IMG/VR virus record: IMGVR_UViG_3300045988_173323
Origin: a virus
Reading direction: 5' to 3' (one strand)
DNA length: 11,243 nt
In this document: piece after piece, positions 1 to 11,243 of the stretch
Layout of the letters: every line of letters begins with the position of its first letter
Numbering within the stretch: the first letter of the stretch is position 1
Translations under genes and position numbers: made by a program
Notes under the pieces: model-generated
Told to the model about the DNA's origin: nothing
Seen by the model: the letters and a program-made list of their open reading frames with translations, nothing else
Databases searched by the model: none

Positions 1-255
1 AATTTCAGTATATTCAGGTGGAATAGATGGATAAAAGAACTCTTCAATTTGCTGAATCTCTTTTATTGTAATGCCTGGTTCAAAATCGCCAGACATAACA
101 ACAGCCGCCAATGTCTGAGCATCTGTAATTTCAGTGTGATTATACCACCTTTCCGCTCTTGTTTTTATAGTTGCTGTAGATTCTATAATACCTTCTGTCT
201 CAAAATAATCTGTAACCATTTTTACCGCGATTTCAATTAAATTTGTATTCATCAT
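1..255 (-). CDS. Hypothetical small protein, paralog of 648..944. N-terminus at 255; the C-terminal end runs off the window edge.
   Basis: My own minus-strand translation from ATG (revcomp of cat 253-255) gives MMNTNLIEIAVKMVTDYFETEGI...RWYNHTEITDAQTLAAVVMSGDFEPGITIKEIQQIEEFFYPSIPPEYTEI. It aligns along its length with the 648..944 product (WYNxTEITDAxTLAAV, SGDF.PGITIKEI.QI.EFF). RBS AAGAAAGAGGTA precedes it. The ORF is still open at position 1. Confidence 0.65.
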   Translation of the reverse strand, partial: MMNTNLIEIAVKMVTDYFETEGIIESTATIKTRAERWYNHTEITDAQTLAAVVMSGDFEPGITIKEIQQIEEFFYPSIPPEYTEI

Positions 256-288
256 ATACATTACCTCTTTCTTTCTTTTGATATAATA

Positions 289-297
289 ATTATATCA
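289..297 (-). promoter_or_regulatory. Extended -10 promoter (TGaTATAAT on the minus strand) for gene 1..255, with no good -35.
   Basis: Minus strand reads ttaTGATATAATtattatatcaaaagaaagaaagaggtaATG. The same -10 to leader architecture recurs at the other minus-strand promoters. Confidence 0.5.
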
Positions 298-314
298 TAA
301 TTTTTAAAAAAAAT

Positions 315-352
315 AAAGTTATATAAATATAAACAACTATTTATATAACTTT
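315..352 (-). terminator. Rho-independent terminator for the 944..378 operon.
   Basis: Perfect 15-bp stem: aaagttatataaata (315-329) pairs with tatttatataacttt (338-352). On the minus strand it is followed by a T-run (plus 301-314 is A/T-rich, aaaaaaaa). Confidence 0.6.
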
Positions 353-377
353 ATGCTCTATTATTTTATTCTTTTAA

Positions 378-626
378 TTAAAAGAAATCATCTTCATCTT
401 CATCTATTGCTTTTCCATAGCTATCATCTACTTCTAAAGCGTGCTTCATTTCATAAGCCATGAAAAGACCTACTATGAAGCTAACTATTATTATAGATAT
501 AACTGATGCTACCCAAAGCGATAAACCAAAAGCACAACTTATAATAAGTCCAAGACAATAAATCCCTCCAAGGTACAACATAATTGTTCCCAATATGTAA
601 GCAATCTCCATTAAAAAGAAAAACAT
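378..626 (-). CDS. Small hydrophobic (about 2-TM) membrane protein with an acidic C-terminal tail ending ...DEDEDDFF.
   Basis: 82-aa ORF. RBS AAGGAGaaaattaaaATG. Two long hydrophobic stretches (ILGTIMLYLGGIYCLGLIISCAFGLSLWVASVISIIIVSFIVGLF). It sits immediately downstream of, and is co-oriented with, 648..944. Confidence 0.7.
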   Translation of the reverse strand: MFFFLMEIAYILGTIMLYLGGIYCLGLIISCAFGLSLWVASVISIIIVSFIVGLFMAYEMKHALEVDDSYGKAIDEDEDDFF

Positions 627-647
627 TTTAATTTTCTCCTTCTCATT

Positions 648-944
648 TTATTTTATTTCCTCCATCATCATATCTCCGTCATAAAGGATATATTCTGGCG
701 GAGTATGTGGAAAGAAAAATTCTTTAATTTGTTCAATCTCTTTTATTGTAATACCCGGCTTAAAATCTCCTGAAAGTGTAACTGCCGCCAGTGTTTCAGC
801 GTCAGTAATCTCAGTGTAATTATACCAGTTTTCTGCTTTTGCTTTAAAATTTGCTTTTAAATCTAAAGTTAGCGGGAAACCCTCTAATTTAAAAAAAGTT
901 TCAATTTTTTTCATTGTAGCTTCGATCAGTTTTGTGTTTGTCAT
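648..944 (-). CDS. Hypothetical small protein (about 98 aa), paralog of 1..255.
   Basis: Track ORF 648..950. I place the start at the second ATG (944, MTNTKL...) because GAGGT lies 7 nt upstream; the first ATG is only 2 nt from the SD. The product is paralogous to the 1..255 product. Confidence 0.75.
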   Translation of the reverse strand: MTNTKLIEATMKKIETFFKLEGFPLTLDLKANFKAKAENWYNYTEITDAETLAAVTLSGDFKPGITIKEIEQIKEFFFPHTPPEYILYDGDMMMEEIK

Positions 945-972
945 ATGCATTACCTCTTTCTTTTGATATGTT

Positions 973-981
973 TATTATATC
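973..981 (-). promoter_or_regulatory. Extended -10 promoter (TGaTATAAT) plus conserved leader for 648..944.
   Basis: Minus strand reads tTGATATAATaaacatatcaaaagaaagaggtaATGcatATG. Confidence 0.5.
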
Positions 982-1033
982 ATAAATTTTAAAAATAATA
1001 AAGTATATTTCTTTTATTAAGATAAAAAAAATT

Positions 1034-1072
1034 ATTATAATTAAGCAGTATTTTATACTGCTTAATTATAAT
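1034..1072 (-). terminator. Rho-independent terminator ending the SprT-like/AAA ATPase operon.
   Basis: About 16-bp perfect stem (attataattaagcagtat / atactgcttaattataat) with a 3-nt loop. The plus-strand A-run 1021-1030 gives a T-run after the stem on the minus strand. It lies 20 bp downstream of stop 1089. Confidence 0.7.
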
Positions 1073-1088
1073 ATAAAATAAAATTAAA

Positions 1089-2201
1089 TTAAAGTGCATA
1101 ATGAATTCTTTCACTAGGAATTTTTTTAATCAGCATATATTCTGGTTTTGCAGAAATATATTTATTGTAAAGCTCTAAGCTTTGTTTAACTTCTGAATCA
1201 TTTAAGCTTTCATTAATAACACACTGTAAAGATTTACCTGGAATAATACAGCCATGTTCTTTATTGTAAATAGCATCTTTTGGGTTGAAAGTACACATTA
1301 GTACGTCAAACTTAAAAACGCTATCTTCAAATTCATAGATTCTGCTCTTATTATCAAACATATCTACTAAACAATGGGGACATTCCGCAATAGCTCCATT
1401 CGAAAAATGAATAGTTAAATTATAATTATCACCAGTAAGATGCAAAATATTCAAATCTTTAATAGCCTCTTCAAAAGTTTCTTCGTTTTGTAATTCAAAA
1501 GCAATGGCTCTTAAACAATCATAATTCAAATATATTTTTTCTGAAAAACTAATTATTTTATCAATTTCTTTATATTGAGATTTTAAGAGATGATCTTCCA
1601 TATACTCACGAATTTCCTCTGGGGTCGGATATTCAAAGCGGAAGTGATAATGAAAACGCCCTGGTCTATTAACTAAATAATTATTTAATCCTGTTAAAAT
1701 ATTACAAGTAATAACAAAAAGTTTTTTACCCATGGCTATTCCATCAAACAAACTTAGCAATTCTGTTTGAGCTTTTTCATTTCCACTTCTGGAAAAAGTC
1801 TTATCAAATTCATCAAAAAGAATTATCACTTCTTGATTAATAGAGTTAAGATAACTTGCTATACCAGGTATATAGTTATTGACAATAATAATTGGATAAC
1901 CTTTTTTAATACCTTCAATAGCAAGAAGTTTTGAGAATAGAGATTTACCAATCCCTTTATCCCCGCTTAATATAACTCCTAAGTTGCGGTCAAATTTAGC
2001 GTAAGACCTTAGTACTTTCTGTACTTTTGATAAATGGACACCATAAATTTTTTCATTTACTTTAATTTCTGCATATTTTTCTAAAGAAAAACCAGAATTG
2101 GGATTAAAACAAACTTGATACGATTGCGGCGGAAGTTGCGTATAAATTTGCATACTGTCATCATAAATTTTAAAGTTATTTCCAGTATTTATTGCTCTCA
2201 T
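1089..2201 (-). CDS. AAA+ ATPase, classic clade, with a C-terminal Cys-containing domain.
   Basis: 370 aa. Walker A GDKGIGKS (aa 80-87). Walker B IILFDEFD (126-131). Sensor-1 VITCN (N167). RPGRF arginine-finger region (179-183). The C-terminal 100 aa carry CPHC...C...HGC...C. RBS aaaggaatactttATG. Confidence 0.85.
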   Translation of the reverse strand: MRAINTGNNFKIYDDSMQIYTQLPPQSYQVCFNPNSGFSLEKYAEIKVNEKIYGVHLSKVQKVLRSYAKFDRNLGVILSGDKGIGKSLFSKLLAIEGIKKGYPIIIVNNYIPGIASYLNSINQEVIILFDEFDKTFSRSGNEKAQTELLSLFDGIAMGKKLFVITCNILTGLNNYLVNRPGRFHYHFRFEYPTPEEIREYMEDHLLKSQYKEIDKIISFSEKIYLNYDCLRAIAFELQNEETFEEAIKDLNILHLTGDNYNLTIHFSNGAIAECPHCLVDMFDNKSRIYEFEDSVFKFDVLMCTFNPKDAIYNKEHGCIIPGKSLQCVINESLNDSEVKQSLELYNKYISAKPEYMLIKKIPSERIHYAL

Positions 2202-2250
2202 AAAGTATTCCTTTCTTTTATTTATATTATAGTATATTTTTTTAAAAAAA

Positions 2251-2757
2251 TCAATTCCAATTTTGCACGATTCTCAGAGGAGCGTTACAACAACCAGAAG
2301 CCAAAGCACTTTCTCCTCTTGTTAAAGAGGAAGAAACATCTCCACGAGCTACTAGTTTACCGCATTTTTTGCAATAGATTTCATACTTATACAGATCACG
2401 ATGAGGTTTCCATATCTGTCCTTCCGCGAATCGTTTAGGATTTTTAATTCCCATTCTTCGCATCTCTGCTTTCCAATACATATCATGACCATGAGGTTTT
2501 CCAGTATCCCATATTACAAAAGCATGAGCCAATTCATGCATTGTCGTAGTAATAATTGCTTCTTTTGTTCCAAATTTTAATAATTTTTCAGAAAATTCAA
2601 TAGATTCAATGTTCATAGTACGATCATTTGTATGTTCAAATACAACTCGACCTAACATAGTAACTAAATTAGGATTAATTACGATTGGACAGTAAATTGT
2701 TTTATTTCTTTCTTTTGCGATATAATTACATAAGCTAAGCATTTCTTTTTCAGTCAT
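2251..2757 (-). CDS. SprT/Wss1-like zinc metalloprotease with C-terminal zinc-ribbon-like Cys cluster.
   Basis: 168 aa. HExxH motif TTMHELAHAF. Downstream H (GKPHGH). C-terminus YCKKCGK...GCCNAP. RBS gaagaggtatataatatATG. It sits 50 bp upstream of, and co-oriented with, the ATPase gene, so an operon is likely. Confidence 0.75.
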   Translation of the reverse strand: MTEKEMLSLCNYIAKERNKTIYCPIVINPNLVTMLGRVVFEHTNDRTMNIESIEFSEKLLKFGTKEAIITTTMHELAHAFVIWDTGKPHGHDMYWKAEMRRMGIKNPKRFAEGQIWKPHRDLYKYEIYCKKCGKLVARGDVSSSLTRGESALASGCCNAPLRIVQNWN

Positions 2758-2821
2758 ATATTATATACCTCTTCATATTTTATTTTATTTCATTTCAATA
2801 GAGAATTACAGTATTAATTCT

Positions 2822-2841
2822 TAGTTAATTGTTATTAACTA
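2822..2841. promoter_or_regulatory. Operator-like palindrome (8-bp arms, 4-bp spacer) in the leader of the SprT-ATPase operon.
   Basis: tagttaat-tgtt-attaacta, with perfectly complementary arms. It lies between the minus-strand TSS at about 2861 and the start codon at 2757, and is adjacent to the divergent HTH gene. Confidence 0.45.
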
Positions 2842-2867
2842 TATAACTTTTTTCTTTTAATATATAT

Positions 2868-2896
2868 ATTATATTATAATTTTATAAAAAAATCAA
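2868..2896 (-). promoter_or_regulatory. Sigma-A-type promoter (TTGATT, 17 bp, TATAAT) for the 2757..1089 operon.
   Basis: Minus strand reads caTTGATTtttttataaaattataaTATAAT. The -35 is plus 2891-2896 and the -10 is plus 2868-2873. Confidence 0.5.
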
Positions 2897-2924
2897 TGAG
2901 AAATTATCGGCAAGTAGTTAAATA

Positions 2925-2953
2925 TTGAAAAAGTATAAAAAATATGTTATAAT
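2925..2953 (+). promoter_or_regulatory. Sigma-A-type promoter (TTGAAA, 17 bp, TATAAT) for the plus-strand operon 2988..4311.
   Basis: TTGAAA at 2925-2930 and TATAAT at 2948-2953 with an exact 17-bp spacer. It is back-to-back with the divergent minus promoter. Confidence 0.6.
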
Positions 2954-2987
2954 ATTTAATATAAACAAGAGAAAAGAGGACACGGGA

Positions 2988-3164
2988 TTGACAAGAGAAG
3001 AATTAAGTGCGGAATTGGGTATAAGTGAGAATAGAATATTACGTCACTGGCGGGAAGTGTGTAATAGCTATGAGCGGATTGGGATTAAGTTGATTAAAAG
3101 AGGGAAGGGAAAAAACGCGGAGTATGGTATTTTAAAAAAAGACGAGACTGTAGCAAGATTTTAG
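2988..3164 (+). CDS. Small helix-turn-helix DNA-binding protein (about 59 aa) with a probable TTG start. Candidate regulator of the divergent operon.
   Basis: The track ORF begins at TTG 2925, which is itself the -35 of the promoter. In frame, TTG 2988 is preceded by AAAGAGGA at 7-nt spacing. The product MTREELSAELGISENRILRHWRE... has an HTH-like segment. Confidence 0.55.
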   Translation: MTREELSAELGISENRILRHWREVCNSYERIGIKLIKRGKGKNAEYGILKKDETVARF

Positions 3165-3174
3165 AGGAGAATAT

Positions 3175-3444
3175 ATGATAACGGTTGAGAATATTACAAA
3201 TGGAACTGTAAATACATATAGCAATTTTGGTTGCAATCACATAAATATAGAACAAAATAAAAAAGAAGGTTGGGGAATATGTAAATATCTCGTTTCTGGA
3301 GAATTGTGTTTGTGCGGCAAGGAGAAGATTTTAATGAAAGATATTGGTAATAATTGTACTAGATGTCTTTCATATGAACCAGAACCAGAAGAAGAAGAAG
3401 AGGAAGATTTTGACGCGGATGAAGCTGACTATGAAGATCTTTAA
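3175..3444 (+). CDS. Cys-rich small protein with a highly acidic C-terminal tail.
   Basis: 89 aa. RBS GGAGaatatATG. Six Cys (C20, C36, C45, C47, C61, C64 in GCNH...C...CLC...CTRC). Tail EPEPEEEEEEDFDADEADYEDL. Confidence 0.7.
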   Translation: MITVENITNGTVNTYSNFGCNHINIEQNKKEGWGICKYLVSGELCLCGKEKILMKDIGNNCTRCLSYEPEPEEEEEEDFDADEADYEDL

Positions 3445-3595
3445 AGTGAGAATTGCCGCGTTATAAAAAAAATAGAGGATTTTTTTTGGAGAGAATTTTA
3501 AGATAAGAGGATAATATGACGAGAAAAGTTTAGCTGTTTTGTTAAAAGACGAATTAAAAAGCTCTAATCGTTAAGAAAAAATTTAACAAAAGGTG

Positions 3596-3649
3596 TTGAA
3601 AAAGTGTACAAACCAATGATTTGTTGAAATTTTTAAGCAAATGTTGAAA
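3596..3649 (+). promoter_or_regulatory. Three direct TGTTGAAA repeats upstream of gene 3694..4311. Candidate operator or promoter-element array.
   Basis: TTGAAA at 3596-3601, 3624-3629 and 3644-3649, in contexts gtgTTGAAAaag, ttgTTGAAAttt and atgTTGAAAata. No well-spaced -10 partner is found, so a regulatory-site role is preferred over a plain promoter. Confidence 0.35.
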
Positions 3650-3693
3650 ATATTTTAAGTATAAATTTTATGTTTAAATATAAGGAGGGAAAT

Positions 3694-4311
3694 ATGGAAA
3701 TTCAAAAAAATTCAAGGCAAATACCTAGTAATAAAATTTATACTGCTAACAAGAAGTATTCAGATATTCTATATGGATATTTACAACATAATTCTCTTTT
3801 AGACAAAGAGTGCGGAATTAGGTATATACTTAAAAAAGATATTAGCTTCGTAAAAATTGCTAATGAATTAAAGATGCATAGACAAACAGTTTCAAATAAA
3901 TTTAAAGTTTTGATAGAACAAAATTTGATTAGATACAATGAAGAATTAAAAAGATATGAATTAGTTACTATTGATAAAACATTAGCAACTTTATTGCCAG
4001 ATGAAACAGTTAGGATTTGTTATAACACTTTGCAAGATAGATGTTTAAGTATATTGGCTTATTTATTAAAAACTTATATTCAACATAATGAATCTTCTTG
4101 TCAAATAAATTTAGATGTTATAAAAGAATATGTTGGAATTTGTGTTTCAAATAGAGGGTGTAATAATCAGGTTATAAAGGATAGTCTTTTAATATTGCAA
4201 AAGTTAGGTTTTATTCAGTACCATACAGAAAGAAAATTAGATGAGGAAACAGGTGGTATAAGAACTATTTATATTTTAGATAAAGTGTATAATTTTGTTA
4301 CTTTTGATTAA
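3694..4311 (+). CDS. HTH-containing DNA-binding protein (205 aa). Function is undetermined: regulator, or possibly a replication/initiator-type protein.
   Basis: Start moved to ATG 3694 (TAAGGAGGgaaatATG). Track start 3670 has no SD. HTH-like segment: IANELKMHRQTVSNKFKVLIEQNLI. Confidence 0.8.
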   Translation: MEIQKNSRQIPSNKIYTANKKYSDILYGYLQHNSLLDKECGIRYILKKDISFVKIANELKMHRQTVSNKFKVLIEQNLIRYNEELKRYELVTIDKTLATLLPDETVRICYNTLQDRCLSILAYLLKTYIQHNESSCQINLDVIKEYVGICVSNRGCNNQVIKDSLLILQKLGFIQYHTERKLDEETGGIRTIYILDKVYNFVTFD

Positions 4312-4341
4312 AAGATATAGTAAATAAAATACTAAGTAAAA

Positions 4342-4498
4342 TTGCAAAATGTCGAAAAAGTGTAACACAATATAATAGTAGAAGTAATTTCATTACTTCG
4401 TATTCAAGCACTTCGTGCTTTCATACTCGTAATGAAATTACTTCTTAGCCGCCGATAATTTTGCAAAATGTCGAAAAAGTGTAACACAATATAATAGT
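4342..4498. repeat. 38-bp exact direct repeat (4342-4379 and 4461-4498) flanking a 66-bp inverted-repeat element (4380-4445).
   Basis: DR is ttgcaaaatgtcgaaaaagtgtaacacaatataatagt. Each copy carries TGTCGAA at 4350-4356 / 4469-4475 and a TATAAT. The element between them has 17-bp perfect outer arms (agaagtaatttcattac / gtaatgaaattacttct) and an inner gcac-ttc-gtgc hairpin. Confidence 0.8.
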
Positions 4499-4570
4499 GG
4501 TATTAAAATTATACCAGAAATATTATATTATATATTATACATAACTATTATATAATAATAATAATAATAT

Positions 4571-4607
4571 AGGTAATGTATCATACCGAAGGTATGATAC
4601 ATTACCT
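4571..4607. repeat. Perfect palindrome or hairpin (17-bp stem, 3-nt loop) preceded by an (ATA)n run.
   Basis: aggtaatgtatcatacc-gaa-ggtatgatacattacct. No flanking T-run on either strand, so not a canonical terminator. Confidence 0.75.
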
Positions 4608-4619
4608 TAGTGTAAATTA

Positions 4620-5400
4620 AAATGAAGAGTTTTATGCGGGGTGGGGTATTTAGTAGTTGAATCCGCTTTGTTTTAGAGGGACTCTTGTTTAATTTTAAAA
4701 TGTCAAGGAACGTTTTAAAAAATGATTTGAAAATTTTAAGGTTTAAGTAAATTAGGAAAGTTTTTCGGAAGGCATGAGAAAAAGTAAGAAAAGAAGTATG
4801 GTATATTTAGAGAATGGCAAAGAATATTACTGAATAATAACAAAGAGTTAGAGAGTTTTGTTAAAAACGAGTTATGGTTTTTTGGTTAGAAAAGTGTGGA
4901 AGAGGGTATTTAAATTATAAGAGAAGTATGGGAGTGCGGAATTGAATTTAATTAAAGTGCTTCCGCATTTAAAAAGCAAGGTTAAATAAAAATTGCGGGT
5001 TACAGAATTGCTTAAATAAAATTATTAAAATTTTGCGTGAGGAGTTTGATTTTGGAGAGAATTAAGGGTAGCTTTAATAAAATATAAAGATTGGATTAAA
5101 GGTGCGTAAGGTTAAGATAATAAAATATTTTAGAATTAGAGGGAATTGAGGATAGGTTAGCAAAAATAATAAGACTGAGCAAAGAGAATTTAATGTTTGG
5201 GTTAAGAGAAAGTATAAGTTAGATTAAGAGAGAAGAAGGTTGAAGTATATAAAATAATAAGCGGAAGTGAGGATTTTGAGATTGGGTTAAGAGAGGAGTG
5301 AGATTAGAGTGAGAGAGCGTAGAATTGGAGTGTAGAGAGGATGAGAGTGAGGCGTGAGTGGAGAAAGGATAGAGCGAGGCTGAAAAAATGCGAGAAAAAG
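4620..5400 (+). other. About 780-bp strand-asymmetric non-coding tract. The + strand is purine-rich and nearly C-free (roughly 35 C, about 4-5%).
   Basis: I counted C per 60-nt line; nearly every line has 1-4, and 4921-4980 has 6. No ORF of credible composition exists on either strand. GAG/GTGAG-rich degenerate repeats occur, e.g. gggttaagaga twice and GAGGAnTTTGAnnTTGG twice. It lies between convergent genes. Confidence 0.7.
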
Positions 5401-5403
5401 GTG

Positions 5404-5441
5404 AAAAAAATTGTGAGAGTGAAGTGCTCAGCCTCACTCTC
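5404..5441 (-). terminator. Rho-independent terminator for gene 5463..5858.
   Basis: Stem gagagtga (5415-5422) pairs with tcactctc (5434-5441). On the minus strand it is followed by T7 (plus aaaaaaa 5404-5410). It lies 22 bp past stop 5463. Confidence 0.65.
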
Positions 5442-5462
5442 CCTATCCTACCTCAGAGCTCT

Positions 5463-5858
5463 TTATACGAGCCCAGAGAGGATTTTTCTAATAATTTCAT
5501 CATCTGACAGAGCTTTTTCATTCTCCCGTTTTACATCTCTTTTCAGTTTATCTGTATCTACTCTTTTAACTCTAATTCTTGTCCTTGGAAGACCATCCAT
5601 TTTACCAAAAGCTTCAATAGTCTTTTCCATCTTAGTAAACTCTGTCATAAGATTTTTTCTATCCTCAGCAGACTCTTTTTTATCAATAGCTCCAAGAGCA
5701 ATTCCATACGCTACAAACGCGTCAACCAATTTGTTTCTCGCATCTACAATCGCCTTTGTGCGGGTTTCCTTAGTCTGCTCCGCCTCGATTTCAGCTCTTA
5801 CCGCCTTAAGAATTTCATCTGTTGTTTTGCCTTCTGCGATCATTCTTTTAATATCCAT
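5463..5858 (-). CDS. Hypothetical charged, probably alpha-helical protein (131 aa).
   Basis: RBS AAAAGGAGaacatactATG. Normal amino-acid composition, Lys/Glu-rich (MDIKRMIAEGKTTDEILKAVRAEIEAEQ...). It has its own promoter and terminator. Confidence 0.8.
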   Translation of the reverse strand: MDIKRMIAEGKTTDEILKAVRAEIEAEQTKETRTKAIVDARNKLVDAFVAYGIALGAIDKKESAEDRKNLMTEFTKMEKTIEAFGKMDGLPRTRIRVKRVDTDKLKRDVKRENEKALSDDEIIRKILSGLV

Positions 5859-5905
5859 AGTATGTTCTCCTTTTGAAATGTTTATTTGTTTTTCTTTATG
5901 TATAT

Positions 5906-5934
5906 ATTATATCAAAAAATTATAGAAAATTCAA
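5906..5934 (-). promoter_or_regulatory. Sigma-A promoter (TTGAAT, 17 bp, TGaTATAAT) for 5463..5858.
   Basis: Minus strand reads ccTTTGAATtttctataattttttgaTATAAT. The -35 is plus 5929-5934 and the -10 is plus 5906-5911. Confidence 0.6.
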
Positions 5935-6175
5935 AGGGGAAGACATCTTTCTAGCTATTGTTGGGCTTAATTAGTTTCCAAAAATTTTAAATGAGATAAG
6001 GCTCGACGTAAAAATGGAAGGCGGAAAATAAAAATGGCTTTTTTTACTATTGTATCATATATTTTGTTAAAAATCAAGCGGAGAGAGGTGAGGTATGTTG
6101 AAATTGCGGGATTCTAGAGTAGTGATTCAAAATTCCAAACATCTAGCGAAAAAGCCCATATGGACGATCTTTGGG

Positions 6176-6241
6176 GTAGGTCGGATCCGAGTCCTTTGAA
6201 CTCGGACCGCTGATTATATCACAGCCGCCGCGTTTTGTCAA
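6176..6241 (-). promoter_or_regulatory. Consensus promoter (TTGACA, 17 bp, TGaTATAAT) whose transcript starts directly with an AGCGG-plus-hairpin element.
   Basis: -35 is plus 6236-6241 and -10 is plus 6213-6218, with an exact 17-bp spacer. Downstream on the minus strand: cagcggtccgagttcaaaggactcggatccgacc (stem ccgagt/actcgg). It reads toward 5463..5858, about 350 nt away. Confidence 0.55.
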
Positions 6242-6293
6242 TAGGCAAATTATATAAATTTTTCATTATTTTTTTAGTAATATTGCACAAAAA

Positions 6294-6347
6294 GTCATTT
6301 TTACCAAAAATTTCATTAAAAATAGGATTTTTTTTGGTAAAAATGAC
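6294..6347. repeat. 17-bp inverted repeat with a 20-bp spacer.
   Basis: gtcatttttaccaaaaa (6294-6310) pairs with tttttggtaaaaatgac (6331-6347). Confidence 0.7.
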
Positions 6348-6365
6348 TAAAATAAATAAAAATGT

Positions 6366-6402
6366 ACAAAAAAATAGCCAAAAACCGCGTAATTTTTGGC
6401 TA
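6366..6402 (-). terminator. Rho-independent terminator downstream of 6524..6919.
   Basis: Stem tagccaaaaa (6375-6384) pairs with tttttggcta (6393-6402), loop ccgcgtaa. The plus-strand A-run 6367-6374 gives a T-run after the stem on the minus strand. Confidence 0.6.
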
Positions 6403-6460
6403 TTTTATATAGAATATAGAATTTTATTGAATTTTTATAAGAAATTTTAGTTATTTTGTA

Positions 6461-6497
6461 TAGAATAGTCAGAAATGTAAATTTTCTGACTATTCTA
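6461..6497 (-). terminator. 15-bp perfect hairpin immediately downstream of 6524..6919. Probable first terminator or RNA 3'-end structure.
   Basis: tagaatagtcagaaa (6461-6475) pairs with tttctgactattcta (6483-6497). The minus-strand downstream sequence is only moderately T-rich. Confidence 0.45.
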
Positions 6498-6523
6498 CGT
6501 AATTTTTAGTTACCTTGAACTGC

Positions 6524-6919
6524 TTACTCCTCTACAGCTTCCTCTTCCTCTTTTGCAAGAGAGAAATAAGGAACTCTTTTTTCAACTGTTCTAACTACCT
6601 CTCCAGATTCGATAAGCTGTTTAAGAAGAGCCGATAATTTCTGAGAAGAAAGTTTACTCATTTCAGAGTTTTCCTTAATCATGGTTGAAACTGTAACAGG
6701 TTTATCAAATAACTCCAAAGCTACAAGAATAAGTTTTTTGACTTCCTCATTTTCTTTCTGGTTTTTGGTTTTTTTACCGCTGGAAGATTTTTTATTCAAC
6801 AGCTCGATTTCATGTCTGAGAAAGTTAAGTGCTTCTTCTTTTGGTTCAAAGCTACTTTCTTCCAGAAAAGCACTGATAGTTTCAAACCAATCTTTTTTTG
6901 TCATTTTGTCTTTCATCAT
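6524..6919 (-). CDS. Small acidic-tailed protein with a conserved C-terminal winged-helix-like domain (family A, copy 1), about 131 aa.
   Basis: Start set at ATG 6919 (GAGGTaatgaatATG, 7-nt spacing). It is paralogous to 9103..9510, with a near-identical C-terminal half PVTVSTMIKENSEMSKLSSQKLSALLKQLIESGEVVRTVEKRVPYFSLAKEEEE. Confidence 0.8.
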   Translation of the reverse strand: MMKDKMTKKDWFETISAFLEESSFEPKEEALNFLRHEIELLNKKSSSGKKTKNQKENEEVKKLILVALELFDKPVTVSTMIKENSEMSKLSSQKLSALLKQLIESGEVVRTVEKRVPYFSLAKEEEEAVEE

Positions 6920-6952
6920 ATTCATTACCTCTTTCTTTCTTTTGATATATTT

Positions 6953-6981
6953 ATTATAGCATACTTTTTTGTTTTTGTCAA
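6953..6981 (-). promoter_or_regulatory. Consensus promoter (TTGACA, 17 bp, TATAAT) plus conserved leader. Part of a roughly 62-bp near-identical repeat copied at 7208-7270.
   Basis: -10 is plus 6953-6958 and -35 is plus 6976-6981. The leader aaatatatcaaaagaaagaaagaggta runs into the ATG. Confidence 0.65.
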
Positions 6982-7012
6982 TTACTTTTTTTATTTTTTT
7001 CTTTTCTGGTGC

Positions 7013-7201
7013 TTATCTAATGTAAGCACCAGCAATAGACTTAACAGAGCCATCAGCATTGAAAAAGATAACATTATTCTGGATAACGTTGATACCTTTA
7101 TTCTTTGCAAAATTTCTGAACACAAAGTCTGTATTCCAGAGTTTGATAAAATCAGCTTTTCTCATGCTTGCAAAACCTTTTGTGTAATTCATTGTTCTCA
7201 T
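7013..7201 (-). CDS. Hypothetical small protein (about 62 aa).
   Basis: Start ATG 7201 (GAGGTattgtctATG). The track's TTG start at 7207 is 6 nt upstream. It has its own consensus promoter. Confidence 0.65.
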   Translation of the reverse strand: MRTMNYTKGFASMRKADFIKLWNTDFVFRNFAKNKGINVIQNNVIFFNADGSVKSIAGAYIR

Positions 7202-7234
7202 AGACAATACCTCTTTCTTTCTTTTGATATATTT

Positions 7235-7263
7235 ATTATAGCATACTTTTTTGTTTTTGTCAA
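7235..7263 (-). promoter_or_regulatory. Consensus promoter (TTGACA, 17 bp, TATAAT). Second copy of the promoter-leader cassette.
   Basis: Sequence 7208-7270 is nearly identical to 6926-6988. -10 is plus 7235-7240 and -35 is plus 7258-7263. Confidence 0.65.
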
Positions 7264-7278
7264 TTACTTTTTTATTTT

Positions 7279-7482
7279 TTAATTTTTTCCAAGATACTCT
7301 TCAAGATGCTCGTTTAAGAAATTTATAGTTTCATCCAACCCGCAAATCTCACAAAAGTTTTTAAAAGCTTTTTCAAGTTCTTTTTTTCTAGTTGCTTTTA
7401 TTAATTTAATACAACTCTCATAATCTTCTTTTGTAATAACAAAAGGAACGCATCCATCTTTTTTCAATGTAAATTTTTCCAT
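7279..7482 (-). CDS. Hypothetical small protein (67 aa) with several Cys (C11, C24, C44, C47).
   Basis: RBS AGAGAGGcaaataaaaATG. It has its own promoter. Confidence 0.7.
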   Translation of the reverse strand: MEKFTLKKDGCVPFVITKEDYESCIKLIKATRKKELEKAFKNFCEICGLDETINFLNEHLEEYLGKN

Positions 7483-7514
7483 TTTTATTTGCCTCTCTTT
7501 CTTTTGATATATTT

Positions 7515-7543
7515 ATTGTATCACATCTTTTGACTGCTGTCAA
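7515..7543 (-). promoter_or_regulatory. Consensus promoter (TTGACA, 17 bp, TGaTACAAT).
   Basis: -10 is plus 7515-7520 (revcomp TACAAT) and -35 is plus 7538-7543. It shares the leader aaatatatcaaaagaaagagagg. Confidence 0.6.
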
Positions 7544-7549
7544 GCACTT

Positions 7550-7969
7550 TTATAAAATATTTTCAGCTTTTAAGTAATCTCTATAGGAAATATAGCCATT
7601 TTCCGCGAGCCACCTATCACAAGCGTTGGATTCTCTCCAATAATACTCCTCCCAGACTGGAAAAGTTATTATTATTTTATCACTTTCTTTTTTAAGAATA
7701 GTAATAATTGTATTAATACAATGTCCTTTACCCTCAAGCCATTCCTTGAAAGTAACCTTTTCTGCCGCTTCAAACGAAATTGTAAATGAGAAATTAAGCT
7801 CTTTTCCTTTTTCTGTGAGAAAATCAGTTAAATAATTTACAAACTCTTCTTCCTCATAGTTACTTTCGTCCAGCAGTGGAGTTTCTAAAAAATGCTCATT
7901 TGCTGGATTATAAAATCCATTTCTTTTGATGTCTTCAATTAACATTTTAACAACTTTTTCAATTTTCAT
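7550..7969 (-). CDS. Hypothetical protein (139 aa).
   Basis: RBS GAAGGAAtgggataaaATG. Ordinary composition. It has its own promoter. Confidence 0.75.
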   Translation of the reverse strand: MKIEKVVKMLIEDIKRNGFYNPANEHFLETPLLDESNYEEEEFVNYLTDFLTEKGKELNFSFTISFEAAEKVTFKEWLEGKGHCINTIITILKKESDKIIITFPVWEEYYWRESNACDRWLAENGYISYRDYLKAENIL

Positions 7970-8004
7970 TTTATCCCATTCCTTCTTTTGATTTTTGTAA
8001 TATC

Positions 8005-8033
8005 ATTATATCAAATTTAATTTGGTTTGTCAA
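8005..8033 (-). promoter_or_regulatory. Consensus promoter (TTGACA, 17 bp, TGaTATAAT).
   Basis: -10 is plus 8005-8010 and -35 is plus 8028-8033. Confidence 0.6.
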
Positions 8034-8140
8034 GTGTTTTTTATTTTTTTATAAGGTTTTCGCATAACACTTGACCAAAAGCATTTCCTTATTATTTTCT
8101 ATTGACATAATCTCAAATTGATTTGATTTTGTCAAGTCTT

Positions 8141-8464
8141 TTAAAAATAACTTCCTAAGCTTGTAATAAAAGTGCTTTCTACAATAAGTTTATTATTTAT
8201 ATAATAAGTAAAAGCAATAGAAGTTACATAAACAGCCAGACCTAAGAGTGAACTTTCAAAAGCACATTCCTGAGAGATATTAAATTTATAGTTTTTATGT
8301 TTAGGATTTTCTTTTAAGAAATTGAAAACAGTCTCGCCTAAACAATCGCCTTTATTATTCATTTCCATGTAATTATGTCTTTCAGAGTTCCAAAAACCGT
8401 GACTGTCTAAAAAATCATAAAGGTCTGCCATTGTCTCCTCAAACATTGTTAAATCGTTTGCCAT
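8141..8464 (-). CDS. Hypothetical small protein (107 aa), family B copy 1 (GFW-S motif).
   Basis: RBS GAAAGAGGTatttaatATG. N-terminal DLYDFLDSHGFWNSE aligns with NRLEDDLIKAGFWDSD of 9629..9922. Confidence 0.75.
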   Translation of the reverse strand: MANDLTMFEETMADLYDFLDSHGFWNSERHNYMEMNNKGDCLGETVFNFLKENPKHKNYKFNISQECAFESSLLGLAVYVTSIAFTYYINNKLIVESTFITSLGSYF

Positions 8465-8499
8465 ATTAAATACCTCTTTCTTATTTATTTTATGTATAC

Positions 8500-8528
8500 A
8501 TTATATCAAAAGAAAAAATAAAAGTCAA
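8500..8528 (-). promoter_or_regulatory. Consensus promoter (TTGACT, 17 bp, TGaTATAAT).
   Basis: -10 is plus 8500-8505 and -35 is plus 8523-8528. Confidence 0.6.
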
Positions 8529-8559
8529 TGGCATTTTGCACAAAGTATAATAAAATATT

Positions 8560-8760
8560 TTGTCTATTTTGACTATTGACAAGTTTAGCATTGTGCATAA
8601 CAGAGAAAATTGGCGAATTTTGATATAAATTTTTGTTCATTTTACCTATTGACAAAGAATTTTGTGCAAAACAGAGAATTTTGGGATAAAAAATTTTTTA
8701 TTTTTGTGCATTTTTTCTCTTGACAAAATTGTTAGCGTGTGATATAATGGATATTTCGGT
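8560..8760. repeat. Three tandem degenerate units of about 60-70 bp. Each has a TTGACA followed by a TTGTGCA(a/t)AACAGAGAA-type box. Only the last unit retains a consensus -10.
   Basis: ctaTTGACAagtttagcattgtgcataacagagaaaattgg; cctaTTGACAaagaattttgtgcaaaacagagaattttgg; ctcTTGACAaaattgttagcgtgtgaTATAATgg. Confidence 0.6.
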
Positions 8761-8813
8761 CGCCTTGATCCAAGGCGACCCGCTATTATATCACACTTTC
8801 GGGTGCTTGTCAA
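8720..8813. promoter_or_regulatory. Face-to-face (convergent) consensus promoters on opposite strands, flanking a nested palindrome.
   Basis: Plus: TTGACA 8720-8725, 17 bp, TATAAT 8743-8748. Minus: -35 at plus 8808-8813, -10 at plus 8785-8790, 17-bp spacer. Between them: gtgtgatataat..ggtcgcc-ttgatccaa-ggcgacc..attatatcacac. Confidence 0.6.
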
Positions 8814-9024
8814 TAGGCAAAATAAACAAAATTAAAAAATTTTTGAGCATTATCTTTGTTACATTTTCACAAAATTATAGACTGGAACTCTTTGTGCAAC
8901 AATACCAAAATTATAAAAATTTTTTAGCTATTTTTTGTAATTTATGTACATTGACTTTTTTGTTCTCTGGTATTTTTGAATAAAAAACATCCCTCCAGCA
9001 GCGGATTTTTTGTGCAAAAAGTAG

Positions 9025-9072
9025 AAAAAAAAATGCACAAAAAGGAGGACGGATTTTGTGCAATCCGCCCTC
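9025..9072 (-). terminator. Rho-independent terminator for 9103..9510.
   Basis: Stem gaggacggat (9045-9054) pairs with atccgccctc (9063-9072). It is perfect with one G-U wobble in minus-strand RNA. The minus-strand downstream is cuuuuugugcauuuuuuuuu. Confidence 0.6.
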
Positions 9073-9102
9073 TTGACAAGGTTTATAAGTTACTTTTTAG
9101 TT

Positions 9103-9510
9103 TTACTCTTCTTCCTCAACTTCTTCTTCTTTTGCAAGAGAAAAGTAAGGAACTCTTTTTTCAACTGTCCTGACCACTTTGCCTGCCTCAATCATTTTTT
9201 TCAACAGTGCAGATAACTTCTGAGAAGAAAGCTTACTCATTTCGGCGTTCTCTTTAATCATTGTAGTTACCGTGACAGGTTTACCAAACAGCTCTAAGGC
9301 AATTCCAATAAGTTCCATAAGCTCCTCATTTTCTTTAATGTGAGCTGTTTTCTTTTTGCCTGGTGCTGAAGATTTCTTATTTAACAGTTCAATCTCGTGA
9401 TTGATGAAGTCAAGTGTTTCTATTTTTTTGTCAAAGTTTTCGGTTTTTTCTACGATGCCAACCAGCAGTTTGAAAAAGTCTTTTTTTGTCATTTTTGTTG
9501 TGTTTGTCAT
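9103..9510 (-). CDS. Family A copy 2: small acidic-tailed protein with a winged-helix-like C-terminal domain (135 aa).
   Basis: RBS AAGAGGAatttaattATG. The C-terminal half is nearly identical to the 6524..6919 product. Tail EEEVEEEE. Confidence 0.8.
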   Translation of the reverse strand: MTNTTKMTKKDFFKLLVGIVEKTENFDKKIETLDFINHEIELLNKKSSAPGKKKTAHIKENEELMELIGIALELFGKPVTVTTMIKENAEMSKLSSQKLSALLKKMIEAGKVVRTVEKRVPYFSLAKEEEVEEEE

Positions 9511-9555
9511 AATTAAATTCCTCTTTTCTTTCTTTAAAAATTTTTTTGGTGGCTT

Positions 9556-9651
9556 GCGGTCGGTGGTCGATTTTGCCGACCAACCAAACCGCTGAAATTA
9601 TTTACTACTTTGTTACAATACTATTGTACTACTTCTTTTTACTTTTGTCAA
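9556..9651 (-). promoter_or_regulatory. Consensus promoter (TTGACA, 17 bp, TACAAT) with a structured 5' leader (CAGCGG plus hairpin) for 9103..9510.
   Basis: -35 is plus 9646-9651 and -10 is plus 9623-9628. Leader on the minus strand: attgtaacaa...cagcggtttggttggtcggcaaaatcgaccaccgaccgc. The promoter overlaps the 3' end of 9629..9922. Confidence 0.55.
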
Positions 9652-9922
9652 GCACTTTTTTTATTTTTTTTTGTTCCCACAAAACTACTTGAGTCATAGG
9701 CTTGTTATTTTCAATCCAAGCAAGGGAAAAAGCTACGATGTTAAAAGGATGCTCAAGAAATTCGATATAATCAATATCAAATTCAAAATCCCATTCTTTT
9801 TGATAAGATTCTAACAAGCTATTGATAGCGTTATAGCTATAAGTATAACTATAACTATCACTGTCCCAAAAACCTGCTTTTATTAAGTCATCTTCTAAAC
9901 GATTTAAAATTTTTTCTAACAT
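9629..9922 (-). CDS. Family B copy 2 (GFWDS motif), about 97 aa.
   Basis: Start at ATG 9922 (GAAGGTGAtaataATG). The track start 9937 lacks an SD. No separate promoter is seen, so it is probably co-transcribed with 10000..10374. Confidence 0.7.
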   Translation of the reverse strand: MLEKILNRLEDDLIKAGFWDSDSYSYTYSYNAINSLLESYQKEWDFEFDIDYIEFLEHPFNIVAFSLAWIENNKPMTQVVLWEQKKIKKVLDKSKKK

Positions 9923-9950
9923 TATTATCACCTTCATTCAATGTTATTTC

Positions 9951-9979
9951 CTTGCTACCGCTTAATAAGCGGTAGCAAG
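9951..9979. other. Perfect 13-bp-stem hairpin in the 10000/9922 intercistronic gap.
   Basis: cttgctaccgctt-aat-aagcggtagcaag. A T-run follows on the plus strand only, so a minus-strand terminator role is doubtful. Confidence 0.6.
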
Positions 9980-9999
9980 TTTATTAAATTATTTAGTTT

Positions 10000-10374
10000 C
10001 TATTTCTTTTTTGGCGGTCGATGCTTAATCAAAGAAATTGAATACTCGGACTCACCGATTTTGAAAGTAATTTCTTTTTGTGGATTTGCGATTGCTACAC
10101 TTTCAAAGTCCATTTCTTCATTTTCTTTTAAGTAGCTTGCTAAAATCTCAATAATTTTAACTTTTTCTGCATCAAGTTTGATTTCACGCTTTTTCGTGCT
10201 TTTTTTCTCTGGTGTACTCTGGACATAATTCTTAATGCCTTTAGCCTTAATCTCCATTTCTGCCATTTCAAGAGCTTCCTCTTTTGTTACGGGTTCTCCA
10301 TCCGCTTCAAATTCTTTCATAAGCTTAATAGCAAGCTTTTCGATTGCATCTGCGGTCACTGTTGTTTTAGCCAT
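10000..10374 (-). CDS. Hypothetical Lys/Glu-rich protein (124 aa).
   Basis: RBS aaaaAGGAtgtgatgtaacATG. It has its own consensus promoter. Confidence 0.75.
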   Translation of the reverse strand: MAKTTVTADAIEKLAIKLMKEFEADGEPVTKEEALEMAEMEIKAKGIKNYVQSTPEKKSTKKREIKLDAEKVKIIEILASYLKENEEMDFESVAIANPQKEITFKIGESEYSISLIKHRPPKKK

Positions 10375-10422
10375 GTTACATCACATCCTTTTTAAAATTT
10401 ACTATTAACTTGTTACAATGGT

Positions 10423-10451
10423 ATTATATCGCACCTTAGCTTAAAAGTCAA
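10423..10451 (-). promoter_or_regulatory. Consensus promoter (TTGACT, 17 bp, TATAAT). Part of a 52-bp exact repeat that also occurs at 11191-11243.
   Basis: -10 is plus 10423-10428 and -35 is plus 10446-10451. The -35 overlaps the TGA stop of the upstream gene. Leader contains ATTGTAACAA. Confidence 0.65.
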
Positions 10452-11158
10452 GCATTTTCGTGTAATTCTTTTCTTTTTTTCTGCGGCAGTCTCCAACATG
10501 ACGGCTTAATACTTCTATCCATTTTTTTATGCTGGTCAAAACATTTTTTCATAATTTCAATTTCAATTTTTACATCTTCTAAACCTGTATGAGATTCTAC
10601 AAAATCAATATTCTTTTTAATATATTTATAGCATACCTCAGCGTTAGTTAAAAGATTGCCTTTTTCAGACTCAAATCCGTTTTTCTCAGCAAATTTGATA
10701 TAGGTGTTTGTACTTAAAATCATCTGGCAAGCCATATTCCAAATACAAAAATATTCTGTGCCATAAGGGAAAAACCAGCGAATAAAACTTTTGCTATGGT
10801 ATCTAATAGCATTGTTTAATGCTTTTCTATCAAAATTCATATTGTAAGCACCAACTTTTTTCACATTATATTCTTTCATGTCTGCAAACATCTGTTTTCT
10901 AATATTGAAGATGCTTTTCATGGTTCTTTTTCCGCTTTTTAAATCATCCCAATATTTTGGGATTTTTTTAGCGTAGTAGGCACTATTCATAGCTTCTTTC
11001 AAGTCAATAAATGTCTCAGCGACTACAAAGCTTCTTTCGGTGACAATGTTACCGTGTCTATCTGCAATAGCATAACCAATATCATAAGGGATTGGCTCAT
11101 TTACACTATTCGCAGTTTCTGTATCCAATACCATGAAAAACTCTTTTCTTCTACTCAT
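10448..11158 (-). CDS. DEDDh-family 3'-5' exonuclease (DnaQ/RNase T-like), about 236 aa.
   Basis: Exo I MVLDTETA. Exo II YNMNFDRKAL. Exo III ESHTGLEDV. Start at ATG 11158 (GAGGAaatcaaaaATG); the track TTG start at 11173 is unlikely. Confidence 0.8.
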   Translation of the reverse strand: MSRRKEFFMVLDTETANSVNEPIPYDIGYAIADRHGNIVTERSFVVAETFIDLKEAMNSAYYAKKIPKYWDDLKSGKRTMKSIFNIRKQMFADMKEYNVKKVGAYNMNFDRKALNNAIRYHSKSFIRWFFPYGTEYFCIWNMACQMILSTNTYIKFAEKNGFESEKGNLLTNAEVCYKYIKKNIDFVESHTGLEDVKIEIEIMKKCFDQHKKMDRSIKPSCWRLPQKKRKELHENA

Positions 11159-11213
11159 TTTTGATTTCCTCAACTTTCATTTATTTTTTTTACTATTAAC
11201 TTGTTACAATGGT

Positions 11214-11242
11214 ATTATATCGCACCTTAGCTTAAAAGTCAA
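11214..11242 (-). promoter_or_regulatory. Consensus promoter (TTGACT, 17 bp, TATAAT) for the exonuclease gene. Second copy of the 52-bp repeat.
   Basis: Identical to 10400-10452. -10 is plus 11214-11219 and -35 is plus 11237-11242. Confidence 0.65.
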
Positions 11243-11243
11243 G

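Follow-up and report, generated by a model that had tools for sequence, protein, structure and literature searches.

A dense array of consensus host-type promoters with recombining cassettes and geneless promoter-hairpin units in a variable region of an uncultured gut phage

The DNA analyzed here, a stretch of 11,243 nucleotides (the window), is probably part of an early hyperplastic (variable-content) phage gene region: an array of about 12 kb with per-gene host-type promoters, gene turnover driven by promoter-leader cassettes, and a separate class of promoters that precede hairpins. Promoter activity, early timing, and transcriptional read-through are predictions from the sequence. SPO1 and T4 are earlier phage examples of per-gene promoter arrays and cassette recombination; the geneless promoter class appears to be undescribed.

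Sequence comparison placed the window inside a 135,403-bp contig (L001, positions 959 to 12201), and its source is an uncultured human-gut phage of about 135 kb. The source contigs measure 133 to 139 kb, carry phage genes, and start at arbitrary positions. The host is probably a member of the Bacillota and likely a Clostridia species. Phage relatives among the window proteins were found only for an ATPase, which matches phrog_2376 (E = 6e-102) and shares about 44% identity with Enterococcus Herelleviridae proteins, and for a 236-aa exonuclease-like protein (gene at 10448 to 11158), which matches phrog_20187 and has further matches in Enterococcus phages and phAss-1. The small proteins (62 to 139 aa) have no family in Pfam or PHROGs and no relatives in the PDB; PHROGs, from which they matched zero families, is a library made from phage proteins. 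The flanks carry a NADAR gene (E = 8e-30) and a PARG gene (E = 1e-25), the latter present in some related genomes and absent from others, and together these genes may lend the region a counter-defense flavor. The first-pass annotation had called the region typical of host takeover or anti-defense, a description that fits this context (phage contig, PHROG-matching ATPase and exonuclease-like genes, small ORFs without families, and flanking NADAR and PARG genes), with timing and function as predictions.

All 13 promoters listed in that annotation were found at their coordinates, with exact 17-bp spacers. Twelve match TTGACA-N17-TATAAT with no more than one mismatch in 12 positions, compared with a mean of 0.79 such sites (maximum, 4) in 500 dinucleotide shuffles of the window, or 0.27 when only 17-bp spacers were counted. 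The 13th (5934 to 5906) matches at 10 of 12 positions and has the TG dinucleotide. Most -10 elements had been described as TGn extended, and TG at -15/-14 is indeed present at 10 of the 13 sites (missing at 11242, 10451, and 9651). Each promoter had also been thought to serve one small gene, which holds for 10; no ORF follows the remaining three, at 6241(-), 8813(-), and 8720(+). The 10 gene-serving promoters (10 to 12 matches of 12) lie on the coding strand 27 to 112 nt before start codons, and most of the leaders behind them contain a GAGG-type Shine-Dalgarno sequence. An A-tract precedes the -35 element at 6981, 7263, 8033, and 9651. The array runs on rightward, with 25 sites in 12 kb of a related contig (L009:2500 to 14500), and ends leftward, with a single site in the 8.9 kb past the left end of the window. 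Of 61 IMG/VR loci that were 8 kb or longer, 36 had at least 8 sites per 10 kb. We provisionally assign the promoters to sigma-A because they match the consensus and because the same promoter string precedes ordinary genes and tRNAs in Clostridia MAGs.

On the minus strand, from the right end of the window, the promoter at 11214 to 11242 (TTGACT-17-TATAAT; 11/12) lies 55 nt before the exonuclease-like gene, and the same promoter sequence at 10423 to 10451 (11/12) lies 48 nt before a 124-aa gene (10000 to 10374). Downstream of the latter, past a 13-bp palindromic hairpin (9951 to 9979) that separates the two genes, is a 102-aa gene (9629 to 9937) with no promoter of its own. The promoter at 9623 to 9651 (TTGACA-17-TACAAT) serves a 135-aa gene (9103 to 9510) through a 112-nt leader that includes a GC-rich hairpin (about 9556 to 9592), and an intrinsic-terminator-like hairpin with a T-run (9045 to 9072, minus strand) closes the unit. 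Three promoters follow: 8500 to 8528 (11/12, TG, upstream TTGTGCA box), 35 nt before a 107-aa gene (8141 to 8464); 8005 to 8033 (12/12, TG), 35 nt before a 139-aa gene (7550 to 7969) with the leader variant ATCAAAAGAAGGAATGGG; and 7515 to 7543 (11/12, TG), 32 nt before a 67-aa gene (7279 to 7482). Two promoter-leader cassettes come next, at 7208 to 7273 and 6926 to 6991, each joining a 12/12 promoter with TG (7263 to 7235 and 6981 to 6953) to the leader ATCAAAAGAAAGAAAGAGGTA. The first precedes a 62-aa gene (7013 to 7201) and the second a 131/133-aa gene (6524 to 6919/6925), a paralogue of the 135-aa gene. After the latter we read an AT-rich, weakly terminator-like hairpin with A-run and T-run flanks (6375 to 6415, minus strand), also flagged by a below-threshold Rfam match. 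The promoter at 5906 to 5934 (TTGAAT-17-TATAAT) lies 47 nt before a 131-aa gene (5463 to 5858), which is followed by a terminator (5415 to 5441). On the plus strand, the promoter at 2925 to 2953 (TTGAAA-17-TATAAT; 11/12, TG) heads a three-gene unit encoding an HTH-like protein of 58 aa (2988 to 3164) and proteins of 89 aa (3175 to 3444) and 205 aa (3694 to 4311). The two leftmost leader-bearing genes have the extended -10 element TGATATAAT without a usable -35 element. In the minus-strand stretch 262 to 297 (-10 at 297 to 289; -35 match, 3/6), an exact leader copy (282 to 262) precedes a gene that runs past the left end of the window; in 949 to 982, also on the minus strand (-10 at 982 to 974), the leader variant ATCAAAAGAAAGAGGTA precedes a 98/100-aa gene (648 to 944/950).

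The three promoters without a gene form a second class, marked by a T-rich GTGCA upstream element and by a GC-rich hairpin that starts only a few bases past the -10 element. Two of them, at 8785 to 8813 (minus strand; 12/12, TG, upstream TTTTGCCTA; no ORF) and 8720 to 8748 (plus strand; 12/12, TG, upstream TTGTGCATTTTTTCTC; no credible ORF), stand face to face about 22 bp apart. The space between them holds a GC-rich 10-bp hairpin (8758 to 8780; GGTCGCCTTG-GAT-CAAGGCGACC) that starts 4 nt past the -10 element of the minus-strand promoter. For both predicted transcripts, folding of the 5' segment is far stronger than in shuffled sequences (z = -4.2 and -4.3), with the 10-bp stem dominating, and the plus-strand promoter is aimed antisense at the 3' end of the 135-aa gene. 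The third, at 6213 to 6241 (minus strand; 12/12, TG, upstream TTTGCCTA; no ORF), is followed by a GC-rich hairpin (6185 to 6207) and then by GTCCATATGGGC and a T-run near 6140 to 6160; it would yield an RNA about 65 nt long.

A wider survey divided the promoters into 740 without a 5' hairpin and 202 with one, and the two groups have distinct upstream elements, the 740-member mRNA class having an A-tract. In the hairpin class the stem covaries, and the unit has a conserved GGAAATTTC flank, a conserved loop motif, and a modal length of 27 nt. Such units occur singly or as face-to-face pairs that serve no gene, and we found them also in phAss-1, whose GC content is 51%, as well as in more than 100 IMG/VR contigs. 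Searches against Rfam gave no credible family match in the window and only tRNAs in four related loci rich in these units. We tentatively propose that the geneless units are an undescribed class of cis-acting element that belongs to a large group of uncultured phages from gut and rumen. The element, in an equally tentative definition, would comprise the upstream sequence ATTTTTGTGCAWTTTGCCTA, a consensus promoter, and a GC-rich hairpin, mostly of 27 nt, with the conserved loop and the GGAAATTTC flank; in a facing pair, the two start sites would be about 22 bp apart. The units might encode a nut- or put-like RNA that modifies RNA polymerase, act as a replication origin primed by transcription, with a GC-rich R-loop forming within an AT-rich genome, or give rise to early small RNAs running antisense into convergent operon ends.

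The units might instead be insulators of the T4 promoter-early stem-loop (PeSL) type, with the hairpin dampening incoming transcription and the promoter starting it anew, a reading that we regard as possible. They occupy noncoding hubs between transcription units, adjoining the terminator-like hairpins at 9045 to 9072 and about 6375 to 6415; subclasses of PeSL have the stem-loop just past the -10 element (PMC2839356); and in four upstream cassettes (L009 positions 4987, 5373, 6194, and 6833) the stem-loops embed the -35 element. Against this, no U-run follows the unit hairpins in either direction, and the facing promoter of a pair would fire antisense. The conservation of the upstream element, flank, loop motif, and length is also more suggestive of an element that is specifically recognized than of a generic terminator.

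Many of the genes had been said to share one leader. Among about 17 genes, ATCAAAAGAAAGAAAGAGGTA is exact at only three sites (ending at 262, 6926, and 7208), and three looser variants can be recognized. The leader does abut an ATG after GGTA, as the annotation had it, but this ATG lies about 3 nt after GAGG, and the in-frame ATG 6 nt downstream, at which gene calls on the source contigs start, is the likelier start codon. The duplicated cassettes proved slightly longer than the roughly 62 and 52 bp first described: 6926 to 6991 and 7208 to 7273 are identical over 66 nt, and 10398 to 10452 and 11189 to 11243 over 55 nt, the latter repeat being cut by the window end. It had also been suggested that the leader could be a common posttranscriptional control site, in which case a phage or host factor would bind it and coregulate the genes. 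The three exact and three recognizable copies would suit such a site, as would the recurrence of similar ATCA-polypurine-GAGG leaders in a second leader family and in phAss-1. We nevertheless consider it unlikely. The exact copies sit within the 55- to 66-nt exact duplications, so their identity is explained by recent copying, and we saw no conserved structure or extra motif in the shared leaders. Their common features (short, unstructured, and purine rich, with a strong Shine-Dalgarno sequence) are generic for efficient initiation and 5' stabilization in Bacillus, and together with recent duplication they make a special control site superfluous. A polypurine 5' stabilizer was reportedly described in Bacillus by Hue et al. 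in 1995, ribosome binding being said to stabilize the 5' end. PMC3997798 cites work on STAB-SD and on the polypurine 5' stabilizer.

Comparison with related genomes, as the first-pass annotation had proposed, covered 12 contigs that are 94 to 100% identical to the window, and gene content differs among them. Its idea that genes turn over as promoter-ribosome-binding-site-ORF modules by recombination between cassettes is borne out by three independent deletions, each of which crosses over inside shared promoter-leader sequence. In L007, promoter 7543 is joined to the 62-aa gene's leader and ORF; in L012, the same promoter, which is the left partner in both deletions, is joined to the 131-aa ORF; and in L007 and L011, relative to L009, the cassette at L009:5713 is joined to the ORF behind the cassette at L009:6194. 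The flanking alignments overlap by 58 to 88 nt at these junctions, and other breakpoints lie 14 to 55 nt from promoters. Further replacements have their ends at hairpins between genes or at the edges of promoters: the hairpin at 9951 to 9979 is the left boundary both of a replacement in L003 and of a 2.4-kb deletion in L002, L004, and L006. The array contains paralogous gene pairs, and these four contigs show paralogue-mediated events. The events documented directly are all deletions; insertion of new modules is suggested by the replacements.

In the mechanism that we favor, nearly every small gene would have its own consensus promoter for the host primary sigma factor (sigma-A/sigma-70 type), followed by a short polypurine leader and a strong Shine-Dalgarno sequence. 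Host RNA polymerase would read these promoters on entering DNA without a phage factor, so the small proteins would be made simultaneously and at a high level, and with few terminators present, read-through transcription would reach downstream genes as well. The genome comparison shows how the cassettes drive gene turnover. Because they are near-identical repeats, they provide portable homology: recombination between two cassettes deletes the intervening ORFs, the reverse could insert or duplicate them, and every crossover leaves a functional promoter-leader-ORF junction.

Transcription might instead yield a few long polycistronic early mRNAs, with the internal promoters contributing little and surviving mainly as homology for recombination or as leftovers from the acquisition of modules. 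Terminators are indeed few between genes, with zero terminator-like sites from 8528 to 6524 (five genes, five promoters), and strong promoters in tandem can occlude each other. However, the -35 element, 17-bp spacing, TG, and -10 element stay at consensus in divergent cassettes with different spacers and across phages of 30% to 51% GC. Such conservation points to selection for working promoters and not for homology alone, and we consider the polycistronic reading quite improbable. That the promoter-like sites are a by-product of AT richness, or that the window derives from a plasmid or other nonphage element, can be dismissed: the window has a GC content of 29.6% and a loose scan gave 79 weak sites versus 57 expected, but the high-scoring sites are about 15-fold above expectation with a single spacer length, no plasmid matched, and the source contigs are those of a phage.

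PeSL cassettes were described in T4-type phages by Arbiol et al. in 2010 (PMC2839356) and Comeau et al. in 2014 (PMC4122927), and indels between close relatives of T4 have been explained by recombination between them (PMC2839356, PMC4122927). Like PeSLs, the window cassettes are repeats of about 60 to 100 bp that combine an AT-rich tract with a sigma-70-consensus promoter, a Shine-Dalgarno sequence, and a start codon, and both precede genes without known relatives in hyperplastic regions. T4-type cassettes are further associated with mini-circles that are bounded by cassettes and packaged into virions. Among the window's relatives the crossovers are seen directly, with indel endpoints in cassettes as for PeSLs. 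Unlike T4 PeSLs, which are defined by the stem-loop, most gene-serving cassettes in the window lack one; the window has stem-loops at 6241, 8813/8720, and 9651, and L009 has them in the four upstream cassettes. The hairpins also differ in defining a promoter class apart, which has a distinct upstream element, often forms facing pairs, and has no gene behind it. PeSL carriers are T4-like myoviruses of Gram-negative hosts, whereas the nearest relatives of the window proteins are in Enterococcus Herelleviridae and phAss-1; phage lineage and probable host phylum differ from those of T4, and the promoter type extends to Clostridia MAGs.

Another parallel is the host-takeover module of Bacillus phage SPO1 (genes 37 to 60) (PMC6873191), a type of module marked by early expression through host RNA polymerase and by shut-off of host functions. 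Early clusters of the SPO1 type span about 12 kb and contain many small genes, mostly of unknown function, with host sigma-A promoters and ribosome-binding sites of the kind found on highly expressed genes (PMC6873191, PMC13401047, PMC6445280), and in Kayvirus and other Herelleviridae the early regions lie in long terminal repeats (PMC6445280). The window resembles the SPO1 module in its many small genes with strong sigma-A-consensus promoters and ribosome-binding sites, and its ATPase links it to the Herelleviridae. In contrast to SPO1, it has about one promoter per gene, and its small proteins have no homology to gp37 to gp60 or other Herelleviridae early proteins in PHROG and Pfam searches. 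We have not seen a hairpin-driving second promoter class described for SPO1. Unlike that of classified Herelleviridae, the architecture of the window phage matches the phAss-1 group.

The phAss-1 genome (135,976 bp) is similar in size to that of the window phage, encodes a homologue of the exonuclease-like protein (about 30% identity), and is equally dense in consensus promoters (23 in 11 kb, or 20 per 10 kb). It shares the face-to-face promoter pairs around GC hairpins, with nearly identical upstream strings (TTTTGCCTATTGACAAGC.CCC.GAA.GTG.TATAAT), although its GC content is 51% versus 30% and protein similarity is low. The proposed Phassvirus group, to which phAss-1 belongs, consists of uncultured human-gut phages, some of which use genetic code 15. 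Promoters are not mentioned in the published description of phAss-1; its GenBank record annotates a CDS for a hypothetical protein under one promoter of a facing pair.

Both strands of the window (29.6% GC) were scanned for TTGACA-N16-18-TATAAT with a cut-off of at least 11 of 12 matches. Twelve sites passed, 10 on the minus strand and 2 on the plus strand, every one with a 17-bp spacer, and a second promoter scan agreed with this result. Five hundred dinucleotide-preserving shuffles gave a mean of 0.79 sites (maximum, 4), or 0.27 when only the 17-bp spacer was counted; the promoter density is therefore far beyond chance. The site at 5934-5906, the thirteenth on the list of the first-pass annotation, has 10/12 matches plus a TG, and TG occurs at -15/-14 in 10 of the 13 listed sites. 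The earlier description of 13 near-consensus promoters with exact 17-bp spacers is thus confirmed, with the corrections detailed below, and so are the duplicated cassettes (promoter-leader units preceding small genes): the 66 nt of 6926-6991 recur without change at 7208-7273, and the 55 nt of 10398-10452 recur likewise at 11189-11243, where the window ends. Left of the window the array ends (1 site in 8.9 kb). To the right it runs on for about 7 kb. The stretch L009:2500-14500, in a near-identical contig, has 25 sites with at least 11/12 matches.

Exact-protein matches placed the window at L001:959-12201 (reverse strand), in a 135,403-bp metagenome contig; megablast found nothing matching it among GenBank phages or PLSDB plasmids. 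We retrieved 11 further contigs (74 to 139 kb; 94 to 99% identical) and compared the 12 genomes (L001 to L012). Gene content varied among them, and the breakpoints could be read directly. In L007 the 67-aa gene is gone, and promoter 7543 (TTGACAGCAGTCAAAAGATGTGATAC.AT) leads directly into the 62-aa gene's leader and ORF; the flank alignments overlap by 61 nt. L012 lacks both the 67-aa and the 62-aa genes, with promoter 7543 fused directly to the 131-aa gene's leader and ORF (58-nt overlap), and its further replacements end 14 to 55 nt from promoters. L007 and L011 lack a 76-aa gene of L009; the crossover, inside GAGGTTGATAAAAATGA (88-nt overlap), connects cassette L009:5713 with the ORF that follows cassette L009:6194. 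In L003, a paralogue of the 67-aa gene replaces the 102-aa gene, the bounds being the hairpin at 9951-9979 and the A-tract of promoter 9651. Three genomes (L002, L004, and L006) have lost 2.4 kb, from the hairpin at 9951-9979 to the 67-aa ORF, and recombination between two L003-type paralogues would yield exactly this loss. Duplication also occurs, as the array contains two paralogous pairs, each with about 76% DNA identity: 6524-6925 and 9103-9510 (133 aa and 135 aa), and 9-185 and 689-865 (the leftmost gene and the 100-aa gene).

The crossovers in L007, in L012, and in L007 and L011 relative to L009 bear out the earlier proposal that genes are gained, lost, or swapped by recombination between cassettes. 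Gene order is not invariant among the 12 genomes, and breakpoints lie at cassette boundaries, so that this interpretation is supported by direct genome comparison. At a rough estimate, the stretches between -60 and the start codon make up a fifth of the array. More than 200 contigs have the ATPase or the 124-aa gene. The window is a clean sequence-level case of promoter-leader cassettes acting both as expression signals and as recombination substrates, with crossover points resolved to the single base in an uncultured human-gut phage lineage distinct from T4-type coliphages.

The first-pass annotation also assigned one small gene to each promoter. This held for 10 of the 13 sites, which lie on the coding strand 27 to 112 nt 5' of a start codon, and failed for 6241(-), 8813(-), and 8720(+), which have no ORF behind them. 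On the minus strand, promoter 11242 serves a 236-aa exonuclease-like protein, 10451 serves a 124-aa gene followed by a 102-aa gene without its own promoter, and 9651 serves a 135-aa gene via a 112-nt structured leader. Promoters 8528, 8033, 7543, 7263, 6981, and 5934, also on the minus strand, serve genes of 107, 139, 67, 62, 131/133, and 131 aa, respectively, and promoter 2925(+) heads a three-gene unit on the opposite strand. Two left-hand genes have extended -10 boxes TGATATAAT (297-289 and 982-974) with no usable -35 and with the shared leader 3' of them. The gene strand has few terminator-like sites (9072-9045, 5441-5415, 1073-1033, and a weak AT-rich one near 6415-6375). Since the stretch 8528-6524 has five genes and five promoters with no terminator, nested read-through transcripts are expected.

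The shared leader ATCAAAAGAAAGAAAGAGGTA is present in three exact and three recognizable copies, and a second leader family, AATATTATCAAATGAAAGAGAGGTTGATAAAAATG, occurs in L009:2500-14500. The ATG abutting ATCAAAAGAAAGAAAGAGGTA is too near GAGG, and the gene calls of the source contigs use an in-frame ATG 6 nt downstream. Short polypurine leaders fit the ribosome-dependent 5' stabilization known in Bacillus (references in PMC3997798). The special posttranscriptional control site suggested earlier is not needed to account for them.

Sequence searches of the small proteins against Pfam, PHROGs, and PDB gave no usable relatives; a MotA-like match of the 131-aa protein (E = 0.008) was weak and not credible alone. 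A 370-aa ATPase matched phrog_2376 (E = 6e-102), with about 44% identity to Enterococcus Herelleviridae proteins. The 236-aa protein matched phrog_20187; its other hits were in phages of Enterococcus and, with 30% identity, in phAss-1 (OQ749652.1), an uncultured phage from the gut. The array is flanked by genes for two ADP-ribose-removing enzymes, one with a NADAR domain (L001 14805-15248; E = 8e-30) and one of the microbial PARG type (L007 1335-2090; E = 1e-25), the latter in some genomes only (missing from L008 and L010). Window 3558-4370 shows allelic replacement relative to L002 7457-8651. In L002, L004, L006, L007, L008, and L010, the window's 205-aa wHTH/ScpB-like gene gives way to two others, one for a protein of 204 aa with a GIY-YIG nuclease domain (E = 2e-6) and one for an HTH-like protein of 119 aa; overall homology between the 205-aa and 204-aa proteins is not detectable.

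The three geneless promoters form a class of their own. Each has a GC-rich hairpin (6185-6207 or 8758-8780) a few bases downstream. Folding of the 5' segment was far better than in shuffles for the two transcripts of the facing pair (z of about -4) and weakly better for that of 6241 (z = -1.9). Promoters 8720(+) and 8813(-) stand face to face with predicted start sites about 22 bp apart, a distance at which, judging from footprint sizes, simultaneous binding of a polymerase at each is unlikely. Two more facing pairs lie right of the window in the same phage (L009 7751/7845 and 7904/8007), and two in phAss-1 (L013 2969-3060 and 5173-5263); in both phages the -10 to -10 distance is 32 to 39 nt, with GC hairpins between. 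Solo units are often directed into the bidirectional terminator ending a convergent gene, and 8720(+) is likewise aimed at the 135-aa gene's 3' end and at the terminator at 9045-9072. The heptamer TTGTGCA occurs 9 times in the window (1.3 expected), 8 of them in the noncoding hub 8537-9062 and the other at 6284-6290. In hairpin-class promoters this box has a fixed position, starting 16 nt 5' of the -35, and could serve to bind a factor or act as a variant UP element.

A search of IMG/VR with the pattern GCCTATTGACAA-N13-TGNTAWAAT gave at least 120 matches, most of the listed ones in contigs of 80 to 216 kb, and 24 of the 121 unique matches listed had a facing partner. Hairpin units were found in more than 100 viral contigs and are conserved from 30% to 51% GC; among GenBank phages, the unit was present only in phAss-1 and one fecal contig. 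Unit-bearing loci yielded 942 unique near-consensus promoters, 202 of the hairpin class and 740 others, the latter defined solely by the lack of a GC hairpin. Hairpin-class promoters have a GC-rich 5' hairpin (modal length, 27 nt) 3' of the -10 and the upstream element ATTTTTGTGCAWTTTGCCTA, whereas the others typically have a leader running into an ORF and upstream A-tracts; TTGT at -16 is present in 59% and 7%, respectively. Near-perfect covariation among 27-nt hairpins selected with RNAfold was set aside, as the selection itself guarantees pairing. We picked 45 units without a folding criterion, aligned them with MAFFT, and tested a named 9-bp stem. Stem cells were paired in 72% of cases, compared with 57.5% in shuffles (0/500 shuffles reached the observed value) and 37 to 50% in slid registers of the same stem, and 75 cells had changed on both sides, compared with 35 expected. 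RNAalifold returned no structure from this alignment because its rows are out of register.

The string GCCTATTGACAA...TATAAT is also found in bacterial assemblies, overwhelmingly Clostridia MAGs (Ruminococcus, Oscillospiraceae, Eubacteriales, and Lachnospiraceae), mostly before ordinary genes, tRNAs, and riboswitch-like leaders, and we rejected it as a phage-specific string. The hairpin filter was passed by 20 of 122 MAG matches, about 12 of which have the full phage-type unit by eye and are probably misbinned phage contigs. The promoter contexts in MAGs weakly suggest that the phage relies on the primary sigma factor of its host and that this host belongs to the Clostridia.

Repeated sigma-70 promoter cassettes before genes without known relatives drive modular shuffling in T4-type phages (PMC2839356, PMC4122927). 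The array resembles these promoter-early stem-loop (PeSL) cassettes in its evolution, as its cassettes shuffle genes likewise, and it resembles the early regions in the terminal repeats of Kayvirus (PMC6445280). It is not a member by descent of the PeSL or SPO1-type host-takeover families: its small proteins show no homology to known proteins, the phage falls outside the T4-like group, and the defining stem-loop is absent from most cassettes. Four gene-serving cassettes (L009 4987, 5373, 6194, and 6833) do share the layout of a T4 PeSL subclass, with the -35 in a 9- to 12-bp stem-loop (e.g., TAGGTCTTGAC-AAAA-GTCAAGACCTA). The phage phAss-1 (51% GC) has 23 consensus promoters in its right-hand 11 kb, facing pairs of the same geometry, and upstream strings almost identical to those of the window; its published description does not mention promoters. 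A hypothetical-protein CDS annotated under the hairpin-class promoter of a facing pair (OQ749652.1 130774-130824) is probably an annotation artifact in a noncoding hub, a case of such hubs being mishandled by automated annotation. The consensus promoters mark the early region in these phages and delimit about 25 to 30 small early genes, candidates for host takeover or counterdefense.

The geneless promoter-hairpin class, including the facing pairs, is the part that goes beyond existing knowledge; no relevant paper turned up when the literature was searched in full text for the promoter strings. As candidate roles we rank a PeSL-like insulator first, followed by early small or antisense RNAs protected by a 5' hairpin, an RNA modifying RNA polymerase, and a transcription-primed origin. 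An RNA anti-CRISPR (solitary repeat unit) appears disfavored by the four different hairpin sequences, with loops of 9 to 11 nt, in one phage. The hairpin units are a defined target for work on transcription control in gut phages.

Promoter 6241 precedes a putative RNA of about 65 nt (window 6140-6212, minus strand) in which a 5' hairpin and a linker are followed by GTCCATATGGGC and a T-run. Putative transcripts of similar layout, from the same promoter type and ending in CCATATGG plus a T-run, were seen in four other viral contigs (L022, L055, L097, and L119), and in another (L130) tRNA genes lie close to hairpin-class promoters (1388-1459 and 3681-3766). Rfam searches of the window and four hairpin-unit-rich loci gave no family, only chance-level microRNA matches and tRNAs, and a tRNA/tmRNA gene search of the window found none.

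A palindrome of about 65 nt (4381-4445) is flanked by a pair of 51-bp direct repeats (4337-4387 and 4456-4506; 90% identical), both of which contain TGTCGAA. Farther on, at 4571-4607, is a 17-bp hairpin. Reading TGTCGAA as a Spo0A box was rejected, as TGNCGAA occurs 3 times in the whole window against 3.1 expected. Downstream of the plus-strand unit 2925-4311 lies a 791-nt noncoding stretch (4620-5410) with 35 C and 215 G on the plus strand, a GC skew of up to +0.82, and frequent stop codons in six frames. Its G-rich transcript could, speculatively, favor R-loop formation. The stretch is conserved at 95 to 99% in the sister genomes and at about 89 to 90% in two contigs that are more distant, L048 and L105.

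Follow-up and report, generated by a model that had tools for sequence, protein, structure and literature searches.

Neighboring SprT-like protease and classic AAA ATPase genes in the putative early region of a Herelleviridae-like gut phage

The early regions of Herelleviridae, such as the "host-takeover module" of SPO1-type phages, lie near a genome end and consist of small genes in a row, each with a strong promoter of the host sigma type and a ribosome-binding site (RBS) ahead of it. The stretch of DNA analyzed here, 11,243 nt from IMG/VR virus record IMGVR_UViG_3300045988_173323 (hereafter the window), resembles that module in layout, and we infer that it is expressed early in infection. 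It appears to lie among the early genes of a Herelleviridae-like phage of the human gut with a large genome (~130–140 kb); related contigs are 129–142 kb long, and an exonuclease-like neighbor gene matches Enterococcus phages of 134–142 kb. The GC content of the window is 30%. A megablast search of its whole length against phage and plasmid collections gives no match, and tRNA and Rfam scans of the window find nothing.

Two adjacent genes of this region encode members of known families. The protease belongs to the same family (PF10263) as the human Spartan SprT domain (PDB 6mdx), yeast Wss1, and bacterial SprT, but differs from these in being phage-encoded and in varying from 0 to 2 copies among close relatives, with some copies frameshifted. 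It also lacks the tails with which Spartan and Wss1 bind ubiquitin, SUMO, PCNA, or p97. The variable copy number agrees with what has been observed in closely related jumbo phages, which carry 1–3 variable SprT-like copies (PMC7824862). The anti-restriction protein ArdC of conjugative plasmids (PMC7213743) is, like the window protease, a Spartan-related zincin expressed by a mobile element as it enters a cell.

The ATPase has Walker A/B motifs, sensor-1, a second region of homology with two arginine fingers (RPGRF), and the AAA fold in common with FtsH/paraplegin, Cdc48/p97, NSF, BCS1, and Bacillus subtilis YjoB. Compared with these proteins, it has a single AAA module within its 370 aa, flanked by a short beta domain on the N-terminal side and a unique, beta-rich domain on the C-terminal side, and it has no protease domain, transmembrane segment, or double-psi-barrel N domain. 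Phage ATPases of phrog_2376 have the same motifs and the same length, but their genes have no SprT neighbor. In the literature searched (phage SprT, bacterial SprT, and Herelleviridae AAA ATPases), we found no functional study of the phage SprT subfamily or of the phrog_2376 family.

A SprT-type protease gene that adjoins a classic AAA ATPase gene recalls the Wss1/SPRTN–Cdc48/p97 partnership of DNA–protein crosslink repair, and an earlier note on this DNA had proposed a dedicated two-gene system under the control of a small divergent regulator. This proposal mostly fails: the two genes are ordinary neighboring early genes, not a repressor-controlled pair. The explanation that we consider probable as a whole is that they are independent neighboring early cassettes, one for an accessory SprT protease and one for a stand-alone ATPase.

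Gene identities and promoter cassettes

Table 1. Coordinates of the features discussed, in window positions
Feature	Position	Strand	Description
Intrinsic terminator after the ATPase gene	1033–1073	minus	19-bp stem, 3-nt loop, T-run
Classic-clade AAA ATPase, 370 aa, phrog_2376	1089–2201	minus	short N-terminal beta domain, one AAA module, beta-rich C-terminal domain of unknown fold
Sigma-70-type promoter of the ATPase gene, TTGATT-17-TATAAT	2254–2226	minus	within cassette copy 2206–2261
SprT/Spartan-type zinc metalloprotease, 168 aa	2251–2757	minus	HExxH and HGHD, C-terminal CxxC...CC zinc ribbon
Deletion junction and remnant of the lost upstream paralogue SprT-A	2791–2841		includes 8-4-8 palindrome 2822–2841
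SprT promoter, TTGATT-17-TATAAT	2896–2868	minus	cassette copy 2848–2903; nearly invariant in relatives
Divergent promoter, TTGAAA-17-TATAAT	2925–2953	plus	TG-extended, 11/12 matches; rightward early genes
Small HTH-like gene, 58 aa, TTG start	2988–3164	plus	first gene of the rightward early unit; RBS AAGAGG 8 nt upstream

The leftward gene nearest the divergent promoter encodes the SprT/Wss1-like metalloprotease that had been recognized from its HELAH motif and Cys ribbon, and the identification is borne out by profile, motifs, and fold. The protein matches the SprT-like Pfam family (E 2.9e-11; 43.6 bits against a cut-off of 25.6), and its closest solved fold is the Spartan SprT domain, with a similarity sufficient to assign it to that fold. 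HELAH, the HGHD further downstream, and CxxC...CC are all kept in relatives; specifically, H74, E75, and H78 are invariant, and H91 of HGHD is present in at least 90% of 37 homologues. Scores for the bacterial SprT NCBIfam equivalogs fall short of their cut-offs (24.6 against 113 bits and 23.9 against 175 bits). A tblastn search of the protein against 50,697 phage records gives no match at 1e-5, so that genome-wide co-occurrence in cultured phages can be scored only as "absent".

The assignment of its neighbor to the classic clade of AAA ATPases holds as well. Walker A (GDKGIGKS), Walker B (ILFDEFD), sensor-1 (TCN), and NRPGRF are invariant in 30 homologues, the Pfam AAA match lies above its cut-off (35.1 against 21.2 bits), and the phrog_2376 profile matches residues 1–284 with an E-value of 5.7e-102. 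The closest solved relatives are classic-clade AAA proteins, which confirms the AAA fold; residues 1–42 form a short N-terminal region of beta strands. An extra C-terminal domain had also been described as Cys-bearing: the beta-rich domain is present, but no cysteine in it is conserved. A reading of the conserved C-terminal ...HY(A/T)(V/L) tail as a docking motif of the HbYX type was rejected: the Tyr would have to be penultimate but is the third-last residue, and additional residues are present in some homologues.

The best matches of the ATPase are in Enterococcus Herelleviridae (e.g. EF24C gp215), and full-length homologues at 38–47% identity occur in Herelleviridae and other phages that infect Gram-positive bacteria (Enterococcus, Bacillus, Lactobacillus, and Staphylococcus). 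More distant members of phrog_2376 include phi92 gp221 and the Phapecoctavirus ATPases. With over 3,900 members in the database at E ≤ 0.001, the family extends to conjugative elements, where the gene is cargo beside PcfJ, and to Lachnospiraceae chromosomes.

For the biochemical roles of both proteins, family membership is the guide. The ATPase, best read as a conserved stand-alone classic AAA protein, would be produced early in infection and assemble into a ring that unfolds or remodels proteins, as suggested by the intact Walker A/B motifs, the pair of arginine fingers, and the near-invariant Y110-x-P112-G113 at the position of pore loop 1; from its sequence, the ring may be a hexamer with pore loops that thread substrate. 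The SprT-like protein, putatively an accessory Spartan-type zinc protease, would cut host or DNA-bound proteins at the same early stage.

The early region as a whole would be made of near-monocistronic cassettes, with the same strong sigma-70-type promoter, leader, and RBS repeated in every one. At least 7 copies of this promoter cassette are present in the window, including those ahead of SprT and ahead of the ATPase gene. The latter copy lies inside the 49-nt gap between the two genes, with its −35 hexamer overlapping the SprT stop codon, so that each gene owns a promoter. The ATPase promoter is kept in L003, L005, L007, and L111, and an equivalent is found in L202; in L003 and L005, which are without the ATPase gene, it is retained and now stands upstream of the next gene. 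The terminator folds with a dG of −20.8 kcal/mol (z −7.4), and none of 200 shuffled sequences is as stable. Of the tight operon drawn in the earlier note, the close spacing, the promoter, and the strong terminator are thus real, but the supposed plain 50-bp spacer holds a full promoter.

Gain and loss of the two genes among relatives

We scored the presence and absence of the two genes at the same syntenic slot within the phage clade of the window. Four lineages have both genes, with SprT directly preceding the ATPase gene (the window with L111, L007, L008/L196, and L202); SprT identity among these four drops to 39–48%. Another four have the ATPase gene without SprT (L113, L009, L010, and L017), and three have SprT without the ATPase gene (L003–L006, L198, and L200). 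Both genes are under purifying selection.

Wider co-occurrence of homologues, the check proposed for a dedicated system, also goes against it. SprT is found within 5 kb of the ATPase gene in 2 of 27 viral ATPase lineages (L007 and L008 only) and within 4 kb in none of 80 bacterial loci, and the ATPase gene is found within 4 kb of SprT at 1 of 23 viral SprT loci. A search for other metalloproteases beside ATPase homologues, using an HExxH regular expression, returned two matches besides the SprT of L008, neither of them a protease: the match in L077 is a reverse transcriptase, whose homologue adjoins the ATPase gene in L086, and the other is a small unrelated ORF.

Relative to L003, window positions 1075–2217, which hold the ATPase gene, are a clean indel. 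Simple recombination of one promoter cassette with another was considered as its origin but is not claimed, as the boundaries do not match such an event cleanly: 90 bp there are unique to L003.

The SprT leader carries the trace of a deletion, in which L003 positions 7504–7964 are replaced by window positions 2791–2824. In L003, L004, L005, and L007, the bases homologous to the palindrome of this leader encode the start of the upstream paralogue SprT-A (GTGATGCAGTTAATGACAATTAAA, i.e. MMQLMTIK), and pairing is limited to arms of 5 bp. The palindrome is what mutation has left of the opening codons of a second, deleted SprT gene, and it is neither conserved nor statistically unusual. Specifically, about 17 distinct sites in the window, at its GC content, have perfect inverted repeats of at least 8 bp, and the palindrome folds as an RNA hairpin at −5 kcal/mol (z −1.8).

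Because the two genes have separate promoters and either one is present alone at this slot in close relatives, they are not a dedicated two-gene system. Insertion of SprT cassettes between the divergent early promoter and the ATPase cassette, together with their loss from other lineages, would account for the adjacency of the two genes, with no obligate pairing involved. Recurrent adjacency in four diverged lineages is compatible with a loose functional link.

Partnership, replication, and repression as alternatives

Such a link could take the form of a facultative partnership, in which host proteins bound to DNA or in complexes are pulled out or unfolded by the ATPase and then degraded by SprT, as a viral analogue of Wss1/SPRTN with Cdc48/p97. 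The repeated adjacency speaks for this, as do several features of the genes and proteins. In L008/L196 the gap between the genes is 14 nt and holds no promoter, so that the two are co-transcribed there; in the window no terminator lies between them, so that SprT transcripts probably run on into the ATPase gene. The fold of the protease is nearest to that of Spartan, and the ATPase is of the classic clade, as are Cdc48 and FtsH. Against it stand the independent occurrence of each intact gene at the same slot, the near-complete lack of co-occurrence outside the clade among the viral ATPase lineages, viral SprT loci, and bacterial loci examined, and the ATPase gene's own promoter. The parallel with Wss1/SPRTN–Cdc48, which the earlier note had drawn, also fails on architecture: the ATPase has one AAA module and no Cdc48-type N domain, where Cdc48 has an N domain and tandem D1/D2, and the protease is the catalytic domain plus zinc ribbon alone, too short to accommodate an SHP or VIM motif (direct reading of its 168 aa finds neither FxGxGxxL nor RxxxxAAxxR). 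We therefore regard a partnership of this kind as unlikely.

There is only a slim chance, in our estimate, that SprT and the ATPase of this clade cooperate whenever both are present, stripping off and degrading host proteins bound to DNA as infection begins, with the ATPase also working alone or with other partners. If this were true, the targets may include nucleoid proteins, defence nucleases, and covalent adducts, the pair would correspond, in a virus, to Wss1/SPRTN with Cdc48, and action of the ATPase alone or with other partners would account for its wider distribution.

A likeness to the ATPase–protease pairs of phage defence, also suggested before, finds no meaningful match in PADLOC-DB: a search returned only a partial P-loop match of the ATPase to PDC-S73 (E 6.9e-6, residues 40–132) and nothing for SprT or the small HTH protein. 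As had been supposed, no named system matches the pair.

The ATPase could otherwise be a replication factor—i.e. a clamp loader, or a loader or regulator of the DnaC or Hda type—with SprT unrelated to it. Some GenBank records label homologues "replication factor C subunit 1", "regulatory inactivator", or "replicative helicase", phrog_168 (clamp loader) gives a weak match (E 1.7e-4), and the next gene cluster to the right holds a winged-helix protein, with ScpB-like and replication-initiator-like PHROG matches. However, the invariant NRPGRF second region of homology with its two arginines is typical of classic AAA proteins, and the Lachnospiraceae homologues are single genes amid metabolic genes. 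A clamp-loader identity, named beforehand as one that would speak against a new system, was considered, and the ATPase is not a clamp loader: its best profile and structure matches are not to RFC or gp44, and it has no SRC motif. We consider a replication role very improbable, and return to the reading of two independent early cassettes.

The rightward unit that opens beside these cassettes begins with the small HTH-like gene, whose HTH Pfam matches are sub-threshold only (E 0.003–0.06). Divergent transcription from back-to-back promoters, as first described, is confirmed, and the plus-strand promoter is invariant in L003, L004, L005, and L007. The gene does not start at 2925, where a reading frame would give 79 aa; the TTG there is part of the −35 hexamer of its own promoter, and the true start, TTG 2988, coincides with the ATG start of the L009 homologue. 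Homologues are 88–97% identical in L003–L007 and 40% identical in L009, and that of L113, by direct reading, has 65 aa. The gene is retained with or without SprT and stands beside the ATPase-only loci of L009 and L113, but none was found in L008, where both SprT and the ATPase gene are present; it does not covary with the genes that it was thought to regulate.

A perfect 8-4-8 palindrome in the SprT leader and a divergent HTH-like gene make it conceivable that the small protein binds the palindrome as an operator and represses a SprT–ATPase operon, but we give this almost no credence, given the sub-threshold HTH assignment, the distribution of its homologues, the SprT-A codons with their 5-bp pairing at the same bases in relatives, the frequency of such palindromes in an AT-rich window, the lack of a second copy in the window even with up to 3 mismatches, and a position at about +20 to +40, downstream of the −10 and clear of the promoter. 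The palindrome exists in the leader, as the earlier note reported, but its status as an operator is not supported, and neither is the picture of a repressed, self-contained module, given a promoter for each gene, independent gain and loss, an unconserved palindrome, and an HTH-like gene that does not follow the pair.

Cassette turnover and the ATPase family

Both proteins add members to known families, and their genes lie in a phage early region of cassette-like build. Taken as a new system, the locus carries little weight, being two separately promoted genes that are separately gained and lost. It is a clear natural case of cassette turnover, with SprT insertion, duplication, frameshift decay, and deletion between repeated promoters. 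The ATPase belongs to a very large, uncharacterized classic-AAA family that occurs in early regions of large phages, as cargo of conjugative elements, and as single chromosomal genes of Lachnospiraceae, and a conserved, unfoldase-like protein of this kind, which mobile elements would use as they enter a cell, merits functional study.

Distribution and promoters of the SprT and ATPase genes

We grouped 80 IMG/VR loci with ATPase relatives, together with L001, L002 and L007, into 27 lineages at 90% identity, and SprT lies within 5 kb of the ATPase in only two of them (L007 and L008). Of the 23 IMG/VR loci that carry a SprT relative, a single one, on the L008 contig, has the ATPase within 4 kb. 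A tblastn search with SprT returned nothing in 50,697 phage records, and the ATPase has no SprT neighbour in EF24C or MT835544. Likewise, in bacterial genomes we examined 80 loci whose ATPase homologue is full-length (45–55% identity), and none carries SprT within 4 kb; at 28 of them the ATPase stands singly, flanked by aconitase-family genes on one side and a low-molecular-weight phosphatase on the other.

Within the window's clade, both genes share a syntenic slot, i.e. the first gene(s) of a leftward unit beside a divergently transcribed small gene. The window/L111, L007, L008/L196 and L202 have both genes there, L113, L009, L010 and L017 the ATPase alone, and L003–L006, L198 and L200 SprT alone; aligned with L003, the ATPase segment (window 1075–2217) forms a clean indel. 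The two genes therefore recur side by side within one clade, where either can be missing, and are not adjacent elsewhere. Thus, by the co-occurrence test that the earlier note itself proposed, the two are not a dedicated pair, being separable inside the clade and essentially apart outside it.

The genes are separated by 49 nt, which had been read as a tight operon. A scan for sigma-70-type promoters gave three good candidates, one of them inside this gap, with its -35 overlapping the SprT stop codon (see table).

Features of the SprT–ATPase locus and copies of the D1 cassette (window coordinates)
Feature	Position	Strand	Evidence
AAA ATPase ORF, classic clade, 370 aa	1089-2201	minus	Invariant AAA motifs
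SprT-like zincin ORF, 168 aa	2251-2757	minus	Pfam PF10263
Predicted promoter TTGAAA-17-TATAAT, TG upstream	2925-2953	plus	Promoter scan
Predicted promoter TTGATT-17-TATAAT, before SprT	2896-2868	minus	Promoter scan
Predicted promoter, hexamers as before SprT, in the gap	2254-2226	minus	Promoter scan
Terminator, strong	1033-1073	minus	-20.8 kcal/mol, z -7.4
D1 cassette copies	269-324, 954-1009, 2206-2261, 2848-2903, 5886-5941, 6933-6988, 7215-7270	before minus-strand genes	Repeat search

Both minus-strand promoters belong to a repeated cassette of promoter, leader and RBS (repeat family D1), which has at least seven copies upstream of most minus-strand genes in the window and consists of a -35 TTGAT/TTGAC, 17 nt, TATAAT and a AAAGAAAGAGG-type RBS. 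Equivalent cassettes occur in L008, L009, L113 and L202. L007 and L111 share the ATPase promoter, L202 has an equivalent, and in L003 and L005, where the ATPase gene is absent, the promoter is retained upstream of the next gene. Given these promoters and their conservation, SprT and ATPase are separately promoted units; the strong terminator of the earlier proposal holds, its reading of the gap as plain operon spacing does not. Because no terminator lies between the genes, SprT transcripts probably read through into the ATPase gene.

The two are thus best read as independent phage genes, expressed early and set in an array of cassettes, a reading that we consider likely. The ATPase would be a conserved stand-alone classic AAA protein, presumably an unfoldase or remodeller, and SprT an accessory Spartan-type protease of variable copy number whose targets may be proteins of the host or proteins bound to DNA. 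The leading alternative, a facultative protease–unfoldase partnership inside the window's clade, is compatible with the recurrent adjacency there, and is doubtful given slots that hold either gene alone.

The ATPase and SprT families

The classic-clade assignment is borne out: Walker A (GDKGIGKS), Walker B (ILFDEFD), sensor-1 (TCN) and NRPGRF do not vary across 30 ATPase homologues, and by sequence the best-matching PDB entries are paraplegin, Afg2 and p97. A replication-factor role of the ATPase is unlikely. The protein matches phrog_2376 (E 5.7e-102) and 394 phage records, with Enterococcus Herelleviridae (e.g. EF24C gp215) at the top, and is under purifying selection (dN/dS 0.16 against the L007 orthologue). 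The C-terminal Cys residues remarked on earlier are present but not conserved among homologues. At the extreme C-terminus (window 1089–1103), the family has a conserved (I/L)-H-Y-(A/T)-(V/L) tail, predicted by a model to be disordered. Some AAA partners have docking tails of similar appearance, but this one does not conform to the HbYX rule.

The 28 bacterial loci above (L122, L134, L138, L140 and others; 47–49% identity) share a conserved chromosomal position in Lachnospiraceae: the ATPase follows two small-plus-large subunit gene pairs of the aconitase family and is itself followed by a low-molecular-weight phosphotyrosine phosphatase gene in convergent orientation. Other bacterial homologues adjoin conjugative-element PcfJ-like genes or a MoxR-like AAA_5 plus CobT/vWA pair. 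In two other phage lineages, a reverse transcriptase lies immediately upstream (L086 428–1558 and L077 2688–3827; Pfam RVT_1, E 3.5e-19 and 2.4e-17, respectively), overlapping the ATPase gene by 4 nt in L086.

The protease assignment also stands, with PF10263 matched at 43.6 bits (cut-off 25.6; E 2.9e-11), and HELAH, a downstream HGHD and a CxxC...CC ribbon kept in relatives; dN/dS against the L007 orthologue is 0.28, indicating purifying selection. Loci of the window's clade carry 0 to 2 SprT copies, the same pattern as in jumbo phages, whose 1–3 SprT-like peptidase copies differ between close relatives (PMC7824862). One copy is truncated by a 1-nt deletion in L003–L006: the orthologue of the window's SprT loses a base in an A-run directly after HGHDMYW (L003 ~8290), leaving 134 aa and no zinc ribbon. 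This is seen in four independent assemblies, all also lacking the ATPase, and SprT-A, a second, upstream paralogue, likewise bears small indels in L004 and L005.

A parallel with Wss1/SPRTN–Cdc48 had been drawn, and two of its defining features are missing. The ATPase contains a single AAA module and lacks the N domain of Cdc48, and the protease leaves no space for an SHP or VIM motif.

The palindrome and the HTH-like gene

The palindrome proposed as an operator, TAGTTAAT-TGTT-ATTAACTA, is real (2822–2841). Its homologous counterpart in L003, L004, L005 and L007 forms the opening codons of SprT-A (GTGATGCAGTTAATGACAATTAAA, MMQLMTIK), with only 5 bp of the arms pairing. The window lacks SprT-A, its 2791–2824 standing in place of L003 7504–7964, so the palindrome, judged by this alignment, is what remains, in mutated form, of the deleted gene's 5' end. 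It lies ~20–40 nt downstream of the predicted transcription start rather than over the promoter, has no second copy in the window, folds weakly (-5 kcal/mol, z -1.8), and is one of ~17 comparable inverted repeats there (30% GC). The operator role is thus not upheld.

The divergent HTH-like gene had been started at 2925, where the TTG is the -35 hexamer of the plus-strand promoter. It most likely starts at TTG 2988 after AAGAGG (58 aa), a predicted N-terminus that agrees with the L009 homologue. Its HTH matches are sub-threshold only; the gene is retained at L009 and L113, where the ATPase occurs without SprT, and was not found in L008, which has both SprT and ATPase. Nothing ties the gene specifically to SprT or ATPase, contrary to the proposed regulator, and repressor–operator control of the two, for all that the palindrome is genuine, is very improbable. 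Directly after it, 3175–3444 encodes an 89-aa protein with several Cys and a strongly acidic tail (EPEPEEEEEEDFDADEADYEDL), without a family match in any library searched.

Phage context and cassette turnover

No near-identical match to the window was found in phage or plasmid collections. Metagenome contigs of 129–142 kb match the region at 86–99% identity, and the exonuclease-like neighbour gene, like the ATPase, matches Enterococcus phages (134–142 kb). From these matches, the region belongs to a large gut phage of Herelleviridae-like type and is its early-type gene array, with "early" judged from promoter type and layout.

Several other features were observed. A perfect 55-nt direct repeat (10398–10452 and 11189–11243), containing a predicted TTGACT-17-TATAAT promoter, flanks the 241-aa exonuclease-like gene (phrog_20187). 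Window 4312–5462 (~1.15 kb) has no credible ORF and no tRNA or Rfam match; it opens with two 51-nt direct repeats (4337–4387, 4456–4506) and long hairpins (e.g. 4577–4601), is extremely C-poor and G/A-rich on the plus strand at 4620–5440 (GC skew up to +0.79), and falls in a part ~92% identical in L003. The stretch may serve as an origin or a long leader, or may encode a non-coding RNA. Paralogous gene pairs (6524–6925/9103–9510, encoding 133- and 135-aa acidic-tailed proteins, and 9–185/689–865, of a 100-aa protein family) share 76% DNA identity over 177–234 nt, which points to local cassette duplication. In several close relatives, GIY-YIG homing-endonuclease-like genes of 204–206 aa (L004 412–1032, L111 672–1286, L112 470–1084) stand where the window has its 213-aa winged-helix gene (3670–4311).

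SprT and ATPase are new members of already known families. Their remaining value lies in a large uncharacterised ATPase family and in a clear case of cassette turnover.

Follow-up and report, generated by a model that had tools for sequence, protein, structure and literature searches.

The question raised by this locus is what keeps about 0.8 kb of phage DNA nearly free of C on one strand, and what such a tract does in a place where no gene can be recognized. The tract lies in an 11,243-nt stretch of DNA (the window), and its source is a human-gut phage of roughly 137 kb, Herelleviridae-like. The features of the locus are listed in Table 1.

Table 1. Coordinates of the C-poor tract and of the features around it, in window positions.
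Feature	Position	Strand	Basis and remarks
Iteron/operator copy TGTTGAAAAAGTGTACAA ahead of the rep-like gene	3594..3611	+	Pattern search; PWM 24.0 bits
213-aa protein with two winged-helix domains and a Rep/pi-like fold; PHROG 'ScpB'	3670..4311	+	Structural matches
Direct repeat 1: iteron 4350-4367 and perfect -10 TATAAT 4371-4376, taken as promoter P1	4337..4387	+	Repeat and pattern search
Leader hairpin, 17-bp outer stem, apex CGAAG on the - strand	4380..4445		-28.8 kcal/mol, z -10.8
Direct repeat 2: iteron 4469-4486 and -10 4490-4495, promoter P2	4456..4506	+	Repeat and pattern search
AT-rich, DUE-like stretch	4517..4576		Nearest-neighbour energy -53.2 vs mean -71.8 (sd 5.5)
Perfect 17-bp palindrome, apex CCGAAGG	4571..4607		Repeat search; seven pairs with compensatory changes
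C-depleted, purine-rich non-coding tract	4620..5400	+	Counts, alignment, fold tests; small hairpins hold most of the clustered C
A-tract repeats of ~11 nt, GTGAAAAAAT type	5383..5416		TRF; 2-6 copies across relatives
Intrinsic terminator of the convergent 131-aa gene, T-run 5405-5414	5415..5441	-	Terminator scan; alignment fold z -6
Convergent 131-aa gene, syntenic anchor	5463..5858	-	100 homologs, one named 'MAG TPA Caudoviricetes sp.'

Composition and coding capacity of the tract

The + strand of the tract contains 307 A, 35 C, 213 G and 226 T (exact count over 781 nt). This is 4.5% C, 27.3% G and 67% purine, compared with 15.1% C window-wide. An earlier note, made from the letters alone, had estimated 4-5% C over some 780 bp that remained G-rich, and the exact count agrees with this estimate. 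The composition and skew check that it had proposed places C far below the window average (binomial p = 1.3e-23 for the deficit against the remaining window). When the scarcest of G and C was counted per 781-nt window, the minimum of 34-35 fell at the tract, and the next non-overlapping minimum was 56, at position 2912. There is no 781-nt window poorer in either base. The composition is thus abnormal for this DNA, as the note had maintained, and the tract is the strongest single-base depletion anywhere in the 11.2 kb.

The C-depleted segment with the maximum score spans 4488-5426. GC skew peaks at +0.6 to +0.85 and has change points at ~2900, which is the divergent promoter region, and at ~5430, which is the convergent terminator. 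These positions indicate the borders of a + strand unit, not those of a putative origin. In the relative L006, C per 500 nt is 3.4% in the tract against 6-7% in the most skewed coding regions, a depletion of about twofold. Another + strand spacer, at 3445-3669 and presumably transcribed, has 6.2% C, which is not significantly different from the tract (Fisher p = 0.29). The non-coding region at 8465-9102, which is also long, shows no skew, and this counts against reading the tract as an untranslated transcript.

The tract is non-coding. There is no long stop-free frame in the standard code on either strand, in line with the earlier statement that no plausible ORF is present. The ORFs at 5219..5437 (- strand) and 5341..5925 (+ strand), previously dismissed as artefacts, are indeed mechanical only; indels of relatives whose lengths are not multiples of three cluster there. 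The variable sites in the tract show no 3-base periodicity (46/42/51). No convincing small ORF was found in the tract, the best one having 19 codons (4774-4833) without a properly spaced SD. An alternative code or a hidden gene was rejected because recoding of TAA alone opens the - strand, in all three frames alike.

Features on both sides of the tract

The tract is placed between convergent genes, as had been described, with the 213-aa gene on the + strand and the 131-aa gene on the - strand. The best structural matches of the 213-aa protein are pi, RepE and a TrfA-type Rep, and it has the two-winged-helix (WH1-WH2) architecture of such initiators. By sequence it does not fall into Pfam Rep_3 or an equivalent curated family. 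Pfam returned a weak generic HTH below the cut-off, NCBIfam a weak match to ArsR/Lrs14, and the PDB profile search MarR/ArsR regulators with E of at least 0.002.

The 18-bp site TGTCGAAAAAGTGTAACA occurs in two exact copies and one copy with three mismatches, all on the + strand (3 matches vs 0.03 expected). There are weaker iteron copies as well (3622 and 3642), and the -35 region of the first + strand promoter is overlapped by a partial one (2923). In relatives, the direct copies number 2-5. The arrangement of the iteron with TATAATAG is observed in all relatives, ahead of + strand genes. Together with a leader hairpin it is found in eight lineages, in six of which an RBS and real, mutually homologous + strand genes follow. 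In the window, the predicted -35 (ATGTCG) is poor, and the promoter scan ranked neither P1 nor P2. DnaA boxes (TTATNCACA, ≤1 mismatch) are not enriched, with 15 matches vs 15.8 expected and none clustered at the locus. The A-tract repeats at the 3' end were considered as extra iterons and rejected; only the L003 group gave a moderate score (PWM 13.4 bits), not the window or the other lineages.

The leader hairpin begins at the expected transcript start. Single-sequence folds of the eight lineages contain such a hairpin in every case (z -5 to -11), with unrelated stems and with GCGNAGC or CGAAG at the apex on the - strand. In L005 it is 100% identical despite differing flanks. It folds equally well on both strands, and this, together with the - strand DNA motif GCGNAGC, points to a role at the DNA level rather than at the RNA level. 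A small hairpin (4498-4516) comes after the -10 of P2. No 60-bp duplex of the window is less stable than the AT-rich stretch that lies next to it (3.4 sd below the mean). This block is missing from L005 and from the gene-carrying relatives.

The loop of the palindrome flips its orientation (GAA or TTC) between near-identical relatives. Its apex CCGAAGG is the mini-hairpin of RSF1010 ssiA, and GCGNAGC is a DNA mini-hairpin motif described as 'extraordinarily stable' and found where phage ssDNA is primed (PMC13037366). By these motifs, the palindrome (CCGAAGG) and the leader hairpin (GCGNAGC/CGAAG) are both predicted to carry an ssi-type mini-hairpin cap. The palindrome was also considered as a physical genome end. 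This was rejected, as contig ends scatter over 4552-4607 and other repeats and one 134-kb contig reads through; the contig breaks at the palindrome look like an assembly break.

The Rep/pi-like neighbour, the overlap of iterons and promoters, the leader hairpin, the least stable DNA and the palindrome together make the layout origin-like. The whole interval 4312-5462 had been proposed as a cis-acting locus. The part that does look like one is 4312-4607, on account of the Rep/pi-like protein, the iterons, the least stable DNA and the mini-hairpin apices.

At the other end, AA/TT dinucleotides show a periodicity of 11 in 5330-5420. The C-rich + strand tail at 5427-5462 overlaps the terminator of the convergent gene, and no canonical + strand terminator was found at the 3' end of the tract. 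A homolog of the 131-aa gene sits in the same position in L028.

Conservation, folding and the gene slot of relatives

In about ten close relatives, the tract is 84-98% identical. The segment 4620-5295 is nearly indel-free among them; 11 aligned sequences show indels, all of a single base, at only five positions of ~700 nt. The divergence of the tract is 7-9%, compared with 12-17% at 4-fold sites of the flanking genes, or about half of the silent-site rate. In L004 and L005, the tract is 85-92% identical whereas the flanking genes are only 73-79% identical. The primary sequence is best conserved in 4608-4760 and 4930-5060, two segments with invariant small G-C hairpins. Substitutions are at equilibrium but strand-asymmetric, with A>G at 11 and T>C at 4.2 per 100 sites.

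A syntenic C-depleted tract, which the note had suggested seeking in related genomes, is present: close relatives keep the sequence, and distant ones the composition alone. Searches against the distant relatives with blastn (word size 7) and nhmmer gave only a marginal match, in the 3' repeat region of L023. A similarity to L019 and L020 around 4990-5056, seen by eye, was dropped as it had no statistical support. Near and distant DNA searches of annotated phage and plasmid collections gave no match, nor did a host search of 185,579 species genomes. The tract contains no internal periodic repeats and no four-run G-quadruplex motif.

Tests with column-shuffled alignments detected no conserved RNA fold over 4695-5340 on either strand (z -1 to +0.9), contrary to the earlier suggestion of a structured element. 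Across this segment, the consensus fold gains no more than 0 to -17 kcal/mol per 150 nt. A composition of 67% purine and 4.5% C leaves the tract with few possible stable pairs. Apart from the terminator at the 3' end, the fold test picks out only some small hairpins of the 5' half. The small conserved hairpins are at 4636-4666, 4675-4685, 4856-4877 and 4936-4966. In the hairpin at 4856-4877, a pair changes from C-G to U-G to U-A, a path that keeps pairing in + strand RNA only and is a hint at this strand. Rfam 15, including GOLLD, ROOL, OLE and raiA, gave no match to the tract at E<=1, and two chance miRNA matches lie elsewhere in the window. No tRNA or tmRNA genes were found.

In distant relatives, two to four small genes on the + strand occupy the slot of the tract, and a shorter C-poor stretch that is non-coding comes after them. 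Third-position C is 1.3-5.7% in these slot genes and 3.7% in the rep-like gene of the window, compared with 7-15% in the leftward genes. The slot genes thus avoid C at silent sites, indicating that C-poverty is a property of the sense strand of the rightward unit and not the mark of a folded RNA. The near-exclusion of one base is therefore not private to the tract, as it had first appeared. The content of the slot differs between lineages, suggesting variable cargo.

Candidate roles of the tract and known systems

We infer + strand transcription, the link to Rho and any replication role of the tract from its sequence and its setting. Our preferred reading, with a little under an even chance, is that the tract may be the untranslated body of a rightward + strand unit in an origin-like module, which Rho would make impassable in the leftward direction only. 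Of the options named in the note, we thus favour a transcript that avoids C over a polypurine origin strand. Transcription would start at the two copies of the conserved promoter (-10 at 4371 and 4490), whose -35 regions coincide with the 18-bp iterons, the putative binding sites of the adjacent Rep/pi-like protein. RNA polymerase would pass through the leader hairpin, the AT-rich DNA and the palindrome, and the transcript would extend ~0.8 kb further, as far as the A-tract repeats and the terminator region that the convergent gene also uses. The rightward RNA, though free of ribosomes, would escape Rho-dependent termination, and Rho would find an ideal substrate in leftward read-through RNA. 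The tract would then act as a one-way street, where rightward transcription passes and leftward transcription is halted before it reaches the origin and the rep region.

Rho loading requires at least 78 nt of uninterrupted C>G in YC-rich, unstructured RNA (PMC6144790). The + strand RNA has C>G in 0% of its 78-nt windows and 0.9 YC per 100 nt, and is predicted to be almost structure-free. Having no C>G stretches and less than 1 YC per 100 nt, it should escape Rho by the known loading rules. The - strand RNA has 27% C and 4.5% G, with C>G in 100% of its 78-nt windows and 17.8 YC per 100 nt. Its computed consensus fold energy is ~0, and by calculation it has the composition of a rut site. Avoidance of Rho accounts neither for the retention of the primary sequence, beyond its composition, with so few indels nor for the production of 0.8 kb of RNA that is not translated.

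The leading option of the earlier note, a structured non-coding RNA such as a large ribozyme- or riboswitch-like RNA, has become highly improbable. The single-sequence minimum free energy is low (z = -2.65 on the + strand, -3.63 on the - strand) and a few small hairpins are conserved, but these z-scores are due to the terminal hairpins, whereas the alignment z is near 0 over 4695-5340. Among 230 RNAalifold pairs, compensatory changes are confined to the palindrome and one pair in the terminator region, and Rfam is again without a match. The tract might instead specify a trans-acting RNA, an abundant, single-stranded, purine-rich early transcript that ties up a host or phage factor, for instance a nuclease, an RNA-binding protein or RNA rich in pyrimidines. 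The conserved primary sequence with its invariant small G-C hairpins, the protective hairpins at the 5' end and the long non-coding RNAs known from Herelleviridae (PMC10383478) are consistent with it. We consider it quite unlikely, because the sequence is unalignable beyond the close lineage, SD-like and GGA motifs are not enriched, and internal repeats and matches to Rfam families, including GOLLD and ROOL, are absent. A sponge for CsrA or SD was rejected on motif counts (GGA 19 vs 21.1 expected, GGAG 6 vs 6.7, GGAGG 0 vs 1.6). It is also rather unlikely that the tract is a remnant of lost cargo genes or neutral filler, which would be functionless and would owe its sense-strand composition to the same mutational or transcription-linked bias as its surroundings. 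Two to four genes are found here in relatives whose Rep is 45-79% identical, the slot is variable cargo across lineages, the C level of the tract equals the silent-site C of the slot genes, and the tract has no conserved fold or enriched motif, all as expected of filler. However, no trace of such genes turned up in the tract when 19 cargo proteins from seven relative loci were used as tblastn queries. The slow divergence, about twofold below 4-fold sites, the rarity of indels and the excess identity in L004 and L005 also argue against neutrality, as does the retention of non-coding C-poor DNA before the terminator in every lineage.

An origin-linked R-loop or priming zone is unlikely as well. 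The transcript would stay on the pyrimidine-rich template, and the displaced + strand would prime synthesis or load a helicase, in the manner of ColE1, T4 oriF/oriG or strand-displacement origins of the RSF1010 type; deamination of exposed C and A would make the C-poverty and G-richness partly mutational, and A>G is raised on the + strand. The Rep/pi-like fold of the neighbouring protein, the direct iterons, the position of the least stable DNA immediately after iteron 2, and the mini-hairpin apices of the palindrome (CCGAAGG, as in RSF1010 ssiA) and of the leader hairpins (GCGNAGC on the - strand in 8/8) fit such a zone. There is also a G-cluster, GGGGTGGGG, at 4638-4646, soon after the start, and no other 200 bp of the window favours the hybrid as much as 5201-5400 does (-0.117 kcal/mol per bp). 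In L022, three iterons stand directly before A-rich repeats and a GC box, an order also seen in RK2 oriV. On the other hand, the tract-average hybrid gain is only -0.02 kcal/mol per bp, so that the hybrid is not favoured over the duplex, and 27% G falls short of the 40% commonly required of R-loop elongation zones. Protein genes occupy the slot in six related lineages. The skew ends exactly at the borders of transcription units with no switch at the putative origin, the adjoining 131-aa gene has no matching bias, and there is no excess of DnaA boxes. At four promoters the -35 overlaps a Rep-like site, as is expected for a plain transcription factor. A combined reading, of equally low probability, would make the tract a dedicated cis element of a new, transcription-coupled type of iteron origin in Herelleviridae-like phages, where a long, nearly C-free and fold-free transcript or R-loop from Rep-controlled promoters would insulate and activate the origin. 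The composition would then be selected for Rho survival while untranslated and for abortion of opposing transcription.

To our knowledge, it is poorly established where large Firmicutes myoviruses (Herelleviridae and relatives) start their replication. A pi/RepE-like protein, promoter-fused iterons, hairpins with mini-hairpin caps and an easily melted segment would together form a clonable origin candidate. The tract itself may serve as a natural test of whether composition alone hides an untranslated RNA from Rho and exposes its antisense, and of whether prolonged single-strandedness shapes composition. If it is only transcribed filler, its value is smaller; it would then warn that sense-strand bias alone can give extreme depletion without RNA structure.

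Like the large non-coding RNAs of Firmicutes phages (GOLLD, ROOL and the lncRNAs of Kayvirus phages), the locus has a long non-coding region, here in a Herelleviridae-like genome (PMC10383478). It differs from them in having no tRNA neighbourhood, no conserved structure, no Rfam match and a very different composition. ColE1 RNA II, T4 oriF/oriG and mitochondrial LSP/CSB show the same succession of a promoter and G clusters, with G>C on the non-template strand and an adjoining unwinding element. Here, in contrast, the hybrid gain is near zero over most of the tract, G is modest, and relatives have genes in this place. The - strand transcript resembles rut regions and C>G bubbles over 780 nt, and the + strand transcript is their exact opposite. 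Known rut sites are 60-90 nt, compared with 0.8 kb here. We know of no 0.8-kb C>G bubble or long Rho-unloadable transcript that has been described as a dedicated element. Like ssiA/ssiB of RSF1010 oriV and G4-type priming sites, the locus has stable hairpins adjoining iterons and AT-rich DNA. However, the 11-kb window has no recognizable RepB'-like primase or RepA-like helicase, and the hairpins, here candidate priming sites, are also at or near the 5' end of a predicted transcript.

Iteron origins with Rep_3 initiators (F RepE/ori2, R6K pi/gamma ori, RK2 TrfA/oriV) belong to plasmids, whereas this is a large genome of a virulent-type phage, with no sequence-level Rep_3 match. Only two iterons are present in the window, well apart and both fused to a promoter, and DnaA boxes are at chance level. 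A 0.8-kb C-poor spacer, or genes in the relatives, separates the iterons from the A-rich repeats and a GC-rich box. Rep proteins of the Rep_3 class select one of the two DUE strands for binding (PMC4081077). What the locus shares with these origins is the two-winged-helix class of the initiator-like protein, the direct 18-bp sites beside its gene with one copy in front as for autoregulation, and the easily melted AT-rich stretch beside the repeats.

Composition and conservation of the tract

An exact count gives 35 C in the 781 nt of the + strand at 4620-5400 (4.5%), with 27.3% G, 39.3% A and 28.9% T. In the rest of the window, C is 15.9% (binomial p 1.3e-23). The C depletion described in the earlier note is thus significant on exact counting. 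Among 781-nt windows, the tract has the fewest of any G/C base, and the lowest non-overlapping count elsewhere is 56, at 2912. The maximum-scoring C-depleted segment is 4488-5426, and GC skew in the tract rises to +0.85. Its few C residues are clustered: the small hairpins at 4636-4666 and 4936-4966 each contain a TCCGC that pairs with GCGG.

The tract had also been described as non-coding, and this holds. Stop-free stretches span 31-78 codons at the longest, only TAA recoding opens the - strand, in all frames, and variable sites among 11 homologous tract copies show no phase bias (46/42/51). The pair of mechanical 3' ORFs dismissed earlier as artefacts lies in a region with many indels among relatives. 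No small ORF in the tract was convincing, and Rfam and ARAGORN found nothing there. The C counts, the lack of coding and the absence of Rfam or ARAGORN matches together confirm the observation. A 19-codon ATG ORF at 4774-4833 (MRKSKKRSMVYLENGKEYY) is intact in nine of ten relatives; its translation is doubtful because its sole SD-like motif, GGAAGG, is 1 nt ahead of the ATG.

Ten distinct homologous copies in close relatives (L002-L017) are 84-98% identical to the tract. Between 4620 and 5295, indels are observed at only five positions, all single-base. Relatives vary at the 3' end (5331-5462), where an 11-nt repeat of the GTGAAAAAAT type is present two to six times. Variable sites in 4620-5330 number 139, including 99 A/G and 20 C/T. 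Polarised substitution counts (A>G 28, G>A 28; T>C 9, C>T 6) indicate that the composition is at equilibrium. New C is seldom created (T>C 4.2 per 100 T vs. A>G 11 per 100 A). The tract is under roughly twofold constraint and its conservation is not strong: its divergence from the window is 7-9%, and that of the flanking genes is 12-17% at 4-fold sites and 4-5.5% at codon positions 1 and 2. In L004 and L005, the tract is 85-92% identical vs. 73-79% for the flanking genes at the nucleotide level; mosaicism could contribute to this gap.

Organization of the locus in distant relatives

No DNA match to the window was found in annotated phage and plasmid records, nor any match in species genomes. 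The AAA ATPase (1089-2201) shares 44% identity with proteins from Enterococcus Kochikohdavirus phages of 140 kb. Metagenomic contigs of up to 138 kb encode ~100 close homologs of the 131-aa protein, whose gene lies convergently to the right of the tract; one is labelled "Caudoviricetes sp.", and one source is a human gut metagenome. Several observations thus indicate a ~137-kb Herelleviridae-like gut phage that is common and uncultivated.

Homologs of the Rep-like protein are found down to 38% identity. The distant loci are L025 (79%), L019 (73%), L026 (72%), L020/21 (67%), L022 (58%), L028 (45%) and L023 (43%). All those examined start with the rep-like gene, 2-5 direct iterons, TATAATAG and the leader hairpin. 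The order beyond was read in five loci with a contig spanning the slot, the DNA between this hairpin and the C-poor stretch. All five continue with a slot of variable content, 100-600 nt of C-poor non-coding DNA ended by 10-22-nt A-rich repeats, a GC-rich box, a short C-rich spacer and the terminator of a convergent gene; in L028, that gene is homologous to the 131-aa gene. In six distant lineages, the slot consists of two to four real small + strand genes, mutually homologous in groups, and no trace of them is present in the window tract. L023 has a GA-rich non-coding tract of 600 nt with 3% C. In Enterococcus phage VRE9_2, which encodes a "ScpB" of 30% identity, there is no tract. A C-poor tract is shared in sequence by close copies and in composition by distant loci, with which no alignment of the window tract was obtained. 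In L023, the GA-rich tract is followed on the same strand by 200 nt (5400-5600) in which C reaches 41% and G is 9-13%; its counterpart in the window is the short C-rich tail at 5427-5462.

Putative replication and transcription elements around the tract
Feature	Position	Strand	Remark
Iteron TGTCGAAAAAGTGTAACA, 18-bp	4350, 4469 (exact); 3594 (3 mismatches)		0.03 expected; 3594 ahead of the rep-like gene
Weaker iterons	3622, 3642; 2923		Family PWM; 2923 overlaps the -35 of the first promoter on the + strand
-10 boxes TATAAT (perfect)	4371, 4490		Each 3' of one downstream iteron
Leader hairpin	4380-4445		Very stable, z -10.8
AT-rich DNA	4517-4576		Least stable 60 bp of the entire window
Palindrome, perfect 17-bp	4571-4607		Stem compensated at seven pairs in L004, L005
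Intrinsic terminator, convergent 131-aa gene	5441-5415	-	Terminator scan

Predicted transcription and possible causes of C exclusion

C avoidance extends beyond non-coding DNA. The slot genes contain 5.8-10% C overall and 1.3-5.7% at third positions. Third-position C is 3.7% in the rep-like gene of the window vs. 7-15% in leftward genes, and the transcribed spacer at 3445-3669 has 6.2% C. GC skew changes at ~2900 and ~5430, coincident with the two limits of the + strand transcription unit. The C depletion of the tract is genuine and unusually strong, but is best read as the far end of a sense-strand bias that spans the region. Most economically, the tract would be the untranslated portion of a + strand unit driven by iteron-embedded promoters, and would have the sense-strand composition of that unit without amino-acid constraint.

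Either mutation or selection could keep C out. A mutational route would be deamination of the displaced or non-template strand. Rho requires ~60-80 nt of RNA that is unstructured, rich in C and YC and poor in G, and Rho signals are missing from templates without C>G bubbles (PMC6144790). In the predicted + transcript of the tract, C exceeds G in none of the 78-nt windows and YC density is 0.9 per 100 nt; in the unstructured - transcript, C exceeds G in all of them and YC density is 17.8 per 100 nt. From this contrast between strands, we infer that rightward RNA would be Rho-proof and leftward RNA aborted, which fits the composition data. Selection could thus protect the rightward untranslated RNA from Rho, and leftward read-through from the convergent gene past its terminator would be aborted short of the putative origin and rep region.

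A structured non-coding RNA, one of the options raised earlier, is unsupported and essentially excluded. Single-sequence folding gives z of -2.65 (+) and -3.63 (-), values that stem from terminal hairpins. With column shuffling (alifoldz-type, 150-column windows), z is -1 to +0.9 over 4695-5340 on the + strand, with a consensus energy of merely 0 to -17 kcal/mol; signal is confined to 4604-4744 and the terminator region 5342-5470. Among the 230 pairs of RNAalifold, compensatory pairs are observed only in the palindrome, plus one near the terminator. The hairpin at 4856-4877 shows the series C-G, U-G, U-A, which fits + strand RNA only. Tract RNA, if transcribed, would be essentially single-stranded. 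A less probable reading is an R-loop or priming zone, which would suit the G cluster at 4638, the origin-like surroundings and the last 200 bp, where a hybrid is favoured (-0.117 kcal/mol per bp); the tract-wide hybrid gain, however, is nil (-0.02 kcal/mol per bp), and the slot holds genes in relatives. The variable slot content and a C level like that of silent sites would agree with a decayed cargo remnant, but twofold constraint and the rarity of indels make this rather improbable. A trans-acting sponge RNA is quite improbable, motif enrichment being absent.

Other elements were observed in the window. A promoter-like AT-rich element is present at 2825-2900 and 5882-5934, in many copies in L019-L023, and precedes many small genes in every relative; it probably represents a family of strong early promoters (TTGAAT/TTGAAA, 17 nt, TGnTATAAT). 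A second conserved non-coding stretch, 5960-6360, separates the terminator of the 133-aa gene from the promoter of the 131-aa gene, with ~94% identity in close relatives, 62-66% in distant ones and a GC-rich hairpin near 6186-6210. It has no Rfam match and may be a small RNA; a 34-codon ORF with a strong SD (6095-6199) has an in-frame stop in most relatives. The 133-aa and 135-aa genes (6524-6925 and 9103-9510), less than 3 kb apart, are paralogous, because the C-terminal halves of their products are nearly identical (…KPVTV.TMIKEN.EMSKLSSQKLSALLK…VVRTVEKRVPYFSLAKEEE). The neighbouring 107-aa and 102-aa products appear related. The ~640 nt at 8465-9102 show neither a convincing ORF nor strand skew; a hairpin at 9043-9076 has a chance miRNA match.

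The origin-like module and known replication systems

Sequence searches with the 213-aa protein (3670-4311) yield only weak generic HTH matches, and its PHROG label is ScpB. Every iteron copy is direct, and a small hairpin follows the second downstream copy. DnaA boxes are not enriched. RepE/TrfA-class Rep proteins contact iterons and one specific strand of the adjacent DNA unwinding element (PMC4081077; PMC10602881). The earlier suggestion of a cis-acting locus agrees with the iterons, the meltable DNA and the mini-hairpin apices, from which we infer a possible origin function. Since its putative sites overlap four promoters, the 213-aa protein may just as well be an ordinary transcription factor.

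The 3-nt palindrome loop is GAA in the window, L017, L015, L005 and L004, and TTC in L014, L016, L003, L011 and L007. The flip is recurrent, because L014 is 97.6% identical to the window. Many metagenomic contigs stop within or just ahead of the palindrome, probably assembly breaks. A CGCGA-like motif is present 3' of the leader hairpin in several lineages.

The palindrome apex, CCGAAGG, is the same as the mini-hairpin of RSF1010 ssiA (PMC13037366). On the - strand, the leader hairpin apex is GCGNAGC or CGAAG in all eight lineages (CGAAG in the window) on unrelated stems; GCGNAGC is the "extraordinarily stable" DNA mini-hairpin of phage and plasmid priming sites (PMC13037366).

The context is more notable than the tract itself: a module of pi/RepE-like protein, iterons, promoters and mini-hairpins is conserved in a large gut phage. 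As a replication origin it is plausible and open to testing; its general kind is known, and its setting is new. In RK2 oriV, iterons are followed by AT-rich repeats and then a GC-rich region. The second, three-iteron array of L022 (5840-6060), which abuts A-rich repeats and the GC-rich box, matches this order.

Follow-up and report, generated by a model that had tools for sequence, protein, structure and literature searches.

What do the promoter-proximal hairpins of this phage DNA have in common, and what would they do? The window, by which we mean the whole 11,243-nt stretch analysed (IMG/VR record IMGVR_UViG_3300045988_173323), holds three loci, L1, L2 and L3, at which a minus-strand promoter is followed by a GC-rich hairpin. 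A preliminary description had read them as three copies of one leader motif, AGCGG followed by a hairpin whose 5' arm begins GGTC(G/C), acting either as an mRNA stabiliser or as a recognition site for an antitermination factor. The letters themselves were found as described: on the minus strand AGCGG was present at 6207-6211, 8780-8784 and 9589-9593, GGTC(G/C) was present at 6204, 8776 and 9577, the three promoters were confirmed with the scores given in Table 1, and GC-rich hairpins were confirmed at all three loci with z of -3.2 to -5.1 on that strand. The motif did not survive, since its two elements overlapped each other and the stem, AGCGG being part of the stem foot in L1 and L3.

GC content across the window was 29.6%. 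Each small minus-strand gene was preceded by a near-consensus promoter (TTGACA, 17 nt, TGnTATAAT), and six promoters matched 12/12 consensus positions in the promoter scan of the window. Almost none of the window proteins had a Pfam match. The 241-aa ORF at 10448-11173 matched phrog_20187 (E 4.8e-60) and was approximately 45% identical to proteins of 134-142 kb Enterococcus phages and approximately 30% identical to one in phAss-1, whose clade uses genetic code 15 and has a predicted Clostridia host (PMC10607447). Three IMG/VR contigs of 80-97 kb encoded proteins 96-98% identical to those of the window; other contigs were more distant (52-70%). No match was obtained by megablast of the window against plasmids and phages. 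The phage relatives and the small promoter-headed minus-strand genes indicated that the window is a phage early region; judged by protein similarity, its source is a large, uncultured Firmicutes/Clostridia phage and a relative of the phAss-1 group. An early assumption of Herelleviridae membership was dropped, the relatives being phAss-1-like large siphoviruses. Elsewhere in the window, three unusual features were grouped at 4337-4506, 4571-4607 and 4620-5440: a pair of 51-nt direct repeats (90% identity), a perfect AT-rich hairpin of 17 bp and a purine-rich G/A tract about 800 nt long. Close-relative contigs end within this 4337-5440 region, which may represent an origin, the end of the genome or a break in the assembly.

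At L1, L2 and L3 alike, non-coding sequence reached 60% GC or more over 30 nt; the remaining islands at this threshold lay inside the 5463-5858 gene and in the purine-rich tract near 5351. Of the 45-nt windows on the minus strand, 22 folded at -18 kcal/mol or lower, compared with 0 in 5 dinucleotide shuffles. The folding energies were -17.4 kcal/mol for L1 (z -3.2), -18.3 kcal/mol for the minus strand of L2 (z -5.1), -17.8 kcal/mol for its plus strand (z -5.7) and -21.7 kcal/mol for L3 (z -4.2). The three hairpins are real, and their stability is far beyond chance. Their stems and loops were mutually unrelated. All three were without a U-tract, and none was called in the terminator scan of the window. 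Rfam searches of the window (E up to 1) and of 10 related loci gave no relevant match. Two covariance models of a cassette family (R1 and R2, described below) matched the window only at L2, on the plus strand (R1: 24 bits, E 5e-4; R2: 34.3 bits, E 2e-6), and gave no match at L1 or L3 at E up to 5-10, showing that the three loci are three configurations and not copies of one motif.

Table 1. Features at the three hairpin loci, in coordinates of the 11,243-nt window.
Feature	Position	Strand	Description
Conserved non-coding segment 3' of L1 hairpin	6095..6181	-	C-rich linker, CCATATGGGC mini-palindrome, T-run, CGCTAG, AATCCCGCAATT
L1 hairpin	6182..6209	-	CGGTCCGAGT-loop-ACTCGGA(T)CCG; begins 3 nt past -10 box
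L1 promoter	6213..6241	-	12/12 consensus; TTGACA, 17 nt, TGnTATAAT; TG extension; class features: GC-rich spacer, GCCTA 5' of -35 box
TTGTGCA box 5' of L1 promoter	6284..6290	-	From box search
Eight TTGTGCA boxes around L2	8537..9062	both	From box search
L2 plus-strand promoter	8720..8748	+	12/12 consensus with TG extension; antisense to early genes; faces the minus-strand promoter
L2 cassette core	8749..8792	+	Initial transcribed GGAUAUUU, hairpin, CCGCU; matched by covariance model
L2 palindrome	8758..8780	both	GGTCGCCTTG-GAT-CAAGGCGACC; equal folding on both strands
L2 minus-strand promoter	8785..8813	-	12/12 consensus with TG extension; gene-sense; GCCTA 5' of it
135-aa gene under L3 leader	9103..9510	-	Paralogue of 6524-6925; no Pfam match
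L3 hairpin	9556..9592	-	GCGG-U-UUGG-U-UGGUCG [loop] CGACCA-CCGA-CCGC; in 5' UTR of 135-aa gene
ATTGTAACAA box	9610..9619	-	Exact; between L3 promoter and hairpin
L3 promoter	9623..9651	-	TTGACA, 17 nt, TACAAT; 11/12 consensus

L2 had been read from its minus strand. The promoter on that strand is indeed perfect and its stem begins 3 nt past the -10 box, but the plus-strand promoter had been missed, and plus is the strand conserved in the family: the context of the plus-strand promoter, GGATATTT-CGG[stem], corresponds to the family consensus. The two -10 boxes of L2 are 36 bp apart, so the polymerase footprints must overlap. No plausible ORF was found in the L2 transcripts over about 300 nt. 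TTGTGCA boxes occurred nine times in the window against 1.33 expected, a count reached in 0/200 shuffles; eight were at L2 and one was 5' of L1. Degenerate copies of the plus-strand promoter, at about 8574 and 8647, lay within the stretch that holds the eight boxes. Three plus-strand TTGACAA units approximately 72 nt apart were seen in 8574-8748, and the last (8720-8748) alone had a -10 box, the other two resembling antisense-promoter duplicates that have decayed. Based on its model match and flanks, L2 belongs to a widespread, apparently undescribed family of phage promoter-hairpin cassettes.

L1 has orthologues in the related contigs L009, L033 and L046, all of them non-coding loci with a promoter, then a hairpin, then conserved blocks in the order CCCATATGGGC, T-run, CGCTAG and AATCCCGMAATT. 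Alignment of five loci revealed invariant blocks in the segment 3' of the L1 hairpin. In the three orthologues the position of the hairpin was kept and the stems were entirely different. The L009 orthologue reads TATACT-TGCA-GGAGCGTCT... and lacks AGCGG, so the conservation claimed for AGCGG was not borne out; the family keeps only a CGG...CCG foot, and the L1 stem foot is likewise CGG paired with CCG. The L1 transcript contained no plausible ORF over about 300-340 nt. With no plausible ORF in either transcript, neither L1 nor L2 yields a simple mRNA leader. A weak terminator-like fold, GUCCAUAUGGGC-U5, was seen 3' of the L1 hairpin. By alignment, L1 is the head of a separate conserved non-coding locus.

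The L3 hairpin has a 13-bp interrupted stem with GCGG/CCGC paired at its foot. It begins approximately 23 nt from the predicted 5' end and so is not 5'-terminal. It was kept only in the near-identical contigs L001-L003, with one U.G to C-G change and a loop insertion. The ribosome-binding site lies approximately 40 nt past the hairpin, and no terminator was found between the hairpin and its gene. L3 lacks the features of the hairpin-promoter class described below, having an AT-rich spacer and, instead of them, the ATTGTAACAA box. This box had been reported as common to the L3 and 10423-10451 leaders, and it was recovered exactly in both (at 10410-10419 in the latter) and also at 11201-11210. 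It has a TTGTnACAA palindrome as its core and occupies +2 to +11 of three promoters (9623-9651, 10423-10451 and 11214-11242); a 55-nt unit of promoter plus box is repeated identically. It is a likely operator, unrelated to the hairpin cassettes. The 133-aa (6524-6925) and 135-aa proteins, both candidates for a regulator acting at the TTGTGCA and ATTGTAACAA boxes, are encoded by paralogues with 76% DNA identity over 234 nt; neither matched Pfam, and both have a winged-helix-looking C-terminus with an acidic tail at the end. HTH proteins are encoded at 2925-4311.

In related loci, many consensus promoters directly abutted long GC-rich hairpins of unrelated stem sequence. The flank was of the type TATAAT-RGS-CGG[stem] on the gene strand and TATAAT-RGAAWTTT-CGG[stem] on the opposite strand, and one hairpin was often flanked by both promoter types. 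The RGAAWTTT element was missing from L1 and L3. Stems were 10-14 bp long and began 3 nt from the -10 box in gene-sense promoters and 8-9 nt from it in antisense promoters; the CGG...CCG foot was the sole sequence that recurred across them. Over all loci, 141/581 distinct promoters had a hairpin of -14 kcal/mol or lower within 60 nt. A MAFFT alignment of 27 cassettes was set aside because it mixed three pairing registers, and R1 was therefore seeded from six gap-free cassettes, on contigs unrelated to the window, and realigned with Infernal. R2 is a broader model; both models comprise RGAAWUUU, a stem closed by the CGG...CCG foot and a 3' flank that is A-rich or CCGMC. R1 detected 70 sites in cassette-bearing loci, giving a family of at least 70 instances in uncultured phAss-1-related gut phages, and 0 sites in the SPO1 terminal repeat, Enterococcus phage H1, Enterocloster phage PMBT24 and ten chance pattern-match loci. 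In the R1 alignment, which is fitted to the model and so somewhat favours the structure in these figures, 94.6% of cells were paired compared with 73% in shuffles, both-side changes occurred at 8/9 pairs, and the covariation score was 0.449 compared with 0.098 ± 0.013 in shuffled alignments (0/500 reached it) and at most 0.081 in slid controls. The covariance check proposed in the preliminary description gave strong covariation within the L2 family, whose models did not match L1 or L3.

An exact scan of IMG/VR with the pattern TATAATRGAAWTTTCGG gave 54 matches. When a proper -35 box was present, a GC hairpin followed immediately in 31/32; it was also present in two matches cut by a contig end. 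None of the 20 uncut matches without a -35 box had an abutting GC hairpin. In a similar scan of species-representative genomes 9/11 matches were true cassettes; all lay on contigs of MAGs, most of which had been binned as Eubacteriales, Lachnospiraceae or Clostridia. Face-to-face cassettes were present in phAss-1, which alone was recovered by distant blastn with cassettes as the query, and the cassette was absent from the cultured Enterococcus phage H1, Enterocloster phage PMBT24 and SPO1, so that these offered no system for experiments on it. Literature searches on Herelleviridae transcriptomes, SPO1 host takeover and convergent promoters turned up no description of it. A solitary CRISPR repeat or RNA anti-CRISPR was set aside on form, the 10-14 bp stems being all different and their ends not repeat-like. 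In phAss-1 (OQ749652, L065), a 'hypothetical protein' CDS at 8932-9876 begins inside the face-to-face cassette 8948-9038, and its gene start is probably wrong.

Promoters followed by such hairpins differed from the others in more than the hairpin. The GC content of their spacers was 48-50%, compared with 27% in other promoters, and a TTGTnYA box lay 5' of the -35 box in 59-64% compared with 7%. The L1 and L2 promoters had the features of this group, with a GC-rich spacer, a TTGTGCA-type box upstream and GCCTA before the -35 box. By these features the hairpin promoters are a distinct class, suggesting separate regulation, and the TTGTGCA box is a likely candidate for the binding site of a regulator. 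In L005, L009 and L010 a hairpin was found at 12/14 antisense promoters but at only 6/48 sense promoters. Where the coding strand could be judged, 23 cassettes had a downstream gene on the opposite strand and 6 had one on the same strand. The few cassettes that head mRNAs (L3, L041 and L046) had the order hairpin, A-run, ribosome-binding site, and in a recurrent sense variant the promoter was followed at once by a hairpin and T-run. A second hairpin came next in 30/39 antisense-type units. An A-run preceded it in 15/30 of these; read along the gene strand, such a hairpin has the form of a terminator for the upstream gene, which is convergent. In the antisense direction only 2/30 had a T-rich tail, and antisense transcripts therefore probably reach into the upstream gene.

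The stems showed no strand preference. G.U pairs made up 3.5% on one strand versus 4.0% on the other in one comparison and 5.2% versus 3.4% in another, and this asymmetry test identified no transcribed strand for the cassettes. By contrast, the control of 289 terminator-like hairpins from the same loci was asymmetric, with 7.7% G.U on the transcribed strand versus 2.5% on the reverse, and 164 folding better forward versus 72 in reverse. Both strands of the palindrome are therefore kept able to pair, and the rare, symmetric G.U pairs give a stem that does not look optimised for a single RNA strand. In one face-to-face cassette a 30-nt GC hairpin was exactly inverted between L002:3246-3275 and L003:3239-3268 with identical flanks, showing that loop sequence and hairpin polarity are dispensable; L001 holds a shortened form of this hairpin. 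Comparison with close relatives (L006-L008) revealed whole small genes deleted or relocated, with breakpoints at promoter cassettes. Cassettes of promoter plus ribosome-binding site were also repeated within the window (6916-7005/7198-7287, 91%; 10398-10452/11189-11243, 100%), flanking small ORFan genes. By these comparisons the window region is hyperplastic, with modular shuffling like that at the promoter/stem-loop elements (PeSLs) of T4-type phages.

The reading that we favour, and hold tentatively at somewhat less than even chances, is that RNAs from these promoters start at the stem foot and carry a protective 5' hairpin, the palindrome probably serving also as a barrier to transcripts from the opposite side. 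We infer the transcription starts from promoter position, and RNA stabilisation and barrier activity are likewise our interpretation. Host RNA polymerase would start at the sigma-A consensus promoters 0 to approximately 3 nt from the foot of a stable hairpin, so that the RNA would have a hairpin at its 5' end from the outset. The fixed offsets from the -10 boxes predict a start at the stem foot in both orientations; a start approximately 7 nt past the -10 box would leave 0-3 unpaired 5' nucleotides before the hairpin, and the geometry of L1 and L2 predicts a stem-loop approximately 0-4 nt from the RNA 5' end. Such a hairpin would impede decay that depends on the RNA 5' end (RppH, RNase J1, RNase Y) and so make the RNA more stable. 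L2 would be the canonical cassette, with two face-to-face promoters and one palindrome yielding two non-coding RNAs capped by 5' hairpins, each running through the opposite promoter. L1 would be the same device heading a separately conserved non-coding RNA, and L3 an internal leader version that blocks 5'-to-3' trimming upstream of the 135-aa gene. The near-pure Watson-Crick stems on both strands suggest that the palindrome is probably also a barrier hairpin for opposite-side transcripts, and the strand-symmetric stems, adjoining terminators and face-to-face promoters together point to a barrier or insulator role. Stem-loops at the 5' end are established RNA stabilisers in Bacillus, as in aprE and ermC (PMC7509114).

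The fixed offset from the -10 box, the family covariation, the fixed hairpin position in the L1 orthologues, with different stems, and the cassettes that head mRNAs count for a 5' hairpin. Counting against it are the non-coding RNAs, antisense to early genes, that most cassettes produce; the conservation of the RGAAWTTT initial transcribed sequence and the TTGTGCA box beyond the need of a simple 5' cap; the internal position of the L3 hairpin; and the strand-symmetric G.U pairs. The placement of the L1 and L2 hairpins at the very 5' end, as described earlier, agrees with predicted starts from promoter geometry but not with simple mRNA leaders. The mRNA-stabiliser idea fared similarly: by analogy the geometry would match known 5' stem-loops (the B. 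subtilis aprE leader, ermC constructs and E. coli ompA) in having a hairpin near the predicted 5' end and, past L3, a ribosome-binding site, whereas L1, L2 and most cassettes appear to head non-coding or antisense RNAs and their stems are strand-symmetric.

With roughly one chance in four, the palindrome and an opposing strong promoter form a boundary of the T4 PeSL type that stops or attenuates read-through from early units, by a hairpin barrier plus head-on polymerase occupancy, the RNA 5' hairpin being incidental. This would account for the second hairpins adjoining antisense-type units, half of them with the A-run signature of a convergent-gene terminator, for the symmetry of the Watson-Crick stems, for the sense variant with a T-run, for the overlapping footprints at L2 and for the shuffling breakpoints at promoter cassettes; PeSLs are likewise found in hyperplastic early regions and pair a strong sigma-70 promoter with a GC stem-loop (PMC2839356). 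However, L1, L2 and L3 lack the U-tract of a terminator, a barrier would not need its stem at a set distance (3 nt or 8-9 nt) from the -10 box, the stem-loop of a PeSL lies upstream of or over the promoter and not past the -10 box, and some cassettes head mRNAs. PeSLs (PMC2839356, PMC4122927) are, by analogy, the closest described relative of the cassette: both fuse a strong host-type early promoter to a GC-rich stem-loop, occur in many copies among small ORFan early genes of a hyperplastic region and coincide with gene shuffling at junctions. They differ in that the PeSL stem-loop sits over the -10 box or between it and the -35 box and terminates upstream co-directional transcription, whereas the cassette stem sits 3 or 8-9 nt past the -10 box, and L1, L2 and L3 were absent from the terminator scan. 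Unlike PeSLs, cassettes are usually antisense or between two face-to-face promoters, conserve an initial transcribed sequence, have a TTGTGCA box upstream and belong to another phage lineage and host phylum. Intrinsic terminators differ as well, L1, L2 and L3 having no immediate U-tract and the cassette stems having symmetric G.U pairs.

The combination of face-to-face super-consensus promoters, a palindrome, the conserved RGAAWTTT, a GC spacer and the TTGTGCA box might, at about the same one-in-four chance, constitute a distinct and undescribed bidirectional cassette that yields 5'-hairpin-capped antisense RNAs, insulates or shuts off early units, is controlled by a dedicated phage DNA-binding protein and is widespread in alternative-code phAss-1-like gut phages.

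It is unlikely that antisense control is the main purpose, with RNAs complementary to the 3' ends of early mRNAs timing early shut-off through RNase III cutting or convergent interference, and with the two RNAs of face-to-face pairs overlapping perfectly. The strong bias of hairpins to antisense promoters and of downstream genes to the opposite strand fits this, as do the lack of ORFs downstream of the L1 and L2 promoters, the scarcity of T-tailed downstream hairpins in the antisense direction and the separate promoter class with its TTGTGCA box. On the other hand, cassette and early promoters match one consensus and thus give no sign of a temporal order, the promoters of L1 and L3 are gene-sense, and the hairpin itself is left unexplained. 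The RNase III sites of SP82/SPO1 are also GC-rich hairpins between early genes of a large Firmicute phage, and hairpins of this kind were indeed seen in SPO1, but they are irregular hairpins of approximately 20 bp between early cistrons, longer than the 10-14 bp cassette stems, mutually similar and not abutting a promoter. The face-to-face switches of coliphage 186 (pR/pL) and P2 (Pe/Pc) share strong convergent promoters close enough to interfere; the cassettes differ from them in the 36-bp distance, the palindrome between the promoters and the several pairs per genome, and no divergent lytic and lysogenic operons were evident at cassettes.

A role at the level of DNA, as a cruciform or single-stranded hairpin serving as a recombination hot-spot, replication priming site or target of a structure-specific protein, is improbable. 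The near-perfect symmetric stems, unlike the terminators of the same loci, the exact inversion between L002 and L003 and the hyperplastic region would suit it. Convergent transcription causes positive supercoiling between promoters, which disfavours a cruciform; furthermore, the tight register with the -10 box points to a role in transcription, and the many copies per genome argue against a replication origin.

A shared nut/put-like recognition site, as in the earlier proposal, is not supported, and least probable of all is its extension to a nut-, put- or qut-like recognition or pause site, at which a conserved RGAAAUUU-CGG and a generic hairpin would load an antiterminator or induce a sigma-dependent pause: in its favour are an initial transcribed sequence conserved past the needs of pairing, the weak terminator-like fold past the L1 hairpin, GAAATT resembling a -10 box (A at position 2, T at position 6) and followed by GC, which we take to be the arrangement of the lambda PR' pause inducer, and the general likeness to lambda nut (boxA + boxB) and HK022 put, in which a short linear element precedes a promoter-proximal RNA hairpin, but AGCGG is unconserved, the cassettes have no common loop or stem sequence, stems and loops vary among copies of one genome with one loop flipped, RGAAWTTT is missing from L1 and L3, L3 has no terminator to override, the many copies are mostly antisense, and no Rfam family matched.

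If the cassette works as proposed under the favoured 5'-hairpin reading, it would be a compact, portable device that unites a promoter with a built-in 5' cap for the RNA and a barrier acting in both directions, and possibly an expression or insulation part for Firmicutes. Early transcription in a large group of uncultured gut phages would then be organised by repeated cassettes, and dozens of unannotated GC islands would be explained, at least one of them buried under a predicted phAss-1 CDS. The cassettes would also provide a simple sequence signature for locating early regions and non-coding RNAs in such phages, and would extend the PeSL idea of promoter/stem-loop cassettes that drive shuffling from T4-type phages to an unrelated lineage.

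Two further observations were made in the related genomes. At L010:6419-6700 a promoter is followed by approximately 230 nt of GC-rich, apparently structured non-coding sequence and a terminator; this unit faces a hairpin cassette and had no Rfam match. In Enterocloster phage PMBT24 (L066), the gene at 9612-12107 is annotated as an 831-aa 'RNA-dependent RNA polymerase' and may instead encode a YonO or crAss-type single-subunit RNA polymerase.

Follow-up and report, generated by a model that had tools for sequence, protein, structure and literature searches.

Paralogous small-gene families in the early-gene arm of an uncultured gut phage, one of them with a predicted winged helix

Large virulent phages of Firmicutes carry host-takeover modules of the SPO1 type, in which dense runs of small genes are served by strong sigma-A/sigma-70 promoters and Shine-Dalgarno sequences. 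Rok, Lsr2 and H-NS are nucleoid-associated silencers composed of an oligomerisation domain, a basic linker and a DNA-binding domain; in Rok, the latter is a winged helix. Winged helices are able to bind protein or RNA as well.

The window analysed here, 11,243 nucleotides of viral DNA, is 100% identical to ENA contig ERZ27311611:k119_110808 (135,403 bp), a gut-metagenome phage. This low-GC phage of about 135 kb is uncultured and appears to be virulent; its exonuclease gene shares 45% identity with the ones found in Enterococcus phages of about 140 kb. The window is a portion of its early-gene arm. The minus strand is a series of small genes that includes three paralogous families, all on that strand: A (two copies), B (three copies) and C (two copies). 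Paralogy as such is ordinary in large phages, and the early regions of large uncultured phages mostly lack annotation. Like an SPO1-type module, the window has a small-gene cluster with strong host-type promoters and ribosome-binding sites. Unlike in it, none of the small genes matches an annotated PHROG. Pfam, NCBIfam and PHROGs hold nothing informative for the three families, and no homologue with a known function was found there.

Twelve sites in the window have at most one mismatch to TTGACA-17-TATAAT, against 0.30 expected, a count reached by none of 200 shuffles. In front of most of the small minus-strand genes stand a separate near-consensus sigma-70 promoter and a strong ribosome-binding site; such modules are repeated. 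The promoters of the A, B and C genes that follow are all on the minus strand. The A2 promoter (6953-6981) is a perfect TTGACA-17-TGnTATAAT, and its whole promoter/5'UTR/ribosome-binding module is found again at 7198-7287, upstream of an unrelated gene. The B3 promoter (8005-8033) is also perfect. That of B2 (8500-8528) has 11/12 matches and a TG extension, and that of A1 (9623-9651), again with 11/12 matches, overlaps the 3' end of B1; other genes have near-consensus promoters too. The C genes have extended -10 promoters in place of the TTGACA-17-TATAAT type: one with its ribosome-binding module at 954-1009 for copy 1, duplicated at 269-324 for copy 2. An earlier note on this DNA had described duplicated families under separate promoters. 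The duplications are real, and most copies do have a strong promoter of their own, but B1 has none.

Family A: an ancient pair with a predicted winged helix

A1 (9103-9510, minus strand) encodes 135 residues and ends in the acidic tail EEEVEEEE. A2 (6524-6919, minus strand) encodes 131 residues from its probable start at 6919, which we favour over the first ATG of the open reading frame at 6925 because of ribosome-binding-site spacing and gene calls on the source contig. By BLASTP (6524-6925 against 9103-9510) the two proteins share 84 of 122 residues (69%, E 3e-55). Counting along this alignment puts the C-terminal 62 residues at about 84% identity and the rest, towards the N-terminus, at about 53%; the similarity thus spans the whole protein and is not confined to the low-complexity acidic tail.

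The AlphaFold2 model of A1 (pLDDT 87.5) starts with a two-helix hairpin, which a Lys-rich linker joins to a winged helix, and ends in the acidic tail; its helices span residues 9-22, 29-47, 56-75, 81-87 and 96-109, its strands 112-117 and 120-125. Its winged-helix part (residues 60-125) has a pLDDT of about 94-96 and the topology H1-(b1)-H2-H3-b2-wing-b3. Of the 50 best Foldseek matches in the PDB, nearly all are winged helix-turn-helix (wHTH) domains, and the few larger proteins among them are matched through such a domain. They include MarR, ArsR, BlaI, PadR, Z-alpha and TubR-type centromere binders, with a probability up to 1.0, a TM-score on the target up to 0.86 and an rmsd of 1.6 Å, at E-values of just 0.03-0.2; the matches are generic. 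By sequence profile, the nearest small winged-helix regulator in the PDB is Sulfolobus ST1889 (2d1h, E 0.014). Weak sub-threshold matches are strewn over many wHTH families of Pfam. No curated wHTH family, be it MarR, PadR, HTH_24, IclR, DUF4364 or another, is reached at Pfam or NCBIfam cut-offs: the best match of any window protein is HTH_24, with 12.7 bits against a cut-off of 21.9, and the NCBIfam scan for wHTH families gave none. The model supports a winged helix in the C-terminal half of family A, as had been proposed, with essentially only wHTH structures matched.

Z-alpha, a Z-DNA-binding domain, is among the best superpositions. Its signature is an Asn and a Tyr in helix 3 and a Trp in the wing; by inspection, helix 3 of family A (S-N-Q-K-L-S-A-L-L) lacks a Tyr four residues past the Asn, Trp is missing from the wing, and we rejected this identity.

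With the small regulators of the MarR/PadR/ArsR/BlaI type, family A shares the order of helix, helix, recognition helix and beta-wing, the basic character of the last two, and additional helices through which dimers could form. It is unlike them in its own architecture of N-terminal hairpin, Lys-rich linker and acidic tail, and in being phage-encoded, multi-copy, linked to a second gene family (p124, below) and under the curated cut-offs. The three-part layout of hairpin, Lys-rich linker and winged helix is also that of Rok, Lsr2 and H-NS, an analogy of architecture and not a membership; the WH_Rok model of Pfam touches only 2 of 63 family A members, at E about 9e-4. Together with multi-copy expression from strong promoters, the layout suggests that the family A protein is abundant. 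Another small phage-encoded winged-helix-like protein, Gp5.7, likewise comes from a genome whose early promoters are strong and of host type, and makes a plausible functional analogue, if family A should act in the shut-off or tuning of early promoters. Family A proteins differ from it in that they are about twice as large, with an extra N-terminal domain, and in that their genes are present in several copies driven by host-type promoters.

The recognition helix and wing (wing motif KKK/KR) together carry a net charge of +6, the linker one of +3 and the tail one of -7. Judged by its fold and charge, the predicted winged helix would bind DNA. The recognition helix, (S/T)NQK(L/I/V)SALLK, is almost invariant over about 100 family A copies from 47 loci in very divergent genomes, which argues for a target common to all these phages. 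A near-invariant surface of helix 3 and wing would equally suit a host protein, and the winged helix might dock on a conserved one, such as RNA polymerase or a replication factor, with the acidic tail as a DNA mimic. Family A proteins are indeed acidic or neutral overall (pI 5.5-6.8), and no DNA motif covarying with the helix was found. We nevertheless consider docking on a protein unlikely, given the positive charge of helix and wing, top structural neighbours that all bind nucleic acid, and an acidic tail that is clade-specific and missing from most members of the family. Being clade-specific, the tail cannot be essential to the family's function.

The earlier note had seen in duplication with N-terminal divergence the signature of an arms race: families A, B and C would all be anti-defence or host-takeover genes diversifying by duplication, and A would join a constant module to variable specificity regions. 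Small early genes with individual strong promoters do resemble known host-takeover regions. Helix 1 and the hairpin loop are where A1 has diverged most from A2, and the length of the acidic tail varies greatly from strain to strain. Family B, as described below, lends this account further weight. For family A, however, selection speaks against it. Between A1 and A2, synonymous sites have reached saturation (pS 0.73); the pair has an omega of 0.08 over its full length, with 0.21 for the N-terminal half and 0.025 for the winged helix. Family A orthologues have an omega of 0.11-0.18, those of A2 0.11-0.16; no omega of any family reaches 0.5. A2 forms an orthologue group of its own, about 67% identical to A1, and both groups occur on the same contigs of about 135-140 kb. 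The pair is thus an ancient duplication, both copies of which are maintained across the clade by purifying selection. Nor is the N-terminal half free to vary as a specificity region: throughout the family it keeps KMTKKD.F and F..HE.ELL.KK, and just helix 1 and the hairpin loop vary. Since the duplication is old and under purifying selection, an arms race is unsupported for family A, and we rejected it as a set of fast-evolving genes. Its spread over thousands of clusters, its near-invariant recognition helix, its conserved partner gene and the defence-related models, matched only by a generic wHTH hit, weigh on the same side. As an account of all three families, an arms race seems improbable to us.

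Gene partner and noncoding elements

A1 has 421 homologues. At E<=1e-3, family A comprises 3,937 clusters, a number that falls to 1,945 at E<=1e-10; it has no Pfam model. The profile of PHROG 19455 is matched by 38 of 63 members (best E 1.5e-8). A1 itself falls short of E 1e-3, and phrog_19455 is not among the matches of A1 and A2 at E<=0.01. All related phages examined are multi-copy, with 2-5 family A copies per locus.

Almost always, the family A gene of these phages adjoins a member of a second uncharacterised family, p124, present in the window at 10000-10374 (minus strand, 124 residues). Across 28 loci, 43 p124 genes and 73 A genes are nearly all paired. No homology between p124 and family A was found by hhalign (probability 0.4%).

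Downstream of A1, at a distance of 290 nt, two perfect promoters stand face to face around a GC-rich hairpin (8720-8813), with about 37 nt between their -10 boxes. The element is noncoding and conserved in this group of phages. As in the switch of coliphages 186 and P2, the convergent promoters are close enough for mutual interference. Unlike in that switch, both are perfect consensus, a GC-rich hairpin lies between them and the element occurs in several copies per genome; the phage of the window, moreover, is apparently virulent. We also considered that the hairpin (about 8757-8779) might be an RNA anti-CRISPR, a solitary CRISPR repeat, and rejected it, as no copies in CRISPR arrays were found. 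On no metagenome contig does the 21-nt hairpin core occur twice at 30-60 nt, a weak result that covers exact matches only.

The tie of these elements to the A/p124 cassettes is statistical only: their median distance to A or p124 genes is 430 nt, against 1,308 nt for random positions (P about 0.005), in a test that counts every locus as independent, close relatives included. In six cases, a cassette stops about 100 nt ahead of such an element. The motif TGCACAA, arrays of which lie beside A genes, has all 20 of its 20 copies in 20 kb intergenic and clustered. As a candidate binding motif, it shows no covariation with the recognition helix, and many relatives without it have the same helix.

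Family A, p124 and these noncoding islands of promoters, hairpin and TGCACAA could form repeated origin-like or partition-like modules, with A as the site-binding protein. The proximity of the elements, the six cassettes that stop short of one, the intergenic clustering of TGCACAA and the TubR-type binders among the fold matches are all consistent with such modules. Yet the cassettes have no linked gene for an NTPase or a replication initiator, an origin or a centromere would not usually occur several times in a genome, the proximity test takes related loci as independent and the recognition helix persists where the motif is missing. We regard such modules as very improbable. Quite doubtful, too, is an undescribed means of controlling or exploiting the host RNA polymerase on the phage genome: the cassette of A, p124 and promoter-hairpin elements would supply an abundant winged-helix protein whose invariant recognition helix acts on the consensus promoters or the hairpins. 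If true, the multi-copy cassette would be confined to these uncultured gut phages, a large group.

Families B and C

Family B consists of B1 (9629-9937, minus strand, 102 residues; its orthologues start with MLEKIL, at position 9922), the acidic B2 (8141-8464, minus strand, 107 residues) and B3 (7550-7969, minus strand, 139 residues), a member that the earlier note had not listed. B1 and B2 carry the GFW[ND]S motif noted before, of which B3 has the variant GFYNP. By pairwise comparison, these two have a BLASTP E of 0.16 and an hhalign probability of 60% over 29 columns. Smith-Waterman z-scores over 500 shuffles are 6.2 for B1-B2, 5.5 for B2-B3 and 4.0 for B1-B3, while all but two control pairs are below 2 and none exceeds 3.0. 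When family B HMMs are run against 3,240 open reading frames, the other members come at or near the top of the non-self matches: the B2 HMM ranks B1 first and then B3, and the B1 HMM places one unrelated frame above B2 and B3. A profile of B1 and B2 orthologues, built without B3, finds 7550-7969 at E 1.5e-5 (residues 3-71), with the next unrelated match at 0.12. Together, the shuffles, the HMM ranking and the profile give family B three members in the window: the similarity is weak but above chance, and the homology real as judged from these sequences.

Family B has close homologues only, of at least 73% identity, in the closest relatives. Among these, family B genes come, go and change place: B2 is missing from L007 and B3 from L005-L007. 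The proteins are acidic (pI 4.7-4.95). From the joint alignment, B1 is modelled at pLDDT 79 and pTM 0.68 as a helix, short strands, a helix and three long strands; the alignment is shallow, and the other four family B models have a pLDDT of 62-67. No fold match was found for the family B model. Of the marks of an arms race (rapid turnover, lineage restriction, elevated dN/dS), family B thus has a part: it is restricted and variable, but its omega is 0.12-0.47, highest in B2 orthologues (0.32-0.47). Being acidic, lineage-restricted and gained or lost between strains, B genes are better host-interaction candidates than A, and an anti-defence or host-takeover role is a reasonable candidate reading for them.

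Family C is alignable, as had been claimed: 50 of 85 residues are identical (59%, E 6e-37; 1-255 against 648-950), with an omega of 0.22 between the copies. Copy 1 (648-944, minus strand) encodes 98 residues from its probable start, in an open reading frame that reaches 950. Copy 2 (1-255, minus strand) is cut by the window edge after its first 85 codons; the full gene encodes 100 residues (L001, 19256-19558). Each belongs to a tandemly duplicated unit of about 690 nt, composed of promoter, C gene and membrane-protein gene, which aligns throughout, promoter and 3' flank included. The membrane protein of the window (378-626, minus strand) has 82 residues; its 86-residue paralogue lies just outside.

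Roles of the three families

At about even chances for the account as a whole, we propose that family A provides early nucleic-acid-binding proteins that go with p124, family B accessory proteins, and family C a two-gene unit. Family A proteins would be abundant and early, with a regulatory or architectural role; they would probably dimerise through the hairpin and work together with p124. A1 and A2 may present a common binding surface, and their differences in helix 1, hairpin loop and linker may set dimer or partner specificity. Family B probably comprises small alpha+beta accessory proteins of the early phase that act on host components, and C with its membrane partner probably has an envelope-associated role.

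What looked like one pair of ORFans now belongs to a very large uncurated winged-helix family of thousands of clusters, multi-copy and with a fixed gene partner across a whole clade of gut phages of 70-180 kb. Structural studies, DNA-binding work and the building of a family model thereby have a defined target in family A. The conserved core of early genes, A and p124, can now be separated from strain-variable accessory genes such as family B, which is the better place to seek host-interaction or anti-defence functions.

Family A, a conserved pair of predicted winged-helix proteins

The two family A genes, A1 (9103-9510, minus strand) and A2 (6524-6919, minus strand; the first ATG of its ORF lies at 6925), encode proteins identical at 84 of 122 residues (69%; E 3e-55). 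Because identity reaches ~84% over the C-terminal 62 residues and ~53% before them, the likeness extends over the full length and is no low-complexity effect: the paralogy proposed in the earlier note is not confined to the acidic segment. A search of 5.8 billion proteins returned 421 matches, which form two orthologue groups, A1-type and A2-type, co-occurring on the same contigs of ~135-140 kb. When 1.84 billion representatives were searched with a profile, 3,937 clusters were retrieved at E<=1e-3 and 1,945 at E<=1e-10; the protein length is 112-140 residues in most of the best 150 of the 3,937. The family consensus reads KMTKKD.F...F..HE.ELL.KK...TKTQKENE...PVT.TE......SNQK.SALLK.L...G.VVKT..KKKSYFS.

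No curated family covers family A. Its members give scattered sub-threshold matches to many winged-helix models of Pfam, and 38 of 63 match PHROG 19455, itself without assigned function. Pfam, PHROGs and NCBIfam held no informative match for families A, B and C, for p124 (a 124-residue gene at 10000-10374, minus strand) or for p131 (the gene downstream of A2); PADLOC yielded for the same set only a weak generic winged-helix match, to A. A single unannotated fecal contig was matched by tblastn with A1 and with another family A member.

The AlphaFold2 model of A1, based on a 63-sequence alignment, has a pLDDT of 87.5. In this prediction, a helical hairpin (residues 9-22 and 29-47) is joined by a flexible Lys-rich linker to a canonical winged helix (helices 56-75, 81-87 and 96-109; strands 112-117 and 120-125), and the C-terminal tail is acidic and disordered. 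Against the PDB, Foldseek retrieved essentially winged-helix proteins alone, so that the fold guessed earlier from the sequence proved right; the viral models that match A1 best over its full length are of uncharacterised proteins from metagenomic phages. The recognition helix and wing carry a charge of +6, the tail one of -7. The recognition helix, (S/T)NQK(L/I/V)SALLK, and the basic wing hardly vary among ~100 copies taken from very divergent phages. In other strains, the acidic tail is 30-40 residues longer.

The A1-A2 comparison shows saturation at synonymous sites (pS 0.73) and a low dN/dS, which is 0.08 for the whole protein, 0.21 for its N-terminal half and 0.025 for the winged helix. 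The duplication is therefore an old one whose two copies selection has maintained, and the near-identity of their C-terminal halves is a matter of constraint, not of recency. Recent gene conversion within the window, the other way to account for these conserved halves, was rejected on a third-codon-position identity of just 0.3-0.65. Recombination between paralogues does happen occasionally, as we deduce from a chimeric protein of another strain (P0057, on a 1.7-kb contig) whose first 70 residues are A1-type and whose last 65 match the A2-type orthologue P0068 at every position (100% identity). Compared with close relatives, dN/dS is 0.13-0.18 for A1, 0.11-0.16 for A2 and 0.05 for p124. With values of 0.08-0.18 for a pair of this age, the suggestion that family A diverged in an arms race with the host is unsupported.

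p124 and the surrounding genes

Family A is encoded on 24 viral contigs and 19 MAG contigs. Each of the first 28 loci analysed, comprising four encoding contigs and the viral contigs, holds 2-5 copies. The p124 family, itself multi-copy (window 10000-10374; loci L008-L028), occurs 43 times in 28 loci, nearly always no more than a few hundred nucleotides from an A gene and usually directly downstream of it. Its proteins consist of an N-terminal acidic helical part, a basic linker and a C-terminal α+β part ending in HRKxKK. A distant homology of p124 to family A was dismissed (hhalign probability 0.4%), as was the idea that p131 is a diverged p124 (no similarity, z = -0.3). Several phages have two A/p124 cassettes that converge on a region of 2-3 kb.

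The window has a G+C content of 29%, and nearly all of its convincing genes lie on the minus strand, except for its sole plus-strand block (2925-4311), which encodes a 79-residue HTH-like protein, an 89-residue Cys-rich acidic protein and a protein of 213 residues. In two contigs otherwise 97-99% identical to the window (L002 and L003), the segment ~3558-4370 is replaced by a gene with a weak GIY-YIG match and a 119-residue gene; it looks like a mobile or variable insertion site. Within 1089-2757, a gene for an SprT-like metallopeptidase (168 residues) lies upstream of one for an AAA+ ATPase (370 residues; Pfam AAA and nSTAND3 on the contig record), both in the early-strand orientation.

The whole window is contained at 100% identity in an ENA metagenome contig (ERZ27311611:k119_110808; 135,403 bp), where it falls within ~20 kb of small genes that mostly share a strand and, with very few exceptions, lack a Pfam match. 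Other gut contigs, of about 82-134 kb, are 97-99% identical to it; cultured and deposited phages include no near-identical or similar DNA. Genes of ~140-kb Enterococcus phages share 45% identity with the DnaQ-like exonuclease gene (10448-11173), whose counterpart in phAss-1, a gut phage group (PMC10607447), shares 30%. Host assignment by genome matches was abandoned: every match was to a gut MAG, the MAGs disagreed in taxonomy, and the phage contigs had probably been mis-binned into them. Searches of the window for tRNAs and Rfam families gave no matches.

Families B and C

The similarity within family B is faint by BLASTP (E 0.16) and by hhalign (60% probability over 29 columns), and database searches returned only close orthologues of each gene, with no cross-matches. 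Shuffle z-scores are 6.2 for B1-B2, 5.5 for B2-B3 and 4.0 for B1-B3 (B1, 9629-9937; B2, 8141-8464; B3, 7550-7969; all minus strand), with only two control pairs above 2 (2.7 and 3.0). Each B profile ranks the two other members highest, or close to it, among the non-self matches, one unrelated ORF slightly outranking them in the B1 search. A profile of B1 and B2, built without B3, gives 7550-7969 an E-value of 1.5e-5, compared with 0.12 for the unrelated ORF ranked next. Taken with the z-scores and profile ranks, this makes family B a family of three: the paralogy described earlier is real, but B3 had been overlooked. Against close relatives, dN/dS is 0.12-0.14 for B1 and 0.32-0.47 for B2. B3 is missing from L005-L007 and B2 from L007, and B1 is relocated in L006 and L007. 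An arms-race role is plausible for this family. The AlphaFold2 model is a small α+β protein (pLDDT 79), for which the fold search gave no convincing match, only weak NTF2-like ones with a TM-score <0.4.

The two family C copies (648-944 and 1-255, minus strand, the latter cut by the window edge) are 59% identical (E 6e-37). Their paralogy is likewise real but was understated: on the contig, a ~690-nt unit occurs as a tandem duplicate whose two copies, with their noncoding flanks, are ~70% identical in nucleotide sequence; the unit comprises an extended -10 promoter, an RBS, the C gene and a second gene, for a membrane protein of 82/86 residues.

Promoters and noncoding elements

TTGACA-17-TATAAT sites with at most one mismatch number 12 in the window, against 0.30 expected. 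Near-consensus promoters stand upstream of A1, A2, B2, B3, p124, the exonuclease gene and two other small genes; the separate promoters announced in the earlier note thus hold for all A and B genes but B1, which has no near-consensus promoter of its own. Modules of promoter, 5'UTR and RBS precede unrelated genes, those at 6916-7005 and 7198-7287 being 91% identical over 90 nt, and expression signals appear to have been copied as cassettes. Further such duplicated modules lie at 7478-7567 and in an exact 55-nt repeat (10398-10452 and 11189-11243), likewise ahead of unrelated genes.

At 8720-8813, a GC hairpin separates two perfect TTGACA-17-TATAAT promoters that point towards each other. Similar pairs are found at 6886-6981 and 7040-7143 of the 20-kb source locus (L001) and in L012, L030, L031, L035, L040, L041 and L045; related loci hold 26 distinct pairs, 21 of which space their -10 boxes by 35-38 nt, most commonly 37. 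The central segments have 53-76% GC in genomes of 33%, and contain a GC-rich hairpin of 8-10 bp followed by a GAATTTTCC-like tail. Stem sequences vary; pairing, hexamers and spacing are kept. The median distance of these elements to A/p124 genes is 430 nt versus 1,308 nt by chance (P ~0.005, the related loci not being independent samples). No Rfam family matches the element, and an exact-match search for CRISPR arrays with the window's hairpin, as a possible repeat mimic, found none.

The noncoding stretches after A1 (640 nt) and A2 (600 nt) each contain one perfect orphan promoter, then a hairpin. The promoter at 6213-6241 (minus strand) has no ORF downstream, and its transcript would begin with the hairpin GGTCCGAGTTCAAAGGACTCGGATCC. 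The element, which takes in ~100 nt downstream of the promoter, may be a small RNA; the close relatives L002, L005 and L006 have conserved it.

TGCACAA, often in the form TTTTGCACAAAA, is found 9 times in the window, where 1.5 copies would be expected: once at 6284 and eight times in a 526-nt noncoding stretch after A1 (8537-9062). The 20-kb source locus has 20 copies, every one of them intergenic and placed in one of three noncoding islands; only some related phages have the motif. We rejected it as an operator of family A, as relatives without it keep the same recognition helix and covariation lends no support.

An 800-nt noncoding stretch (4620-5420) follows the terminator of a 131-residue gene, with 4.4% C versus 27% G on the plus strand; it may be prone to R-loops or resemble an origin. 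Stop-codon recoding, which the distantly related phAss-1 group is known to use (PMC10607447), does not account for this or the other long noncoding stretches: reading TAG or TGA as sense opens no new ORFs. Nearby, a 51-nt direct repeat (4337-4387 and 4456-4506, 119 nt apart, 90% identical) and an adjoining 17-bp perfect hairpin (4571-4607) share one noncoding region.

Altogether, the fold and charge of the A proteins, their expression from several gene copies with strong promoters and their invariant binding surface suggest that they are abundant early nucleic-acid-binding proteins. Their target would be common to all these phages, they would probably act together with p124, and the paralogues may differ in dimer or partner specificity. 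Since paralogy among small early genes is normal for a large phage, the finding is modestly interesting; the parts worth pursuing are the uncharacterised A and p124 families and the promoter-hairpin elements.

Follow-up and report, generated by a model that had tools for sequence, protein, structure and literature searches.

The two consensus promoters that face each other across a small palindrome in this DNA represent one copy of a conserved non-coding module, not described before, that lies between early genes in large uncultivated gut phages of a widespread group. We infer, tentatively, that the module may serve as a boundary or interference device with an antisense promoter at its core and no need of a regulator protein. 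The window (the whole stretch of 11,243 nucleotides that was analysed) is the early-gene array of an uncultivated gut phage of about 133 kb, whose host is probably a member of the Clostridia and which is probably related to the phAss-1-like phages. The array consists of about thirty-five small co-oriented early genes, with no sign of lysogeny genes here, and the small minus-strand genes in the window have a promoter each. The phage is common, with a 135-aa protein indexed in 259 blocks of the assembly collection. A DNA similarity search with positions 8300–9300 against 50,697 deposited phage genomes gave no match.

Along the direction of the genes, the first part of the module is the intrinsic terminator of the preceding early gene (9510–9103). 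This terminator (9045–9072, minus strand) has an 11-bp stem with 6 GC pairs followed by CTTTTTGTGC, and forms the upstream boundary. The next early gene (8141–8464, minus strand; 107 aa, no family match) has its own promoter, here called P-next (8500–8528, minus strand; TTGACT-17-TGtTATAAT), with a ribosome-binding site and then the ATG at 8464 downstream of it. The face-to-face pair is isolated between that terminator (9072–9045) and P-next (8528–8500). It is likewise isolated in four relatives (L034, L042, L050, and L101), whose flanking genes come with a terminator and a promoter of their own, and the equivalent upstream terminator of relatives directly adjoins the sense promoter.

The preliminary description had reported two convergent TTGACA-17-TATAAT promoters some 36 bp apart, and a promoter scan of the window bears this out. 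Both sites, 8720–8748 on the plus strand and 8813–8785 on the minus strand, match the consensus at 12/12 positions and have a TG extended -10, and exactly 36 bp (8749–8784) separate the two -10 hexamers. The plus-strand site is the sole perfect promoter on its strand in the window, while the minus strand has five. By our chance estimate for sequence of 28% GC, a perfect promoter arises at about 7e-7 per position, and about 1e-4 cases are expected of a perfect plus-strand promoter facing any of the five minus-strand ones within 25–55 bp. Both sites are almost certainly genuine sigma-A-type promoters. The predicted starts of the convergent pair are about 25 bp apart, close enough for transcriptional interference.

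We refer to the sense member of the pair as P-short (8785–8813, minus strand; TTGACA-17-TGaTATAAT). Its -10 is 4 nt from the hairpin, its start-site region is GC-rich, and it is preceded by an A/T-rich upstream element, AAAAATTTTTTAATTTTGTTTATTTTGCCTA (8814–8844, minus strand), for which the family form is TTTTGTnTAnTTTGnCTA-TTGACA. The antisense member, P-long (8720–8748, plus strand), has a spacer, AAATTGTTAGCGTGTGA, that resembles the family consensus AAATTGCTGGCGkGTGg. Its start-site region (8749–8757, plus strand) reads GGATATTTC, where the family consensus is GGAAATTTC / GGTGAATTC, and its upstream element (8689–8719, plus strand) contains a TTGTGCA at 8704–8710, 9 nt ahead of the -35. 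The P-long transcript is most likely non-coding and antisense. As had been suggested, no credible ORF lies downstream of 8720 (an 87-aa ORF begins within the -35). The weak terminator previously placed near 8990–9020 did not survive analysis, its fold being insignificant (-8 kcal/mol, z -1.6). The hairpin at 9045–9072 is stronger but has no T-run in the plus direction, and by the criteria used for the family, no canonical terminator for the plus-strand RNA lies within 300 nt in the window copy.

Between the promoters lies a GC-rich hairpin (8758–8780) with a 10-bp stem and a 3-nt loop; its arms are GGTCGCCTTG (8758–8767) and CAAGGCGACC (8771–8780), and the loop is ATC. The two strands fold at -17.8 and -18.3 kcal/mol (z about -4), and none of 200 shuffled sequences was as stable. 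A hairpin nested inside the inverted -10 sequences had already been pointed out, and both the hairpin and the nesting are real, with a stem that is longer than described. The accompanying claim that both transcripts begin with the same hairpin is true only approximately, because the minus-strand start falls within the stem. With just 4 nt between the minus-strand -10 and the stem, the predicted start, G8780/G8779, coincides with the first stem bases; the predicted plus-strand start is about 2–5 nt ahead of the stem. The idea that the hairpin is an intrinsic (bidirectional) terminator was rejected, since neither side of the stem has a U-run (CGCTATTATA on the plus strand, GAAATATCCATTATA on the minus strand), and the terminator scan did not call it. 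Mimicry of a CRISPR repeat was rejected because the hairpin sequence varies among copies within one phage. The B. subtilis Chi sequence (AGCGG) adjoins the stem in the window and is not shared across the family. A tRNA scan of the window found no tRNA.

Two further TTGACA-type units precede P-long on the plus strand. Unit 1 is a TTGACA at 8576–8581, 47 nt from the -35 of P-next, which is one of the recurrent back-to-back distances of the family. Unit 2, at 8649–8654, consists of CTATTGACA and then TTGTGCAAAACAGAGAATTTTGGGAT; it has no -10 and is conserved in the relatives L001 and L002. The spacing of these two units and P-long is 73 and 71 bp. The units carry promoter-type upstream sequence, 92–93% complementary to 8806–8832, and have AACAGA and CAGAGA at the expected -10 position. 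The two upstream copies without a -10 are both real, as the preliminary description had it. Its ‘decayed’ units are inverted copies that correspond to the upstream and -35 part of the minus-strand promoter type, and -35-only CTATTGACA units form arrays in this phage group. The same region holds a cluster of eight TTGTGCA motifs (8537–9062) inside a 640-nt non-coding gap. Nine such motifs occur in the window, against 1.3 expected, and 8/9 are in the gap. About half of these sites match the relaxed DnaA-box consensus TTWTNCACA. Because TTGTGCA mostly lies 8–10 nt upstream of a -35, we read it from its placement as a putative promoter-upstream element rather than a DnaA box.

The module is present in three copies in 20 kb of this phage (all within 4 kb), in four copies in 14.8 kb of L101, and in dozens of further large phage contigs of 28–51% GC, phAss-1 included. 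Scanning viral contigs for the face-to-face pattern gave at least 120 loci against an estimated one or so expected; these and the following counts refer to distinct sequences rather than to independent evolutionary events, and the search patterns themselves required parts of the module. A different pattern scan (TATAAT-N-GAAATTTC...ATTATA) was discarded as too unspecific, with mostly chance matches in giant viruses. When a module copy of 45% GC was searched against the 50,697 deposited phage genomes, only phAss-1 matched. The phAss-1 record has a plus-strand CDS annotated over a module, a likely mis-annotation. The early region of Enterococcus phage H1, the one related cultured Enterococcus phage scanned (40 kb), contains no such pair, and we found no description of the module in the literature on convergent or face-to-face phage early promoters, in that on ONT-cappable-seq, or in the phAss-1 paper.

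Across the family, the architecture is kept while the hairpin sequence is not. Twenty-five distinct spacers are GC-rich, with a mean 27 points above their own locus, and form hairpins with a median dG of -16.8. Twenty different stems have a pairwise identity of 33%, with pairing kept in all, and copies differ in hairpin sequence even inside a single phage. The two sides of the hairpin are not equivalent: TATAAT-GGAAATTTC-stem is found on the P-long side, and 2–4 nt lead to the stem on the P-short side. Relative to the local promoters that lack a hairpin, the P-short type is sense in 76/79 distinct units and the P-long type is antisense in 102/105. Within 20 kb of this phage, no strong antisense promoter occurs besides the three P-long copies, and L101 is alike in this respect. 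In 38/102 units, P-long and its hairpin occur without the partner promoter, and MAG contigs show the same. Canonical terminators lie in the path of 55% of P-long units, giving a predicted RNA of 80–120 nt (median 99), and 0/78 P-short units reach a terminator within 140 nt. A divergent sense promoter is found upstream of 90/92 P-long units. The -35 to -35 gap between the two is 58–59 nt in forty-nine units, with minor peaks about 10–11 nt apart; in the window copy the distance to P-next is 191 nt, not 58.

In the boundary reading that we favour tentatively, the order of parts along the genes (upstream terminator, P-short, GC hairpin, P-long, A/T-rich TTGTGCA elements, P-next) would reflect how they act. 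Both P-long and P-short would be host sigma-A promoters used on double-stranded DNA, with P-long firing back toward the terminator of the upstream gene. Because an open complex spans roughly -55 to +20, convergent starts with only about 25 bp between them should be mutually exclusive, and two polymerases could not sit on P-long and P-short simultaneously. Occlusion and collision are the known routes of interference between convergent promoters, as at pR/pL of phage 186 and Pant/Psar of P22. The P-long start region would be favourable (GG plus A/T-rich) and that of P-short is GC-rich; P-long would therefore block upstream transcription, occluding or colliding with both read-through of the terminator and initiations at P-short. 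The product of P-long would be a short hairpin-capped antisense RNA of about 100 nt in most relatives. There it would end at the terminator of the upstream gene, where a T-run is also found in the antisense direction; the RNA of the window copy is less clearly delimited and would be about 260–320 nt long. The module could then act as a boundary or one-way valve that isolates P-next, which stands back to back with P-long at a fixed distance. The hairpin would give both RNAs a 5'-terminal stem-loop, and such stem-loops are RNA stabilisers in Firmicutes (Bacillus).

Several observations do not sit easily with the boundary reading. An insulator has no obvious need of P-short, yet about two-thirds of units keep a good one. 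The window copy is without a canonical antisense terminator within 300 nt and has P-next 191 nt away. Promoter-bound polymerases are usually dislodged by elongating ones, which leaves it uncertain how strong the proposed block would be. A protein factor, absent from the boundary model, is hinted at by the conservation of the P-long spacer (AAATTGCTGGCG...) and by the TTGTGCA motifs. A more specific proposal is possible but doubtful: that the module is a self-contained three-promoter device with host RNA polymerase as its sole regulator, in which P-long would be the valve or insulator and spacing would set the activity of the next promoter.

One alternative, which we consider unlikely, is that the product that matters is the hairpin-capped antisense P-long RNA itself (about 60–110 nt in relatives), with P-short and interference being secondary. 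Such a small RNA would act in trans or on read-through transcripts, for example by forming RNase III substrates through pairing or by titrating a host factor. The tight predicted length and the canonical terminator in 55% of units speak for it, as does the conservation of the P-long promoter and the first transcribed bases (GGAAATTTC). The partner-less units also consist of just a promoter, a 5' hairpin, an A-rich linker, and a terminator, and there are several module copies per genome. Nevertheless, there is no sequence conservation beyond about 9 nt at the 5' end, and the hairpin varies within one phage. Hairpin stability among family units has no strand bias (P = 0.47), and the window copy has no clear 3' end. 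An Rfam 15 covariance search of the window gave only two chance-level microRNA matches, both away from the module. In addition, the predicted P-long RNA covers intergenic sequence only, from the hairpin to the upstream terminator, and has no complementarity to a ribosome-binding site or coding end as a target.

A still less probable alternative places the function in the DNA: in single-stranded or cruciform DNA, the palindrome would fold into a stem that rebuilds one promoter, for sense transcription or primer synthesis. In the window, the extended -10 blocks GTGTGATATAAT and ATTATATCACAC are inverted repeats, and the palindrome extends to 8689–8726 / 8807–8844 (84% complementary). As single-stranded DNA, 8685–8848 forms a 164-nt hairpin (-37 to -39 kcal/mol, z about -8) in which the -35 and -10 blocks pair and the spacers form a 10x10 bubble (internal loop). 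Since the conserved arm, P-long, belongs to the template strand of the genes, sense RNA would be the product of a hairpin promoter, and the antisense orientation of 102/105 units fits. Between L001 and L002 the hairpin interior is inverted, a ‘flip-flop’ that suggests from these two sequences that the hairpin may form in DNA in vivo. Moreover, the window differs from both L001 and L002 by one concerted A>G / T>C change in the two arms. Conserved arm-to-arm pairing, to which this compensatory-looking change would point, was not borne out family-wide: beyond the hexamers the arms are not complementary, with spacers that differ and upstream A-runs that face T-runs. The -10 variants of P-short in relatives (TATACT, TAAAAT) retain the A and T positions critical to sigma rather than preserving pairing, and more than a third of P-long units lack the second arm altogether. 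Where both arms are present they are full consensus promoters, which should therefore be active as duplex DNA, and we know of no single-stranded entry stage in tailed phages. As a variant of this alternative, the element would mark a replication origin primed by transcription. An origin at the module was rejected, given the presence of three copies in 4 kb and a skew that does not inflect at 8750.

The preliminary description had likened the pair to the developmental switch of P2/186-type phages, in which face-to-face promoters drive opposed regulators and choose between two programmes. The geometry is present, and in phage 186 such promoters are well established to interfere with each other, but we regard this as very improbable. 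No ORF lies downstream of the plus-strand promoter, the genes on either side possess their own promoters, and no regulator gene is driven by either member of the pair. A repressor-like domain is absent from the flanking proteins (the product of the gene at 8464–8141 has no DNA-binding domain either), the module is present in multiple copies per genome, with three in 20 kb here, and the setting is an early lytic-type gene array. Equally improbable is a neutral by-product, an inverted promoter duplication or selfish palindromic repeat that would do nothing in itself: near-identical promoters able to recombine abound in the phage, and the nearby -35-only copies resemble duplication debris, but architecture, asymmetry, orientation, and spacing are kept across phages of 28–51% GC despite different hairpin sequences, and the GC-rich hairpin is kept in an AT-rich genome.

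Among known systems, immI of P22 shares with the module a very strong promoter opposed by an antisense promoter at a distance of a few tens of bp, a short terminated antisense RNA (sar), and no need for a protein at the site itself. The Pant and Psar starts are about 69 bp apart, compared to about 25 bp in the module. The sar RNA pairs with the ant ribosome-binding region, whereas the overlap in the module is the hairpin only, with no coding region or ribosome-binding site. P22 immI is also present in one copy, and the module in several per genome, together with a third, back-to-back promoter. The pR/pL promoters of 186 and Pe/Pc of P2 are likewise convergent, with interference by occlusion and collision; they transcribe regulator genes (cI/apl, C/cox), are repressor-bound, and are single-copy elements of temperate phages, none of which applies to the module. 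The oop RNA of lambda (from pO) is another short antisense RNA with a promoter just downstream of a gene and a strong terminator at its end. However, oop overlaps the cII 3' end and triggers cleavage, while the module RNA of most relatives would stop at the upstream terminator with no coding overlap.

The early-gene arrays of SPO1 (its host-takeover module) and T5, with their many near-consensus host promoters, resemble the window in having small genes that each possess a strong sigma-A-type promoter and a terminator, but we found no description of hairpin-centred convergent pairs in these arrays. Stable hairpins at or near the 5' end, as predicted for the module, are found in the leaders of ompA (E. 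coli) and aprE (B. subtilis) and in ermC. Those stem-loops stabilise coding mRNA, whereas in the module one RNA is non-coding and one palindrome serves both strands. The palindrome layout and folding on the template strand recall Frpo/ssi of conjugative plasmids, the minus-strand origin of M13, and the sso of rolling-circle plasmids. In duplex DNA, Frpo is an imperfect palindrome whose two arms each hold -35 and -10 blocks and whose spacer is unpaired; the strand that folds serves as template for the downstream genes (PMC11541004). Unlike Frpo/ssi, a third of the module family is single-armed and both arms are full consensus promoters as duplex. A more radical, less probable possibility is that the paired copies would work as hairpin promoters in a tailed phage while the DNA is single-stranded or cruciform.

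These results describe, in large gut phages that lack a cultured host and whose regulatory DNA is essentially unannotated, a conserved non-coding module that follows clear rules of asymmetry, orientation, and spacing. The module can be used as a marker for early regions and the direction of transcription, and it flags likely mis-annotation. Should the interference or insulator reading be true, dozens of very strong early transcription units would be kept independent without dedicated regulator proteins, and the parts would offer compact promoters and insulators for synthetic biology in Firmicutes. If the three-promoter device is real, it would be a class of regulator-free transcription boundary not described before and widespread in abundant uncultivated gut phages.

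The AT-rich window (about 28% GC) encodes phage-like proteins. Among them, an AAA ATPase (PHROG 2376) shares about 44% identity with proteins from large Enterococcus phages, and the matches to an exonuclease-like protein (PHROG 20187) are proteins of which other large Enterococcus phages carry two per genome. The exact 135-aa protein adjoining the face-to-face promoter pair was also found on 133–135 kb contigs from several gut samples, where its gene is part of an array of about thirty-five small genes, nearly all co-oriented. These genes lie on the minus strand in window coordinates, and each normal promoter leads into a short leader, ribosome-binding site, and ATG. One 55-nt promoter region (TTGACT-17-TATAAT plus leader) is duplicated with 100% identity ahead of two consecutive genes (10398–10452 and 11189–11243), and the second copy is cut by the window's end. 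The 135-aa protein (9103–9510, minus strand), encoded directly upstream of the module, has a 133-aa paralogue (6524–6925, minus strand; 76% DNA identity over 234 nt); both are early proteins with acidic C-termini and no family match. The pair itself lies within a 640-nt non-coding gap between the terminator at 9072–9045 (gene 9510–9103) and the promoter at 8528–8500 (gene 8464–8141). Expression of the flanking genes requires neither promoter of the pair.

A scan of the window identified six exact TTGACA-17-TATAAT promoters, and in each the -10 is extended by TG. The minus strand carries five (8813, 8033, 7263, 6981, and 6241), the plus strand one (8720). The convergent consensus promoters reported in the preliminary description were confirmed at 8720–8748 (plus) and 8813–8785 (minus), with -10 hexamers 36 bp apart. 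We estimate at about 1e-4 the chance that a perfect promoter would face any of these five across 25–55 bp on the opposite strand. The 36-bp interval contains a perfect 10-bp GC-rich stem (8758–8767/8771–8780) with a 3-nt loop; the folding energy is -17.8 kcal/mol for one strand and -18.3 kcal/mol for the other (z about -4; 0/200 shuffles equal). The palindrome reaches beyond the stem to the extended -10 blocks and to the -35 and upstream regions (8689–8726/8807–8844, 84% complementary), while the 17-nt spacers of the two promoters are mutually unrelated. For 8685–8848 as single-stranded DNA, the folding energy is -37 to -39 kcal/mol (z about -8). A hairpin had been proposed at the start of both transcripts; this needs adjusting for the minus strand, where just 4 nt separate the -10 from the stem and the transcript would therefore begin inside the stem, on its first bases. 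Downstream of the plus-strand promoter at 8720 there is no credible ORF. Folding at 8990–9020, the site of a suggested weak terminator, is not significant.

Two relatives, L001 and L002 (93% identical), retain the pair and have two further face-to-face pairs about 3.5 kb off, with quite different hairpins. In 20 kb of the window's own phage there are exactly three such pairs; apart from their plus-strand members (as oriented in the window), the array has no strong antisense promoter there. We scanned 2.9 million viral contigs for TTGACA-17-TATAAT-N25-55-ATTATA-17-TGTCAA and found at least 120 loci, against about one expected by chance (our estimate). Among the matches listed there are 86 distinct spacers. 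Of these, 25 stand out as GC-rich, exceeding their own locus by 27 points on average. These 25 have a median ΔG of -16.8 kcal/mol (z -2.5), compared with -4.9 (z -0.6) for the remainder. Their stems, 20 of them distinct among the matches listed, share 33% pairwise identity with pairing preserved (median uninterrupted 7 bp). Module contigs among these matches are 60–200 kb with 28–48% GC, and more copies were found on gut MAG contigs binned as Clostridia, Lachnospiraceae, and Bacilli, some evidently mis-binned. The 18-nt motif AGTGCGGAATTGGGTATA occurs four times on the plus strand of the window (3006, 3809, 4893, and 4933), and its core, AGTGCGGAA, also lies about 100 nt from the module in a distant relative (L034).

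Among 50,697 deposited phage genomes, searched with a 45%-GC copy of the module, phAss-1 (L189; OQ749652, ‘code 15 clade’) is the only one that has it; its promoters are not discussed in the phAss-1 paper. No such pair was present in the scanned early region of a related cultured Enterococcus phage. In OQ749652 (6006–6950), a plus-strand ‘hypothetical protein’ spans a face-to-face module (6022–6112) and overlaps a minus-strand match to an exonuclease-like gene; this CDS is probably a mis-annotation. The matches listed (L003–L120) also include further families of exact face-to-face consensus pairs in phage contigs that are unrelated to the module, one with the 48-nt spacer ACAGTCAAGGCAATACGCAAGAGCGTAATATTTGTATCTGGTAAATAT (at least about ten contigs) and another with an AT-rich 46-nt spacer (at least about six contigs). 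Face-to-face pairs are thus far commoner in phages than expected by chance.

The module is a conserved composite with recognisable parts and strict orientation and spacing, and its two promoters are not equivalent. In the antisense promoter (P-long; plus strand in the window), TATAAT is followed by GGAAATTTC or a near variant (GGATATTTC in the window) and then the stem; its spacer is kept family-wide as AAATTGCTGGCGkGTGg (AAATTGTTAGCGTGTGA in the window). In the sense promoter (P-short), just 2–4 nt lie between the -10 and the stem; the spacer varies, and the extended -10, TGTGg, is conserved. Non-consensus -10s of P-short are TATACT or TAAAAT, which preserve the positions important for sigma, and the T-run of the upstream gene's terminator runs into the upstream element of this promoter. 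Past the -35 of P-long come, in order, TTGTGCA, a short TTTyGGGA motif, an inverted TTGTGyA, and the next gene's promoter.

We counted these features across all collected loci, taking distinct sequences as units and ignoring kinship among them. P-long-type units, defined by a hairpin lying 6 nt or more beyond the -10, are antisense to nearby hairpin-less promoters in 102/105 cases, and P-short-type units are sense in 76/79. Fifty-five per cent of P-long units reach a canonical terminator, giving an RNA of 80–120 nt (median 99), compared with 0/78 P-short units within 140 nt. A divergent sense promoter lies upstream of P-long in 90/92 units, and the gap between the back-to-back -35 hexamers is 58–59 nt in 49/90, with minor peaks at about 47–51, 67–68, 79–81, and 92 nt, spaced roughly one helical turn. 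P-long has no convergent partner in 38/102 units, which consist of promoter, GGAAATTTC, hairpin, A-rich linker, and terminator. In contig L101, each of the four consensus promoters on the minus strand is the partner of a P-long, and every pair lies 15–20 nt past a plus-strand terminator. The window also has a partner-less consensus unit of P-short type (6241–6213, minus strand), in which TATAAT-CAGC precedes a hairpin (GGTCCGAGT...ACTCGGATC), about 40 nt, and a T-run; the following gene has its own promoter at 5934. This unit (6241–6150) could be a candidate small RNA of about 65 nt.

Two degenerate upstream units lacking a -10 had also been described, and their TTGACA hexamers are indeed present on the plus strand (8576–8581 and 8649–8654). 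They share promoter-type upstream sequence, with AACAGA and CAGAGA at the -10 position. The next gene's -35 is 47 nt from the first of them and 191 nt from P-long. Another long non-coding gap of this phage group (L002, 3640–3900) has an array of at least five (C)CTATTGACA units that face either way and lack -10 elements, interspersed with TTGTGCA/TTGTACA. The window's ‘decayed’ units are of this same kind. TTGTGCA occurs nine times in the window (1.3 expected), eight of these within the gap of the pair (8537–9062), and twenty-one times in L002, in three clusters in long non-coding gaps (3665–3879, 6932–7550, and 10260–10707). It is 8–10 nt upstream of a -35 in 9/20 and 23/59 occurrences and frequently forms inverted pairs; about half of the sites match the relaxed DnaA-box consensus TTWTNCACA. 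We read it mainly as a putative promoter-upstream element of this phage group. Elsewhere in the window, about 800 nt (4640–5440, plus strand) are non-coding, purine-rich, and nearly C-free, with a GC skew of 0.5–0.7, preceded by two promoter-like 51-nt direct repeats (4337–4387 and 4456–4506) and a hairpin with a 17-bp stem (4571–4607). The counterpart in related contigs likewise has no called genes (L190, about 14050–15200).

That the sites are genuine promoters within a conserved module is highly probable, and far surer than our tentative reading of the module as a boundary or interference device centred on P-long. Both would be host sigma-A promoters acting on duplex DNA. An open complex spans about -55 to +20, so with convergent starts about 25 bp apart the two complexes would be mutually exclusive. 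The start region of P-long (GG, then A/T-rich) would suit stable complexes and that of P-short is GC-rich; P-long would thus occlude and collide with polymerases arriving from upstream, through terminator read-through or from P-short. Its own product would be a short hairpin-capped RNA ending at the upstream gene's terminator, where the terminator scan also found a T-run in the antisense direction. Together these effects would make the module a boundary separating early transcription units, with P-long coupled to the next gene's promoter by the fixed back-to-back spacing. 5′ stem-loops are known RNA stabilisers, and a hairpin at the extreme 5′ end of both RNAs would be in keeping with this. 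The weak points are that the window copy, with its longer spacing, lacks a clear antisense terminator, and that a boundary explains neither the role of P-short nor the conserved P-long spacer.

The P-long product has a promoter and a defined length, as a trans-acting small RNA would, but its sequence is not conserved and the hairpin has no strand bias, making this role unlikely. More doubtful still is a hairpin promoter or origin acting at the DNA level. Yet in duplex form, Frpo-type single-strand promoters have exactly this signature of promoters facing each other within a palindrome (PMC11541004). The template strand carries the conserved arm, and in a second pair (L001, 6504–6541; L002, 7027–7064) the 30-bp hairpin interior is exactly reverse-complemented between the two relatives, a ‘flip-flop’ bounded by 6-bp inverted repeats; in L081 the interior is shortened to 25 nt. 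This flip-flop suggests that the palindrome may form a hairpin in DNA in vivo. However, the second arm is absent in a third of units, complementarity beyond the hexamers is not conserved, and no skew change indicative of an origin was found at 8750. To our knowledge, tailed phages have no single-stranded stage, which also argues against this explanation. The P2/186-type developmental switch first proposed is very improbable given that its defining features are missing (the flanking genes are independent of the pair and no credible ORF follows 8720), as is neutral duplication, which the conservation of the module contradicts.

The nearest working analogues of the module are P22 Pant/Psar with sar RNA, 186 pR/pL interference, and lambda oop, and the nearest anatomical one is Frpo/ssi. 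It belongs to none of these, and no description of it was found in the literature searched. The module would fall under a kind already known, convergent or antisense promoter interference, and there is a realistic chance that it is a boundary element of a distinct, regulator-free type.
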